From Nitrosopumilaceae archaeon (lineage in GTDB: Archaea; Thermoproteota; Nitrososphaeria; Nitrososphaerales; Nitrosopumilaceae): a DNA stretch of 64,000 bases. Made by a program: the position numbers and the translations under genes. The stretch spans positions 96,001 through 160,000 of the forward strand of contig CBDATR010000009.1 of assembly GCA_965200155.1 (NCBI GenBank), written 5' to 3'. How positions within the stretch are numbered: position 1 is the stretch's first letter; each line of letters begins with the position of its first letter. This document shows positions 1 through 64,000 of this stretch, in pieces. The notes below the pieces were generated by a model. The model was given only the letters and a program-made list of their open reading frames with translations, did no database searches and was not told the origin of the DNA.

Positions 1-1466
1 AAGCGGTTTACTGCATATGCGCCTGTGATAAAAGGTGTAAGACTGACTTCAACGCTTTTTGGTTTTGGAATGCCCACATGCTTACATGCATCCTTTACAG
101 CAGACTTTGCCTTGGCCCATGCCATGACGCGTTTATGCATACTACCGCGCGCTAGATTGCCCGGATGCCTTGGCAGTGCAATAGGGGTTGCAGATACCCA
201 CAAGTGAGAGGGTTTTTTCCAGATCTCTTGACGTAGTGATGTGAGGGAAGCCGTACCGCGAAGTCTAGAAATGTTTGTCTCTCCAGTAGCACCCATTGTC
301 AGTTTCATACGTCCAGGTTGTATCTCTTTTTCCCACTCGGCAATAGAATGGATTATTGCATATCGAGAATCGCTATCTAATGATGTGGGTACGGATATGG
401 CTATTCCCAAGAGTCGGCCATCGGAATGGCCAAATCCCACATATGGTAATGGGACAAATGCCACATGTGATGGATTAAGGGTAGGAGAGCCATTGGATTT
501 GTGTCCGCTGAGTCCTTCTGGTATATTTTTGGCATATCTGAATATTGCAGCCCTCATCGTTTTAGCCAGATCTACGACTCGGGTTGAGGGTAGTACACGG
601 GAGCCTCGTTCAAATTCAAACACATACCACTCGCCAGCAGTATTAGGAATATCAGAAATCATCTGGGAACTGGTCCGGTCATCTTTCGTATACACGGTAT
701 TCACACAAGGAAGTGGACGTAATTTAGATCCTTCGTGATATATGTATAGTCGTTCCAATTCTTTCAGCTGACCACTGCTGACATTGCGCAGCAGATCATT
801 GCCCGCATTGAGTCCAAGTTGGGGCTTCCAAGTTGGTTCTGGGGGATCAGAAAAAATCCTGCACGACACCAATGACGAAGCATGACCAAGTCTGGCCACA
901 CGCGCCAATATAGCATCCATGGCATTGCGTACATGTACATCAGGACTGTCCTCCTGTACATCCCAAGCGTATACGACATGTGGATCATAAGGGGTAACCG
1001 ATGGGAAGAACCGCTCTTGTTTGGGGCGATGATCCGGCAACAGCCCCATAGCTGACTTTACAGTAGTTCTACCAGCATCATCTGTCAGTTTCTTGATACG
1101 TTCCAAATTCTCTGGCGTAGTACCAGTCAATCTTTCCTGAGCGTGTAATTTTGTATGATCGAACAGATTCTTGTACTTTGTTCTGGAGATAATTTCGGTA
1201 TCGTTTACTGGTACAAAATGTGATACTACCGTGCGGGTGGTGTAATCCGAGGCGGTAATCGCAGGAGGATCCTGCATCTCCAGCCATTCAAGTGATTGGC
1301 GTTCCATTATATCAGGACTGTCAGTATCAGCCCATGAGGCAACCATTGCAGAGAACAGTCGCGCCGGATGTGGGGGCCACTCTGCCGCATCTCGGCGGTT
1401 GTAGTATGTGGCAACATATCTGCCAGTAAGAAGCGTCACCTCAATGCAGAATTTGGAAGTATCCAT
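1..1466 (-). CDS. csb2: Type I-G (I-U) CRISPR Csb2 (Cas5-Cas6 fusion), 3' end runs off the window
   Basis: Absent from the ORF track because it has no stop in the window. Hand translation from the ATG at 1466, which overlaps the csb1 stop (TAATG): MDTSKFCIEVTLLTGRYVATYYNRRDAAEWPPHPARLFSAMVASW, containing the Csb2 EWPPxPxRLFxA motif. Near base 1 it reads ACKHVGIPKPKSVEVS. Confidence 0.88.
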   Translation of the reverse strand, partial: MDTSKFCIEVTLLTGRYVATYYNRRDAAEWPPHPARLFSAMVASWADTDSPDIMERQSLEWLEMQDPPAITASDYTTRTVVSHFVPVNDTEIISRTKYKNLFDHTKLHAQERLTGTTPENLERIKKLTDDAGRTTVKSAMGLLPDHRPKQERFFPSVTPYDPHVVYAWDVQEDSPDVHVRNAMDAILARVARLGHASSLVSCRIFSDPPEPTWKPQLGLNAGNDLLRNVSSGQLKELERLYIYHEGSKLRPLPCVNTVYTKDDRTSSQMISDIPNTAGEWYVFEFERGSRVLPSTRVVDLAKTMRAAIFRYAKNIPEGLSGHKSNGSPTLNPSHVAFVPLPYVGFGHSDGRLLGIAISVPTSLDSDSRYAIIHSIAEWEKEIQPGRMKLTMGATGETNISRLRGTASLTSLRQEIWKKPSHLWVSATPIALPRHPGNLARGSMHKRVMAWAKAKSAVKDACKHVGIPKPKSVEVSLTPFITGAYAVNR

Positions 1467-2716
1467 TATTCGTCGCTAGACATATCTTTGGAAACCTTAC
1501 GACTGCGCCGGATCAGTTCCAGTAGTTTTGGTGCCGGAACCAGCGCGAGTTTGTCGTTATCTGTTTCCCATCCTAGGCCCGATTCGGCAGCGCGGGTTAC
1601 GGCCATATCCAATATCTCTGTAGTACTGGTTTGGGTTAGATTCACCGGAATGTTTGAGCCGTCTCTCTTTAATAGCTCAATAGTTGGCTCGCCGGTAGGA
1701 ATTAAAAGACAACGTGAGCGCAGATCATAATCATTCGCGTATTGATATGCTATAGCTGCAATACCCAATGCGGCAATGGCCGTGCGTGCATTTATGGATG
1801 CCTCAGCACTGACATCTTTGAACTGCAGACGGCGCAGAGAAACAAAAGATAACAAAATTGTCTGAAGAGCTCCGGATATAGTAACGCCGCCAGATGTAGA
1901 ATCTATTTGAGGTGGTATATTACCATGGTTTATCTTGGAAGGTTGACCGGGCTTACCATCAGAGCCACGGGCTGCATATACCGGTTTTTTATGTTTATCT
2001 TTCTCTGCCTCATCTTCTTCGGTAGTCCATACCTCATCTTTGTTGTTATGATTGTATATACGATCCTCATCAGCAAGTCTTTCTATTTGTAGGGGATCAA
2101 TACGACTAGATACTTTGACACCCACACTGGCATCAAAACCCATAATTTCGGATACATAAGATCGTTGGAACTTGGATCCCAAACCGCCTTTTGGGCCAGT
2201 GGAATCCCACATCCCAAACAGAATAGATGTGGGCGAATATTTGTACAAGGCTATTGCATTACGGGGAGTAGTATTAGTAATAGCCCGACCCACATCTGAC
2301 AGGCGAAATAATGTGCCATCCAAGAGACTGTCCCGGAATATAGCATCGGCAATCCGGTGCGGAGTTTCCAGTACGGTCAGCTTTTCATAGTCGATGTCTT
2401 CGTGTTGGGTAAAATCAACATATGGAACAGGAAACTTCAGGGCACCAGATTTCCACCCATCCAACAAGGCTAGTTCTGCTCGGTTGGCTTCCGCAGCTAC
2501 TGAATTGAGCAGAACTGCTGTTTTGCCCGAACGATCTTCTATAGCATATTTTGTCTTTTCGTTGGGTCCAACCAAGTATGTAGGTGGGAATACCTTATCG
2601 TCGGTACCACCTGCTGGTTGCAGACTTGTACTAGAACGCAAAGCCACAGCACCGCCAGAGACTGCCTCTCGCAGTTGTTCGTATGTAATATCCACATTCA
2701 TCACACCATTAGGCAC
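1466..2716 (-). CDS. csb1: Type I-G CRISPR backbone protein Cas7/Csb1 (probable ATG start at 2701)
   Basis: LQPAGG..KVFPPTY, LLNSVAAEANRAE, PHRIADA, P.SILFGMWDS, SRIDPL, HGNIPP and LRSRC.L motifs typical of the GSU0053/Csb1 family; directly upstream of csb2. Confidence 0.92.
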   Translation of the reverse strand: MPNGVMNVDITYEQLREAVSGGAVALRSSTSLQPAGGTDDKVFPPTYLVGPNEKTKYAIEDRSGKTAVLLNSVAAEANRAELALLDGWKSGALKFPVPYVDFTQHEDIDYEKLTVLETPHRIADAIFRDSLLDGTLFRLSDVGRAITNTTPRNAIALYKYSPTSILFGMWDSTGPKGGLGSKFQRSYVSEIMGFDASVGVKVSSRIDPLQIERLADEDRIYNHNNKDEVWTTEEDEAEKDKHKKPVYAARGSDGKPGQPSKINHGNIPPQIDSTSGGVTISGALQTILLSFVSLRRLQFKDVSAEASINARTAIAALGIAAIAYQYANDYDLRSRCLLIPTGEPTIELLKRDGSNIPVNLTQTSTTEILDMAVTRAAESGLGWETDNDKLALVPAPKLLELIRRSRKVSKDMSSDE

Positions 2717-2875
2717 TATTTATAGTATAACAAGCATGTATGACCATATCTACTTTGGGAACATACACATGATGATTAAGTTTTGGCGGGCCACACATCA
2801 AGACACATGCTAATTTAGATAGTGGATCCTGTTCTGTCCGTTTGAATCTTTGGTAGCATGGGATGCTCAACGGCA

Positions 2876-3360
2876 GTATGAGTTCACGTGATTGGTGTAA
2901 CTGCATTCTATTACAGAAAGGCCCGGTGTGGACTTTATCTGGCCGGGAATCATCCCCGGAACATGTCCATGAATGATTCCATCCCTTCTGCAGAATGGCT
3001 CCGGCCTCAATTTGAGCGAACGGCTTTGATCCGGGCGTGATCGGGATCTATACCCGGGTATCACACAACTGGTACTCTTTAGTCATCAAACCGGCTGTAC
3101 TCCCCGGTAACCGTCCATTGCATCATCCAAATCTAGGAACGATTCCCCGCCATTTCGCACACATGATTCTTTGGAACCATTACTGGAACCAATTGGACCG
3201 CATACACATTCTAGTTCCGTTATGTGTACTCTGTGGGAATAGGATATGCGCCAGCCTTACTGTTTTTCACTGCTGCTTGAGGGATTGGATATGAGTCAGG
3301 TTATGATTACCAACTAAACGCATACACGTTCCTGGAAGGGTTCATCACGTGAACTCATAC
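2876..3360 (-). mobile_element. Heavily internally deleted IS66 derivative (about 485 bp)
   Basis: Bounded by GTATGAGTTCACGTG and CACGTGAACTCATAC. The interior is short collinear pieces of the IS66 at 35267-36938 (e.g. ttacagaaaggccc, tttgatccgggcgt, gtcatcaaaccggc). Confidence 0.75.
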
Positions 3361-3418
3361 ATAAACTTGGTTTAAACGTGTAAGGTGGGGCAAGTGATTC
3401 TGCGCATACGGTCCAATA

Positions 3419-4639
3419 TCACGGAAATTATGGACAGATATTTTGCAAAAATTTCTTGTATCTGGTATGCTTGTGCATAATGTGCAAATTATGCAACCCG
3501 GATACTACGAGTAGATCTTCCCGGAATTCATCACGACTACCATCATATACCTGACTTAATCTACGATATACCTTTAGCATTCGAATTACATGCTCGATTA
3601 ATATGCACCTTTTTGATATAGTTTGGTTGTATTTCCTTTCAGTTTTAGTGAGGGATTCCCCACTCCTGTATGGAATTATGACCTTTGCGCAGGGTAGGAA
3701 GTCTTTCATCCCCTGGTATCCTGCATCTGCTATTACTGTTATCTTATCAGATGGCGGCGTGGTTGATTCTTTTAGGGACTTGCCACCGAGGGGAATATCA
3801 TTCTTGAATATACCATAATCGTGTCTTTTTCCCTCATATACTCCACTGATGTGAATTATCAGTCTTGTTTGATGTGTTCTGTACGTTGTATGGGTGGGTT
3901 TTTTGTTTACCAGAGTACATTGCCTCGTGATTTTTTTCAGGACGTTGTACGCGTACATGTGTCCTGCCAGTCTTTATCTCCCCTCCGGCTCGGCCTGGAA
4001 CAATTTCCTTAAAGTCCGATGCTGACTTGATTTGTGATATTGCTTTTGCAACGGTATAGGCCGTTGGGAGTATCTTGATCAGTCCCTGCTTTGTAAACTG
4101 GATGTAACGACATATGTTTGACTGGTTTATCTTGAGTATTGCTGCCAGCAGCTCCTGCTTTGTATTGCAGCGCAGACGTATCAGTGTAACTAAGAGTACA
4201 TGCCTAATGGAAACGTGCCCGCGATCATTTGTAAACTCCATGAATCGCCGTGCATCATCGCCTTCCGTGGACTCTACGTATTCTGGGAACTGGTTAGTAT
4301 CCATTTGAACTCTTCCGGGGCACATCCGGTCAGGGAATGAAGCTGATCCTTGCGTTCTATGATGTCATCAAGATTTGAAACGAGGGCATTCTTTGTTTGA
4401 GCTTCAAGTTCGCCATGCAGGTTTGTTACTTCGGCCTCGGTGCGTAGCCGGTTGTACTCTGTGACTAACTGCTCCTTGGTGAGTTCTTCTGCTTTTAGCA
4501 TACCTGGTACTACAAAATTAGGTCTTTTCTGTTTCACACGAGTCTGTGGGAAAACCCATGATACTAGATCAATTGCTCGCATCTAACAACTTGGTTTAGA
4601 CGTGCAGAGTGGGAGAAGTGATTCTGCGCATACGGTCTA
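3419..4639 (-). pseudogene. IS5-family (ISL2/DDE_Tnp_4-like) transposase, frameshifted
   Basis: Consecutive ORF pieces 4274-4582, 3834-4325 and 3428-3958 carry YSGKQKTH, HD, ADAGYQG and R.LIEHV motifs; left end TAGACCGTATGCGCA at 4639. Confidence 0.85.
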
Positions 4640-4752
4640 ATGACAAGGATGGAAATCCCCGAGCCACCACAGATGTGATAAGAAATGAGCACCGTTTTCT
4701 TTAGAGCGATTCTTTGAGCTGGTTAATCCCGGCTGTAATTTTAACAATGGGA

Positions 4753-7428
4753 CTATATGTACCCGTCCAGATTTCTCTGGTTGGTGTTGTATGATTCTGA
4801 TCTTCCTGCTCTGAATGCCTCTAGTTCCCGCTTTTCTGCCGTCTCTACATGTACATCTGACCGGGCGGCCCCTGCCTCTATTATGGCCTGTATTATACTC
4901 CAAAACTGGGAGTTATTTTTTGTGGTTTGTAGTAACTCATCCATCTCATCATTCCTTTGATCACGCCACAGTTGCAATGCCTTGTGTAGTATGTCTATTA
5001 CATTCTTTGTACGTATGTCTTTTTCACGCCGTGTTGAGTCCAGCATTGTTATGGCCTGGCCGGTCTTTTTGAGTACATTACCGATATAATCATAGATGTT
5101 CAGGCCCACCCCGATGAATAACTTACGCGCATCATCATAGGGAACCATTCCATCACCATACGCCCACCGCCACGATATGTACAACTTTGACATTGCATCT
5201 ATATCCCCTACATCTTCGTTGATTAGTGTCTTGACTATGTGATCAGAGCATATCTCTCGTATATCTGAAAGCATGTCACTGACGGTGACCGTACTGCCAT
5301 CATTATCGCGTATAACACGCTCATACTTGCCAAACACCTCGCATGACGCACCTATGGCGGAAATGTAAAAATCGGCGCCGCCTATACCTTGACTCATGAA
5401 CTGATCCAGCTTAGAACATACATGCGCCCGCAGCTCTTCCCGAACATTCCCATAGTACGCTTTGGACTGCTTCTCCCACTTGCGGCCGACCATGTATATT
5501 GAGGATGCCAGTGCTGCTTTGTTTTGTGCACTCATTCTACTCTTACTTTCAGTGTCTATCGGCCATGCTGCCGTCACCACGAACCCTGCATCCAGCATAG
5601 CCTGTATGAGTGCCTCCCATCCGTCTGTCGATTTGTGTGTATATACCAGTGTTAGAATGCCGTCCTGTTTAAGAACACGATACATCTCTTTTAATGAATG
5701 GGTCATCAAATGTTGGTAGCCATCCTTATTACGTAGTATACTACTAGTACGGGAAAGGTTACTCACAAGTCCTGTTGTCTGTACTGCTTCCTCACGATCC
5801 GGCGACGACACACCTCTGAACAACTTTTCATACATTGGTAAGTGACCCACCACTCGCTTCAACCACACGTAGAAAAAGTCTGCTATCTTGGAGTAATGTA
5901 TGGAATCATAGTATGGTGGGTCGGTGCATATAACATCAAAAAATTTATTCTCATAGGGAAGCTTAGTGGCCGAGCCCCTTTGGACTTTATATATACTACC
6001 ATCTGCCCCTGAAAGCGCCGCCTTTAGTCCTTCCAACACGGACTTGGTGCTATTATGCCATACAGGATATAAGTTGAGTTCCGCATAGTCTGTAATTGGT
6101 TTAAGAGCATGTGACGAAAAACAGGGCACACCCCTCTCGTTTACGGCTTCCCAACGTGACAGCCTACAGTATTTTTCAACGGTTCTGTCTAATATGAGCG
6201 CCACATATGACATAATCACACATCCATAATCCTCACCATATCGTTCTATGAGTTGCGCCTCGGCCCGCCGGAGTATATCCAATAGAGTCACCAAACATAA
6301 TAATTGCCGTGTGTTAAACAAGTGCTCCCAGCGTGTATAACCGTGTTTCACAATCAGTGTAGAATGCCAATTCGGCCCATCCTTATGATATTCCTTCCCG
6401 TCTGGTGTTGGTATGATATCTGTTGGTATGGGGTCTACTCCATACTTTGTCCTAAATTGTGCACGGCGGCGCTCAAGTTCGACCGCGCATTGTTCATATA
6501 ATGTGATGTCATCTTCATCTATCTCAATATAGAACCGCCCTTGTTTCTTTGGGTGTGTATATATGGCAACTAGCATCTGCTCACCACCTAGCATGGTATG
6601 CATCTCTTTGTTGGTATATGTGTGACCACACACCAAACACTTGATAACATTACCCCCTATTGACCCCATTTTAGGGTCAAAGCCATCAGGTATGGTGTCA
6701 TATGGCCCGCCCACAACATCAAACTTACCGTCTGCCTTTGGACATAGGTGAATGTTACGTCCTCTTGATGTTTCATATGATTTTACCAGTGGTATAGTCG
6801 CCCCACAAATACATGGGATGGTGCGGCACCATCTGTACCCATAGAGGTCATACGTCATACCGTCATCCATCTCAATACTGGGATAGATTTCTTTAACCAT
6901 CTCGTGAATCTCCTGCTGTATTATCTCTGCCACATCTTGCACATCCTTGAGAAGTTTAACTCCATATCTGGCTGGGTATTCTAATGTACATTTTTGTATG
7001 AATACCGCAACCGGATTATAGTCCATACTGTGCGACTCGCACCCAAGCCAGCCAGCTGCAAACGGTATGGCACCGGAACCCCCGAATGGGTCCAGTACTT
7101 TTGGTGTATCATCCCCCCAGACCTTTCGTATATGACCCCGTATGCGCTCCCGGATGTCAGGTTTAGTATAGTCGGTAGACTTGACATAATCATACATGTC
7201 TCGCAACACTTCCTCATGGTCAGGTAGTGGGGGCGACACCAAGGCAGCATACGTAGTTATTCGGGAGACATTGGTAGGTCGCGTAGCCCACCAGCGATGT
7301 AGGTTGTTTATTCTTCCATTTCCTCTATTCTTCTCTTTAGCCCCGGCCTCGGATATCTTCTGTATGGGAAGCATCTCGCCGATAAGCCGCCGCTCACCAG
7401 CTTTCGTCTTCCTTGTATTCCCAGTCAT
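4753..7428 (-). CDS. DUF1156-domain adenine-specific DNA methyltransferase
   Basis: N-terminal LHRWWATRP, motif I LDPFGGSGAIP, CxxC Zn ribbon, catalytic TDPPYYD, and WPIDTE...ALASSI. Confidence 0.9.
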   Translation of the reverse strand: MTGNTRKTKAGERRLIGEMLPIQKISEAGAKEKNRGNGRINNLHRWWATRPTNVSRITTYAALVSPPLPDHEEVLRDMYDYVKSTDYTKPDIRERIRGHIRKVWGDDTPKVLDPFGGSGAIPFAAGWLGCESHSMDYNPVAVFIQKCTLEYPARYGVKLLKDVQDVAEIIQQEIHEMVKEIYPSIEMDDGMTYDLYGYRWCRTIPCICGATIPLVKSYETSRGRNIHLCPKADGKFDVVGGPYDTIPDGFDPKMGSIGGNVIKCLVCGHTYTNKEMHTMLGGEQMLVAIYTHPKKQGRFYIEIDEDDITLYEQCAVELERRRAQFRTKYGVDPIPTDIIPTPDGKEYHKDGPNWHSTLIVKHGYTRWEHLFNTRQLLCLVTLLDILRRAEAQLIERYGEDYGCVIMSYVALILDRTVEKYCRLSRWEAVNERGVPCFSSHALKPITDYAELNLYPVWHNSTKSVLEGLKAALSGADGSIYKVQRGSATKLPYENKFFDVICTDPPYYDSIHYSKIADFFYVWLKRVVGHLPMYEKLFRGVSSPDREEAVQTTGLVSNLSRTSSILRNKDGYQHLMTHSLKEMYRVLKQDGILTLVYTHKSTDGWEALIQAMLDAGFVVTAAWPIDTESKSRMSAQNKAALASSIYMVGRKWEKQSKAYYGNVREELRAHVCSKLDQFMSQGIGGADFYISAIGASCEVFGKYERVIRDNDGSTVTVSDMLSDIREICSDHIVKTLINEDVGDIDAMSKLYISWRWAYGDGMVPYDDARKLFIGVGLNIYDYIGNVLKKTGQAITMLDSTRREKDIRTKNVIDILHKALQLWRDQRNDEMDELLQTTKNNSQFWSIIQAIIEAGAARSDVHVETAEKRELEAFRAGRSESYNTNQRNLDGYI

Positions 7429-9803
7429 GAGATATACTTTCCTTTATGTCATCAGCCACTTTCCTTGGTATCTTACCATTCACATCCAATTGTATGTTGA
7501 ACTCATTCCCACTCTTTTGATCAACGTTGAACTTTAGCGTGGTGGTGGCGACATCATTCAGTGTATTAAATAGACCACCGACCCAGTTCAAATTCTCCCG
7601 GTCAATTACACCGCTACAATGCACACCATCGATTGGAGGGGATTCGGTGACGTCCACTTCAGACTGCCCGATTGTGGTATGGACAGACCCTGTCAAATCA
7701 ACAGGCGGCTTCCTTGTCGGCGACTCTGCCGCCCTTGTCGGCGGCTTCCTTGTCGGCGACTCTGCCGCCCTTGTCATTGCATCCCTGACCACGCTCAACG
7801 ATGCTGGGCGGCGCTCCCCACAAGTTCTCATCATTGAGTCGAATTTATCCTCCGGAGTGCCATCATACTTGTCAAACAGTCCAGAGTCTAACCGCTCTGA
7901 TATCTGGTACACACCTACTAGTTTCTCCCAGATGACATCACCCAGAGGCCGCTTCTCATCCTTGGGGTGCGTGCTCGATATGTTACACTTTTGAATGGTA
8001 TCGTTCCTGTTGGGCAGCCACACGTCGGCGTATTTTTTATGTAGTCCACTCTCTATGCCCCCTTGGCATCCCTTCTCCGCCTTGTCCAGTATGGCTTTAT
8101 CTACTGGCTTTAACGGTGTTCTTTGGCGCACGGCCTGTATTGCTAATAATTCCCGTATGGCATTTTGTAATACACCATCTACACCAGGTAGAATGAATAC
8201 AAGCGCATTCTGGTTAACACGAGCACTCTTGGTGGTGATATTTGTGACTGTCTTTTTACAGTAATCGATATCCGCTGTTCTCATTATGATTAATTGTAAC
8301 CCCGGAATGTCCTCTATCTTGGTGGTGTGATCTGGCCACACGTATGTGCGACGGAACTTGGAGCCCGCACGCTTTTGTAGTATTTCATGTTCCATAGCAT
8401 CTGTATCGCTAACACTACGTTTTGCACGGTCAAGTACCGAGTTTATGTTCTCATTACTAGTGAACCTGAACATTTGGTCGTCTGTCAGTTCCAAATAGAA
8501 CAGTTGGTGGCGCAGCGTCTCCAACATGTCACCTACCTGATGGTGGCCGCACACAGTAGTGAACGCGGCCCGTTTTACATCATCACGTGTGGCACCCTTG
8601 TGCTCGGCGGGAAATGAATACATGAATATTGCACGGGCCACTCGTACGGCATTCCCCCCCCCCCCGTACGGCTCCAGACTGTTTTGAAATTATATCAGAA
8701 TGTATGAGGGATTCCACATTCTCCCCAGCGTGTAGTAAAAGCTCTTTTCGTATTACATCGACACGCAAGTCTATATCAGATAATGTAATGTATGGTCGTT
8801 CTGACTTTAATAATGAGTGTACTACACTTGATAACAGCCGCAGAACGCCGCGCGTACGCTGGAATGAAGGGTAGTTTCCCCATCTCTCATATAATACATC
8901 TATCACATCCGGTGTGAATGGATAGGTAGCACGGAATCGTTCTGTGTAATCGTCTGCCTCACTTTGTGAGATAGAGTGACCCTCAACACACTGCTCTACA
9001 TACTCTTGTATTATGTCGTCGGCGCGGTCCATAATGATATCCTCGCCGGTCTTGAACAATCTGCGGCGTATTATATGTGGAATATCCGCGCTACTGGAAA
9101 CGGTTATGATCTGTTTCTGTCGACCGGCCACTCGTTGAACTTGGCCATAATATTCCTTTTCTATCACCTCGTCGCGGTCAGGTAGGCTTATCACCACACA
9201 TACACGTGGCAACTGCCCCACCTTGTTGAACAGTTTTTGTAGAAAGTTAACAGTCTGTATCGCCATATTAGAATCGCCTACGGTCACCCCCTTTGAGCCA
9301 TCAAAATAGTGAGATATCTCATCTATCAATATTAGAACGGGTTTCTCCCTATCCAGAAGCTCAAGTATGGCCGTGCCGCCCGGTGCCACCTTACCAGACA
9401 TTTTATCAACATTCCCGTCCAGTTGCCGCTCTATCTCGCCCCAGACAGTATCTGTGGACGGATCAAGATCAGCGCCGTCTATCACTATTGGAATGACATC
9501 CCAGTCCTTACACATGTGGTACATTGCCATCATAGAATGGGTCTTACCTCCACCGAAACTGGTCTCTATCTGACGGAACCCGTTACCTCTACCCTCGTGT
9601 AACCTGATCCTAATGTTCTCTAGCGCCTCCTCCATCCCCCTTGTGCGGTATGTTAGCTTGTCAAACTCTTTTTTATTCCAGTATGGTTTTCCTGCATCAC
9701 TGTGCCGGAGTAAATCACCTAGGCTAGCGGCATAAACACTCTTGTCCATGATTCCCTCCCGAACGTCAGTACGGGGTTCCACCATTTCGTAGAATGACTC
9801 CAC
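7394..9803 (-). pseudogene. DUF499 AAA+ ATPase (BrxC/PglY-related), split by a one-base frameshift in a G12 tract
   Basis: Walker A TSFGGGKTH, Walker B LILIDE, RRRLF, YPFTP and FQRTRGVLRL in 8583-9803. Removing one G from the C12 run at 8654-8665 fuses it in frame with 7394-8641 (…GGGNAVRVARAIFMYSF). Confidence 0.88.
7703..7775 (-). repeat. Short in-frame tandem duplication (TRAAESPTRKPP x2) in the DUF499 C-terminal linker
   Basis: ggcggcttccttgtcggcgactctgccgcccttgtc is repeated. Confidence 0.85.
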
Positions 9804-9853
9804 ACCAGCATGGCATGAGGTCGATATTTATTTTTTTACTCGCCGGCGCCGAA

Positions 9854-10811
9854 TGTAATGTATGAAAAGTCGGTCCGCTAGTCATTGACATCCCGCTCCA
9901 TCCATTTTGCATCATTTGCCCTAATTGTCTGGGTCGCCTTTTTATTCCTGGAGTGGTGTTTCGCCGTTATCTATATCCAGTGAGACGTGCAACCTTCTCT
10001 CATTGTAGTAGTCCACATAACCCCGGAGACTGTCATAATGCCATATCTCGTTGGACTCTTAAATAAGAGTCCCCTCGTCCTCAATCATTCCATGGAAGCG
10101 CTCCAGTTTGCCATTTGTCTGCGGGTGGTATGGTCTGGAATTGATTAGTATGATGTCTTGATTCAGCAGTTCTTCCTCGAATAGTGTGGGTTTCCAGTTA
10201 TTTTTGCCCTTTTATTGTCCTACGAAACACGCGCCGTTATCCGAGATGCAGGGGCGCCGAATCGTTTCATTGCCAGTCTCAGTAATAGAGTGGCGTTCTC
10301 TGAGGTCGCATGCTCAAATAGTGCCGCCCCGACGATTTACCTAGATGCATCATCTATGAGATTCAGTCCCCCCTGAAGCGCTCATCTTTTCATGACATGC
10401 CAGTGCCACATTGCATTGGAATATTTACGCTCATAGCGTACCCACTCTGACTTGTGATGATCCTGTCGTGCCGTTCTTTTTCATTATGCGATATACTACG
10501 CGATATATTGTAATTCTGTCTAAGCCTCTTTGCAATACGTACTACTCCGGCGGGATCCTTGCTGTATGCTTCAGTTACCATTCGTATCTGGGTGGCGGTG
10601 ATTGGTATCATGGGTCTGCCCATCTTTACTCGAGTCGTTCCCGTCCTCTGGTTCACAATCTTCGTACGTATCTTGTCTCAGGTCTTGAGCTATTTTGGTG
10701 GTGGCAACGCCTCTTGTCTTGATTCCTCTGTTATTCTCTTTACCATCTGGCTTGTGTAATCTGAACTACTGTACGCCGGATCCTAAGCGAACTTACTTTT
10801 CGTACTATTGA
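9854..10811 (-). mobile_element. Decayed IS481-family element
   Basis: Imperfect TIRs TGTAATGTATGAAAAGTCGGTCCGCT / TCAATAGTACGAAAAGTAAG(T/C)TCGCT; integrase-core remnants WVRYERKYSNAMWH, DDASR and SRPYHPQTNGKLERFH; no intact ORF. Confidence 0.82.
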
Positions 10812-10865
10812 TGATGGCTCTGCCGTTGAATCGAATATAAGTGGCCTCCCTTCTGTGGTTATAGC

Positions 10866-13800
10866 ATGGCCGAGGAAGTGAAACTAACACAGCTGAAACC
10901 ATACACAATGATAGAGGGACCCATGTGGACCGGACCGGTAACTTTCCGCATGATGGGACATGATTCGACGTCCATTTTCATAGAAAAAGATGGTGTCTTA
11001 AAGGAGATTCACATAGAAGAAACCGGACACGGCATAAAGTTGGCTAAACAAAAACAAGGTGAGCCGTGGAAGGCGTTCTTGGCGGTAGAAAGGCTTCGTC
11101 ATAAACATGCAATGAATATCGACACCGAGGGGTCGGCTGATCAGCTACCGCATCAGCTCAAGACCATATACCAGGTGTCTGGGGAATCGGGTAGAATAAG
11201 ATACATGATAGCTGATGAGCCCGGCGGTGGAAAAACCATCGTTGCCAGCAGAATAATCCAGGAATTACTCATACAGAAGCAGGTGCGGCGGGTATTAGTA
11301 GTTGTTCCCGCGCTGCTAAAGTACCAGTGGAAGGAGGAATTAAAGAAGTTCGTGAATATAGATAGCCGCGTCATAGAGAGTGGTACACAAGGATACACCA
11401 ACCCGTGGCTGTCAAATGATGTACCTGTACTAATAACATCCATGGATTATGCCAAAACAGAAAGGCAGAAACAATTACTGGAACAGGTCGAGTTCGATTT
11501 GGTGGTTATAGATGAGGCACATAACCTCAATGCCACCACCAAGAAAGCTACAGAACGATATCATCTAGCCGAGCTACTAGGCCGGATAACACGTCACATG
11601 ATATTCCTGACGGCAACGCCACACCGGGGCAAACCGGATAACTTTAGGCTATTACTGAAATTATTGGAGCCGGATTTATTTAGTAACAAAAAAATGACCG
11701 CGGAGGATGTTTTCAATACCAAAGATCGGCTGTTCATACGACACTCAAAGGATGAGATGGTTGACATGGACAACAACAAGCTATTCCGCGATAGAAGTGT
11801 TAGAACAATCAAGTACAACATGTCATCAATAGAGCAGAGGCTATATGAGACTGTTACAGATTATGTGAGTCGTCAGTATAACTTACAAATGGGCCGTGAT
11901 GCCAACCAGATAGCCACATTTGCTGTTCTAATAATACAGAAACGGATGGCTTCCAGCACACACGCCCTCCTGGAATCGCTCAAGAACCGGCGGAAAAAGC
12001 TTGGTGATAAATTGGAAAAATGGGATGGACCGATGAAAAATCACAGTATTGATGACATTGATGATATGGACGAGGATGATTTAGACGACGTGGAAGAAAA
12101 AGCCGCCGGGTACACATCTGCACTCTCTTATGATGAGTTGGAGGCCGAGTTGAATGAACTTGATGGATTAATAGAGTTAGCCAAGGAAGCAACTAGAAAG
12201 AAACCAGACACAAAATTGAAAAAACTAATCGAGGAAATACGCGGCATTGGTGATGATAAGTTACTGATATTCAGTGAGTATAAGGACACACTGGATTATC
12301 TAGAGAGAAAAATATCAGAGATTCGTCATAATGATGGAACCCCATATGAGATATGTCGCATAGATGGGACGATGAAGATGCGCGAGCGTGAGGACGCACA
12401 GAAGAAATTCCGCGGCACCGCACAGATAATGTTAGCAACAGATGCCGCGCGCGAAGGTATCAACCTACAATTCTGTCATAGAATGATAAATTATGACCTG
12501 CCATGGACACCCATATCATTAGAGCAGCGCATGGGCAGGTTGCATAGATACGGTCAGGAACATGATGTGGTAATATCAAATTTGGTGGCGGATGGAACGC
12601 GAGAGGGACACGTGATGGAGACATTATTTGAAAAGATACACGAAATTGAACAACAATATCCTACATTCAACGTCATGGGACAAGTCTTGGCCGGGGGTGA
12701 CTTGAAGGGATTAATGACAGATGCCATACAGAGTGGCCCCACACAAGACATAGGCGATAAGGTGGATAAGGCCGCAGAACGTGCCAAGGAAGTTGATGAA
12801 ATGCTAGGCCGTACACCAATAGACGTTGAGGATGTCAAGAATAGGATGAACATGATCAAGGAACAACGCACCGATGGGAAATACCTAATTAACATGGTCG
12901 AGGAATTATTCCGCAGCCTGGGCGGCTCAATACGTCAGGTTGGCGAACATACAAAGATGGATGTGCCGGAAGCTATACGGTACGGCCCATTTACCAAGAG
13001 GTATATGCGATTTAAATCTACACCCATTACGTTGCTGGCGCGTAGTGGCAAAATATACGACCACATAGAAGAGTGGATTGCAAAGCACTGCTCCGGTGAC
13101 CTAAAGAATGGTTCTGTGTTCCGGGATCCCGGCGGCTTTGACGGATATATCATATTCCATACAATACCAATCTGTGACAAGAGTATGAGAAAAGTGGCTA
13201 GCCTGTTCACGGCACATAAATACGCGGACGGGGTTACGGTAGTGGCTCCATACGTACTACACGGTTTGAAATATGAGAGTGAGGATGTAGGTACAGCGCC
13301 ACATGACATACAGAAAGCAGTCAGGGAGATGGGACGCGCCGAGACGGACAAAATGATCATGGAGCGGAAGAAGATATGGGATCATCGCACCAAAGCCGCC
13401 AAAGAGCGTATGCAGAATGAGATAAAAGAGATACAGAAAGAGATGAGTAGTACCGGATTTGGTTCCGAATGGAATGAGTTGGCTGCAAGACGGGATAATC
13501 TAAAGCGGAGAATAAAGGAGGTGGAAGATGAGCGAGAGAATGCGGTTACACTTACACCATACGAGCCCACAATGGAGGGGTGGGTCAGGGTGATACCTGA
13601 CGGAAAACATAATGGTAGTAATACAGAGAAGATTGGCATAGATACAAGTATGAAACATGAGCGAGATGAGGGATTTGTTGTACAGGATGTACAAGGTGAG
13701 TATGGTCGTGGATATGACTTGATATCTGAAAATAAAGACGGATGGCGGCGCGAGATAGAGGTAAAGGCATTATGTAATAGTGCCGCTGTCCATTTCACAC

Positions 13801-13976
13801 CTGCAGAGAAGTTACATCTGAAAAATGAAAACGCGGTGGTACACGTGATAAGTAATGCCGGACAATCTGATCAGAGACTCGATATCATTTACAACACAAA
13901 AGATATAGTAACAAAAGAGGAAACTGTGCATGTAATGTCTCGCTCCGAGATACATAAACTATCCAGTACAGGGTGA
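10866..13976 (+). CDS. SNF2-family helicase with C-terminal DUF3883 (PD-(D/E)xK) nuclease domain
   Basis: ADEPGGGKT, DEAH, LTATPH, TDAAREGINLQ and EQRMGRLHRYGQ; C-terminal GYDLIS...IEVK. Confidence 0.92.
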   Translation: MAEEVKLTQLKPYTMIEGPMWTGPVTFRMMGHDSTSIFIEKDGVLKEIHIEETGHGIKLAKQKQGEPWKAFLAVERLRHKHAMNIDTEGSADQLPHQLKTIYQVSGESGRIRYMIADEPGGGKTIVASRIIQELLIQKQVRRVLVVVPALLKYQWKEELKKFVNIDSRVIESGTQGYTNPWLSNDVPVLITSMDYAKTERQKQLLEQVEFDLVVIDEAHNLNATTKKATERYHLAELLGRITRHMIFLTATPHRGKPDNFRLLLKLLEPDLFSNKKMTAEDVFNTKDRLFIRHSKDEMVDMDNNKLFRDRSVRTIKYNMSSIEQRLYETVTDYVSRQYNLQMGRDANQIATFAVLIIQKRMASSTHALLESLKNRRKKLGDKLEKWDGPMKNHSIDDIDDMDEDDLDDVEEKAAGYTSALSYDELEAELNELDGLIELAKEATRKKPDTKLKKLIEEIRGIGDDKLLIFSEYKDTLDYLERKISEIRHNDGTPYEICRIDGTMKMREREDAQKKFRGTAQIMLATDAAREGINLQFCHRMINYDLPWTPISLEQRMGRLHRYGQEHDVVISNLVADGTREGHVMETLFEKIHEIEQQYPTFNVMGQVLAGGDLKGLMTDAIQSGPTQDIGDKVDKAAERAKEVDEMLGRTPIDVEDVKNRMNMIKEQRTDGKYLINMVEELFRSLGGSIRQVGEHTKMDVPEAIRYGPFTKRYMRFKSTPITLLARSGKIYDHIEEWIAKHCSGDLKNGSVFRDPGGFDGYIIFHTIPICDKSMRKVASLFTAHKYADGVTVVAPYVLHGLKYESEDVGTAPHDIQKAVREMGRAETDKMIMERKKIWDHRTKAAKERMQNEIKEIQKEMSSTGFGSEWNELAARRDNLKRRIKEVEDERENAVTLTPYEPTMEGWVRVIPDGKHNGSNTEKIGIDTSMKHERDEGFVVQDVQGEYGRGYDLISENKDGWRREIEVKALCNSAAVHFTPAEKLHLKNENAVVHVISNAGQSDQRLDIIYNTKDIVTKEETVHVMSRSEIHKLSSTG

Positions 13977-14040
13977 ACAGGCACCCCCCGATCTGTTTAT
14001 AATTATATCAAATGCCCATAGGAAGGGCACCAAAAAAAAG

Positions 14041-14137
14041 GTGTGAGTTCACCTGTCTAAATTTACGCATAACCGATCGCGACAGTTAAAGAACCGGTTC
14101 TTTTGTGCATAAGATTCCGGAAGACGTGAACTCATAC
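14041..14137. mobile_element. IS66-derived MITE (palindrome-bearing subfamily)
   Basis: TIR GT(A/G)TGAGTTCAC; internal aaagaaccggttcttt variant. Confidence 0.9.
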
Positions 14138-14448
14138 AAAACATCTACAATCAAAACTGAAGTAGTCAGGAATGGTAAGTGTATGGTCATCCAAAATTAC
14201 ATACTTGATTCTACCTATATAATTCCCCAACAAGTCCATATTTCTCACATGCAATCCTCATATATGCCACAAACTTTCAGGGCACACTATCGTTGCGCTC
14301 TGTTCTGTACAGATTGAGTTGTAGGTTAACTCATACCATCTGGTCATACGCGAGACTTCAAGAACACCCGACCCAACGATTTTGAGAAATGCGCGGAGAC
14401 AGACAGCCCATCATAACTATAGTCACACTGCTTAGCGACACACCACCA

Positions 14449-17400
14449 CTATCTCCTTGCCTTATATGGTAACATGGATATCTCTTTTATTATCTTGCCT
14501 GACTCCACCCCCACATACACCATCCGCTCCACCAGCGCAATAACATCATCCTGTGTCATGCGGGTACAAGGATCATCAATAACCAGGGCTTTCTTGTTTA
14601 CTTTTACACGATACTGATCAACAGCCCACTCCAGTGGTGTCCGGCCTCCAATACTATATGTTATCTCCGGTATGCCCTTAACTACCACATTCCCGTTTAT
14701 CATTAACCTGTCCTGTGGGGATTTACGACTCCAGTATGAGCCGGAAAGCGACATTTCCGTGAAAGAGTCAAACGGTCCAACCCACTCCAGGCTGTACCGG
14801 GGACCGGTCTCATAATTCAGGTGCAAGTCCACAAGACGCTTGCCATATTGGGCTATCATGTCGAAGTTCGGGGCCATGGGAATTCTGGGTAAATTACTCA
14901 AAAGGGAGTCCTTGAATCTCTTACGGTAACCCTCATGATGCAATAAACCATAGACGTAATGGAATATGTCAAGTTTGGTAATGGTATCATCATTATAATG
15001 TCCCCGGTATCGCGCCAGCGTAGAGTCCAGTATATTCTCGGTACCGGCGCCATCAGTATAATATGGAAAACAGTGCACATTACTCAGGACATTACTGTCC
15101 GGCGTTGTATCTGTCACAAGTACAGAGAGTCTTGTCTTTTGCGTCACCATAATGACGAGATTCTCCCGGCCACTACCAAAAATATTACAGCGTAACTGCC
15201 CCAAAGGCGTACGGTCCAAATCATCGCCCCGGGGAAAGAGTGAGGGAATTTCATGTGGCTTATTTATGAATATGTCAGTATCAAAGTACACGTATCTCTT
15301 GAAGAATGGGCGGTACAGTGCACGCCTTATCAGACTCCTGTCAAGTTCCGGATCAATATACGACTGATCCAGTCTGTCCAACACATACGGCGGCCGGGAG
15401 CCATAACGACTAACTCCCGGAAGCAGCGGGTTTATACAGTAACTTATGTATGATGCCATATTTATTACAAGCTCACTCTTGGATGAATTGTACAGCCACA
15501 AATCCCGTTGGGCATACAGCCCCAAAGAGTGCAGTCGGAATACGGAATTACCCACTGCACGGGTCCTCTTTTTACTCATGGGCATGTAACTCTCAAACTC
15601 ACGATCACTCTTGTCCTGCTTGACTATCTTCCAGCGTTGTATCTTGTCTACGGATTTTGTTTCCTTAAATTCATCCATACCCATCTCCTTGTAACGAACA
15701 GCACGGGTAGCCTTGTCATAATTCTTGACCAGAATGGTAATGAACATATCACCGGGTATCTTTACGCACCAGACGTTGGTAAATTTCTTGTGTAATAGTT
15801 TCTGGGCAACCCCGGCATCAATAAAACTGGCATCGGTCACCACCGCAATAATCCCCGTGTACTCTATACTGTCTGATGCCCAGCGCAAGGCCCGTATATA
15901 TGCAGCCTCGGACTTTTTCCCGGAATGCCCCGTTCCGGAATGGAACAGGCTGCCCATTATTACCAGCTGATCCGGAGGTGCCAGCGATTCAATTTTTTCA
16001 TATGGACTGAGAGTGGCTATCGATGATGCAGGCTGCCTATACCTTGGCGGTATGGGCGAGTCCATGGCAAGAGTGTCCGCATATCCCATGCCGCCAAAGG
16101 GCACGTACACGCCACCATTCCTGTTCTGGTATACGGTCTCGATATTTGCCCGGCTCACACAGTATGCAAGCAGATCAGACTGATTGGCATACAGATTATG
16201 TCCGTACATGTTAGTCGCGCCATAGTTCATGTACCGGGACTCGATTAGTCGCGCCATAAAGGAGCCCGTTACGGCAAAGGGCTCCAGCACTTTTACATAT
16301 GGATGGTTGAGCGCGACCTCGAACTGCCGTTTCAGGATATGGTTCACAGAATTTATGATAAACTCAATCACGGGAACGGGGACATTCACTATACCGCACG
16401 TTTCACCAAGAAAATTCCCGCACATCTTTTGTATGTACGACTGCCTTGCGGACCCGGTTGGTTTGGTCTCCCGGGATGCCTTCCCGGAGAAATTTCCCCC
16501 CAAACCCAGGACAACCATCATCCTTGCAAATTCACGCATGAGGGGATTATCCGGCGATACATAACCGGAGAATAACGAGTCAAGAACCGGCGAGAGGGCG
16601 GCATATTGCGAGACGGCACGCACTGCCGCATCCTGTGTTACCGGGTAGCTGACTAAATCCTCCACCTCCCCGCGGAACCGCTCCATTTCGGATTTGACGT
16701 GCTCATCATGAGTCATTCGGTCCCTCAAATTAGTCTCCATTCGGATAGCAGCCGCACTCAGTACCTGATCATTAATGTCACCCACCTTCTCCACAAGCTT
16801 TGACTTTATGCCGGTGAACATGCCACCCACCATTCCGGAGTCTTCCACTCCCAGAATGGACGTACTTATTCGGGAAGCGGAACTCGTATTGCCGTTACTG
16901 GAATTCAGCATCACTTCGTGAGCCAGGCTCTCATCATGCGATCGCAGTGCATTTAGTACCTGCCACACTACCTTGAAGGTCTTGTTATCATTCAGTGCCT
17001 CGTGGAATTTCACGCCGGCAGGCAGGGCAACAGGCAGTATCACATAACCGTACTGCTTTCCCGGCGACTTTCTCATTACGCGGCCCACCGACTGAATTAC
17101 ATCAACCCAGGACTTGCGGGGGTTCAGAAATATGACACCATCCAGTGCCGGAACGTCCACCCCCTCTGAGAGACACCTGGCGTTGGAGATTATCCTGCAC
17201 GTATCATCCCTGTCATTATCATCCAGCCACTGGAGACGGTCACGCCTTTTCATGGCGCCGGTCTTGCCGTCCACATGACTTACCTGCACACTATTTCCGG
17301 TACTAAGCTTCGCCATACTCTCATATTGCTCCACTATTCTTGCCATGCTGCGGTCCCGCCCCTCATGATCACTCATGGCTCCCGCAAACATCATGGAGCG

Positions 17401-18825
17401 ATCTATTCTATTGGTAAAGGCTATCACTTTTTTCAGCAATCGCGGCTTGTTCTCATCATCATCAGGATAATTCAGGCCGTGCCAGACCGCCGACAACAGT
17501 GTCCGCTCATCCAGCGGTACTGTTACATCATCAGAGCCGGTTGTATCCACTTGTGGAACCACTGCTATCTTTACGCGAAAATCCGCCAGTATTCCCCGAC
17601 TCACGGCATCTGTAAAGCCTAGATGATAAAACTGGGGCCCAAACTTTGACTCATCATCCATGGAATACACCATACTGTCCGTTTTGACCTTGACTGTATC
17701 GCTGTACATACTGGGGGTAGCCGTCATATAGAGCCGCTTTCGGCCGGAAATGTTCCTGTCCTCGTGTATCATTGTAAAGGATGACTTGTCCTCCACGCCG
17801 GTGGTGCGGTGCGCCTCATCGGCCAAAATGATATCAAACTTTCGCTTCCCCATGGCGTCTTTCACCACATCCAATGAGTGGTACGTGGAGAATACCACCG
17901 TCATGGCCTGCCTTGGCCGCCTTTTCAGGGACTCTTGCAGTATTGAATAATCGGTAGTAACCTCTGACTCCAGTTCTGTAATGGATGAATCCTCACTTAG
18001 GGACTGATCCGAGCATACGGCGATATAGTTGTGCTGCATATCGGCATTATCTGACCATGCACGCATGCTCTGCTGCACCAGTGATATGGACGGGACCGCA
18101 TACAGGATTAGGCTTCCGGGACCGGCGTATCTCTCCGCTATACGCAATGCCGTAATGGTCTTTCCCGTACCGCACGCCATGATTAACTTGCCCCGATCAT
18201 TTTTCTTGAACCCCTCAAGGACACCACTTATCGCGTCCTGCTGGTGCGGCCACAACTCCTTGGGCTCTTTTCTTTTTATCTCCGGGTAAGCGCTCCAGTC
18301 TATACCGGAGTAGCGGAACTTGTCCGTATCCAGTACGGAGCACCCGCTATATTTTATCAGATTCTCCGTGTCGCCAGTCAGAGGGTCGCCCGTGTACACC
18401 AGAATAGTATTAGTTATTTTCAGGGAGGCGGCCATGGCAAGAAACTCCTCCACCGATTTTATGTCCAGCGTTGACATAGTCTCATAGCACCTGCACAGAA
18501 TGGCGCATAACTGCCCGTCGTGCTGCCGGGCTATCATGTCTATTTTAGCATCATTACCGTCCCGGCCTGGCCACTCACTCCATGACCATACATTCTTGAA
18601 CCGGTTATGATACATGGAATCAGTAGCCAGAAAGTCCCGGCTTAATTTCACCATTATCTTGCCAAGCTGCTCAACGTCGCCGGATTCGGCCCTGACATAC
18701 TCCAGTACATCATCGAATGTATTCAACGGAAATGATGAATTTACCTCATTAAATAAAGTGTGGCTGTACCACATAACAGGATACAATGACCCGGGATGAT
18801 TCCGCGCAGTCGTGAAATCTGCCAC
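14449..18825 (-). CDS. Type ISP restriction-modification-like protein (Mrr-like nuclease-SF2 helicase-MTase-TRD) with degenerate nuclease and MTase motifs; probable TTG start near 18726
   Basis: MACGTGKT, DEAHRT, MTATP, NARCLSEGVDVPALD, QSVGRVMRK; C-terminal LlaBIII-like YRPF..., IFHYVYGLLH, LPRIP and PLEWAVDQY. Confidence 0.88.
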   Translation of the reverse strand: MADFTTARNHPGSLYPVMWYSHTLFNEVNSSFPLNTFDDVLEYVRAESGDVEQLGKIMVKLSRDFLATDSMYHNRFKNVWSWSEWPGRDGNDAKIDMIARQHDGQLCAILCRCYETMSTLDIKSVEEFLAMAASLKITNTILVYTGDPLTGDTENLIKYSGCSVLDTDKFRYSGIDWSAYPEIKRKEPKELWPHQQDAISGVLEGFKKNDRGKLIMACGTGKTITALRIAERYAGPGSLILYAVPSISLVQQSMRAWSDNADMQHNYIAVCSDQSLSEDSSITELESEVTTDYSILQESLKRRPRQAMTVVFSTYHSLDVVKDAMGKRKFDIILADEAHRTTGVEDKSSFTMIHEDRNISGRKRLYMTATPSMYSDTVKVKTDSMVYSMDDESKFGPQFYHLGFTDAVSRGILADFRVKIAVVPQVDTTGSDDVTVPLDERTLLSAVWHGLNYPDDDENKPRLLKKVIAFTNRIDRSMMFAGAMSDHEGRDRSMARIVEQYESMAKLSTGNSVQVSHVDGKTGAMKRRDRLQWLDDNDRDDTCRIISNARCLSEGVDVPALDGVIFLNPRKSWVDVIQSVGRVMRKSPGKQYGYVILPVALPAGVKFHEALNDNKTFKVVWQVLNALRSHDESLAHEVMLNSSNGNTSSASRISTSILGVEDSGMVGGMFTGIKSKLVEKVGDINDQVLSAAAIRMETNLRDRMTHDEHVKSEMERFRGEVEDLVSYPVTQDAAVRAVSQYAALSPVLDSLFSGYVSPDNPLMREFARMMVVLGLGGNFSGKASRETKPTGSARQSYIQKMCGNFLGETCGIVNVPVPVIEFIINSVNHILKRQFEVALNHPYVKVLEPFAVTGSFMARLIESRYMNYGATNMYGHNLYANQSDLLAYCVSRANIETVYQNRNGGVYVPFGGMGYADTLAMDSPIPPRYRQPASSIATLSPYEKIESLAPPDQLVIMGSLFHSGTGHSGKKSEAAYIRALRWASDSIEYTGIIAVVTDASFIDAGVAQKLLHKKFTNVWCVKIPGDMFITILVKNYDKATRAVRYKEMGMDEFKETKSVDKIQRWKIVKQDKSDREFESYMPMSKKRTRAVGNSVFRLHSLGLYAQRDLWLYNSSKSELVINMASYISYCINPLLPGVSRYGSRPPYVLDRLDQSYIDPELDRSLIRRALYRPFFKRYVYFDTDIFINKPHEIPSLFPRGDDLDRTPLGQLRCNIFGSGRENLVIMVTQKTRLSVLVTDTTPDSNVLSNVHCFPYYTDGAGTENILDSTLARYRGHYNDDTITKLDIFHYVYGLLHHEGYRKRFKDSLLSNLPRIPMAPNFDMIAQYGKRLVDLHLNYETGPRYSLEWVGPFDSFTEMSLSGSYWSRKSPQDRLMINGNVVVKGIPEITYSIGGRTPLEWAVDQYRVKVNKKALVIDDPCTRMTQDDVIALVERMVYVGVESGKIIKEISMLPYKARR

Positions 18826-18852
18826 CCATAATCGTTTGAAGACACATTACCA

Positions 18853-20241
18853 CTATCCCCCATAAGGCAGCATGGATATCTCTTTTATTATTCTGTCCGA
18901 CTCCACCATCCTCTCTATCAGCGCAATGACGTCTTTCCGTTTCATGTCAACCCCGTAATGGCGATAGAAGTGCCCACCTGATCTCTCTATCAGCGCAATG
19001 ACGTCTTTCCGTTTCATGTGGGCACACGGATCATCAACAACCATGGCTTGTTCACTTTTACCTGATACTGATAAACAGCCCACTGTAGCGGTGTCCAGCC
19101 TCCAATGTTGTATTTTATCTTCGGGATTCCCTTAACGACCACATGCCCGTTTATCTTCAACTTGTCCTGTGAATATTTACGACTATGAACCCGAAAACGA
19201 CATTCCCGTAAAAAAGTTAAACTTCCCAACCCACTCCAGGCCGTACCGGGGACCACTCTCATAATTCAAGTGTAAATCAGCAAGACGCTTGCCATAATGT
19301 GATATCATCTCAAAGTCCGGGCCATGGGAATTCTGGGCAGATTACTCAAAAGAGAGTCCGCAAATCTCTTACGGTAACCCTCATGATGCAGTAACCCATA
19401 GACGTAATAGAATATGTCCAGTTTCATAATGGAGTCATCATTATAATGCTCCCTGTACTGCCCCAGTGTGTCCCGTATATTCTCGGTACCGGCGCCATCA
19501 GTATGGAAAGCAGTGCCCATCATTCAGGACATTGCTGTCCGGTGTTGTATCGGTCATCAAAACTGAAAACGGTACATTCTTCGTCACCATAATGACAAGA
19601 TTCTCCCGGCCACCCGGGGATGCCCATTCGTTACATCTCCCCGTGGAAAGAGTGAGGGAATTTCATGTGACCTATTTATGAATATGCCAGTATCAAAGTA
19701 CACGTATCTCTTGAAGAATGGGCGGTACAGTGCCCTTCTTATCAGGCGCTCATCAAATTCCGTATAATCATACGACTTATACATCCTCTCCAATATGTAT
19801 GAGGGTTGCGGACCAAAGCGGCTCCTGCCAGGAGGCAAACCCGGACCCCGGTATTTACAATACTCCATGTATAACGCCACATTTTTCGCAAGCTCATCCC
19901 TGGACGAGTTATACGTATGAGTTCACGTCTTCCGGAATCTTGTGCACAAAAGAACCGGTTCTTTAACTGTCGCGATCAGTTATGCGTAAATTTAGACAGG
20001 TGAACTCACACGCACAGGATGGCTTACAACTGCCCGTCATGCTGCCGGGCTACCATGTCTATTCCCGTATCATGCACGTCCCGTTCTGGCCAGTCACTCC
20101 ATGACCATACATTCTTGAACCGGTTATGATACATGGAGTCGGTGGCCAGAAAGCCCTTAGCCTCTCCATTTTCTCGCCAAGCTGGTGTATGTCACCGGAT
20201 TCTGCCCCAATACGCTCTAGTACATCATCTAAGGTCTTCAA
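18853..20241 (-). pseudogene. Decayed Type ISP paralogue (N-terminus and TRD only; about 3 kb middle replaced by a MITE)
   Basis: Fragments MKTLDDVLE…, YRPFFKRYVYFD, IFYYVYGLLHHEGY and PLQWAVYQY are nucleotide-similar to 14449-18825; multiple frameshifts. Confidence 0.85.
19915..20011. mobile_element. IS66-derived MITE at the deletion junction of the ISP paralogue
   Basis: TIRs present; flanks do not match (no TSD). Confidence 0.9.
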
Positions 20242-20616
20242 CGGGAATGATGGATTTACCTAATCAAATAAAGTGTAGTGACGCCCTGGCCCATAACGGG
20301 ATACGGTATCGCCGGACATATGAGTCCGCGCATATAGCGGCGATCATAAGTTTTTGACTATGATCTTCATGGTACCTTGTTGTGGAGCGCAACACTCCCC
20401 TTGCCATTTGACAGTGTAGCGACCACCATAAGTCTTTGGGCGACTAATTTGATTAAAATATCACAATTATCACAGGCTTATTTGCGCGCCCCCAGGGGGC
20501 GGTTAATTTGGTATGTCGGTATGGTATTGTGCGCAACTAAATATGGTACTCTAAAGCAAGCTAAAAGTTAAAAATCTTGATCTTATATACTAGTGTAATT
20601 GATCGCGTCCAACAAA

Positions 20617-21690
20617 TCAATAGTACGAAAAGTAAGTCCGCTTAGGATCCGGCGTACAGTAGTTCCGATTGCACAAGCCAGATGGTAAAGAGAATACAGA
20701 GGAATCAAGAGAATCGCGAAGCGATTCAGCAAGACAAAAGAGGCGTTGCCACAACCAAAATAGCTCAAGACCTGAGACGAGACACGTACGAAGATTGTGA
20801 ATTAGAGGACGGGAACGACTCAAGATGGGCAGGTCCATGATGCCAATCACCGCCACCCAGATACTAATGGTAACTGAAGCATATCACAAGGATCCCGCCG
20901 TAGTACGTATTGCAAAGAGAATTAGACATAATACATATCACGCAGTATATCGCATAATGAAAAAGAACGGTACGGCAGGATCATCACATGTAAAGTCAGA
21001 GTGGGTACGCTATGAGCGTAAATATTCCAATGCAATGTGGCACTGGCATGTCATGAAAAGATGAGCGCTTCAGGGGACTGAATCTCATAGATGATGCATC
21101 CAGGTGCATAGTCGGAGCTGCACTATTTGAGCATGCGACCTCAGAGAACGCCACTCTATTACTGAGACTGGCGATAAAGAGATTCGGCGCCCCTGCATCT
21201 TGGATAACGGCGCGTGTTTCGTAGGACAATAAAAGGGCAAGAAAAGCTGGAAACCCACACTATTCTAGGAAGAACTGCTGGATCAAGACATCATACTAAT
21301 CAATTCCAGACCATACTACCCGCAGACAAATGGCAAACTGGAGCGCTTCCATAGAACGATTGAGGACTAGGGGACTCTTATTTAAGAGTCCAACGAGATA
21401 TGGCATTATGACAGTCTCCGGGATTATGTAGACTACTACAATGAGAGAAGGTTGCACTTCTCACTGGATATAGATAACGGCGAAACACCACTCCAGGAAT
21501 AAAAAGGCGACCCAGACAATTAGAGCAAATGATACAAAATGGTATGAGTTCACCTGTGTCTAAATTTACGCACAACTGATCGCGACAGTTAATGTGATTT
21601 GTGCACAAGATTCCGGAAGACGTGAACTCATACACAAAATGGGTGGAGCGGGATGCCAATGACTAGCGGACCGACTTTTCATACATTACA
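20617..21690 (+). mobile_element. Decayed IS481-family element with a nested MITE (21542-21633, TSD acaaaatg)
   Basis: Same TIRs and integrase remnants as 9854-10811. Confidence 0.85.
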
Positions 21691-21771
21691 TATTCCAGAC
21701 CGGCACTTCACGTGTTGTTGAATCTGAGGGGACGGGACATGTGCTAGCCTTACTGTATGTTTTTCTTCCTG

Positions 21772-21848
21772 CTTGTTAGGACTGGAACCATTCCCAGGAA
21801 TAGTCCCCTTGTTAGGACTGGAACCATTCCCAGGAATAGTCCCCTTGT
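21772..21848. repeat. 36-bp perfect tandem repeat (2 copies plus a partial)
   Basis: cttgttaggactggaaccattcccaggaatagtccc x2 followed by cttgt. Confidence 0.85.
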
Positions 21849-21967
21849 ACTGGAAAATGGGCATTAAGCCGGGTTTACCATTCTGAAAGGGCACCACCCG
21901 TTGGCGTCTGCTTATAACGTGAACACATAAAGTCCGAGAAACGGACGAATATAAAAAGTAAAAAATA

Positions 21968-23215
21968 TCACTCTGTGATAGTATCTGTGACACCAATGTA
22001 GCTTTCCCCGGTGGGGACCCAATGGCCATTATCAGTCTTGTATACTATGTAATTACCAAGTGCCAAGTCTCCATACTCATTTAAGGTGCCGGATCCGTCA
22101 CTCTTCATTGTAGCTGCGACATCAAAGATTACTTCTTTTATATCGTCTACCTCGGCGCTTTGGGCCTCTATAATTGAGAGTCCTGCCAACCATACGGCAT
22201 CATACGATGCGTATACAAATGTAGATGGCTCAGTAGCACCTGTTGCATGGGTCAAATGCAGCTTTAGTCTGTAATCATTTCTTGAGACATCTGGTAGATA
22301 GCCTGTCAGTTCTACTTTATCTACAAATTCACTTACTATAGGGTCATTAATATCCGGATTTGTAACAAAGCCTTCTGCGGTATACCACTGTACTGAACTT
22401 AGTATTTCATAGTTTGATGCAGACTGCATGATTGATATGGTATTATCGAATTCTACAATGACTACAGCCACCTTGTCTTGTCCATATTCATCTGCTGCCT
22501 TTTGTACTTCACTAGCCAGGGCGGATACTTCTACAGAGAATTCTTTTTGTTCCGGACTGAGTCTAATTCCTTCCAGACTATTCAACCCACGGTCATGGAA
22601 GCTATTCCTTGTTTCTTCTACTAGTGCATCACCATATGTGTCTCCGCGCCATATTGGTACGAATATTTCATACCCATTTGCCTCCATGATTTTAGCAATT
22701 CCCTTACCTTGGATTTTATCATCTTGGACTGTTCGGAATATGTTGTCATCGGCGATTGCCAATGCTGGACTAGTTGAACAGCAACTTATGACTAGCATGT
22801 TATTTGTATCAGCATATGGTTTTATCTGAGAGACAGCTCCGCTACTTGGCGGCCCTATCACTATGTCAATACCTTTTGCGTTTATAGCTTGTATTTTTTC
22901 AAAGCTTATGGCTGGATTATTACCATTGTCTTCTCTAGTGAGAACAAAGTGCCATGACTCCCCGATTACCTCCAGATAGTGATTAAAGTCCTCAACTGCC
23001 AATGCAGCAGCGGCATCAATCTGACCACCAGTGGCAGACCAGTCTCCTGTTAGTGGGTATAAGGTGGCAATGCCTACCTCGCCCTCTACCATCATCATGG
23101 AATCTTCCATCATGGAATCTTCCATCATGGAATCTTCCATCATGGAATCTTCTTGAGCAAATGCGCTTGGTATTATGAAGCTCGCCATTATGACGAGCAT
23201 TATTGTTGTTTTCAT
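21968..23215 (-). CDS. ABC transporter substrate-binding protein (LivJ/K-like, periplasmic binding protein type 1)
   Basis: Signal peptide; LYPLTGD, IVIGPPSSG, STSPALA..DNIFR and YDAVW; EDSMM x3 N-terminal repeat. Confidence 0.88.
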   Translation of the reverse strand: MKTTIMLVIMASFIIPSAFAQEDSMMEDSMMEDSMMEDSMMMVEGEVGIATLYPLTGDWSATGGQIDAAAALAVEDFNHYLEVIGESWHFVLTREDNGNNPAISFEKIQAINAKGIDIVIGPPSSGAVSQIKPYADTNNMLVISCCSTSPALAIADDNIFRTVQDDKIQGKGIAKIMEANGYEIFVPIWRGDTYGDALVEETRNSFHDRGLNSLEGIRLSPEQKEFSVEVSALASEVQKAADEYGQDKVAVVIVEFDNTISIMQSASNYEILSSVQWYTAEGFVTNPDINDPIVSEFVDKVELTGYLPDVSRNDYRLKLHLTHATGATEPSTFVYASYDAVWLAGLSIIEAQSAEVDDIKEVIFDVAATMKSDGSGTLNEYGDLALGNYIVYKTDNGHWVPTGESYIGVTDTITE

Positions 23216-23363
23216 TTTATGTTATAATATGATTATAATATAAATGTCATGTCATGGAATTATACGATAGTCATAAATAGTATGGAGTAATCAACGGCCA
23301 TCTGACACTCATATTTAATCGCTTTATGATGGTTTTACTATTCTCTACATTCCAGAAGCCTGG

Positions 23364-24099
23364 TATGGGTTCACGTGATTAGAAACAGTCTGGTAGAATA
23401 GACCTTATGCGCATGGTTGACATCAGGTCGCTCCAAATTGGGGTGGAATGATACCAAGCGTGTGTTACAACCTGATTTTGCTTGAGCGACCTATATGGAT
23501 TCATTGAACTGGAATAGTAGTCCCCTTGTTTGTGCAGCCCGGATACTACAATCCGGAATTCATCACGACTGCCATTTAGCATGCGGATGACATGCTCGAT
23601 TAATATGCGCGGATATATTTCCTCGTGAGTGATTCTCCGCCTTTGCTCCGGTTAACATTCCATGGTATCTTGTAACTGCTAGGCGTGGTTGATTTATCCC
23701 CACCTGCCGCCAAGGAGAATCGTGTGTTTTCAATCTTGTTTGCTCCCTGATTTCTCTCGGGACGCTGAACATGTATTCTTCAGCCTGGAACATACTGACT
23801 TGATCGATATTACACTGATATCTGCTGTTGGATCATACCCCGCCTTGTAAACTGCATTTGAGTATCACTACCAGCAGCTCCTGTTTTGTATTGCAGCGGC
23901 AGAAGAGATGCCGAATGGTAACGTGTCCACGATCATTTGTAAGATCTAGGAATGCGACACCCCAGAGATTCTACATATTCCTTGAATCTGGCCAATATTC
24001 CGGAGAGCATCTGATCAGCGAATCCGTGCATTCTATGATATTCACTTCAAGTTTGGCGTGCAGACTTTAATCTCGGTGTGTAGCCGGATGTGAGTTCTT
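23364..24099 (-). mobile_element. Severely eroded IS5/ISL2 copy preceded by a degenerate IS66 end
   Basis: tagaccttatgcgca end at about 23399; collinear scraps of 3428-4582 (ggaattcatcacgact, catgctcgattaatatgc, cagcagctcctg). Confidence 0.7.
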
Positions 24100-24751
24100 G
24101 TATGAGTTCACGTGTTTAGATTGGCGTAATGCATTCTACGTATGAGTTCACGTCTTCGGAATCTTATGCACAAAAGAACCGGTTCTTTAACTGTCGCGAT
24201 CAGTTATAGAATGACCCGTTCCATTTAGACACAGGTGAACTCATACCATTCTACTACAGAAAGGCCCGGTGTGGACTTTAACTGGCCGGGAATCATTCCC
24301 GGAACACATCCAAGAATGATTCAATCCCCTCAGTAATTTGCGCGGACGACCCACAACGATTCAGGGATGATCCGGGCGTCCTGATAGCGCCCAGGTGCTG
24401 ATACACGCCATTCTGTGACTCATTCCATGGTAGCCGTCCATATGAACTACTTACATCATCCAAATCTAGCCACTGTTCTCCGCTATTCCACATGTACCAT
24501 GAATTGTTCCCAGGCATAATTGGCCCTGGAATGGTCGCCCCTTTATTTACCGCACCCAATTGGAATCATTCCCGCTCACTGCTACCGCACATTCTAGCTG
24601 GCATTAATTCCGTTATGTGTACTCTGTCGGGACAGGATATACGCCAGCCTTACTGTCTTTTGGCTATTGGGCGGCTAGAACAGTACCATAGCTATGCCGT
24701 CCCGTGGTTGGGCGGCTAGAACAATTTCGTGGCTATGCCACACTCTCATAC
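24100..24751 (-). mobile_element. Second internally deleted IS66 derivative with a nested MITE (24140-24246, TSD cattctac)
   Basis: Shares rearranged junctions with 2876-3360 (acagaaaggcccggtgtggacttta; catcatccaaatctag; ttccgttatgtgtactctgt). The right boundary is approximate. Confidence 0.72.
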
Positions 24752-24801
24752 AAGCCGGGTTGGCATCTGAACGCGTGAGACAACTTAAACTGAGAAAAAA
24801 A

Positions 24802-26631
24802 TTAACTAGTGATGGTAAAGGTTACAGTGTTGGACATGGTATGAGTTCCTGAGGGTCCAGGGGTTCTCACAAATGCCGTATATGTGTCAGCATCTAGGTC
24901 ATTGAGGGTATAGGAGTTAGGTGATACGCGTGCTGCTCCGCCTTCAATGACTCGATCTCCGTCCCCATCAAATACCGCCACGATATAGATAGTATCTGCC
25001 AAGTCGTTCCAGCTTAGAGTAACATCATTGCCACTTATGGTTCTACTTAGTACTAATGTCTGACTGTTATCAGGTGATGTCTGACTGTTATCAGGTGATG
25101 TCTGACTGTTATCAGGTGATGTCTGATCTTCACTGCTACTAGATGATGTAGTGAACTTTAGGGTTCCCAGAAGTCCAGTGGGATCACAGTATTTATACAC
25201 ATTTATGGTGTATGCAGTATCAGGTGTGAGGCCCGTAATTGTCAAGGGGTTTGATTCGAAATCCTCTATTTCAGCACCTAAAAACCCGGAGGAGGTTTCG
25301 AAGATACCGGCGGTTGTACAGGTTGCGTCTTGTGGATTATAGTCCTCTGAGGCGACCTCTATAGTTACAGAGGTGCTATTTTGAGTTTTGATTTGGGGTG
25401 GATCAATACCAGGATCACTTACGGTAAGTACAAATTCATCACGTATGATGTCGCTACCAGCAGTTGCTGTGACACGTAGAGTGTATTCTCCTGCTGCTGT
25501 TCTATCAGGCTCCAAAACGAGGTAACCATTTGATGTTCCTTCAGACCCAGGTAATGTCTTGTCGTTCAGGACCTCTACATTATATGTGATGGCTCTATCA
25601 TTATAATCAGTTGCATTTAGCTTTATTTGACGTGATGTACCCTCGTCCATGGTAATGTCTGGTATAGTATTAGTGAATCTGAGGGGGTTAGTATTGACAT
25701 TGAAGGTTGCTAAACTTAGCGCTTTGCATTCGTTGACCACACTGATGGTGTAATCAGTATTAGGTAAGAGGTTTGTGATTGTCATGTTACCATGAATAGT
25801 CAGAGATTCGGTCCAAATAAGCTTCCATGGGGAAGATTCAAAGACATCAGCTACTACACAAAGAGGTGAGTCTTTATCATTTGTTGGTTCAGTTCCAGGT
25901 ACTTCGATAGTTATAGAATTTGCCGTTCTTTTTGAGATTATAGGTGGATCTATATTGTCGTCATTTACGGTAAGTACAAAGTCCTCATGTATGGTGTCGC
26001 TACCAATAGTTGCTGTGACACGCAGTGAATATTGTCCACTATCGGTTCTGGCAGGAAGCAAAACAATGTGGTCTGTAATTGCACCGTCAGAAGATATGGG
26101 AGCTATGAATACAAAACTGGGTGCAGCCGTGCCGTCCTGTTTGGTTATTGCATATGTGACAGAATCACTCGCAGGGGTTACACTGAGTGGTATGGTTTTC
26201 TTCTCGGTCTCATCCATGGTAATGTCTGGTATAGTATTAATGGAACTAGAGGGAGCGACTTTTGTCTTAAACTGTACAATGTTGGACTTGACAAAGCCGT
26301 CTCCAATGGTTCTGACAAATACCCTATAGTCGGTGTCAGGAGTCAGTCCGGTAATATCATGTGTGGTTCCGGTAACGCGTGTTGCCCCAAGTCTATTTCC
26401 ATCTCCATCACGTAACGCCACGACATAATCGTTATGGTTTGAGTACTGATTCCATGTAACGGTGGCACCAGTGGAGGTGGTGCTAGATACAGATATGGTG
26501 ATAGACTCGCTTGCTTGAGCAAACGCAAGATCAGTGGCCGGTACTAATACTAGTAAAAGTGCAAGGAGGAGACCCCCCCCCCCGATTAAAGCTTTAAGTA
26601 CGATATTGCTACGGTTCGTAGATTGTAACAT
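24802..26631 (-). CDS. Secreted/surface protein with fibronectin type III and cadherin/Ig-like repeats
   Basis: Signal peptide (…AFA); ITGLTPDTDY, ITNLLPNTDY and ITGLTPDTAY FN3 motifs; duplicated IPDITMDE…YxLRVTAT…FVLTV domain; QTSPDNS x3 linker. Confidence 0.85.
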   Translation of the reverse strand: MLQSTNRSNIVLKALIGGGGLLLALLLVLVPATDLAFAQASESITISVSSTTSTGATVTWNQYSNHNDYVVALRDGDGNRLGATRVTGTTHDITGLTPDTDYRVFVRTIGDGFVKSNIVQFKTKVAPSSSINTIPDITMDETEKKTIPLSVTPASDSVTYAITKQDGTAAPSFVFIAPISSDGAITDHIVLLPARTDSGQYSLRVTATIGSDTIHEDFVLTVNDDNIDPPIISKRTANSITIEVPGTEPTNDKDSPLCVVADVFESSPWKLIWTESLTIHGNMTITNLLPNTDYTISVVNECKALSLATFNVNTNPLRFTNTIPDITMDEGTSRQIKLNATDYNDRAITYNVEVLNDKTLPGSEGTSNGYLVLEPDRTAAGEYTLRVTATAGSDIIRDEFVLTVSDPGIDPPQIKTQNSTSVTIEVASEDYNPQDATCTTAGIFETSSGFLGAEIEDFESNPLTITGLTPDTAYTINVYKYCDPTGLLGTLKFTTSSSSSEDQTSPDNSQTSPDNSQTSPDNSQTLVLSRTISGNDVTLSWNDLADTIYIVAVFDGDGDRVIEGGAARVSPNSYTLNDLDADTYTAFVRTPGPSGTHTMSNTVTFTITS

Positions 26632-26685
26632 TTTGATAAAATATGGTCTACAGTAATATAACTATTGTCATTACATTAGTTTGTT

Positions 26686-27819
26686 TCAATAGTACGAAAA
26701 GTAAGTCCGCTTAGGATCCGGCGTACAGTAGTTCAGATTGCACAAGCCACGAAATGATATGGTAGAGAGAATAACAGAGGAATCAAGACAAAAGAGGTGT
26801 TGCCACAACCAACATAGCTCAAGACCTGAAACAAGGCACGTACGAAGATTGTGAACCAGAGAACGGGAACGACTCGAGTAAAGATGGACAGGTCATGATA
26901 CCAATCACCGCTACCCAGATACGAATGGTAACTGAAGCATACAGCAAGGATCCCGCCGGAGTAGTACGTATTGCAAAGAGGCTTAGAGTATGAGTTCACG
27001 TCTTCCGGAATCTTGTGCACAAATCACATTAACTGTCGCGATCAGTTGTGCGTAAATTTAGACACAGGTGAACTCATACGGCTTAGACATAATACATATC
27101 GCGCAGTATATCGCATAATGAAAAAGAACGGTACGACAGGCTCATCACCTGCAAAGTCAGAGTGGGTACGCTATGAGCGTAAATATTCCAATGCAATGTG
27201 GCACTGGCATGTCATGAAAAGATGAGCGCTTCAGGGGACTGAATCTCATAGATGATGCATCCAGGTGCATAGTCGGAGCGGCACTATTTGAGCATGTAAC
27301 CTCAGAGAACGCCGTTCTATTACTGAGACTGGCAATGAAACGATTCGGCGCCCCTGCATCTTGGATAACGGCGCGTGTTTCGTAGGACAATAAAAGGGCA
27401 AAAAGAACTGGAAGCCCACTATTCTAGGAAGAACTGCTGAATCAAGACATCATACTAATCAATTCCAGACCATACCACCCGCAGACAAATGGCAAACTGG
27501 AGCGCTTCCATGGAATGATTGAGGATAAGATATGGCATTATGACAGTATGAGTTCACCTATGTCTAAATTTACGCACAACTGATCGCGACAGTTAATGTG
27601 ATTTGTGCATAAGATTCCAGAAGACGTGAACTCATACTTATGACAGTCTCCGGGATTATGTGGACTACTACAATGAGAGAAGATTGCACTTCTCACTGGA
27701 TAGATAACGGCGAGACACCACTCCAGGAATAAAAAGGCGACCAGACAATTAGGGCAAATGATGCAAAATGGATGGAGCGGGATGCCAATGACTAGCGGAC
27801 CGACTTTTCATACATTACA
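26686..27819 (+). mobile_element. Decayed IS481-family element with two nested MITEs (26988-27079, TSD ggcttaga; 27546-27637, TSD ttatgaca)
   Basis: TIRs and integrase remnants as above; TSDs read directly. Confidence 0.87.
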
Positions 27820-28521
27820 CCGGTTATGCAGTACGCCAATATTTAAATACTAGATGAAGGTAGTTAAGGTACGATTCCACCTAGTTATTGGCTAGAGAGG
27901 TTGCAGCAACTCCCAAGGAATCGTCTTTCATTTTGCTTCCCTTTATTCAACCATGACATGAAATGCCTGGCGCCATTAAGGGTGCCACGTATAAGAGTGA
28001 ATCACTCCCAATAATGACACTATGTTCTCCAACAAGTAACTTAACTATATAATTCCCAAATTAGTCGCCCAAAGACTTATGGTGGCCGCTATACGCCATA
28101 GACTTATAGAACACACTATATGTCTCGTCAAGCGCTGAAAACAGGAGAATAACATGCTGTTCACGTTTATTGATAGTAGAATCCGGTGACACAAGAATAC
28201 AGCTAAGCGCGCAATACGAAAACGAATAGACAAGCGCAAGATATCCGGTGACAGTAAGTTACTTCAGAGTGTACAGGACGTGCATGATTAGGGGCAGGGA
28301 TTTCTACCATCACATCAGAGGGTATTTGATGACTTACACTTCAAAAATCTAAACAGAAACCAAGATTGTGCTAATCATCGCCATCCATCTTGCGTAAATT
28401 GAGATATAGGTGAACACATGTCAAGCATGGTCGAGAGAAGGATTCAGAAAATGACCCATATACCAGATCCAGAGATTGTGGTGTTCGCATACTAATTAAG
28501 GCGCCTTACACAACAATAGCA

Positions 28522-29484
28522 ATGACAGGATTCGTGGAAGAGTGCTGTATACAGGTGATGGAAGGTACACCCATATCTCAGGATGATGCAAGACTGCTCT
28601 TTGAATCTGATATAACAGAGCTGGCTACAGCTGCCAACCACATAACCAGACATACACGGGGAGACATTATAGAGATAGAGCAGCTCTACAACATAAAGAA
28701 GAACGGGTGCAGTGAGGACTGTACGTTCTGTAGCCAGTCAGCCTTCTTTGATACAGAAACGGATTCTTATCAGCTGCCCCCTGCTGATGAAATAGTGCAG
28801 GGAGCACTGCGTGCCAAGAGTCAGGGCGCCACATCATACTGTTTGGTGGCCGCCTGGCGGGAACCATCAGATAGAGACTTTGAGAAGGTGTGCGATATCA
28901 TACTCAAGATACAGGCTGCCACAGACATTGGAATAGAGTGCAGTCTGGGATTCCTGAGTATGGAGCAGGCCAAAACCCTGAAACGGCTGGGGGTAAAACG
29001 TTACAATCACAATCTTGAGACGGCGCCCTCAAAATTTGCACAGATTTGCACGACACATACATTCCAAGACAGGCTGGACACACTACACAAAGCCAGGACC
29101 GCGGGCCTCGAGTTGTGTACAGGAGGCATTATAGGAATAGGGGAAACCAAGTCTCAGCGGCTGGAGCTTATTCTCGAGATAGCCAAGCTGCATCCAGAGG
29201 AGGTGACCATAAACATGCTGGTCCCCATACCAGGCACACCATTAGAGCTTCAAACGCCCCTGCCACCTCACGAGATAGGAAGGGTCTTTGCTGTAATGAG
29301 ATTCCTGCTACCCCAATCCACAATCAAGATATCAGGAGGCAGAGAGACGGCCACTCCAGACGGAGGCGAGTCCCTGCTGAGGAGTGGAGCTGACGGGATA
29401 ATAACTAATGGTTACCTGACCATACCGGGTAACACTCCCACCCAGGACGCGACCATGATACGGCGCATGGGCCTTGAGGCGTAG
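28522..29484 (+). CDS. bioB: Biotin synthase
   Basis: Radical SAM CSEDCTFCSQS, YNHNLET, CTGGIIGIGE, PIPGTPL, GGRE. Confidence 0.95.
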   Translation: MTGFVEECCIQVMEGTPISQDDARLLFESDITELATAANHITRHTRGDIIEIEQLYNIKKNGCSEDCTFCSQSAFFDTETDSYQLPPADEIVQGALRAKSQGATSYCLVAAWREPSDRDFEKVCDIILKIQAATDIGIECSLGFLSMEQAKTLKRLGVKRYNHNLETAPSKFAQICTTHTFQDRLDTLHKARTAGLELCTGGIIGIGETKSQRLELILEIAKLHPEEVTINMLVPIPGTPLELQTPLPPHEIGRVFAVMRFLLPQSTIKISGGRETATPDGGESLLRSGADGIITNGYLTIPGNTPTQDATMIRRMGLEA

Positions 29485-30595
29485 CATACCCCATATAACG
29501 CGTCATTTGGAACGTATTAGATCCCAGGGTCTGTACCGGAACATGCAGTATAGTCGCGTTACGGGTTCTCGTATTATCATAGGAGACAACAGTATGATAA
29601 ACATGGGATCAAATGATTACCTGTCCATACCTAGTCGCGCCATTCCAGGTAGTCACACCTCCAGTTCCCGACTGATAGCGGGCAATGATGAGGCATATAG
29701 TCAAACCGAAGAGTTGCTGGCCGGGAATAGAGGTCACCAGGCAGCCCTGATATACCCCACCGGATACATGGCCATCTCCGGGTGCATACCGGTTCTTGCC
29801 ATGCAAGGTCAGACCATACTCAGCGATGAACTGAATCATGCCAGCATAATAGAGGGCTGTCGCTTATCCGGAGCCAAGACCAGAATATACGCGCATAATG
29901 ATATGCAGGACCTGGAATCCAAGCTTGCCCAGTCTGGCGAGGATTCTATAGTAATTACCGAGGGCATATTCAGTATGGACGGGGATCATGCCATGCTACA
30001 AGATACATGCAGAATTGCCGCAGACCACGGTGCCTTTGTTATTGTAGATGATGCCCACGGGGACTTTGTGGTAGGCGAAGGTCACGGAACTCCCCGCATG
30101 ATGGGAGTGGAGAATGACACTTACTGCATCATGAGCAGCCTAAGCAAGGCGCTGGGCGCCTTTGGCGGCTATATTGCCGGAGACCAAGATGTGATAGAGA
30201 TGTTAATCAACACATCCCGTCCCTTCATGTATACATCAGCATTACCCACAGGAATAGTGCAGGACATACTATACCGGTTACAGTATGATGCAGATATGCA
30301 AAGGCGCCGACTGGAGAGGAACGTGAATAGGCTAGCCACAGGACTAGAGCAGATGGGATTATGTCAGGGACCCCAGACCCACATAATACCGGTCATGGTA
30401 GGAGATGAGCGCAATGCCACGGCTATTTCAGACGAGCTTGCCCGGCGGGGAGTATATGCACGCGCCATTAGATACCCAACAGTGGCGCGGGGCTCTGCAC
30501 GTATCAGGATATCTGTAACAGCTGCACTATCTGATGATGACATAGATTGCGTACTGGAAGCCTTTGATGGTGTCACATCGAGCATGCGTTCCTAG
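29474..30595 (+). CDS. bioF: 8-amino-7-oxononanoate synthase
   Basis: SNDYL, SDELNHASIIEG, EGIFSMDGD, DDAHG, SLSKALG and AIRYPTV; follows bioB. Confidence 0.92.
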   Translation: MRRSIPHITRHLERIRSQGLYRNMQYSRVTGSRIIIGDNSMINMGSNDYLSIPSRAIPGSHTSSSRLIAGNDEAYSQTEELLAGNRGHQAALIYPTGYMAISGCIPVLAMQGQTILSDELNHASIIEGCRLSGAKTRIYAHNDMQDLESKLAQSGEDSIVITEGIFSMDGDHAMLQDTCRIAADHGAFVIVDDAHGDFVVGEGHGTPRMMGVENDTYCIMSSLSKALGAFGGYIAGDQDVIEMLINTSRPFMYTSALPTGIVQDILYRLQYDADMQRRRLERNVNRLATGLEQMGLCQGPQTHIIPVMVGDERNATAISDELARRGVYARAIRYPTVARGSARIRISVTAALSDDDIDCVLEAFDGVTSSMRS

Positions 30596-30687
30596 TCAAA
30601 ACCGCCAAACATGGGAGACCCGGCAAAGAAGGCTAGAATGATCAGGCTACCTAACACCACACCTACCAAAACCATCCTCTTGTTCAC
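30592..30687 (-). CDS. Possible small single-pass membrane protein (VNKRMVLVGVVLGSLIILAFFAGSPMFGGFD)
   Basis: Hydrophobic 31-aa C-terminal part of the 30592-30906 ORF, with a GTG at 30687 and an AT-rich promoter-like stretch upstream. Confidence 0.4.
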   Translation of the reverse strand: MNKRMVLVGVVLGSLIILAFFAGSPMFGGFD

Positions 30688-30838
30688 AAGCGTTGCAAAG
30701 TACCGGATAATAAATAGTAAGTCAGGACGTTTCTGCGCAGGCAGGCATGGTGACACCTCATTCCACTCAATAATAGCCATGATGTGCATATCAAGGCAGA
30801 TTTCTGGATTTATAATGTAGTTCAGATAGTCCTGTTTC

Positions 30839-32065
30839 ATGACGGCAAGCAAGGAGGTAGAGGTACGGGGACACCTCATAGATTCCATGATTCTGGCAAA
30901 AGTCATGGACAGGGTAATGAATCACAAGGGCAGTTTTGAGTTCATAGACTTCAATGTAGGTACCAAGGTAAGTGACACCAGTTATGCGAAACTTCGCATC
31001 ATCGGACATGATGAGGCCCATCTCAAGAGCATACTAGATGACATCCACAAGGAAGGCGCAGAAGATATCATGCCAGCTCCCATTATGCTCATGGAGGCTC
31101 CCGATGACATGGTTTTGCCGGTGGATTTCTACAGTACGACCAATAACAAGACGCTACTATTCCATGACGATACATGGATTACCGTTGAGAACCAGATGAT
31201 GGACAAGTGTATCAGGGTAAGAGGTCATGAGGCCGCGTGTATAACCATACGGGAAGTCAGGAAGGGCGATATGATAGTGTGTGGCGAGATCGGCATACGG
31301 GTGGTACCACCACAACGACCCCGGGAAGAGGCCAACATATTCTCGTTCATGGGGAGTAGTAGCTCCAGCGAGAGGCCAACTCAGCATATAGCTAGGCGCG
31401 TCGCGGAGAACCTGCTTCGAACCAAGGAGAGGGGCGGCAAGGTCGTGATGGTTGGAGGGCCAGCCATAGTACACACTGGTGCTGCGCCATCAATAGCATC
31501 GCTCATACGCCGAGGTTACATAAACGGGGTTCTGGCAGGAAATGCCCTGGCAGTACACGACATAGAGAATGCCCTATTCGGCACATCCTTGGGGATGCAT
31601 GTCAAGAATGCCACTCTGGCCAGCAAGGGATACAGGAACCACATGGATACTGTGAATGCGGTATTCACTTATGGCTCCATACGAAATATGGTAGAGTCGG
31701 GCAGACTTAGTAGAGGAATATTCTATGAGTGCATCAAGGCAGATATCCCATTCGTGTTGGCGGGCTCCATAAGAGATGACGGACCATTACCGGATGTCAT
31801 TACCGATGTTGTGGAGGCCCAAAAAGAGTACAAAAAAATAGTAAAAGGCGCAGACATGGTTCTCATGATATCCACCATGCTGCACTCCATAGCCACGGGG
31901 AACATGTTACCGTCCAGTGTTGATATAGTGGCCATGGACATAAACCAGTCCACGGTGACCAAGCTTATTGACCGGGGTACATGGCAGGCACTGGGTATAG
32001 TTACTGATGTGGGTGCATTTCTGCCCCTAGTGGAGCAGATAGTGGTCAGTATGGAATCAGCATAA
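30839..32065 (+). CDS. TIGR00300 / LOR-SDH family protein (ornithine cyclodeaminase-like)
   Basis: GHLIDS, FYSTTN, GGPAIVHTG, GNALAVHDIE, LAGSIRDDGPLP, MLHSIATGN. Confidence 0.88.
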   Translation: MTASKEVEVRGHLIDSMILAKVMDRVMNHKGSFEFIDFNVGTKVSDTSYAKLRIIGHDEAHLKSILDDIHKEGAEDIMPAPIMLMEAPDDMVLPVDFYSTTNNKTLLFHDDTWITVENQMMDKCIRVRGHEAACITIREVRKGDMIVCGEIGIRVVPPQRPREEANIFSFMGSSSSSERPTQHIARRVAENLLRTKERGGKVVMVGGPAIVHTGAAPSIASLIRRGYINGVLAGNALAVHDIENALFGTSLGMHVKNATLASKGYRNHMDTVNAVFTYGSIRNMVESGRLSRGIFYECIKADIPFVLAGSIRDDGPLPDVITDVVEAQKEYKKIVKGADMVLMISTMLHSIATGNMLPSSVDIVAMDINQSTVTKLIDRGTWQALGIVTDVGAFLPLVEQIVVSMESA

Positions 32066-32119
32066 TTTGGGGAGCAGTATAATCATGGGCACACCCAATG
32101 CCCACATTGCAGCATAATA

Positions 32120-33286
32120 TCACGATGTGGCATCTATCTTGTCGCTGGTCTTTTGTGACTCTGTGACGCGATCAGCCCGGCCTTGGGGGTGCATATCCAT
32201 CTCAATGATATCACCGCCTATGGTTTTTAGTCCGTCGGCCACTTTTCTACACATTTGTGGATCCGGATCTAGGCCAAGCGTGTTCAGTAGGTGTGCAGCC
32301 CCGCCCGCACCGGTGAGACCGCCAAATACCACACGGCGACGGTTACCCACCATCTCCGGCGGCATTATCTCATAAGCCTCTGGATTACGCAGTACTGCGG
32401 AAAGGTGTGTCCCCGCCTTGTGCCTGTACGCGGAGGAGCCCACTATAGGCTGGCTCTCCGGTGTTGGAATGCCAGTATACATTTCCAGATGCTCTGACAA
32501 GTCACACAGGTTCCTAAGCCTGAGTCGACGGGAGGACATGTATGAGCGGGCAATTACTACCGCGGCCTCGGCCAATGCGGGTATCCCATTTCTCTCCCCA
32601 ATGCCGTTCACCGTTACGTGTATTTGGTCTGCCCCCACGGATACTCCCGCCAGTGAATTGGCCAGAGCCAAGCCCGTATCATTATGGGTATGTACATCCA
32701 GCCCACACCGTACCTCGCGCCTGATCATGGCTACAAACTGGGTCATCTGTTCCGGTACCATGCCGCCAACAGTGTCGGGCAGGCTAATCCTGTCCACTCC
32801 AGCATCATAGGCAGCGCGGGCCATCTTTATGGCAAAAGCTGGATCCGCCCTAGAACCATCCTCGAGTGTTAGTCGTATACTCATGCCGTATGACTTGGCA
32901 CGCTCTATGGCATCAACTGCCCGCCTCTCGGCCTCTTCCCGGCTTATCCGCAGCTTGTCGCGCATGTGTATGTCAGATATTCCGATATATGCGGCGCACC
33001 ATTTTGCTCCGCAATCTGCATGTATGTCAATGTCTCCAGGCAGTGCCCTGCCGTGGCTGACTACATCAGCTTGTAGCCCAAGGCCAAGAATGGTCTTGGT
33101 GGAAGACTTGTGGATTGGAGATATCACCGGCGATATCTCTATCTGATCCACCCCAAACGCGTCCAGTTCCCACGCAAGCTGGGCGCGCTGCTTCTCCGTG
33201 AAGGTCACGCCAGGGTGCTGCTCCCCCTCTCTTAGCGTACTATCCAACAGACGTATGGGCTCGCCCCGGCCGAAACTGGTTGTCAA
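32120..33286 (-). CDS. Homocitrate synthase / LeuA-family DRE-TIM acyltransferase
   Basis: DSTLREGEQ, LPDTVG, HTHNDTG, GIGERNG and HKAGTH; no LeuA regulatory domain. Confidence 0.88.
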   Translation of the reverse strand: MTTSFGRGEPIRLLDSTLREGEQHPGVTFTEKQRAQLAWELDAFGVDQIEISPVISPIHKSSTKTILGLGLQADVVSHGRALPGDIDIHADCGAKWCAAYIGISDIHMRDKLRISREEAERRAVDAIERAKSYGMSIRLTLEDGSRADPAFAIKMARAAYDAGVDRISLPDTVGGMVPEQMTQFVAMIRREVRCGLDVHTHNDTGLALANSLAGVSVGADQIHVTVNGIGERNGIPALAEAAVVIARSYMSSRRLRLRNLCDLSEHLEMYTGIPTPESQPIVGSSAYRHKAGTHLSAVLRNPEAYEIMPPEMVGNRRRVVFGGLTGAGGAAHLLNTLGLDPDPQMCRKVADGLKTIGGDIIEMDMHPQGRADRVTESQKTSDKIDATS

Positions 33287-33570
33287 TATGGACGAATATT
33301 ATAGGTGATTTAAAAAATCTTTACCCAACCATGTGGGTAATCATTTAAGTCGCCCTTGGGCAATCGTCCAAGATATACCGCCAGCATGTGTTGATCTTTA
33401 ACGCGACTCAAACAATTACATCGGACATTATGCAAATAGGTCTGCAAGACAACAAAGCACAAAATCCACCACTATCTTGGACTTCCTGACCGATATGCAT
33501 AATCTCCAATGTGTAGTTTCTCCAAATTGGGGCAGCATCTGCACTACAGATGTGCAGTAGGAGAAAATAG

Positions 33571-33979
33571 GTATGAGTTCACGTGTTTTGATCACATAAT
33601 AAGATAGAATGCATCCCAGTTTTTTAATTATAATTGCATTCTGGCAGCAACCTCGTTCATTACAGAAAGGCCCTGAGCCCTCCATGTCTGAACACATATG
33701 GACATGCGGCGCATGGCCCTTTCACCACCCTTTATCTGACCACTAATCTTGTGGAAAAATGCAGGCGGTGCGGAAAGTACATCCGTATCGCTTTCACCAC
33801 CCTTTATCTGACCACTAATCTTGCGGAATACCACTGCGTATCAGAACCGGTTCCACTGCTCCACTGGATTGTTGGTCGGCGCCACACTGTCATATTCTAA
33901 GAATACGAACATGCCTGGTATGGCCTTATTCAATCCTTTTACCTTCTTTTGCAGTTCAGTATCATCAACATCATAATAC
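33571..33979 (-). mobile_element. IS66 right-end fragment
   Basis: TIR GTATGAGTTCACGTGTTTTGATCA; VVFRKISGQIKGG remnant with an internal duplication. Confidence 0.85.
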
Positions 33980-34660
33980 TAGACCGTATGCGCAGAATCA
34001 CTTCTCCCACCCTGCACGTCTAAACCAAGTTTTTAGATACGAACAATTGGCCTAGTATCATGGGTTTTCACATACAGACTCGTGTGAAACAGAAAAGTTA
34101 AGACCTAATTTTGTAGTACCAAGTATGCTAAAAGCAGAAGAACTTACCAAGGAGCAGTTAGCCACAGAGTAATACCGGCTACACACCGAGGCCAAAGTAA
34201 CAAACCTGCGTGGCAAACTTGAGTATGAGTTCACGTCTTCCGGAATCTTGTGCACAAATCACATTAACTGTCGCGATCAGTTGTGCGTAAATTTAGACAC
34301 AGGTGAACTCATACAAACTTGAAGCTCAAACAAAGAATGCCCTCGTTTCAAATCTCGATGACATCATAGAACGCAAGGATCAGCTTCATTCCCTGACCGG
34401 ATGCACCACGGAAGAGTTCAAATGAATACTAACCAGATTCACAGAATACGTAGAGTCCCTGGAAGGCGATGATGCACGGCGATTCTTAGAACTTACAAAT
34501 GATCGCGGGCACGTGAACAAATTTCCCATTAGGCATGTACTCTTAGTTACACTGATACGCCTGCGCTGCAATACAAAGCAGGAGCTTCTTGCTGCAATAC
34601 TCAAGATAAACCAGTCAAACATATGCCGTTACATCTAGTTTACAAAGCAGGGACTGATCA
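33980..34660 (+). mobile_element. IS5/ISL2 left part (pseudogene) with a nested MITE (34223-34314, TSD aaacttga)
   Basis: TAGACCGTATGCGCAGAATC end; sequence matches 4075-4639; in-frame stops. Confidence 0.85.
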
Positions 34661-34810
34661 AGGCACTCCCAGTATTAGTTCACGTCTTGTTGGACTGAAA
34701 CGATAGTCCCCTTGTTGGTCTGGTAAACCAATCCCCCCTGGAACAACTATCAGTCGTGTAAAATGACCAATTACAGAACTTATACTACCGTTTAGTTCAC
34801 TCCCATTACG

Positions 34811-34902
34811 GTATGAGTTCACGTCTTCCGGAATCTTATGCACAAATCACATTAACTGTCGCGATCAGTTATGCGTAAATTTAGACACAGGTGAACTCAC
34901 AC
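34811..34902. mobile_element. IS66-derived 92-bp MITE
   Basis: TIRs; left flank ccattacg recurs after 36938. Confidence 0.9.
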
Positions 34903-35266
34903 AACCGGTGACCCAATACTGGAATTACCCTATGAGAACAAGGGGAGATAGTATGAGTTCACGTGTTTTGATCATTCACTAAGATATAGGTATGAGTTCA
35001 CGTGTTTTGATCATTCACTAAGATATAGATTGGTATGGTAATATTTTACTTAAATACCAAATTTGCAATAAGAATCTAATGAGAAGACGCCGGTCCTATA
35101 AGGAATTGGAACTGGAAAATAAACTTCTTCAGGATACCCTTGCGTCTACCGAGAAAGATCTTGCACATTACAAGGAACGTGTGAGAGTATTGGAAGCATA
35201 TGTGTCCCGCATCATAAAAGAAATACGAAATCTCACACAAGATTTCCAAATTATTAGGAATTATGT

Positions 35267-36938
35267 GTATGAGTTCACGTGTTTTGATCATTCACTAAGA
35301 TATAGATTGGTATGACAATATTTTACTTAAATACCAAATTTGCAATAAGAATCTAATGAGAAGACGCCGGTCCTATAAGGAATTGGAACTGGAAAATAAA
35401 CTTCTTCAGGATACCCTTGCGTCTACCGAGAAAGATCTTGCACATTACAAGGAACGTGTGAGAGTATTGGAAGCATATGTGTCCCGCACCACAAAAGAAA
35501 TACGAAATCTCACACAAGATTTCCAAATTATTAGGAATTATGTAAATGAATTGAATGAGAAATTAGAAGAAAAACAGGGGAAAATTGCGGTACTCACAAC
35601 GCGACTTAAATATTATGAGAATGCTCACTCGCCACCATCCCTTCAATCCCTCCAGTACAAGAAGCGAAAACAGGAGGAACAGAAGCGAAAACAGGGAGAT
35701 AATAAGCAACAGACAGAAGCCAGTACGAAATCAGCCAAAAAGGCTGGCGCGCAAAAGGGACACAAGGGGGTTTCCCGTTCCCACAACCCCGGCAGAGTAG
35801 TGCATCACACCTTTGAGTACACACCAATATGTGAGTGCGGCAATATGATGACAAAAATTGGTTGGAAACAACGACACATAACGGAATTAATACCAGCCAA
35901 AATAGAGGAGACCCTTCATGTGATAGAAATGGCTGCATGCAAGTGCGGCAAAAAACAACTGGCCCCAGCAGCGGGCGTCCCAAAGAGTGGTAGTTTTGGG
36001 GTTCAATTATGTGGTGCCATCACCGCATTACGCGCAGAAAAGATTCCAATAAAACGCATACCTGTAATTTCGAGGGATCTCTTCGGCCTAAATATATCGG
36101 TGGGTGCAGTAAACAACATAATTGCCAGGGCCGCCGATGCATGTGAATCATTTATGGAAACAATTCATGAGAATATAATAAAATCACCCAGCATTCATGT
36201 GGACGAAACTGGTATATCACTGGCGGGTAGGCGTGGCTGGGTATGGGGGATGCGAGCCGAAGAGTGGATGATGTCCATATATGACAAAAGTAGGAGTTCA
36301 AATGTAGTGAACAAATACCTGAACGGTTACCAGGGAGCGATAGTAACGGACAGGTACGTTGTGTACCGCCGGTTTGATGACGGTGGGAAGCACCAGTTGT
36401 GTTGGGCGCATTTATTGCGCGATACCCAGGCATTACATGCAGGATTCTATATCGATCCCGGTGCTCAGGACGCCCGGATCAAACTTGACAACGACCTGAA
36501 AGGATTGTTCCGGAGCGCACGGGAATCCCTGAATCACTGCGGGCCGTCCGCGCAATTACGACACTCATTTGAGACAGGAGCAGATGCATCAGTACTGTGA
36601 TGTTGATGATGCTGAACTACAAAAGAAGGTAAAAGGATTGAATAAGGCCATACCATGCATGTTCGTATTCTTAGAATATGACTGTGTAGAGCCCACCAAC
36701 AATCCAGCGGAGCAGTGGAACCGGTTCTGATACGCAGTGGTATTCCGCAAGATTAGTGGCCAGATAAAGGGTGGCGAAAGGGCAATGCGCCGCATGTCCA
36801 CATTCGTATCATGTGTTCAGACATGGAGGGCTCAGGGCCTTTCTGTTATGAACGAGGTTGCTGTCAGAATGCAGTTATAATTAAAAAAACTGGGATGCAT
36901 TCTATCTTATTATGTGATCAAAACACGTGAACTCATAC
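35267..36938 (+). mobile_element. Near full-length IS66-family element (likely MITE parent), preceded by two extra left ends at 34951 and 34990
   Basis: 24-bp TIR GTATGAGTTCACGTGTTTTGATCA at both ends. Confidence 0.9.
35356..36600 (+). pseudogene. IS66 transposase (TnpC-like), C-terminally frameshifted
   Basis: Coiled coil, AH.PPS, GAQKGHKG, CxC Zn motifs, HVDETG, VTDRY and HQLCWAHLLR; the PTNNPAE motif lies downstream in another frame. Confidence 0.88.
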
Positions 36939-37231
36939 CCATTACGTGCTACTCTTCGCACCATCATACGGTAACATATTACTGAACAAAATACACCGAG
37001 CTAACTTGCTTCTACCATGTTTAGATGCGCCTACTTAAACAGTTACGGACCATTCCTGTACTACTGAAATGATTTTAACACTTAATATAACCCTCACTTA
37101 AGCTTATTAAAACTTATATATTTACCATTGTTGCGATTATATATGGAAGTTTATCAATTAGAAAATAATAAATTAAAAATAATTGAAGAGGAAAAAACGA
37201 TCGGGGAAAAAGAAAAAAGGGTACAATCACT

Positions 37232-37323
37232 GTATGAGTTCACGTCTTCCGGAATATTGTGCACAAATCACATTAACTGTCGCGATCAGTTATGCGTAAA
37301 TTTAGACACAGGTGAACTCATAC
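37232..37323. mobile_element. IS66-derived 92-bp MITE (left arm of a composite unit)
   Basis: TIRs; preceded by caatcact. Confidence 0.92.
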
Positions 37324-37537
37324 CATAATGCTTCTGTTAACCAAGAATTTTTCATACTTATTTATATAGAATACGGTAAAATCCAAAAAAAAATCTACCA
37401 TAACCGAAAAATGCGTGAAATTAAACCCAGTGCATACATGAATCACCTCTGATACATATTATCAGAAGTTGGACGCTCCATTATCTGGCCACTATGTGAT
37501 AGATTTAACTTAAATTGGTTATATGTGGTTCTAACAC

Positions 37538-38173
37538 ATGCTAAGGGATCTGCCTCTCAAGCTGGAATATCGCAGTGATGTTGATGACATACTTCGTGAT
37601 TTTTTCTATCCTTGCCTCGAGCAATGTAGTTTGTATTACGAATGTATAAACAAGTTCTCGTTAGATATGCTGATGTCGCTGATAGCACACTATAAGCATT
37701 TTGCTGCTGGTGATGTTGTAATGAAGATAGTCATGGGTTATAGATTGGATATAAAAGATATTAACACACTGGCTAATATTTATTCTGGAAATATAAGCAA
37801 CTCCAAGAATGCAGATAACTTGCGTGTGATTTCAAATCTTTTACAGACAGAAACACTACGATTACGTGTCGCCATTACTGATTTACTGGATGAAAATAGT
37901 GGCTTTGAGCGCACTGGTATAATTGGAGATAGTAATGGGGATTACGTGGTATTTATTAATGCAGGCAAAGAGTTGTTCCATAAAAAATATGAGAATTTTG
38001 AGATCGTGGATGTGTTTACCTCGTGGTCTGATACAGACCGAGCCAACCTTAAGATGAAAATGTTTGATCAATTATGGAATAATGAACTAAAGCACGCTCA
38101 AGTGTATGATTATGATTATGCCACAAAATACAACATACTAAAATATGATTTGGATTGGGTCATAAACGATTGA
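37538..38173 (+). CDS. Stand-alone PLD-like domain resembling the N-terminus of PLD-SF2 helicase restriction proteins; HxK motif absent
   Basis: YRSDVDDILRDFFYPCL, GIIGDSNGDYVVF, NFE.VDVF.SW and FDQLWNN. Confidence 0.6.
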   Translation: MLRDLPLKLEYRSDVDDILRDFFYPCLEQCSLYYECINKFSLDMLMSLIAHYKHFAAGDVVMKIVMGYRLDIKDINTLANIYSGNISNSKNADNLRVISNLLQTETLRLRVAITDLLDENSGFERTGIIGDSNGDYVVFINAGKELFHKKYENFEIVDVFTSWSDTDRANLKMKMFDQLWNNELKHAQVYDYDYATKYNILKYDLDWVIND

Positions 38174-38186
38174 CTACGTTAATTGT

Positions 38187-38838
38187 GTATGAGTTCACGT
38201 GTTTTGATCATATAATAAGATAGAATACATCCTAGTTTTTTAATTATAATTGCATTCTGGCAGCAACCTCGTTCATTACAGAAAGGCCCTGAGCCCTCCA
38301 TGTCCGAACACATATGGACATGCGGCGCATGGCCCTTTCACCACCCTTTATCTGGCCACTAATCTTGCGGAATACCACCGCGTATCGCAGAGTCTGCTCC
38401 GCTGGATTGTTGGTGGGCTCCACACTGTCATATTCTAGGAATACGAACATGCCTGGTATGGCCTTATTCAATCCTTTTGTATGAGTTCACCTGTGTCTAA
38501 ATTTACGCACAACTGATCGCGACAGTTAGTGTGATTTGTGCACAAGATTCCGGAAGACGTTAACTCATACATCCTTTTACCTTCTTTTGCGTATGAGTTC
38601 ACGTGTTTTGATCATTCACTAAGATATAGATTGGTATGACAATATTTTGCTTAAATACCAAATTTGTGATAAGAATCTAATGAGAAGACGCCTGTCCTAT
38701 AAGGAATTGGAACTGAAAAATAAGCTTCTTCAGGATACCCTTGCGTCTACCAAGAAAGAACTTGCACATTACAAGGCAGGGGCCATGGGCCGCCTTGTCC
38801 TACGTCTTGCGGCTACCGATAAAGATCTTGCACATTAT
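38187..38838. mobile_element. IS66 right-end fragment (with MITE 38479-38570, TSD atcctttt) plus a left-end fragment from 38591
   Basis: TIRs at 38187 and 38591; native PTNNPAEQTLRYAV reading. Confidence 0.85.
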
Positions 38839-39761
38839 ACCTTATGCGCATGATTGACAATAACAGCCCATGTTGCTTCAAACTGGGGTGTATTTTATGG
38901 CACACAATCAGTCAAGCATGAACAATGTGAATGGCACCTGCCAGCACTAACGTATGCCGTGATTGCAAATGTCATGTAGTGGGGTGACCGGATCTTGATG
39001 ACGTATATCATGAGTGAGCTAAATGGTTACCACAAAACCCATTAATTTAGTGGATTTTCTGATGAGTAATATTCGAATTATAATAACACGGAAATTATGG
39101 ACAGATATTTTTCAAAAATTTCTTGTATCTGGTATGCTTGTGCATAATGTGTAAATTATGCAACCCGGATACTACGAGTAGATCTTCCCGGAATTCCTCA
39201 CGACTACCATCATATACCTGACTTAATCTACGATATACCTTTAGCATTCGAATTACATTCTCGATTAATATGCGCCTTTTTGATACATATTGGCTGTATT
39301 TCCTTTCAGTTTTAGTGAGTGATTCCCTACCCCTGTATGGAATTATGACCTTTGCGCCGGGTAGGAAGTCTTTCATCCCCTGGTATCCTGCATCTGCTAT
39401 TACTGTTATCTTATCGGATGGTGGCGTGGTTGATTCTTTTAGGGACTTGCCCCATTTGCCGCCAAGGGGAATATCATTCTTGAATATGCCATAATCGTGT
39501 CTTTTTCCCTCATATACTCCACTTACGTGAATTATCAGTCTTTTCTTGTTTGATGTTATCTGTACGTTATACGTGTGGGTTTTTTGTTTACCAGAGTACA
39601 TTGCCTCCTGATTTTTTTCAGGACGTTGTACGCGTACATGTGTCCCGTCAGTCTTTATCTCCCCTCCGGCTCGACCGGGAACAATTTCCTTAAAGTCGGG
39701 TGTTGACTTGATTTGTGATATTGCTTTTGCAACGGTATCGGCCGTTGGAAGTATCTTGATC
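38836..39761 (-). pseudogene. IS5/ISL2 right part, 3' half of the transposase
   Basis: ORF 39095-39601 with YSGKQKTH, ADAGYQG and RRILIENV; right end accttatgcgcatg; truncated by the MITE at 39762. Confidence 0.85.
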
Positions 39762-39853
39762 GTATGAGTTCACGTCTTCCGGAATCTTGTGCACAAATCA
39801 CATTAACTGTCGCGATCAGTTGTGCGTAAATTTAGACACAGGTGAACTCATAC
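39762..39853. mobile_element. IS66-derived 92-bp MITE (right arm of a composite unit)
   Basis: TIRs; followed by caatcact. Confidence 0.92.
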
Positions 39854-40296
39854 CAATCACTAATAGAATCAAACTTACATATAATCTTTCCAAATATGCA
39901 ATTTTTAAAAACTGAATCTACAATTGGTAACTATCGACTAGACTCGGTAGCCTTTGATAATAATACTAATTCTTTTGTTATACTTGAATACAAAAATACT
40001 AAAAAACATGATGTGGTCGGGCAATGTATGTCATACCATGCTTTATTCACCAGTCATATGGCTGATTTTCATGTGTTATATTTTGATTGTAATAACAAAA
40101 TACCAAAAGACGTAAAGGCGGATAAATGTAGTGTAATCGTTATAGCACCAGATTATGCCAAATACCAAATAGGTTCAGTGAACTCTGCCTCGTGGCTTTA
40201 TCTGTTCAAGATCACAAAATATGGGAATGATATAATAACACTAGAGGAAATTGGGAAAAATCGATTACCACGCAAGAATAAAAGTGGAGAAAATAG

Positions 40297-40395
40297 GTAT
40301 GAGTTCACCTGTGTCTAAATTTACGCACAACTGATAGAACCGGTTACCAGTTAATGTGATTTGTGCATAAGATTCCGGAAGACGTGAACTCATAC
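40297..40395. mobile_element. MITE variant, TSD gaaaatag
   Basis: TIRs and 8-bp TSD; internal agaaccggttac replacement. Confidence 0.9.
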
Positions 40396-40790
40396 GAAAA
40401 TAGTTCTCCCACTACACAAAAAGAATATTCAGAAGATGGTTATCTTGAGAAAATAAAACCGACTGAGCAGATAAAAAATCTATACCTTGAACTAAAAGAT
40501 GCCATAAACAAAGCATTCCCAAATGTGAAATTCGAACAAAAGAAAGCCTACATGGTATATTCATTAGATAATTTACCGCTAGGTACGATTGACATGAAAA
40601 GAAGTTTACTGTATCTGACATATAAGGCGGGTAAAAAGTCCATAATAGGAGAGAACTCGTTTGTCAAGAGGTCTAATACCGGACGAATGGGGGGCGATTA
40701 TTACTACTCCCAAGTTGAAAGTACACAGGATATAGAAAAAGTAATACTGGTAATCGAGGAAGTACATCAGATTAAACTTGGTCAATAACC

Positions 40791-41194
40791 GTGTGAGTTC
40801 ACCTGTGTCTAAATTTACGCATAACTGATCGCGACAGTTAATGTGATTTGTACATAAGATTCCGGAAGACGTGAACTCATACCAAGATCTTTCTTGGTAG
40901 ACCCAAGGGTATCCTGAAGAATCTGATTTTTCAGTTCCAATTCCTTATAGGACCGGCGTCTTCTCACTAAATTCTTATTGTAAATTTGGTATTTAAGCAA
41001 AATATTGTCATACCAATCTATATCTTAGTGAATAATCAAAACATGTGAACTCATGCACGACATTTGCAATCACGGCATACATTAGTGCGGGCAGATGTTA
41101 TTCACATTGTTCATGCTTGACTGATTGTGTGCCATAAAATACCCCAGTTTGAAGCAACATGGGCTGTTACTGTCAATCATACGCATAAGGTCTA
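40791..41194. mobile_element. MITE (40791-40882) + inverted IS66 left end + ISL2 right end
   Basis: Similarity to the elements above; ends in cgcataaggtcta. Confidence 0.8.
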
Positions 41195-41262
41195 ATACAT
41201 ATGTAAGTTTTACATATATTAACGATTGTCTAGAACGTACTTGCTCCACTTTGCAGGAATCA

Positions 41263-42645
41263 TCATTCACGATACTGCTCCACGAATCGCCGCACATACT
41301 CCACCAGTCGTTTTGGGTCCGCCTGCCCCCGAGTCTGCTTCATTACCTTTCCCACAAGATAGTTTATCACCTGCGGGTTCCTGCGCGCCTCTAACACCGC
41401 CTCGCGCTCACCTCCAAGCGCCTCCTGAACGACACTCTCCAAATCCATTCCGTCATTGTTCTGTGTCACCGTTATGGTGCCGCCTTCTGTAGCCGCCTTG
41501 TATAGCAAGTCCTTGGATATGGCGCGCGTAACTTTTCCCTCATGTATTGCAGTGGCCAGCGTGCGTATGTGATCCGGTGTTATGTGAGAGGCGACCCTCT
41601 TGTCACGTGTATTCATTACTCCCATAAAGTCGGTGGTTATCATGTTGGCCACAATTTTGGCGGTCTGGGCAGTATGGGATTCCTCAAACAAGTCACAGCA
41701 GAATTTATCAGATGCCAGTACTGCTGCAACCTGGGGCTGTATGCCATACTCTGACACGTAGCGTTTCTGGCGCGCCATGGCGCTCTCCGGCAGATTCTCC
41801 TTTATCCTACTTATGGCATCAGTTACCAGTCCCACCCAGGGTATGTCAGCCTCCAAGAAATATCGATAGTCCATCTCTGTCTCCTTGGTACGAGAAGATA
41901 TGGTAATCCGCCTGCCCTCATCCCAGTGCCGGGTCTCCTGCTTTACTACTATGCCACGATCATGCAGGCTGTTCTGCCTAGTAGTCTCAAAGTGCAGTGC
42001 CTTCTCCAAGTCATGAAATGAGTTTATGTTCTTTATCTCCACCTTGTTTCCGCCGTGAACCGAGACATTACCGTCGGCCCTCATGGCGCCATCAAGATGA
42101 GGGTTGGCCACGTTCAGGTTCTCCACTACGTCCGCCAGCATACTCATAAAGTTGCGCGCCTGGCGAGGACTCTCAAAGTCCGGCTCGGTTACTATCTCCA
42201 CTAGTGGGGTGCCCGCCCTGTTATAGTCCACCAGTGTGGTACGGCGATCATTCCCGTCATAGGTGAGCCTACCGGGATCCTCTTCCAGTTGCAGTCGCGT
42301 GATTCTAATGGTCTTGCCGTCAACATCCATCTGGCCACCACTCCCTATACTGGTGGGACCATACACGTCAAACTGCGTTATCTGAAAATTCTTTGGCAAA
42401 TCCGGATAAAAGTAGTTCTTTCTAAAGAATGCCAGTCTCTCGCTGAGTATGCAATTCAGCGATAGTGCAATGGCCATGGCGCTCTTTACAGCATCCTTGT
42501 TCAATAACGGGAGTGTACCGGGCAACCCCATACATATGGGACAGACATTAGTATTGGGCTCCATACCCCTATAGTCTGCCTTGCACCAGCAGAAGAGCTT
42601 GGAGTTTAGCTTGGTCAGCTGGCAGTGTATCTCTAGGCCTATCAT
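41263..42645 (-). CDS. gatB: Asp/Glu-tRNA amidotransferase subunit B
   Basis: IGLEIH, RKNYFYPDLPK, DYNRAGTPLVEIV, EIKNINS, DYRYF. Confidence 0.97.
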   Translation of the reverse strand: MIGLEIHCQLTKLNSKLFCWCKADYRGMEPNTNVCPICMGLPGTLPLLNKDAVKSAMAIALSLNCILSERLAFFRKNYFYPDLPKNFQITQFDVYGPTSIGSGGQMDVDGKTIRITRLQLEEDPGRLTYDGNDRRTTLVDYNRAGTPLVEIVTEPDFESPRQARNFMSMLADVVENLNVANPHLDGAMRADGNVSVHGGNKVEIKNINSFHDLEKALHFETTRQNSLHDRGIVVKQETRHWDEGRRITISSRTKETEMDYRYFLEADIPWVGLVTDAISRIKENLPESAMARQKRYVSEYGIQPQVAAVLASDKFCCDLFEESHTAQTAKIVANMITTDFMGVMNTRDKRVASHITPDHIRTLATAIHEGKVTRAISKDLLYKAATEGGTITVTQNNDGMDLESVVQEALGGEREAVLEARRNPQVINYLVGKVMKQTRGQADPKRLVEYVRRFVEQYRE

Positions 42646-44054
42646 TGTATGTCCTCCAGGGCGTGGGCCGTACGCAACAAGTCACCATCGTGGCCGCTAT
42701 CGGCCATAATCTGTATTCCTACAGAGAGTCCACCGCTCTCCCCGTATGGCACGGATATTGCGGGCTTGCCCGCCAAATTGGCCATTACGGTATTAACATC
42801 AATATCAAATAATGATACGGGGTCATCTATTCTCTCACCCAGCCTGAATGGTAGTACAGGTACCGTGGGGGAGAGTAAGTAATCATATTCACGGAATAAC
42901 GAGTCCAGGTTTCTAGTAAGCCGATCCTTAACTTTTAGCGCCTTTAGGAAATATTTCCCGGAATAACCGGCCGACGTTACGAATCCGCCCGCAATTATTC
43001 GGCGCTTTACCTCGGGTCCGAACCGGCTCCTGGACTTTGTAACGTATCGGTGAAATTCGTAACTACTAATGTCCATGTCGTAACCGTATCGTATATTGTC
43101 ATAGCGGGCAAGATTACTGGCAGCCTCAGCAGAGGTTATGGTATAGTAGGCGGCCACTGAGTAGTCTACCATATCAAGGGATACCTCGTCTATACTAGCG
43201 CCCAGCTGGGTCAGACGCGATATTGCCTCATCCAGGACATGACGTATTCCCGACGGCATGGAAGGGGGAACCATCTGTTTTATGATACCCACCCTCTTGT
43301 TCTTTATTGTGTATGCGGGGTCCTGGCCAATGCCGGTATTAGCCGGTACGGTCATGGTGGTATGATCGTACGGGTCCCGGCCGCATATGATACTCATGAC
43401 CGTCTCAATATCCGATACAGACCGCGCCATGGGTCCTATCTGCTCTATACTGTTGGCATAAGATATCAGGCCATACCTGCTAATCATGCCATAGGTGGGC
43501 TTAAAACCCGCCACACCACAAAAACTTGCAGGATTCCGGACAGAACCGCCGGTGTCAGAACCCAGCGATACGGCAGCAGTACCTGCCGCCACCGATGCGG
43601 CGCTTCCGCCAGAGGATCCTCCGGGCACATATGACTTGTTGCACGGATTCAGGGTTGGCCCAAAGCTGCTAAATTCGGTAGTCAGACCCATGGCAAACTC
43701 ATCCATGTTAGTTTTGCCTACTATAATGGCGCCCTCATCACGCAGACGCGTTATCACCGTAGCATCATATGGCGATACATATGACTCTAGCATGCGCGAT
43801 GCGCATGTGGTCGGCATGCCCGTAACACAGATGTTGTCCTTGATTGATATGGGCACCCCTGCCAGACGGCCTGCATCATTACCGGAGCGTATCTTTCTGT
43901 CTATATCCTTGGCCTGCTCCAGCATTTGTGGGTTCACAGTAATGTAGATGTTCATATCTTTGGTCTCCTCTATCCGCTCTGCTATGGCAGATATGGTCTC
44001 CTGCGCCGTTACCTGCCCGTCCCTTATGGATTTGGCCAAGGACGAAACGGACAT
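42642..44054 (-). CDS. gatA: Asp/Glu-tRNA amidotransferase subunit A
   Basis: GKTNMDEFAMG, PGGSSGGS, GSDTGGSVR, SNLARYD. Confidence 0.97.
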   Translation of the reverse strand: MSVSSLAKSIRDGQVTAQETISAIAERIEETKDMNIYITVNPQMLEQAKDIDRKIRSGNDAGRLAGVPISIKDNICVTGMPTTCASRMLESYVSPYDATVITRLRDEGAIIVGKTNMDEFAMGLTTEFSSFGPTLNPCNKSYVPGGSSGGSAASVAAGTAAVSLGSDTGGSVRNPASFCGVAGFKPTYGMISRYGLISYANSIEQIGPMARSVSDIETVMSIICGRDPYDHTTMTVPANTGIGQDPAYTIKNKRVGIIKQMVPPSMPSGIRHVLDEAISRLTQLGASIDEVSLDMVDYSVAAYYTITSAEAASNLARYDNIRYGYDMDISSYEFHRYVTKSRSRFGPEVKRRIIAGGFVTSAGYSGKYFLKALKVKDRLTRNLDSLFREYDYLLSPTVPVLPFRLGERIDDPVSLFDIDVNTVMANLAGKPAISVPYGESGGLSVGIQIMADSGHDGDLLRTAHALEDIQ

Positions 44055-44061
44055 ATCCTAG

Positions 44062-44319
44062 CTAACCTAGTCCGGGAGCCCTTATGTACCCTCTTGCATC
44101 CCTGCGAGGCGAGGAGCCGGACCAGGATACATGCGTATCATCCCGCAAGGAGTCCAGGGGTATCGCCTGTATCTTGAGTGGTTCCTCATCTATTCCGGCC
44201 TCGTCCAGGGTATCAAAAAAGTCCAGCATCTTTTGTATATTCTCTGCATACTCCTGTGGTTTGTCTATTTCTACACGCATCATAAGGGCCACTGCTGCAA
44301 CCTCGTCCCCAGATACCAT
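44062..44319 (-). CDS. gatC: Asp/Glu-tRNA amidotransferase subunit C
   Basis: 85 aa with LRDD and Y.RAP motifs; lies between aspS and gatA. Confidence 0.8.
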   Translation of the reverse strand: MVSGDEVAAVALMMRVEIDKPQEYAENIQKMLDFFDTLDEAGIDEEPLKIQAIPLDSLRDDTHVSWSGSSPRRDARGYIRAPGLG

Positions 44320-44331
44320 ATCATTACCACC

Positions 44332-45636
44332 CTAGGGCCGCAGCCGGTCCACATCCCGGGGATAGAAGGTCGTATCCCGTATATTTGGTGTGCCCGTTAG
44401 TGCCATCATGAGACGCTCAAGGCCAATGCCGCATCCTGCATGGGGAGGCATACCATAATCAAAAGCCCCCAGATGGTATGAGAAGGACTGGACATTCAGG
44501 TTCTTGTCCGCCAAGTTACGCTCCAAATCTTCCCGCTTGTTTATACGGCTACTTCCCGATGATATCTCCAAGTCACCATACATCAAGTCAAAGGACTCGG
44601 AGACTTGCGGGTTCTCCTCACTCCGCTTTACATAGAATGGCTTGGGCCCCATGGGCCAGTCGGTTATAAAGTACATGCCGGTCAGGCCCAGCTTGCGAAG
44701 CCACGAGGGGTGCAAGTCATCACCCCACTCCATCTTGGCGCCGGTATCTCGTATACGCTGGGCTAGGCTCTCGTATGTATATCTGGGAATCGCCTCTATT
44801 TTTGGAACATTTAGGGCTCCGGGGTTATCCTGCTCATATACAGCGGCGGCTCCGGCCGCATATTTAACCACATCCTCGATGCGATCCATTACATCTGTGT
44901 AATCTACGAACGCCTCTTCCATGTCTATGGATATGGCCTCGGCTAGGTGCCTGTTGGTACGGGATGCCTCTGCCCGGAATATTGGAGCTATCTCAAAGAC
45001 CCTCTCAAAGGACATTGTAAGCTGCTCCTTGTATAACTGGGGGCTCTGGGCCAGAAATGCCTCCTTGTCATAGTAGAATATGGAAAAGAGTGAGGCGCCG
45101 CCCTCGGTAGCCGATGCTATAATCTTGGGCGTGCTTATCTCGGTGAAATTGTTCCTTGTGAAGTAATCCCGCAGGGCGCCCAAAACCCTGCTACGGGCTC
45201 GGAATATGTGCTTGAGGCTGTCACGGCGCAAGTCGATGTAACGCGCCTCCAGTCTTGTGTCAATGTTTTTGACCGTAATGGCGGCAGGCTCAAAGGGTGG
45301 AATGCAAGTCACCGCGGAGAATACGTGCAGGGTAGTCGGAACTATTTCCACCCCGCCGGGGGCCCGGAGAGACTTGGATACCATTCCAGTGACAGATACC
45401 GAGGAATGAGGCTTTATGGCAGATAATGTTTCAAATATGTCATCCGGGCACTGCCCCTTCTTTGATACCACCTGTATGCGTCCATCCATGTCATGTAATA
45501 TTGTGAATGATATGCTTCCGTGGGAACGTACAGATGCAACCCAGCCCATTACAGTTACAGTCTGTCCATCCAGGTGCTCGCCCAACTGCCCGGAGAGGTG
45601 TGTCCGGCGAAGATTCCCCAATGTAGTGCCCACCAT
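44332..45636 (-). CDS. aspS: Aspartate-tRNA(Asp/Asn) ligase, archaeal type
   Basis: OB fold, EGGA, LAQSPQLYK, FRAE, GMPPHAGCGIGLER, YPRD. Confidence 0.96.
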   Translation of the reverse strand: MVGTTLGNLRRTHLSGQLGEHLDGQTVTVMGWVASVRSHGSISFTILHDMDGRIQVVSKKGQCPDDIFETLSAIKPHSSVSVTGMVSKSLRAPGGVEIVPTTLHVFSAVTCIPPFEPAAITVKNIDTRLEARYIDLRRDSLKHIFRARSRVLGALRDYFTRNNFTEISTPKIIASATEGGASLFSIFYYDKEAFLAQSPQLYKEQLTMSFERVFEIAPIFRAEASRTNRHLAEAISIDMEEAFVDYTDVMDRIEDVVKYAAGAAAVYEQDNPGALNVPKIEAIPRYTYESLAQRIRDTGAKMEWGDDLHPSWLRKLGLTGMYFITDWPMGPKPFYVKRSEENPQVSESFDLMYGDLEISSGSSRINKREDLERNLADKNLNVQSFSYHLGAFDYGMPPHAGCGIGLERLMMALTGTPNIRDTTFYPRDVDRLRP

Positions 45637-46191
45637 GACAGGTACAGGTGTTGCGGCGATATTAATTGTATAGCATCAATCGCGAGTCTTTGCTTACATG
45701 GCGCCCTGACCGGGTACATTCTGATCATGTGTTTTTGACGTTTTATAGCGAGTACCATTAATCTTTAAATGGTATTTTGGTAACAGTTTAGGTCGCTCTT
45801 TCATATGGGCCACCAAGACAGGTGCTAAATCCTGTTCACGCGAAATCACAGTGTATGCTAAGGCTAGCAGGGACCATTACCTACAGGTTTGGCAGATGCT
45901 TGCCAATAAAAACACGCCTCAATTCAGAGCGACCCGAACAGGTACTGTCAATCATGCGCATAATGTCTAATATGCGAAACCATACGCTTTGTCTAAGGTA
46001 TTCTATCTAAGCCCGGATTCTTGACCACCAGCATAGGAGTGAACGTATTTTATCATGAAATTCCGGTCGGTCCTCTTTTGCCTTCGGTCTGTCCAAGCCC
46101 GCTACGCAGTTTCCGAATTAATTTTGCGACCCGAACCATGCCCTCACGGTTCACATATAGTCTTAAATTTGCACTGTAACACACGGTAAGC

Positions 46192-47520
46192 ATGAACGTG
46201 GTTTTGAGATGCATGCATCCGGACTGCAAGTCTGAATACCCCATAAAGAGCACCACGTTCTTTTGTGAAAAAGGCCATCCCTTGGATGTTGTCTATCACG
46301 GCAAGCCAGACAAAGCCATGATAGAGGTATTCTATAGAAGACGGGATCACCATGGCAACATATACGACGAGAGCGGGGTGTGGAGATTCCGGGAACTCAT
46401 AAATTTCTGCCAGGTAGACACACATGACACCATGTCCTGTGCCAAATATTTGGTCTCGTTGGACGGAGTGGAGGGAAGACAGTCAAAGCCATACCACATG
46501 AAGCGCGCAGCAGATCTGGTGGGAGCCAGACCGGAATCATTATGGCTGCAGTCAGAAGGATACAATCCCAGCGGATCCTTCAAGGATAACGGCATGGCCA
46601 CTGCACTGACTCATGCCAAAATGGTGGGAGCCACGAAAGTAGTCTGCGCGTCCACGGGGAATACATCCGCATCCGCGGGCATGTTTGCAGCTAATGAGGG
46701 CATAGACTGTGATGTGTACATACCCTCAGGCCAGATAGCTCCGGGTAAGCTTAGCCAGGCATACCAGTTTGGGGCGCAGATAGTAAAGGTAGACGGGAAT
46801 TTTGATGACGCCTTGGAGCAGTCACTGCAGAATACCAAAACCGGCGGATATACTGTAAATTCCATAAACCCGTTCCGCATCGAGGGTCAAAAGACCATAC
46901 CGTATAGAGTGCTGGAGTACATGGAGTGGCACCCCCCGGACTGGATAGTATATCCGGGAGGGGCTTTGGGCAATACATCCAGCTGCGGAAAAGCGTTAAT
47001 GGAGTTGCACGAGTGGGGCTGGATCAAAAAGATGCCCCGCATTGCGGTGATAAACGCGGAAGGCGCCAGTACACTCTCGGACCTGTATAATGGACGCTAT
47101 GGCGAGAAGGTGCGATGGAATGATGGCCGCGTAAATACAGAAGCAATAAACGAATACTACTCCCAGATGGACTCGCGCGGTTTGCGCCCCAAAACACAGG
47201 CCACTGCAATTCAGATAGGCAAGCCCGCCAACATATTGAAGGGGTTGCGGGCGCTCGATGTTACCGATGGCGTTGTCATTACGGTGTCAGATAAAGAGAT
47301 GCTGGACGCCATGAGTGTGATAGGATTGAACGGATTTGACTGTGAGATGGCATCAGGGGCATCACTGGCAGGCGCACGCAAGCTCATAGAGCAGGGAATA
47401 ATGAAGCCGGACGACCGCATAGTATGCATACTCACAGGAAGGCAGAAGGATCCCATGCTACCGGTGGAATACCACAATGACCAGACAAACAGGTTTGCGC
47501 GACCCCCCAGAAATAATTAG
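46192..47520 (+). CDS. thrC: Threonine synthase
   Basis: NPSGSFKDNG, CASTGNTSAS, NSINPFRIEGQKT. Confidence 0.93.
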   Translation: MNVVLRCMHPDCKSEYPIKSTTFFCEKGHPLDVVYHGKPDKAMIEVFYRRRDHHGNIYDESGVWRFRELINFCQVDTHDTMSCAKYLVSLDGVEGRQSKPYHMKRAADLVGARPESLWLQSEGYNPSGSFKDNGMATALTHAKMVGATKVVCASTGNTSASAGMFAANEGIDCDVYIPSGQIAPGKLSQAYQFGAQIVKVDGNFDDALEQSLQNTKTGGYTVNSINPFRIEGQKTIPYRVLEYMEWHPPDWIVYPGGALGNTSSCGKALMELHEWGWIKKMPRIAVINAEGASTLSDLYNGRYGEKVRWNDGRVNTEAINEYYSQMDSRGLRPKTQATAIQIGKPANILKGLRALDVTDGVVITVSDKEMLDAMSVIGLNGFDCEMASGASLAGARKLIEQGIMKPDDRIVCILTGRQKDPMLPVEYHNDQTNRFARPPRNN

Positions 47521-47523
47521 ATG

Positions 47524-47615
47524 GTGTGAGTTCATCTATGTCTAAATTTACGCATGACTTACCGTGACAGCAAGTGTGATTTGTACACGAGATTCCGGAA
47601 GACGTGAACTCATAC
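47524..47615. mobile_element. Diverged MITE just after the thrC stop (TSD attagatg/attagagg)
   Basis: TIRs; TSD matches at 7 of 8 bases. Confidence 0.85.
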
Positions 47616-47843
47616 ATTAGAGGAGTACTCGGCATATGCCAATCACACTGGTTGTGGTGAGTTGATAAGACCGGTGGTTATGACCAAGTCATGAAGAGGC
47701 GATCCATGCCAAACAATTATCTATTGGCTATCTGGGTTAAACAGGATGCCACTAAGAAAGAAGGGTAAACATCAGAGATGGGCAGATCAGAGGGCAACCC
47801 GGCGAAGGAGAAAGACCAAGGCCAGTAAGCCACGTTCCCGTTA

Positions 47844-48587
47844 GTGTCAAGATTTTATACGCCGTTCAGGACGGTTCTAATGGTAATGGATCCACTAGTT
47901 CGGATCAAGGCGGCTCGTACACAGGGAACCTTGCCCAGTAAATTATGTGACTTGATAACTAAGCGCTTTTCCCTTGTGGTATCGGGAATTAACCGGGTAG
48001 AGACATCTTCCGGTTTAGAGTACCCGGTAGCATACGTGGAACCGGCCGCAGTGCTCTCCACTACATCGCAATTTGGGTATGGCATCCTGTTTGCCAGGAC
48101 CATTCCACTACTGGTAAAGGACGATCTCCGGGTTGTGATACAGGTATCTGCTCCCCTGGTGGCATACGGCCTAAAGGGAACCATTCACGCCATACTGGCA
48201 CACGAATTCTTGCACTACCTTGATCTCATGCGGCGCATAAAGAGCGGCCTGCTTTCTGATGAGATTACCGGCAATCTGTTTGAGAATGTATACGCGGACG
48301 AGTCCCGTACACTGGAACCGGGTGCCGTATTCCAGGACAGAACGCTGGTGAGGCACATAAAGAGTCGTTTTGGTATGGGCTTTCGGGATACAAGACTGGA
48401 GTCCCACGTAGTCGCAAAATGGATAGGCAAGGATTTACCCAGAATAGGCGTCAGTCTGGACACCAATACGGTGGCATTTTCGCCCCAGATACTGTCCCAA
48501 ATACGCATCCCCCCGCATATGGCAGACATGCTAGACAAGATGTATGAAAAGAGCCAACGCATACGGTCGCGTCATAGAATGAAATAG
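47844..48587 (+). CDS. Conserved hypothetical protein with an HExxH motif (start may be near 47886)
   Basis: ILAHEFLHY; long ORF in the core region. Confidence 0.7.
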   Translation: MSRFYTPFRTVLMVMDPLVRIKAARTQGTLPSKLCDLITKRFSLVVSGINRVETSSGLEYPVAYVEPAAVLSTTSQFGYGILFARTIPLLVKDDLRVVIQVSAPLVAYGLKGTIHAILAHEFLHYLDLMRRIKSGLLSDEITGNLFENVYADESRTLEPGAVFQDRTLVRHIKSRFGMGFRDTRLESHVVAKWIGKDLPRIGVSLDTNTVAFSPQILSQIRIPPHMADMLDKMYEKSQRIRSRHRMK

Positions 48588-48661
48588 TGGGATTGGCAGG
48601 ACTTGAACCTGCGACCCCTGGTACCCAAAACCAGAATCATACCATGCTAGACCACAATCCC
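48588..48661 (-). tRNA. tRNA-Pro(UGG)
   Basis: GGGATTG…CAATCCC-A acceptor; anticodon arm CTGGT-TTTGGGT-ACCAG; T arm GGTTCAAGTCC. Confidence 0.95.
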
Positions 48662-49404
48662 AGTGATATAATACAGCAGGTCGACCCAATTTAAATTTGG
48701 ACATATAACGGCACCAAACGTCTTTGTTGCTTAACTCAATCAAGTTATATAAGAAAATCGTATTGAGGAAAAAAGTTTGTGCATCTTCGCCACACAACTG
48801 TGTGTTGGCAGTCATTAGATCCAAGCATTAATATCTGAGTATCTATCTAGATTTTTGAAATGATAAATTAGTTGTGCCGCTCAGGATTCCCTCAAGTTGC
48901 ATAAATCCTGCCAGTAGTCGCGATTCGGCGTCGTGAATCTAGATGAACCTATATGATTACCCGAGGGTGTATATTTGCATTAGAAAGACATGCAGGATGA
49001 GAAAATATGGATTTTATAGCATCAGCAAATATCATGCGAACCATACTTCAAAAATCTAGACAGATACATCAAAGTAACCGTTTAAGTCATTCCAAAGATT
49101 AGCCCACATTTGGAAAGCGCGTAAACACCATAGACGATTTAGTGCGCCACCTTATCACACAATTGCCGCGGTATGGTCTTTGGTATAGGTGACCAGTACC
49201 GTGAGGGAGACATCTGCACAGGGCACAAACAGTTATCACTTCAAAAACGTAGACAGATACCTGATTATAATGTCCCAGCGAATCATACCATATGAGGAAC
49301 GGCAAATGTGTGACGGTGTTGAGTCACATCCCTGCACTCAACAGGCCCCCATAGCATAACGCCACACCAAAAAACTATTAGAGCAGGCATTATACCATAA
49401 TAAC

Positions 49405-49515
49405 ATGAAGGGGCTTTGTCACGGCTGTTTCACATCCAACACAGATATCGCGGTCATGAATGGCAGGATACTGTGCCCAGACTGCAGTAAACCCACCAAG
49501 CAATCAAAGAAATGA
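49405..49515 (+). CDS. 36-aa zinc-finger microprotein (CHGC…CPDC)
   Basis: MKGLCHGCFTSNTDIAVMNGRILCPDCSKPTKQSKK; its stop overlaps the next start (ATGA). Confidence 0.7.
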   Translation: MKGLCHGCFTSNTDIAVMNGRILCPDCSKPTKQSKK

Positions 49516-50372
49516 GGCTGGACGTAATATCTCACTGTGCGCTGGATACCGTACACTTGGAGGGCTCAGTTCATGAACAGGCGGGTGGAGATGCCTGCTA
49601 TATAGGCAAAATGTGCAGGGAGTTTGGTTCCAAAGTGGAACTGCAGACTCGCTATGGCAAGGACTTTCCCATACAATATCTGGATGATGCAAAGATGACT
49701 CACGAGGGGGCTCTATCGGAGAGTCCCACCACTCGATTCACTATTCACATTGACGGCCACCACCGAAAGATCTACCTGAATGGACAATGTGATAACATAC
49801 CAGTACGACACATGGACAATGACGGGACAATAATTGCCCCCATATATCACGAAATAAGCCCCCAAGACATACATGGGCATGACGGATATATCCTGCTAAA
49901 CCCCCAGGGCCTCATAAGAGGGGCGGACCAGGACGGACTTGTCACAACGGTTACGGCAAAACTTGACCTAAAAGGCATAGACGCGCTAAAAGTCAATCCC
50001 GCGGAAGTGAAGGCACTCTCAGGTCAGGAGGGCGAGGAGGGACTGAAACTGTTACACAAGATGGGCGCCAAGACCATAATCCGCACTAATGGCGAGAATA
50101 TCTCCATGCTAACTGATAACATGCTATACTCAATACGCCTCCCCAACAAGGAGATTCACGACACTACTGGCCTGGGAGCCATACTGTGCGGCGCCTTTGT
50201 CTGTACCATGCTAAAGGAGAAGGATGTTTTGTGGGCTTTCTGCTTTGCCGGGGGCGCCGTACAGGCTGCCCTTGATACGAAAAGTCTGGGTCTGCTCAAG
50301 ATACCCCACCGGGGGGCCATCCAGACCAACGCATCCTACTTTTACAATCTAGTCAAGTACAAACAGGTATAA
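49512..50372 (+). CDS. PfkB/ribokinase-family kinase
   Basis: GG near the N-terminus, LKVN..E, and DTTGLG (variant of DTTGAGD). Confidence 0.8.
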   Translation: MRLDVISHCALDTVHLEGSVHEQAGGDACYIGKMCREFGSKVELQTRYGKDFPIQYLDDAKMTHEGALSESPTTRFTIHIDGHHRKIYLNGQCDNIPVRHMDNDGTIIAPIYHEISPQDIHGHDGYILLNPQGLIRGADQDGLVTTVTAKLDLKGIDALKVNPAEVKALSGQEGEEGLKLLHKMGAKTIIRTNGENISMLTDNMLYSIRLPNKEIHDTTGLGAILCGAFVCTMLKEKDVLWAFCFAGGAVQAALDTKSLGLLKIPHRGAIQTNASYFYNLVKYKQV

Positions 50373-50396
50373 CACCAAGACACGCCATTACATTCT

Positions 50397-51410
50397 GTGA
50401 AGCTGGGAATATTTGAGCCATCAGGTAATTCAACGGCAATACTAAAGTCTTCGGGAATTGGCACCATACCGGTAACGGATCACGTCCCGGATGTAGATGG
50501 CGTATTAGTTGGGGGTGGTGACAAGGGGGTAAGAAGATACTTTCACAGAATAAGTGACACATCAGTGCCGGTCTTAGGATTGTCCGAGGGCGAGACGGCC
50601 GGATTCTTGGCACAAATAGACATGAAGGATTTGGGTTCTTATTCCCGCAGGCTTTTGCGCGGAGACTACACCATCGAGGAGATACCGCGGCTGGGCGTAC
50701 TGGTGGACAAGAAGAAGATGCACACTGTACTAAATGACGCGGCAGTATTCTCCTCAAGGAGCGCCATACTCATGGAGTATACTCTATGGGTGAATGGCCA
50801 GGAGGTCTGGCACGATAATAGCGACGGGGTGATTATAGCCACACCCCTAGGCTCCACTGCATATTCAATGTCCGCGGGTGGACCCATGATATTTCAGGGC
50901 TCCCCCGTATTCGGTATTGTTTCTGTCAACTCTTTAGATAATACGAGGCGACCGCTCATAGTATCAAACACCAGTACCGTGACTGTAGATGACATATCTG
51001 CCAGAGTCCACTGCGATGTAGTCCTGGACGGAATAGACAGGACCGGCGTAAAAGAGAGCGTGGAATTTTCTACCCTAAAGGAGCCTGCCAGAATAATACG
51101 CATGCAGAAGGATACCACCAGCATATCGGCCCTGGCAAAGAAGGTACACTTGGCAGAGGACTTACTTAGTATGCCCCCAAGCTCGAAGCTTGTACTAAAG
51201 ACACTGGAGCACGAGGGCGCCATGACACGGCGGGAACTGGTTACCCGCACCATGCTACCGGACAGGACTGTTCAAATGGCTCTGGGCCACTTAATAAAGA
51301 AGGGCTACCTGCGCAAGAAAATACCCGTCCGGGATGCCAGGCAGCGCATATACCACATAGCCAAGATTGTGTCAGACTCTCGCGGAAGCGGCGACAAAGG
51401 CCCTGTATGA
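50397..51410 (+). CDS. NAD kinase with a C-terminal winged-HTH domain
   Basis: GGGD, LND, DGVIIATPLGSTAYSMSAGGP; C-terminal MPPSSKLVLKTL…L…TMLPDRTV HTH. Confidence 0.88.
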   Translation: MKLGIFEPSGNSTAILKSSGIGTIPVTDHVPDVDGVLVGGGDKGVRRYFHRISDTSVPVLGLSEGETAGFLAQIDMKDLGSYSRRLLRGDYTIEEIPRLGVLVDKKKMHTVLNDAAVFSSRSAILMEYTLWVNGQEVWHDNSDGVIIATPLGSTAYSMSAGGPMIFQGSPVFGIVSVNSLDNTRRPLIVSNTSTVTVDDISARVHCDVVLDGIDRTGVKESVEFSTLKEPARIIRMQKDTTSISALAKKVHLAEDLLSMPPSSKLVLKTLEHEGAMTRRELVTRTMLPDRTVQMALGHLIKKGYLRKKIPVRDARQRIYHIAKIVSDSRGSGDKGPV

Positions 51411-52958
51411 CTCCTCAGGAATGCCCGGCCTACTGCTAAATTCCGGATGAAACTGCACGCCCATGTAGAATCGGCAAGCTGGAATCTCCAGTATCTCCAT
51501 CCGCTTTCCGTTATCACTCTCTGCGGAGAATATCATTCCTGCAGACTTTAGCCGGTCAATCATATCCTGGTTTATCTCGTAGCGATGACGGTGTCTACGC
51601 ATTATGATATCAGAGCCATAGGTATCACGGGCCATTGTATTATTATGTATGGTAATGGCATGGGCCCCCAGCCTCAGCGAACCGCCGGTGGCATGATCCG
51701 CCTGGTCTGGCAGAAGATGGACTACCGGGTTTTGTGTATCAGGTGATATTTCAGTACTGTCAGCATCGCTCATGCCTAGGACATTTCGTGCAAACGCTAT
51801 AGTGGCCAGCTGGAACCCAAAGCATATGCCAAGATATGGTATGTCCATGCGGCGGGCTGCATCGGCAGTCCTTATGATTCCCTCAGAACCCCGTGTCCCA
51901 AAACCGCCCGGTACCAGTATGCCACCATACTGACTCAGGCTTTCATAATCAGTCATGCTCTCCGAGTCCAGCAAGTCAATCTTTAACGATACCCCCAGGC
52001 TGGCCGCGGCATGCTGTAGTGCATGATTAACGCTGACATAGCTGTCCTTGAGGGTTACATACTTGCCCACCATGGCTATTCTTGTACTGGCATCCCTGGA
52101 TACTCCAAATGACGTTACAGTCTTGTTCCAGTCATCCCACTTCCGGGAGGAGTCCACCAGTCCCACCATGCCAAATCTGTGAAATATAGAATCAACTATG
52201 CCCTGCTCGTATAGCATTTGGGGCACCTCGAATATGGACTCTACATCATGGCATGATAACACATCAGAGACCCTGACGCCGGTAAACATGCCAAGCTTCT
52301 CCTTGGTTTTATCTCGCAGTGGCTTTGCGCTTCGTACTGCCAGATAGTCTGGCTGTATGCCTATGCGGCGCAGCTCCTGTACGCTGTGCTGTGTGGGCTT
52401 TGTCTTTTGCTCACCGACAACATCCAAGGACGGCGCCAGCGTTACATGAACGAATATAACATCATCGGATCCCACCTGCATCTGTCTTAGGGCTTCCAGA
52501 AACGGCAATGACTCCATGTCCCCAACGGTGCCGCCACATTCCACAATAAGTACGTCCAGCGACTCGGCCAGCCCTATTTGCGATATCCGCCTCTTTATCT
52601 CGTCAGTTACGTGTGGTATTATCTGCACGCAGGCCCCCAGATACTGTCCGTCTCTCTCTGCCTGTATTACCGAGGAGAATACCTGGGACGTGGTTATGTT
52701 GTGACTTTTCGGTACGTTCTGGTTCAGGAATCTTTCATAGTTGCCTATGTCCATGTCGCATTCGCCGCCATCCTCGGTCACAAATACCTCTCCATGAGTT
52801 ATGGGATTCATGGTACCGGCATCGTAATTTAGGTACGGGTCTATCTTTATGCAGGATACCCGCAGTCCGGCCAGCTGTAGTAATTTTGCCACGGACGACG
52901 CGGTAACACCCTTGCCCAGTCCGGACATTACACCACCGGTGACAAAAATATACTTCAT
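51372..52958 (-). CDS. pyrG: CTP synthase
   Basis: [46 protein letters not shown]. Confidence 0.98.
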
Positions 52959-52982
52959 GAAATGCCGGTGCGCGATACAGTA

Positions 52983-53216
52983 TTATTTCTTACCAGATCC
53001 CAGCGCAGTTAGGTTAAACCGGAAGAGTGCCAGCGCAAATACAATAATCATGGCAATGCCGGTAACATATGCAAAGTTAAAGCCATCCTCGTGCAAGTAC
53101 TGAAATAGAATGGTGCACGCCAGCAATGCCACACCCAGTGCAGTGAGTTTTCTATCGTACACGTCATGCCCACCTGACTCCCACACAAATCTCTTACGGA
53201 ACAGGCGCCACACCAA
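52983..53216 (-). CDS. Small membrane protein
   Basis: Two hydrophobic segments; co-oriented between the ferredoxin gene and pyrG. Confidence 0.55.
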   Translation of the reverse strand: MVWRLFRKRFVWESGGHDVYDRKLTALGVALLACTILFQYLHEDGFNFAYVTGIAMIIVFALALFRFNLTALGSGKK

Positions 53217-53292
53217 TCATTCAGAGCGGGCAAGAACATGATCAATAGATGACATGGCAGAATTGTTGTAAAAATAGGATGAATATTTCCTT

Positions 53293-53823
53293 CTAATCGT
53301 GTGCGTGCGGATTCGTGCCACCAGACAGTGCTACAAAAGTACCTGCAGCCTTGTCATGGGCCTCCATATTGGACTGGTCGACCTGGATAGCCTCTGGCGG
53401 ACATACTGAGACGCAGGCCATGCAATATATGCAATCATGCTCCCTAATGGGATCCGCCTTGTCAGTATGGTCTGTACGATTCTCTTTCTCTGTTTCACCT
53501 GTTCCTTCGAAGGTCTGATTCAGCGCTTGTGCAGCAGGTATATCTTTTTCAGTTCTATACCACTGGAACACCTGTACAGGACATGCTTCTATGCAAGCAC
53601 CGTCCGCTACACAAGAGTCCCAATCAACTGCAACCATGGTACCGCTGACGCCCAATGGCTCATACGTCTCACCACGGCTCTGGTATGCCGCTTGTACCTC
53701 CTCATTGGTGGCACTCTCAGCATCCGCGCGACCTGGACCCCACATAAAGTGGAAGTTTCCATCCGCGTTTAGTATCTTGCCCTTGGCTTCAAAACCCTCA
53801 GGAAAGTTCTCTGGGATTGGCAT
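53293..53823 (-). CDS. 4Fe-4S dicluster ferredoxin (AOA type)
   Basis: CVADGACIEACP and CIYCMACVSVCP. Confidence 0.92.
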   Translation of the reverse strand: MPIPENFPEGFEAKGKILNADGNFHFMWGPGRADAESATNEEVQAAYQSRGETYEPLGVSGTMVAVDWDSCVADGACIEACPVQVFQWYRTEKDIPAAQALNQTFEGTGETEKENRTDHTDKADPIREHDCIYCMACVSVCPPEAIQVDQSNMEAHDKAAGTFVALSGGTNPHAHD

Positions 53824-53908
53824 ATTGATAGAAATGAGCGATTATTATTTAAATCTAGATAAAATTAGTCATGACTAAATCGTTTTTAGTAGCCATTACA
53901 GTACGAAC

Positions 53909-54571
53909 ATGATGGACATTACAAAATGGGATTTGTATGGCGGCACCAACATAGGATTGTATGCGGCCGTTGCGGACAGTTATCTGCTTGTGCCCAGCGG
54001 TTTTGCCGCAGCCAAGGCCGAGAGACTGGCGCAGATATTGGAGGTAGGCTGGCATGCCATCTCCATATGCGGGACCCGACTGCTGGGCTCCATGTCTGTA
54101 CACTGCAACAACAGAATACTCCTGCCAAAGACCGTACACGAGCCGGAGTATACTGCCCTGTGTAGTATAACTGAGAGTGTTCACATTCTGAATTTAAGAT
54201 ACACGGCGCTGGGAAATCTCATATGCGCCAACAGGCACGGGGCCATCATCTCACCGTTATTCACAGCAGCAGAGCGTCACATTATACAGGACGCACTGGA
54301 TACCGAGGTTGCACCAACGCATATTGCTGGACTTGAGCAGACCGGGGCGCTGGCGGCCACCAACGATACCGGTACGGTGGTGCACCCACTGGCGGATCAG
54401 GACGAGATAGAGTACATATCCCAGGTATTGAAAACCAAGGTAGAGCCATCCACCATAAATGCAGGTGTCCCGTATGTGACTACGGGCATACTCCTGAATA
54501 ACATGGCAGTAGTGGTGGGAAGCACCAGTACCGGTCCTGAGATAATGATGCTCACCAGGGCATTTCTTTGA
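53909..54571 (+). CDS. eif6: Translation initiation factor 6 (aIF6)
   Basis: NIGLY, ALGNLICAN, TIN.GVPYV..G, TGPE. Confidence 0.92.
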   Translation: MMDITKWDLYGGTNIGLYAAVADSYLLVPSGFAAAKAERLAQILEVGWHAISICGTRLLGSMSVHCNNRILLPKTVHEPEYTALCSITESVHILNLRYTALGNLICANRHGAIISPLFTAAERHIIQDALDTEVAPTHIAGLEQTGALAATNDTGTVVHPLADQDEIEYISQVLKTKVEPSTINAGVPYVTTGILLNNMAVVVGSTSTGPEIMMLTRAFL

Positions 54572-55799
54572 TGAATTTCAGGGGATTTGATATTATTTTA
54601 TCGTATGACACCAAGCTCTCGCTTCCGCCCTTCATGTCCTTGAATATTACCATACCCTTCTGCATCTCCTTGGGGGCAACTATTATGGCCACATCCGAGT
54701 GCTGAGCCATGCTCATCTGCTTCTTTAGTGAACGCGCAGATACATCCATGGATACGGGAACCTGCTGGTGCCGCAGGGCCGCTGCAATTACCATGCCCCG
54801 TGGTCGCATGCCCTCCTGTACGTATATGACCGCGACCCGCTTTTGTGGACAGGGTATGCTCCCCATGGCAGAGACTATGCGCTCCACTCCGCCAGCCACT
54901 CCGGCAGCACCCATATCCTTCCGTCCGAACGCGGCCGGAAGCATGTCATATCGCCCCCCACCAGCAAGTGCCACATCTGATTTCGCACCATACGCCTCAA
55001 AGACCATTCCCGTATAGTAGTCAAGACCCCGCACTATGCCAAAATCAATAATGACATTACGTATATTCAGAGAATCAAGATCATGAATTAAACCATCCAG
55101 ATAATTGTACATCCGGTCACTCAAGTATGACTTTATGTCGTCCGGTGTCCCCTTGGCACTGGCAAACTCCATCATGTCTTCGAGTGCAGTCTTATCGTAC
55201 CCTTTTGCGATAAACTCGTCCACTATATCGGATGGCGCCTTTTTCTGCATCTTGTCCACTGCACGCAGTATGTCGTTGATTGAGTCTGTGCCAAAGTGTT
55301 GCGCTATATATGATTCCATAATCTCCCTGTGGCTGATTCGTATGTTATGACTAACCGGCAGTGAGTCCAAGAATCGGGAGGTGAACTCGATAATCTCCGC
55401 GTCCTGTGCGGGATGGGGCTGGCCATAAATCTCTATATCCCATTGATGGAAATAGCGATAGCGATTTTTTTGGGGCTCATCATACCGGAACACGCCTCCA
55501 AAACTGGATATTTTTGCTGGCAATGGACGCGCCCGGTCAGATACAACATGACGGGTCAGGCCCATGGTAAAATCAAAGCGCAGTCCCACCTCCCTGCCGC
55601 CCTTGTCGGTAAAGTTGTATACCTCATCACGAATTGCTGGCCCGGACTTTGTCTCCAGCGTGGACATGAGCTCCAACGGCGACGGATGTACTGATTCATA
55701 GTCATACAGGTCAGCCATGCGCTCAAACGCACTGCGTACGTACTCTATGCCATGGAGATCAGGACCGCTAACGTCCCTCATACCCCGCGGAAGTGCCAA
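54552..55799 (-). CDS. hisS: Histidine-tRNA ligase
   Basis: PRGMRD, LRFDFT, FRYDEPQ..RYR.F.Q, RGLDYYTG, GGGRYD. Confidence 0.97.
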   Translation of the reverse strand: MALPRGMRDVSGPDLHGIEYVRSAFERMADLYDYESVHPSPLELMSTLETKSGPAIRDEVYNFTDKGGREVGLRFDFTMGLTRHVVSDRARPLPAKISSFGGVFRYDEPQKNRYRYFHQWDIEIYGQPHPAQDAEIIEFTSRFLDSLPVSHNIRISHREIMESYIAQHFGTDSINDILRAVDKMQKKAPSDIVDEFIAKGYDKTALEDMMEFASAKGTPDDIKSYLSDRMYNYLDGLIHDLDSLNIRNVIIDFGIVRGLDYYTGMVFEAYGAKSDVALAGGGRYDMLPAAFGRKDMGAAGVAGGVERIVSAMGSIPCPQKRVAVIYVQEGMRPRGMVIAAALRHQQVPVSMDVSARSLKKQMSMAQHSDVAIIVAPKEMQKGMVIFKDMKGGSESLVSYDKIISNPLKFIKEMPW

Positions 55800-55825
55800 A
55801 CGCGATTCAATAAAGACGTACCAAT

Positions 55826-56614
55826 TTAGTGGTTTGCAAGAAAGTTATTCACTATGCCAGCAAACTGCTCCGGATGCTGAACATAAGGCGTATGACCGCA
55901 GCCCTCCATACCCTCGAACTGGCAATTGGGAATGGCCGCAGCAAACTTGTGGGCATAGGATATGGGTATTAAGGTATCTAGGTGACCCCATACCAGTAGC
56001 GTGGGTATGGTTATTTTTTTAAGAGCAGGCGTTATGTCCTTTGAATTTTTAAAGCACAGTAGTGATGACATAAAGGCCATCTTGGCGTTGGACCTGTTCA
56101 TGTTGGCCAGGAATGTTGATACCACCTTAGGATTGGCGTCTTTGCCGGTGCCGTCCATAAGGCGAAATGCGTGCGCCGCACTACCCTCCCTGGGATACAG
56201 TGCGGCCATTATGTATGCGTCAAGTGCCGGTGTGGAATGCCGCATCATTCCCGCAGGAGATATGAGTATCAGTCTCTGAACACCCTTGTGGGCGGAGGCG
56301 TACTGGGCCGCTATCTGGCCCCCCATGGAGGCGCCTACCACAACAGGTATCTCCAGGTTCAGCGCCTCAATGAACTTTTCCAGGAATGATACAAAGAACT
56401 CCGGTGTGTAGTCTATCATGGGCTTGTCACTCTTGCCATAGCCTGTTATATCAGGAATTATGGTCCTGTACTGCCTAGATAGTATGGTGGCGGTAGGCAC
56501 CCATTTGTCCGCGTATCCGCCAAGGCCGTGCAGCATGATCAGGGGCTGACCTGCGGTATCTGAGTGCAAATATCGGACTTTATTACCCATAATGGTAATC
56601 CAGCCCTCCTTCAT
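55826..56614 (-). CDS. Alpha/beta hydrolase
   Basis: HGLGG, GASMGG, WG..D and GH catalytic motifs. Confidence 0.9.
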   Translation of the reverse strand: MKEGWITIMGNKVRYLHSDTAGQPLIMLHGLGGYADKWVPTATILSRQYRTIIPDITGYGKSDKPMIDYTPEFFVSFLEKFIEALNLEIPVVVGASMGGQIAAQYASAHKGVQRLILISPAGMMRHSTPALDAYIMAALYPREGSAAHAFRLMDGTGKDANPKVVSTFLANMNRSNAKMAFMSSLLCFKNSKDITPALKKITIPTLLVWGHLDTLIPISYAHKFAAAIPNCQFEGMEGCGHTPYVQHPEQFAGIVNNFLANH

Positions 56615-56776
56615 GCATGTGCCATAATAATTGGAGAATTAAAATTTGACCCGATCATATCCGGAATCTGTCACTCCCTGCAATGACAAGGCACCAGAGT
56701 GGTAAAATAAACACCCAGAGTTGCGACAGTGCGTGAAGCCGCCAAGCCATATATCAAGCGGTAACCAATGTAAATA

Positions 56777-57085
56777 ATGGCAGATAGATGGAGTTTGGTC
56801 ATAATATCTGCCGGTATCGTGGTGGCGGCTAGCTTGTTTGTCATTATTCTCCTTAGTCCGCCCCAAGCGACAGAGTGGAACACTACCGGATTCCCGTACT
56901 GTCTGCGAGTGCTTCAGTGCGCCAACATACCGGAGTTTCAGGGCATACCATTTGATCAGCTTAACATAATAGCCAAAAACTATAATTCCTGCTTTGAGGA
57001 CTACAAACTAGAGCAGACCTGTAACGTGCAGGTATACCAAGATATTGAGAGATTCCATGAATTGGGCTACGTCACAGAGCGATAG
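56777..57085 (+). CDS. Hypothetical membrane-anchored protein
   Basis: N-terminal TM helix, four Cys. Confidence 0.6.
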   Translation: MADRWSLVIISAGIVVAASLFVIILLSPPQATEWNTTGFPYCLRVLQCANIPEFQGIPFDQLNIIAKNYNSCFEDYKLEQTCNVQVYQDIERFHELGYVTER

Positions 57086-57385
57086 TGTATCATACCCTTT
57101 GCGCGTGGTATAGCGTAACGATATCAGTACCTGTTTGTACAGGCGATGCTAATGCGCCATAATCAGTAACCGTTTAGGTCGCCCCTGGCAAAGAGAAATG
57201 TATTTCACCAGATTCTTCTTGGCGTAATAGACTAACTTGTCCCAAGTATTGACAGGAGCATATCAGTCGTGTTGAGTTCACGCTTTCTCCACGTCATCAT
57301 GCAGGTCAGGATGTTCTCGACTACCTGCATACCCTTGTTCGAACCCCAAGACATGCGTATCTTGTGATATATGACGAAGCGGCGC

Positions 57386-57486
57386 GTGTGAGTTCACCTG
57401 TGTCTAAATTTACGCATAACTGATGGAACAGGTTGTTCTAGTTAATGTGATTTGTGCACAAGATTCCGGAAGACGTGAACTCATAC
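57386..57486. mobile_element. MITE variant adjoining a remnant of a second IS66-like element (about 57165-57385)
   Basis: TIRs; the neighbouring minus strand reads FVIYHKIRMSWGSNKG..VENILTCMMTW. Confidence 0.8.
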
Positions 57487-57859
57487 TCCTGATTTGGTTT
57501 CTTTGAATGGTTATTCGTATTCTCCGGATATTATTATGATTGATAATAATGTAGTTGATGTTCCGACTATGTCTATGTTAGTTGCTAATTTGCATACTTG
57601 CTATAAGATGGATTTCTTTGTTGATCATGAGATTTGGAAGTTGCGTGAATCTAAAAAATTATTTTCTGTTTATGGTGGGTCTATTGTTCGCATATGATGA
57701 TTATCTTGTCGTATATTTCTTCCATCCATGTTTTGTATAGATCTGTATTATCTTTATTATACATAATAATATATGAATCTATCATATATATAAGTGTGAA
57801 AAATTATTTTTGGATCTATATTAGACCTTATGCGCATGATTGACAGTAACAGCCCATGT

Positions 57860-58835
57860 GTATGAGTTCACGTGTTTTGATCATATAATAAGATAGAATG
57901 CATCCCAGTTTTTTAATTATAATTGCATTCTGGCAGCAACCTCGTTCATTACAGAAAGGCCCTGAGCTCTCCATGTCTGAACACATATGGACATGCGGCG
58001 CATGGCCCTTTCACCACCCTTTATCTGTCCACTAATCTGTATGCCGTATTTGGCAAGATAACACCCTTGGCCAAATTCACCTTTCACCACCCTTTATCTG
58101 CCCACTAATCTGTATGAGTTCACCTGTGTCTAAATTTACGCATAACTGATCGCGACAGTTAATGTGATTTGTGCACAAGATTCCGGAAGACGTGAACTCA
58201 TACACTAATCTTGCGGAATACCACTGCGTATCAGAACCGGTTCCACTGCTCCGCTGGATTGTTGGTCGGCTCCACACTGTCATATTCTAGGAATACGAAC
58301 ATGCCTGGTATGGCCTTATTCAATCCTTTTACCTTCTTTTGTAGTTCAGTATCATCAACATCACAATACTGATGCATCTGCTCCTGTCTCAAACGAGTAT
58401 TGTAATTGCGCGGACGGCTAGCAGGGATTCACGTGCGCTCCGAAACAATTCTTTCAAGTCGTTGTCAAGTTTGATCCGGGCGTCCTGATCACCGGGATCG
58501 ATATAGAATCCTGCATGTAATGTATGAGTTCACCTGTGTCTAAATTTACGCATAACTGATCTCGACAGTTAATGTGATTTGTGCACAAGATTCCGGAAGA
58601 CGTGAACTCATACGTAATGTATGAGTTCACCTGTGTCTAAATTTACGCATAACTGATCTCGACAGTTAATGTGATTTGTGCACAAGATTCCGGAAGACGT
58701 GAACTCATACCTAAATTATGCAACGCATAAAATGCAAAATATGCAGGCAATATATTTTCATGACTGTATGAGTTCACCTATGTCTAAATTCATGCATGAT
58801 GATTTGAGCACGTAGTTGAAGACGTGAACTCATAC
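57860..58835. mobile_element. IS66 right-end fragment with MITEs 58112-58203 (TSD actaatct), tandem 58522-58613 and 58619-58710, and a short variant 58766-58835
   Basis: TIRs and similarity to 36430-36938. Confidence 0.87.
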
Positions 58836-58919
58836 TACATTTTTGCTATGCACGACCTAAACGGTTACTCGTGTAAAGCGGGTTTCGTTTATATATATGA
58901 CCATTACCATTCATAGGTA

Positions 58920-59468
58920 ATGAGTGGTATAAGTAACCCATACGAGGAAATGTACAAGAAATGGATAGAGCAGAATATGCAGACAATCAGTGAGATGCAA
59001 AAGAACTTTGAGCAGATGAGCGGGAATATGCAGAATGCAATAAAAATGCCCGCGGAGATGCAAAAGAACTTTGAGCAGACCAAGCAGATGTGGGAGAATA
59101 TGCAGAATGCAATAAAAATGCCCGCGGAGATGCAAAAGAACTTTGAGCAGGTTAACAAGTATATGCAAAACGCGTATACGCCTGATGGATGGTCCAAAAT
59201 GAACGAGCAGGTTAACGATATGAGTAAAATTCCACAAACATGGACAGCCTTCATTGATCAAATGTCAAAGATGTCCCCATGGCAACAACCGCGGGAGCAA
59301 CTTTTTGTACCGAACATGCTGATGAATTGGGCTGCGTTTAAGACGTCCATAGGGAGTAATGGTCGAATATCCATACCCGAGGCTGAGCGCAGTGCATTAA
59401 AGATTCGCGAAGGTGATCTGGTCCAGGTTATAGTACTACCAGTATCAAAGAGGGAGGTGAAAGAATGA
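58920..59468 (+). CDS. AbrB-domain protein with Met/Gln-rich helical repeats (PhaR-like)
   Basis: C-terminal SIGSNGRISIPEAERSALKIREGDLVQV (AbrB/SpoVT); lies next to phaEC. Confidence 0.75.
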   Translation: MSGISNPYEEMYKKWIEQNMQTISEMQKNFEQMSGNMQNAIKMPAEMQKNFEQTKQMWENMQNAIKMPAEMQKNFEQVNKYMQNAYTPDGWSKMNEQVNDMSKIPQTWTAFIDQMSKMSPWQQPREQLFVPNMLMNWAAFKTSIGSNGRISIPEAERSALKIREGDLVQVIVLPVSKREVKE

Positions 59469-59884
59469 ATAAGAATGAGCAAGCACAGCAAAAAGACGTA
59501 TTTGCAATTTACAAGGATATTATGGACAAGGCTATCAATAGCATAAATCAGTCAGTACCCCGTTATCATCAATCGATAACTAATACACAGCAAGAGGTAA
59601 TCAAGTCTCTGGAGAATAACATGACCCAGGCAATACAGATACAGCAAGAACTCGCCACAAAGAGTGGCATGTCTACTACCGTACCTGATGCTAGCATAAA
59701 GGCAATCAAGGAGGCTGCAGAAGGCTACCTAAAGATTAGCGCTATTTACAACCAGATGGCACTGTCTGCAATGGATGCTGCCCAACAGAGTATCAAGTCT
59801 GCCAGTGACAACTCAAAGTCGTTTAACGACATAGCACAGAGTACAATGCGTTCGTACATGTCCGCATTTGCAGTGACAAACTAG
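59465..59884 (+). CDS. Putative phasin (PHA granule protein)
   Basis: Ala/Gln/Ser-rich helical 139 aa, translationally coupled to the AbrB gene; the call rests on context. Confidence 0.55.
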   Translation: MNKNEQAQQKDVFAIYKDIMDKAINSINQSVPRYHQSITNTQQEVIKSLENNMTQAIQIQQELATKSGMSTTVPDASIKAIKEAAEGYLKISAIYNQMALSAMDAAQQSIKSASDNSKSFNDIAQSTMRSYMSAFAVTN

Positions 59885-60945
59885 TCCGAATTTTTGGATA
59901 ACCAACTGCCCAATTCGGGCAGAACTATTTTTTGAGATAATTTACTAGCTATCATGCCCACGTGACCGGTGGGATACAGGCGCAGTCTCTTTTCCTGGCT
60001 ACCCACTGCATAATGAAGGGGCATACTGCATTCCGGTGAAACCAGATGATCTCCCACAGCTACCTGCGTAAATATTGGCATGTCTATATTGTGCAGGTTC
60101 ACCACTTGATCCCCCACCATCATTTTACTCTGGACCAACAAATTTTTTTGATATATGTTTTTGATCCACTCCCTGAAAAGTTCACCGGGAATGGGCGGGG
60201 TGTCATTAAGCCACTTTTCCACTCGCAGGAAATTATCCACAAATTTTTCATTATCAATGTTCTTGAAAAAATTGATGTATTTTTCAATTCCCTGCTCGAA
60301 TGGTTTCAGTACGGAGAAACAATAGTACATAAATTCCGGCGGCATATTCCCCACAATATCCACAAGCTTGTCCACTTCCATGTGTTTGGAGAGATTACTT
60401 ACTACCGTGGTGTCCTTGTCGCCATCTATCACCGGTGCAGTAGCTACAAAGTTGCGCACTTTTTTGGGATACAATGCTGTGTATATTGCGGCTATTGTTC
60501 CGCCTGTGCAATAGCCTTGTAGTGTAACGTTATCTACGGATGCCGTGTCGCATACATGATCTATACACGAGTCCAGATACACGTTTACGTAATCATCAAA
60601 GTCCAGGTATCTATCCATGTTGCTCGGAGTACCCCAGTCTACCATGTAGACATCATAACCCTGAGATAACAGGTTGCGCACCCAGCTTTTGGTTGGGTGT
60701 ATGTCAAGAATGTGGTACCGGTTTATCAAGGCATAGGCTATCACGATGGGGATGCGGTGAGTGCTGGGTTGTGTACCGGCGTAATGGAGCAGACGGACCT
60801 TGTCTATGTTGTATACCTCATCGTATGGAGTGATCTCCAAGTTCATTTCGTCCGGCGCCTTTACCAAATCCGGGGCACGAAGTATGTTGGAGCTGAACCG
60901 GGCCAGCTCCTCCATCATGTGATCAGGTATGGTTGACTCCATCAT
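59881..60945 (-). CDS. phaC: Class III PHA synthase subunit PhaC
   Basis: YALINR..ILD, DWG, GYCTGG lipase box, D-H, TGHVG. Confidence 0.95.
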   Translation of the reverse strand: MMESTIPDHMMEELARFSSNILRAPDLVKAPDEMNLEITPYDEVYNIDKVRLLHYAGTQPSTHRIPIVIAYALINRYHILDIHPTKSWVRNLLSQGYDVYMVDWGTPSNMDRYLDFDDYVNVYLDSCIDHVCDTASVDNVTLQGYCTGGTIAAIYTALYPKKVRNFVATAPVIDGDKDTTVVSNLSKHMEVDKLVDIVGNMPPEFMYYCFSVLKPFEQGIEKYINFFKNIDNEKFVDNFLRVEKWLNDTPPIPGELFREWIKNIYQKNLLVQSKMMVGDQVVNLHNIDMPIFTQVAVGDHLVSPECSMPLHYAVGSQEKRLRLYPTGHVGMIASKLSQKIVLPELGSWLSKNSD

Positions 60946-61507
60946 TTGACCTCCGTCTCATTTTAGACTCCAGTATGGCAACCCGCTTGCGCAGTGAGTG
61001 TAATTCACCATACACCTCATCAAGCTCATGGCGATTAGGCAGGTTTGCTGTTTTTAGTACTATATCGGATATGTTATTCCAGTGCTTGGTAAGATCCAGT
61101 TCTTTTGAAACCATCTTTCCATAGTTCCGCCCAAAATCTTTTGAATCGAACAGATCAGTAAAGTCATTATCAAATATATCAATCCATATACGTTTGTAGG
61201 CCTCGAATCTCTCTGGATCTTTGGGTAGATCCGAGGTTCGCATATCCACCTTCTTTTGGGCCTCCTGCCATACCTCACTCATTTGCCTGTAATATTCAGC
61301 CAAGTATGTACCAAAATCAGTCATTGACTGATTCATCTCTATGAGTTCAGATGTGACCTTTTTGGTGTTGGCTGCCATGGCCCGCAGGGGCCCTATGGAA
61401 GACAGAGCCTGGGGCTTGCTGTTCATGAGGTATAATAAATCCGTCCAGAATACGGATACATGCTTGTAGTAGTCCCGTGCATTCTCTTCCATGCTTGCTA
61501 TATTCAC
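60923..61507 (-). CDS. phaE: PHA synthase subunit PhaE
   Basis: WIDIFD, NLPNRHELDEVY.ELH.LRKRV; directly upstream of phaC. Confidence 0.88.
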   Translation of the reverse strand: MNIASMEENARDYYKHVSVFWTDLLYLMNSKPQALSSIGPLRAMAANTKKVTSELIEMNQSMTDFGTYLAEYYRQMSEVWQEAQKKVDMRTSDLPKDPERFEAYKRIWIDIFDNDFTDLFDSKDFGRNYGKMVSKELDLTKHWNNISDIVLKTANLPNRHELDEVYGELHSLRKRVAILESKMRRRSNDGVNHT

Positions 61508-61675
61508 TAAAACGATATAAGCAGCTTGTAACTTTTGTGCAAGTTCATGTATGACTATGCATAATGGATTCCTGCAAGCAATCGTGCAATTGGCCTGTCA
61601 AGATCAAATCATGGATGTAAGGTAAGAGACCAGTACCACTTAACAGTTTTATCCAGCATGTAGCGTTATATTTTC

Positions 61676-61759
61676 GCAGAGGTCGCCTAGCCAGGTAGGG
61701 CGCGGGCCTTGAGAGCCTGTGTCAGCAATGACGCGGGGGTTCAAATCCCCCTCTCTGCG
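61676..61759 (+). tRNA. tRNA-Ser(UGA)
   Basis: GCAGAGG…TCTCTGC-G; anticodon arm CGGGC-CTTGAGA-GCCTG; long variable arm; GGTTCAAATCC. Confidence 0.93.
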
Positions 61760-61851
61760 TACATTGGAGGTGATTCAAATAGGTCGATCTCTCCGGAAGA
61801 TTGTGAAAGTTGATATGTTTTAATTAAATATTGACCGAGTGGTTAAATACC

Positions 61852-63620
61852 TCAATAGTACGAAAAGTAAGTCCGCTTAGGATCCGGCGTACAGTAGTTC
61901 AGATTGCACAAGCCACGAAAGGCTATGGTAAAGAGAATAACAGAGGAATCAAGACAGTACATCATAAGACAGCACAAAAGAGGCGTTGCCGCAACCAAAA
62001 TGTATGAGTTCACCTGTGTCTAAATTTACGCACAACTGATCGCGACAGTTAATGTGATTTGTGCACAAGATTCCGGAAGACGTGAACTCATACACCAAAA
62101 TAGCTCAAGATCTACACATCAGTTCAAGACACGTACGAAGATTGTGAACCAGAGGACGGGAACGACTCGAGTAAAGATGGGCAGGCCTATGATACCAATC
62201 ACCGCCACCCAGATACGAATGGTAACTGAAGCAATACAGCAAGGATCCCGCCGGAGTAGTACGTATTGCAGAGGCTTAGACATGATACATATCGCGCAGT
62301 ATATCACATAATGAAAAAGAACGGTACGACAGGATCATCACCTGCAAAGTCAGAGTGGGTACGCTATGAGCGTAAATATTCCAATACAATGTGGCACTGG
62401 CATGTCGTGAAAGATGAGCGCTTCAGGGGACTGAATCTCATAGATGATGCATCCAGGTGTATAGTCGGGGCGGCACTATTCGAGCATACAACCTCAGAGA
62501 ACGCCGTTCTATTACTGAGACTGGCAATGAAACGATTCGGCGCCCCTGCATCTCGGATAACGGCGCGTGTTTCGTAGGACAATAAAAGGGCAAGAAAAGT
62601 TGGAAACCAACACTATTCAAGGAAGAACTGCTGGATCAAGACATCATACTAATCAATTCCAGACCATACCACCCGCAGACAAATGGCAAACTGGAGCGCT
62701 TCCATGGAATGATTGAGGACGAGGGGACTCTTATTTAAGAGTCCAACGAGATAGTATGAGTTCACCTGTGTCTAAATTTACGCATAACTGATCGCGACAG
62801 TTAATGTGATTTGTGCATAAGATTCCGGAAGACGTGAACTCATACCTATATCTTAGTGAATGATCAAAACACGTGAACTCATACTTCTACCCGGCGCAAA
62901 GGTCATAATTCCATACAGGGGTAGGGAATCACTCACTAAAACTGAAAGGAATTACAACCAATATGTATCAAAAAGGCGCATATTAATCGAGCATGTAATT
63001 CGAATGCCAAAGGTATATCGTAGATTAAGTCAGGTATATGATGGTAGTCGTGAGGAATTCCGGGAAGATCTACTCGTAGTATCCGGGTTGCATAATTTAC
63101 ACATTATGCACAAGCATACCAGGTACAAGAAATTCTTGAAAAATATCTGTATGAGTTCACCTGTGTCTAAATTTACGCACAACTGATCGCGACAGTTAAT
63201 GTGATTTGTGCACAAGATTCCGGAAGACGTGAACTCATACAAATATCTGTCCATAATTTCCGTGTTATTATAATTCGAATATTACTTATCAGAAAATCCA
63301 CTAAATTAATGGGTTTTGTGGTAACCATTTGTATGAGTTCACGTCTTCCGGAATCTTATGCACAAATCACATTAACTGTCGCGATCAGTTATGCGTAAAT
63401 TTAGACACAGGTGAACTCATACACGAGATATGGCATTATGACAGTCTCCGGGATTATGTTGACTACTACAATGAGAGAAGGTCGCACTTCTCACTGGATA
63501 TAGATAACGGCGAAACGCCGCTTCAGGAATAAAAAGGCGACCTAGACAATTAGGGCAAATGATGCAAAATGGATGGAGCGGGATGCCAATGACTAGCGGA
63601 CCGACTTTTCATACATTACA
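61852..63620 (+). mobile_element. Decayed IS481 element containing MITE 62002-62093 (TSD accaaaat) and composite insertion 62754-63422 (TSD acgagata)
   Basis: IS481 TIRs at both ends; nested MITEs at 62754, 63149 (TSD aaatatct) and 63331, plus an ISL2 fragment. Confidence 0.87.
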
Positions 63621-64000
63621 GATGATACTGAACTACAAAAGAAGGTAAAAGGATTGAATAAGGCCATACCAGGCATGTTCGTATTCCTAGAATATGACAG
63701 TGTGGAGCCGACCAACAATCCAGCGGAGCAGTGGAACCGGTTCTGATACGCGGTGGTATTCCGTAAGATTAGTGGCCAGATAAAGGGTGGTGAAAGGGCC
63801 ATGCGCCGCATGTCCATATGTGTTCAGACATGAAGGGCTCAGGGCCTTTCTGTTATGAACGAGGTTGCTGCCAGAATGCAGTTATAATTAAAAAAACTGG
63901 GATGCATTCTATCTTATTATGTGATCAAAACACGTGAACTCATACGAATTATGTATGAGTTCACCTGTGTCTAAATTTACGCATAACTGATAGAACCGGT
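63621..64000 (+). mobile_element. IS66 right-end fragment (to 63945) and a partial MITE (63953 to window end)
   Basis: TIR …gatcaaaacacgtgaactcatac, then a new gtatgagttcac. Confidence 0.85.

Follow-up and report, generated by a model that had tools for sequence, protein, structure and literature searches.

A 12-base palindrome overwrites short segments of mobile elements in a sponge-associated archaeon

The 2.38-Mb genome of a sponge-associated ammonia-oxidising archaeon contains 110 copies of the palindrome RGAACCGGTTCY. In comparison with sister copies, 12–15 bases of palindrome stand in place of 4–7 native bases, and no target duplication lies beside the unit. Each of 30 relatives has 0–2 copies of the same sequence, and no genome among 250 members of the class has more than 7; like the mobile elements, the palindrome is lineage-specific. 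It may be a transposon scar or an exceptionally small type of mobile DNA. Short palindromic repeats are widespread in prokaryotes, and few have a known origin. Here the evidence is clean: hundreds of near-identical hosts provide exact before-and-after pairs for a 12-base unit that overwrites its target and is linked by sequence to a transposon tip. If the link to the tip holds, minute dispersed palindromes would gain a concrete origin that is open to testing. In this host-associated archaeon, one mobile family would then have cut short another's transposase and lengthened a restriction enzyme by four residues.

Abundance and distribution of the palindrome

In the window, the whole 64,000-nt stretch of DNA analysed, GAACCGGTTC at up to one mismatch has 11 matches against 1.17 expected, a number reached in 0 of 100 shuffles. 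Exact copies start at 14091, 19952, 24176, 33844, 36718, 58234 and 63734, and the looser pattern DKAACMGGKY is matched 28 times (4.75 expected). The palindrome thus lies where the original prediction had placed it, and far exceeds chance frequency. Its expected enrichment in mobile DNA also holds: copies of a miniature element (MITE-1) and an IS66 transposase gene dominate, and unique DNA holds only about 2–4 copies genome-wide. The 12-mer has the general form xxAACCGGTTyy with a variable outer pair of bases (AG, GG, GT); the commonest forms begin with AG or GG, not GT. Two events are nested within earlier palindromes.

We compared repeats genome-wide using a k-mer pair catalogue of the plus strand of the assembly, which is 87.6% complete. 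The exact 10-mer (113 copies) ranks second among 10-mer palindromes and, of the five common ones with contexts listed, is the only one spread over many contexts; each of the four others consists largely of copies of a single repeat. Several further matches proved to lie outside the family: those at 18598 and 20117 (TGAACCGGTTAT) and at 43020 (GAACCGGCTC, inside gatA) in the window, the 29 copies of GTAACCGGTTTC, which are native TnpB coding sequence, and GGAACCGGCTCT, a native near-match within a TnpB-carrying IS. The seven matches in one class member, G222, are in GC-rich sequences and bear no relation to the MITE and IS contexts seen here. A HIP1-type cyanobacterial origin was rejected, with only 6 copies of GCGATCGC present. 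Rfam gave no match on four extra loci, and a literature search on the palindrome motif or on IS66 footprints found no report.

Replacements in MITE-1

MITE-1 is a 92-nt, IS66-driven element with 570 copies genome-wide, 331 of which have a perfect 8-bp TSD. Its 92 nt carry palindromes at at least five positions, with eight allelic states across the genome. Sites in the window were called from an alignment of 23 MITE copies:

21542–21633, plus strand: reference native 92-nt MITE-1, with TIR GTATGAGTTCAC and an 8-bp TSD
14090–14101, no strand: AGAACCGGTTCT at site 1, TGTGA replaced; host MITE-1 14041–14137 (plus)
19951–19962, no strand: AGAACCGGTTCT at site 1; host MITE-1 19915–20011 (minus)
24175–24186, no strand: AGAACCGGTTCT at site 1; host MITE-1 24140–24246 (minus), of a multi-event lineage
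24208–24222, minus strand: 15-mer GGAACGGGTCATTCT at site 3, TTACGC replaced; host MITE-1 24140–24246, shared with the preceding site-1 palindrome
40336–40347, plus strand: AGAACCGGTTAC at site 2 (other strand GTAACCGGTTCT), CGCGA replaced between GAT and CAG; host MITE-1 40297–40395 (plus)
57425–57439, plus strand: 15-mer GGAACAGGTTGTTCT at site 2 (2b), CGCGAC replaced; host MITE-1 57386–57486 (plus)
63992–64000, plus strand: start (AGAACCGGT...) of a palindrome at site 2; host MITE-1 from 63953, truncated by the end of the window

At site 1, for instance, TGTGA between TTAA and TTTG has given way to AGAACCGGTTCT in 3 window copies, and the site is native in 410 of 485 MITE copies. No intermediate alleles occur among the 570 copies, which points to a single-step change. 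Each palindrome allele forms a transposing subfamily with TSDs of its own; the site-2b 15-mer GGAACAGGTTGTTCT has reached 66 copies genome-wide, and three palindromes have accumulated in one lineage of 15 copies. The palindrome-bearing subfamilies have 0.44–0.55 SNPs per copy versus 0.89, and hence are slightly younger. Since each allele occurs on both MITE haplotypes (native, 208 TT and 123 CC; site 2b, 33 TT and 18 CC; site 1, 20 TT and 13 CC), the copies also exchange sequence. The copies at a given site therefore represent one event, spread by host transposition and exchange between copies, and the 110 palindromes correspond to about 10–15 events.

When native and variant MITEs were folded as DNA, z-scores lay between −2.6 and −5.1, and no clear rule placing targets in loops emerged. 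A MITE 20-mer had no match in metagenome contigs and, own records left out, none among the matches listed for genome contigs. Contigs from public runs break inside MITEs, and none joins a unique flank to the palindrome.

Replacements in coding sequences

The transposase gene of a larger element carries a further site. This IS66-family group-1 element is likely the driver of MITE-1; its transposase matches Pfam DDE_Tnp_IS66 (E 2.4e-28), and the host elements show the DDE_Tnp_IS66 transposase, 8-bp duplication and termini starting with GTA expected of IS66. In the window, the native GCAGAGT is replaced by AGAACCGGTTCCA in four copies:

34990–36938, plus strand: IS66-family group-1 element of 1949 nt, TIR GTATGAGTTCACGTGTTTTGATCA, palindrome-bearing copy
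38387–38393, minus strand: native unreplaced site, GCAGAGT on the plus strand, reading ...PTNNPAEQTLRYAVVF...
33843–33854, no strand: palindrome in a transposase-gene fragment (AGAACCGGTTCC, then A)
36717–36728, no strand: palindrome in the full-length group-1 copy, reading ...PTNNPAEQWNRF-stop
58233–58244, no strand: palindrome in an IS66 fragment
63733–63744, no strand: palindrome in an IS66 fragment

Native copies encode the full transposase of 501–515 aa, which the palindrome truncates at 467 of 515 aa. A TGA had been predicted four codons after the glutamate of PTNNxAE; it does follow that glutamate, but at a distance of five residues (PTNNPAE-QWNRF-stop versus the native PTNNPAE-QTLRYAV...). 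Genome-wide, 38 of these sites have the palindrome form and 32 are native. A multi-copy Type ISP restriction gene, a defence gene, contains one in-frame palindrome site that adds the four residues RTGS; this insert is absent from foreign Type ISP homologues. The net gain in length per replacement is 6 to 9 bases, near the 8–9 bp duplications of the local IS66 elements.

Native sister copies at the MITE and IS66 sites thus confirm the replacement without duplication described in the original prediction, and the independence it claimed between sites stands as well. The objection that the palindrome is the ancestral state fails on the native majority at site 1, the full-length native IS66 copies and the foreign Type ISP homologues. 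A single event spread by gene conversion, another case raised against the prediction, describes the spread within a site but not between sites, because same-site copies are not independent, belonging to transposing subfamilies and to both haplotypes.

Similarity to IS66 termini

Besides group 1, the genome contains an IS66-family group 2, in which a broken frame matches Pfam DDE_Tnp_IS66 (E 1.4e-9). This group has tips GTAACCGTTTAGGTC (GTAACCG...) at 308 termini; the 14-mer at up to one mismatch has 225 matches, and the 9-bp TSD is perfect in 7 of 77 cases. Its termini bound one stretch of the window:

57166–58868, plus strand: stretch between IS66 group-2 termini (GTAACCGTTTAGGTC ... inverted), into which MITE-1 copies and fragments of IS66 group 1 have inserted heavily

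The first 7 bases of the group-2 tip are a half-site of GTAACCGGTTAC (7/7, own genome). A further match comes from a relative in a related genus, G010, which has a 60-nt MITE with 8-bp TSDs and tips GTAACCGGTTAGGT. The nested insert at G000:C5:44019-44032 (GTAACCGGTTACGT) is identical to the G010 tip at 13 of 14 bases, palindrome halves match the G010-type tip at 11/12 to 13/14 positions, with most palindrome copies beginning AG or GG, and the tip variant AACAGGTT also lies within the site-2b 15-mer. G010 itself has only two exact copies of GAACCGGTTC, both adjoining the tip of the 60-nt MITE and belonging to one duplicated locus.

Several observations count against derivation from tips. The own group-2 tips are non-palindromic (AACCGTTT), and the two full-length group-2 copies examined, as well as fragments, contain short broken frames only. 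G010 has palindromic tips, yet shows no expansion of the 12-mer. The element with (T)AGAAC tips sought in the original prediction did not emerge: no abundant elements with RGAACC or RGAACCG tips occur in the own genome. Partly collapsed elements of the form AACCGT-N(0-40)-ACGGTT gave 0 matches versus 15 for the control. Displaced duplications or P-nucleotide-like junctions at own-genome MITE ends (2 of 570, versus 12 of 569 in the control) are not beyond chance.

By inspection, a footprint of duplicated target bases or P-nucleotides reproduces no variant. Searches in the own genome found no copy of the G010 60-nt MITE, and no group-2 element at sites 1–4 of any MITE-1 copy.

Origin of the palindrome

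Our tentative reading of the sequence comparisons is that the palindromes are micro-insertions or scars derived from the tips of an IS66-family transposon. Besides the match to termini, the shared lineage specificity of palindrome and mobile elements, the concentration in IS66-mobilised DNA and the single-step change with its polarity speak for it. The source of the 12-mer would be the termini of an IS66-family lineage with a terminal inverted repeat starting GTAACCGGTT; this tip is itself palindromic, and therefore contains a left and a right end back to back. Transposase-linked events, or break repair using tips as filler or template, may have written a tip-sized piece into DNA, landing mostly in other IS66-mobilised elements and replacing 4–7 bases with no target duplication. 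After each writing event, copy number would have grown passively, through continued transposition of the host MITE or IS and exchange of sequence between copies. The excision or transposon-derived footprint suggested in the original prediction gains support from the match to an IS66-family terminus, but not in its classical form: with no flanking target duplication and native bases lost, ordinary insertion and a classical footprint are ruled out. In a bolder version, which we think unlikely, the palindromic IS66 tip is a self-contained 12-bp 'nano-transposon', two ends with nothing between, which the transposase excises and writes while overwriting a few bases. If true, it would be the smallest mobile DNA known and a means for one transposon family to mark, truncate or tame another.

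A constant unit in unrelated contexts, nested into its own copies, would also suit an independent tiny palindromic mobile element, REP/REPIN- or SDR-like and moved in trans by some enzyme, that targets the centres of short native palindromes; its resemblance to IS66 tips would then be chance or due to a shared protein. The replaced bases are often central in small palindromes (AAT-GTG-ATT, TCGCGA, TTCCGGAA, GACGGTC, GCAGAGTCTGC), and insertion into small palindromes has been reported for REP-like repeats (PMC3733652). Such an element seems doubtful given that no Y1/RAYT transposase was found in the 87.6% complete genome, that 12 nt is far under any described REP or SDR, that there are only about 10–15 events, and that it would not account for the 13/14 identity with a transposon tip. 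There is a similarly small chance that ancestral palindrome sequences were copied ectopically to broken sites, through templated repair or gene conversion with microhomology-mediated template switching and no mobile unit. The presence of every allele on both MITE haplotypes in near-native proportions, the hybrid forms (AGAGTAACCGGTTCT; AGAACC+GGTTAC) and the gathering of three palindromes in one 15-copy lineage all agree with it, and a T before the unit at 6 of 8 junctions suggests 1-nt microhomology. Yet the flanks of different sites have no common homology beyond 1 nt, the ends of the copied tract are always identical, and exchange accounts for spread within a site, not for the first arrival at new ones.

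Recurrence could instead reflect selection with no special writing process, the palindrome being kept as a putative protein-binding site, such as an operator, a decoy for the transposase or a regulator site with a damping effect on transposition. The greater frequency of the transposase-truncating form and the slightly younger age of palindrome-bearing MITE subfamilies fit this idea, which is compatible with the other readings; we nevertheless give it little credence as the explanation, as selection is unable to make a 12-base replacement in one step and no binding protein was identified. An artefact of sequencing or assembly (an adapter or barcode, for example), raised as a refuting case, has nothing in its favour and is practically excluded: the copies bear their own SNPs in transposed elements with perfect TSDs, one lies in frame within a gene, and variant forms appear in run contigs from two studies.

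Comparison with known systems

Derivation from IS66 tips has its nearest parallel in Tn10 nearly precise excision and in Tc1/mariner and hAT footprints, which leave a short remnant that is palindromic because it is built from both element tips. Like the palindrome here, these remnants are short tip-built sequences inside otherwise intact DNA. In classical remnants both target duplications persist and the native bases are complete, whereas here there is no duplication, 4–7 bases are missing and the outer two bases vary; the sites have tip-like sequence only, and no tip bases between two copies of a target duplication.

The small dispersed repeats (SDRs) of Nostoc, reportedly described by Elhai et al. 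2008 (Genome Res 18:1484; cited in PMC3116915) as 21–27-nt units with a conserved hairpin, inside MITEs and their own copies and with no encoded protein, are said to have been dubbed the smallest mobile elements. They share with the palindrome the very small unit, the location in MITEs, the self-nesting and the lack of a protein. SDRs are longer, cyanobacterial and unlinked to transposon termini, whereas the palindrome is 12 nt, archaeal and tip-like.

REPs are imperfect palindromes of 20–40 nt with GTAG/CGTC tags, mostly extragenic, that occupy hundreds of independent sites and as a rule accompany a Y1 transposase. These short palindromes are reported to land in small native palindromes and in genes (PMC3733652), a likeness that extends to our sites. 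The unit here measures only 12–15 nt, occupies about 10–15 distinct sites and owes its copy number to host elements, which sets it apart from REPs. The RAYT family (Y1 HUH transposase, PF01797) had no match in the 87.6% complete own genome; the control search matched 6 of 14 genomes.

Rickettsia palindromic elements are tolerated in frame in protein genes. The GC clusters of yeast mitochondria are reported to be palindromic inserts as well (PMC4478555). Both are much longer (about 30–150 nt) and of an origin unrelated to IS termini, but resemble the palindrome here as in-frame tolerated inserts, such as RTGS in the Type ISP enzyme.

Palindromes in the window

The near-palindromic 12-mer, of form xxAACCGGTTyy, is strongly over-represented in the window: GAACCGGTTC has 11 matches with at most one mismatch, whereas 1.17 are expected, and none of 100 shuffles attains that number. 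Three of the matches, at 18598, 20117 and 43020, are not members of the family. Alignment of 23 copies of the 92-nt MITE (MITE-1) and five IS66 pieces from the window bears out the original prediction of replacement without duplication: a block of 12-15 bases stands in place of 4-7 native bases. The palindrome also creates the predicted stop in the IS66 gene, but translation puts five residues before it instead of four: where the native copy has EPTNNPAEQTLRYAVVF..., the variant has EPTNNPAEQWNRF-stop.

The source genome (G000; contigs C1 onwards) comprises 2.38 Mb in 51 contigs with a G+C content of 46.6%. It carries archaeal amoA and therefore belongs to an ammonia-oxidising archaeon; sponge metagenomes from two studies are among the public runs containing the window stretch. 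The window is rich in mobile DNA, and also holds housekeeping genes (gatA/B, aspS, hisS, pyrG, bioB and others), GSU0053/54-type Cas genes and a Type ISP restriction enzyme. The C-terminal region of Type ISP restriction-modification occurs as at least 13 paralogous pieces in the 2.4-Mb genome (window piece 14449-18825, minus strand). TnpB-like (Cas12f1-like TNB) matches number ~20 genome-wide, e.g. G000:C10:488595-490220, and include an IS of ~1.6 kb in ~27 copies; a search of the genome found no Y1 TnpA.

Genome-wide census and number of events

The 10-mer core has 113 copies in the genome, 110 of them of the form RGAACCGGTTCY. That form occurs at most twice in each of 30 relatives; in 250 further genomes from the class, 61 have at least one copy and none has more than seven. 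The tally takes in the unpublished genome G154, and no result of the analysis rests on that genome. Among five frequent 10-mer palindromes with contexts listed, only this one has several contexts. MITE-1 is present in 570 paired copies genome-wide, and the lengths among 576 end pairs are 92 nt (408), 99 nt (59) and 101 nt (70), with a few reaching 130 nt.

Native and palindromic alleles, counted genome-wide by flank anchoring
MITE site 1: native TGTGA, 410; variants AGAACCGGTTCT, 48 (+4 with one SNP), AGAGTAACCGGTTCT, 5, and AGAGTAACCGGTTACTAT, 4
MITE site 2: native CGCGAC, 382; variants GGAACAGGTTGTTCT, 66 (+3), AGAACCGGTTACC, 21, and GGAACCGGTTACC, 1
MITE site 3: native TTACGCA(T/C), 444; variant GGAACGGGTCATTCTAT, 15
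MITE site 4: native CCGG, 522; variants GGAACCGGTTCC, 8, and GGAGTAACCGGTTACGTTCC, 2
IS66 site: native, 32; variants AGAACCGGTTCCA, 35, and AGAACCGGTTACA, 3

The two longer alleles at sites 1 and 4 are second events within an earlier palindrome, as in GGA/ACCG/GTTCC to GGA-GTAACCGGTTAC-GTTCC. Each allele is a transposing MITE subfamily. Of 41 site-1 copies, 27 lie between perfect 8-bp duplications, as do 39 of 68 copies with the 15-mer allele of site 2 (site 2b) and 245 of 402 native copies; divergence is slightly lower in the variant subfamilies (0.44-0.55 SNPs per copy versus 0.89 in the native). Among the 549 of 570 copies that could be parsed, each allele is divided between the two major MITE haplotypes in much the same ratio as the native one. 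Sequence is therefore exchanged among copies, and those sharing a site represent one event. Palindromes at sites 1, 3 and 4 accumulated in one lineage of 15 copies, and those at sites 1 and 2 never occur in the same copy. The MITE shows eight distinct states; IS66, the Type ISP gene and a 250-nt MITE without an empty comparator each contribute one more. Unique intergenic DNA holds a few further 12-mers. The total is about 10-15 events.

The 250-nt MITE-like element (G000:C5:44293-44541 and four other copies; 24-bp TIRs, GGAAATTATATACGAAAGTAGCAC) holds three adjoining palindromes, GGAACCGGTTCT, ATTCCATGGAAT and GAATCATTC, and shows a 5-nt indel within GGAACGGGTTA(CGTTC)CATTCC. At G000:C5:89747-89830, a 48-nt piece of MITE-1 that stretches from the TIR through the site-1 palindrome is tandemly repeated, so the palindrome edge coincides with a breakpoint.

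Polarity of the replacement

The palindrome is the derived state at every checkable site. Native alleles are in the majority among MITE copies. The native site is retained in 13 of 21 long IS66 copies, nine of these keeping a frame of 501-515 aa; the frame is at most 467 aa in the eight with the palindrome. A further site lies in the multi-copy Type ISP gene, where six paralogues with the insert read KKPN-RTGS-PGPK (AAT-AGAACCGGTTCC-CCG) and seven without it KKPN-DG-PGPK (AAT-GACGGT-CCC). Relative to the RTGS form, the loop lacks two residues in 37 of 120 homologues from elsewhere, and RTGS occupies this position only in P0001, a protein of the same genome. The insert is derived and in frame, so a functional gene, too, can receive the unit without loss of its reading frame.

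Possible origin of the palindromes

A search for elements ending in palindrome half-sites located a second IS66-family group, made up of 1.8-kb IS remnants together with MITEs of ~100-250 nt. Its members have termini GTAACCGTTTAGGTC (308 in the genome) and 9-bp duplications, and its IS encodes a DDE_Tnp_IS66 fragment. Perfect duplications flank only 7 of 77 paired group-2 MITEs, so the family is old. The first seven bases of its terminus are a half-site of GTAACCGGTTAC. A relative from a related genus (G010) carries a 60-nt MITE with 8-bp duplications and the tip GTAACCGGTTAGGT, which thus itself includes AACCGGTT. The nested insert GTAACCGGTTACGT of G000 is identical to this tip at 13 of 14 bases, and the site-2b 15-mer has the G010 tip variant AACAGGTT as its core. 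The only two exact copies of GAACCGGTTC in G010, one locus present twice, both directly abut the right tip of the 60-nt MITE. By our own estimate, the chance of a 7-mer matching the extreme end of one of ~10-15 local element families is a few in a thousand.

Because the halves match group-2 and G010 tips, we tentatively suggest that the palindromes derive from IS66-type palindromic tips. A palindromic tip combines a left end with a right end, each facing outwards, and could be excised or copied as a fragment of 12-14 bp. Several observations do not fit this reading in its simple form. No palindrome copy has a target duplication, and native bases are missing; most copies start with AG or GG, not GT. 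IS66 termini start with GTAA. The genome contains no abundant element family with AG/GG-type tips and no half-collapsed elements, and displaced duplications or P-nucleotide-like additions at its element junctions do not exceed chance. A footprint made from duplicated target bases reproduces no observed variant.

An unrelated REP/SDR-like micro-element is a less likely source, although a Y1 transposase was not found in the genome; microhomology-guided templated repair is likewise less likely, and retention of the palindrome as a putative protein-binding site seems improbable. An artefact is excluded: copies have their own SNPs, the transposed elements that hold them each have TSDs of their own, one copy lies in frame in a gene, and the variant forms recur in run contigs of two studies, where no contig spans a palindrome from unique flanks. 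Full-text literature searches (the motif, small dispersed repeats, archaeal palindromic mobile elements, IS66 footprints, MITEs of sponge thaumarchaea) turned up nothing on this palindromic element.

Other observations on mobile elements

At G010:C1:1006409-1006478 (L026:1501-1570) and G010:C1:391551-391620, five bases, GAACC, separate the right tip of the 60-nt MITE from the flank and are reverse-complementary to the five flank bases that follow, a P-nucleotide-like arrangement that hints at hairpin chemistry. The MITE-1 copy at G000:C43:33793-33830 has the target duplication AACCGGTT and is inserted beside GTAACCGGTTATAGGTCAC, a group-2-like tip containing AACCGGTT.

A 958-nt IS (TIR TGTAATGTATGAAAAGTCGGTCCGC, ~90 copies; seen at window 9854-10811) has entered the 92-nt MITE at one identical place on at least four occasions and in both orientations (outside the window, at G000:C43:8755, C43:33822, C10:419602 and C13:40894), each time with the 15-bp duplication CA(C/T)AAGATTCCGGAA. 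Another copy of this IS contains a 24-nt insertion (window 20708-20731; G000:C9:116708) that is missing from ~30 sister copies and includes the palindrome GAATCGCGAAGCGATTC and an apparent 5-bp duplication, CAAGA; a similar insertion is found at C24:245355.

A degenerate IS66 lineage (G000:C10:457800-458260, C35:2870-3390, C24:174470-175000) has lost 8-14 nt ten times within ~470 nt (9 nt in six cases), often with 1-3 altered bases at the junctions. At site 1, exactly 9 nt (ATGTGATTT) are missing from two old MITE copies. In size, these losses correspond to the duplications of 8-9 bp that the local IS66 elements make.
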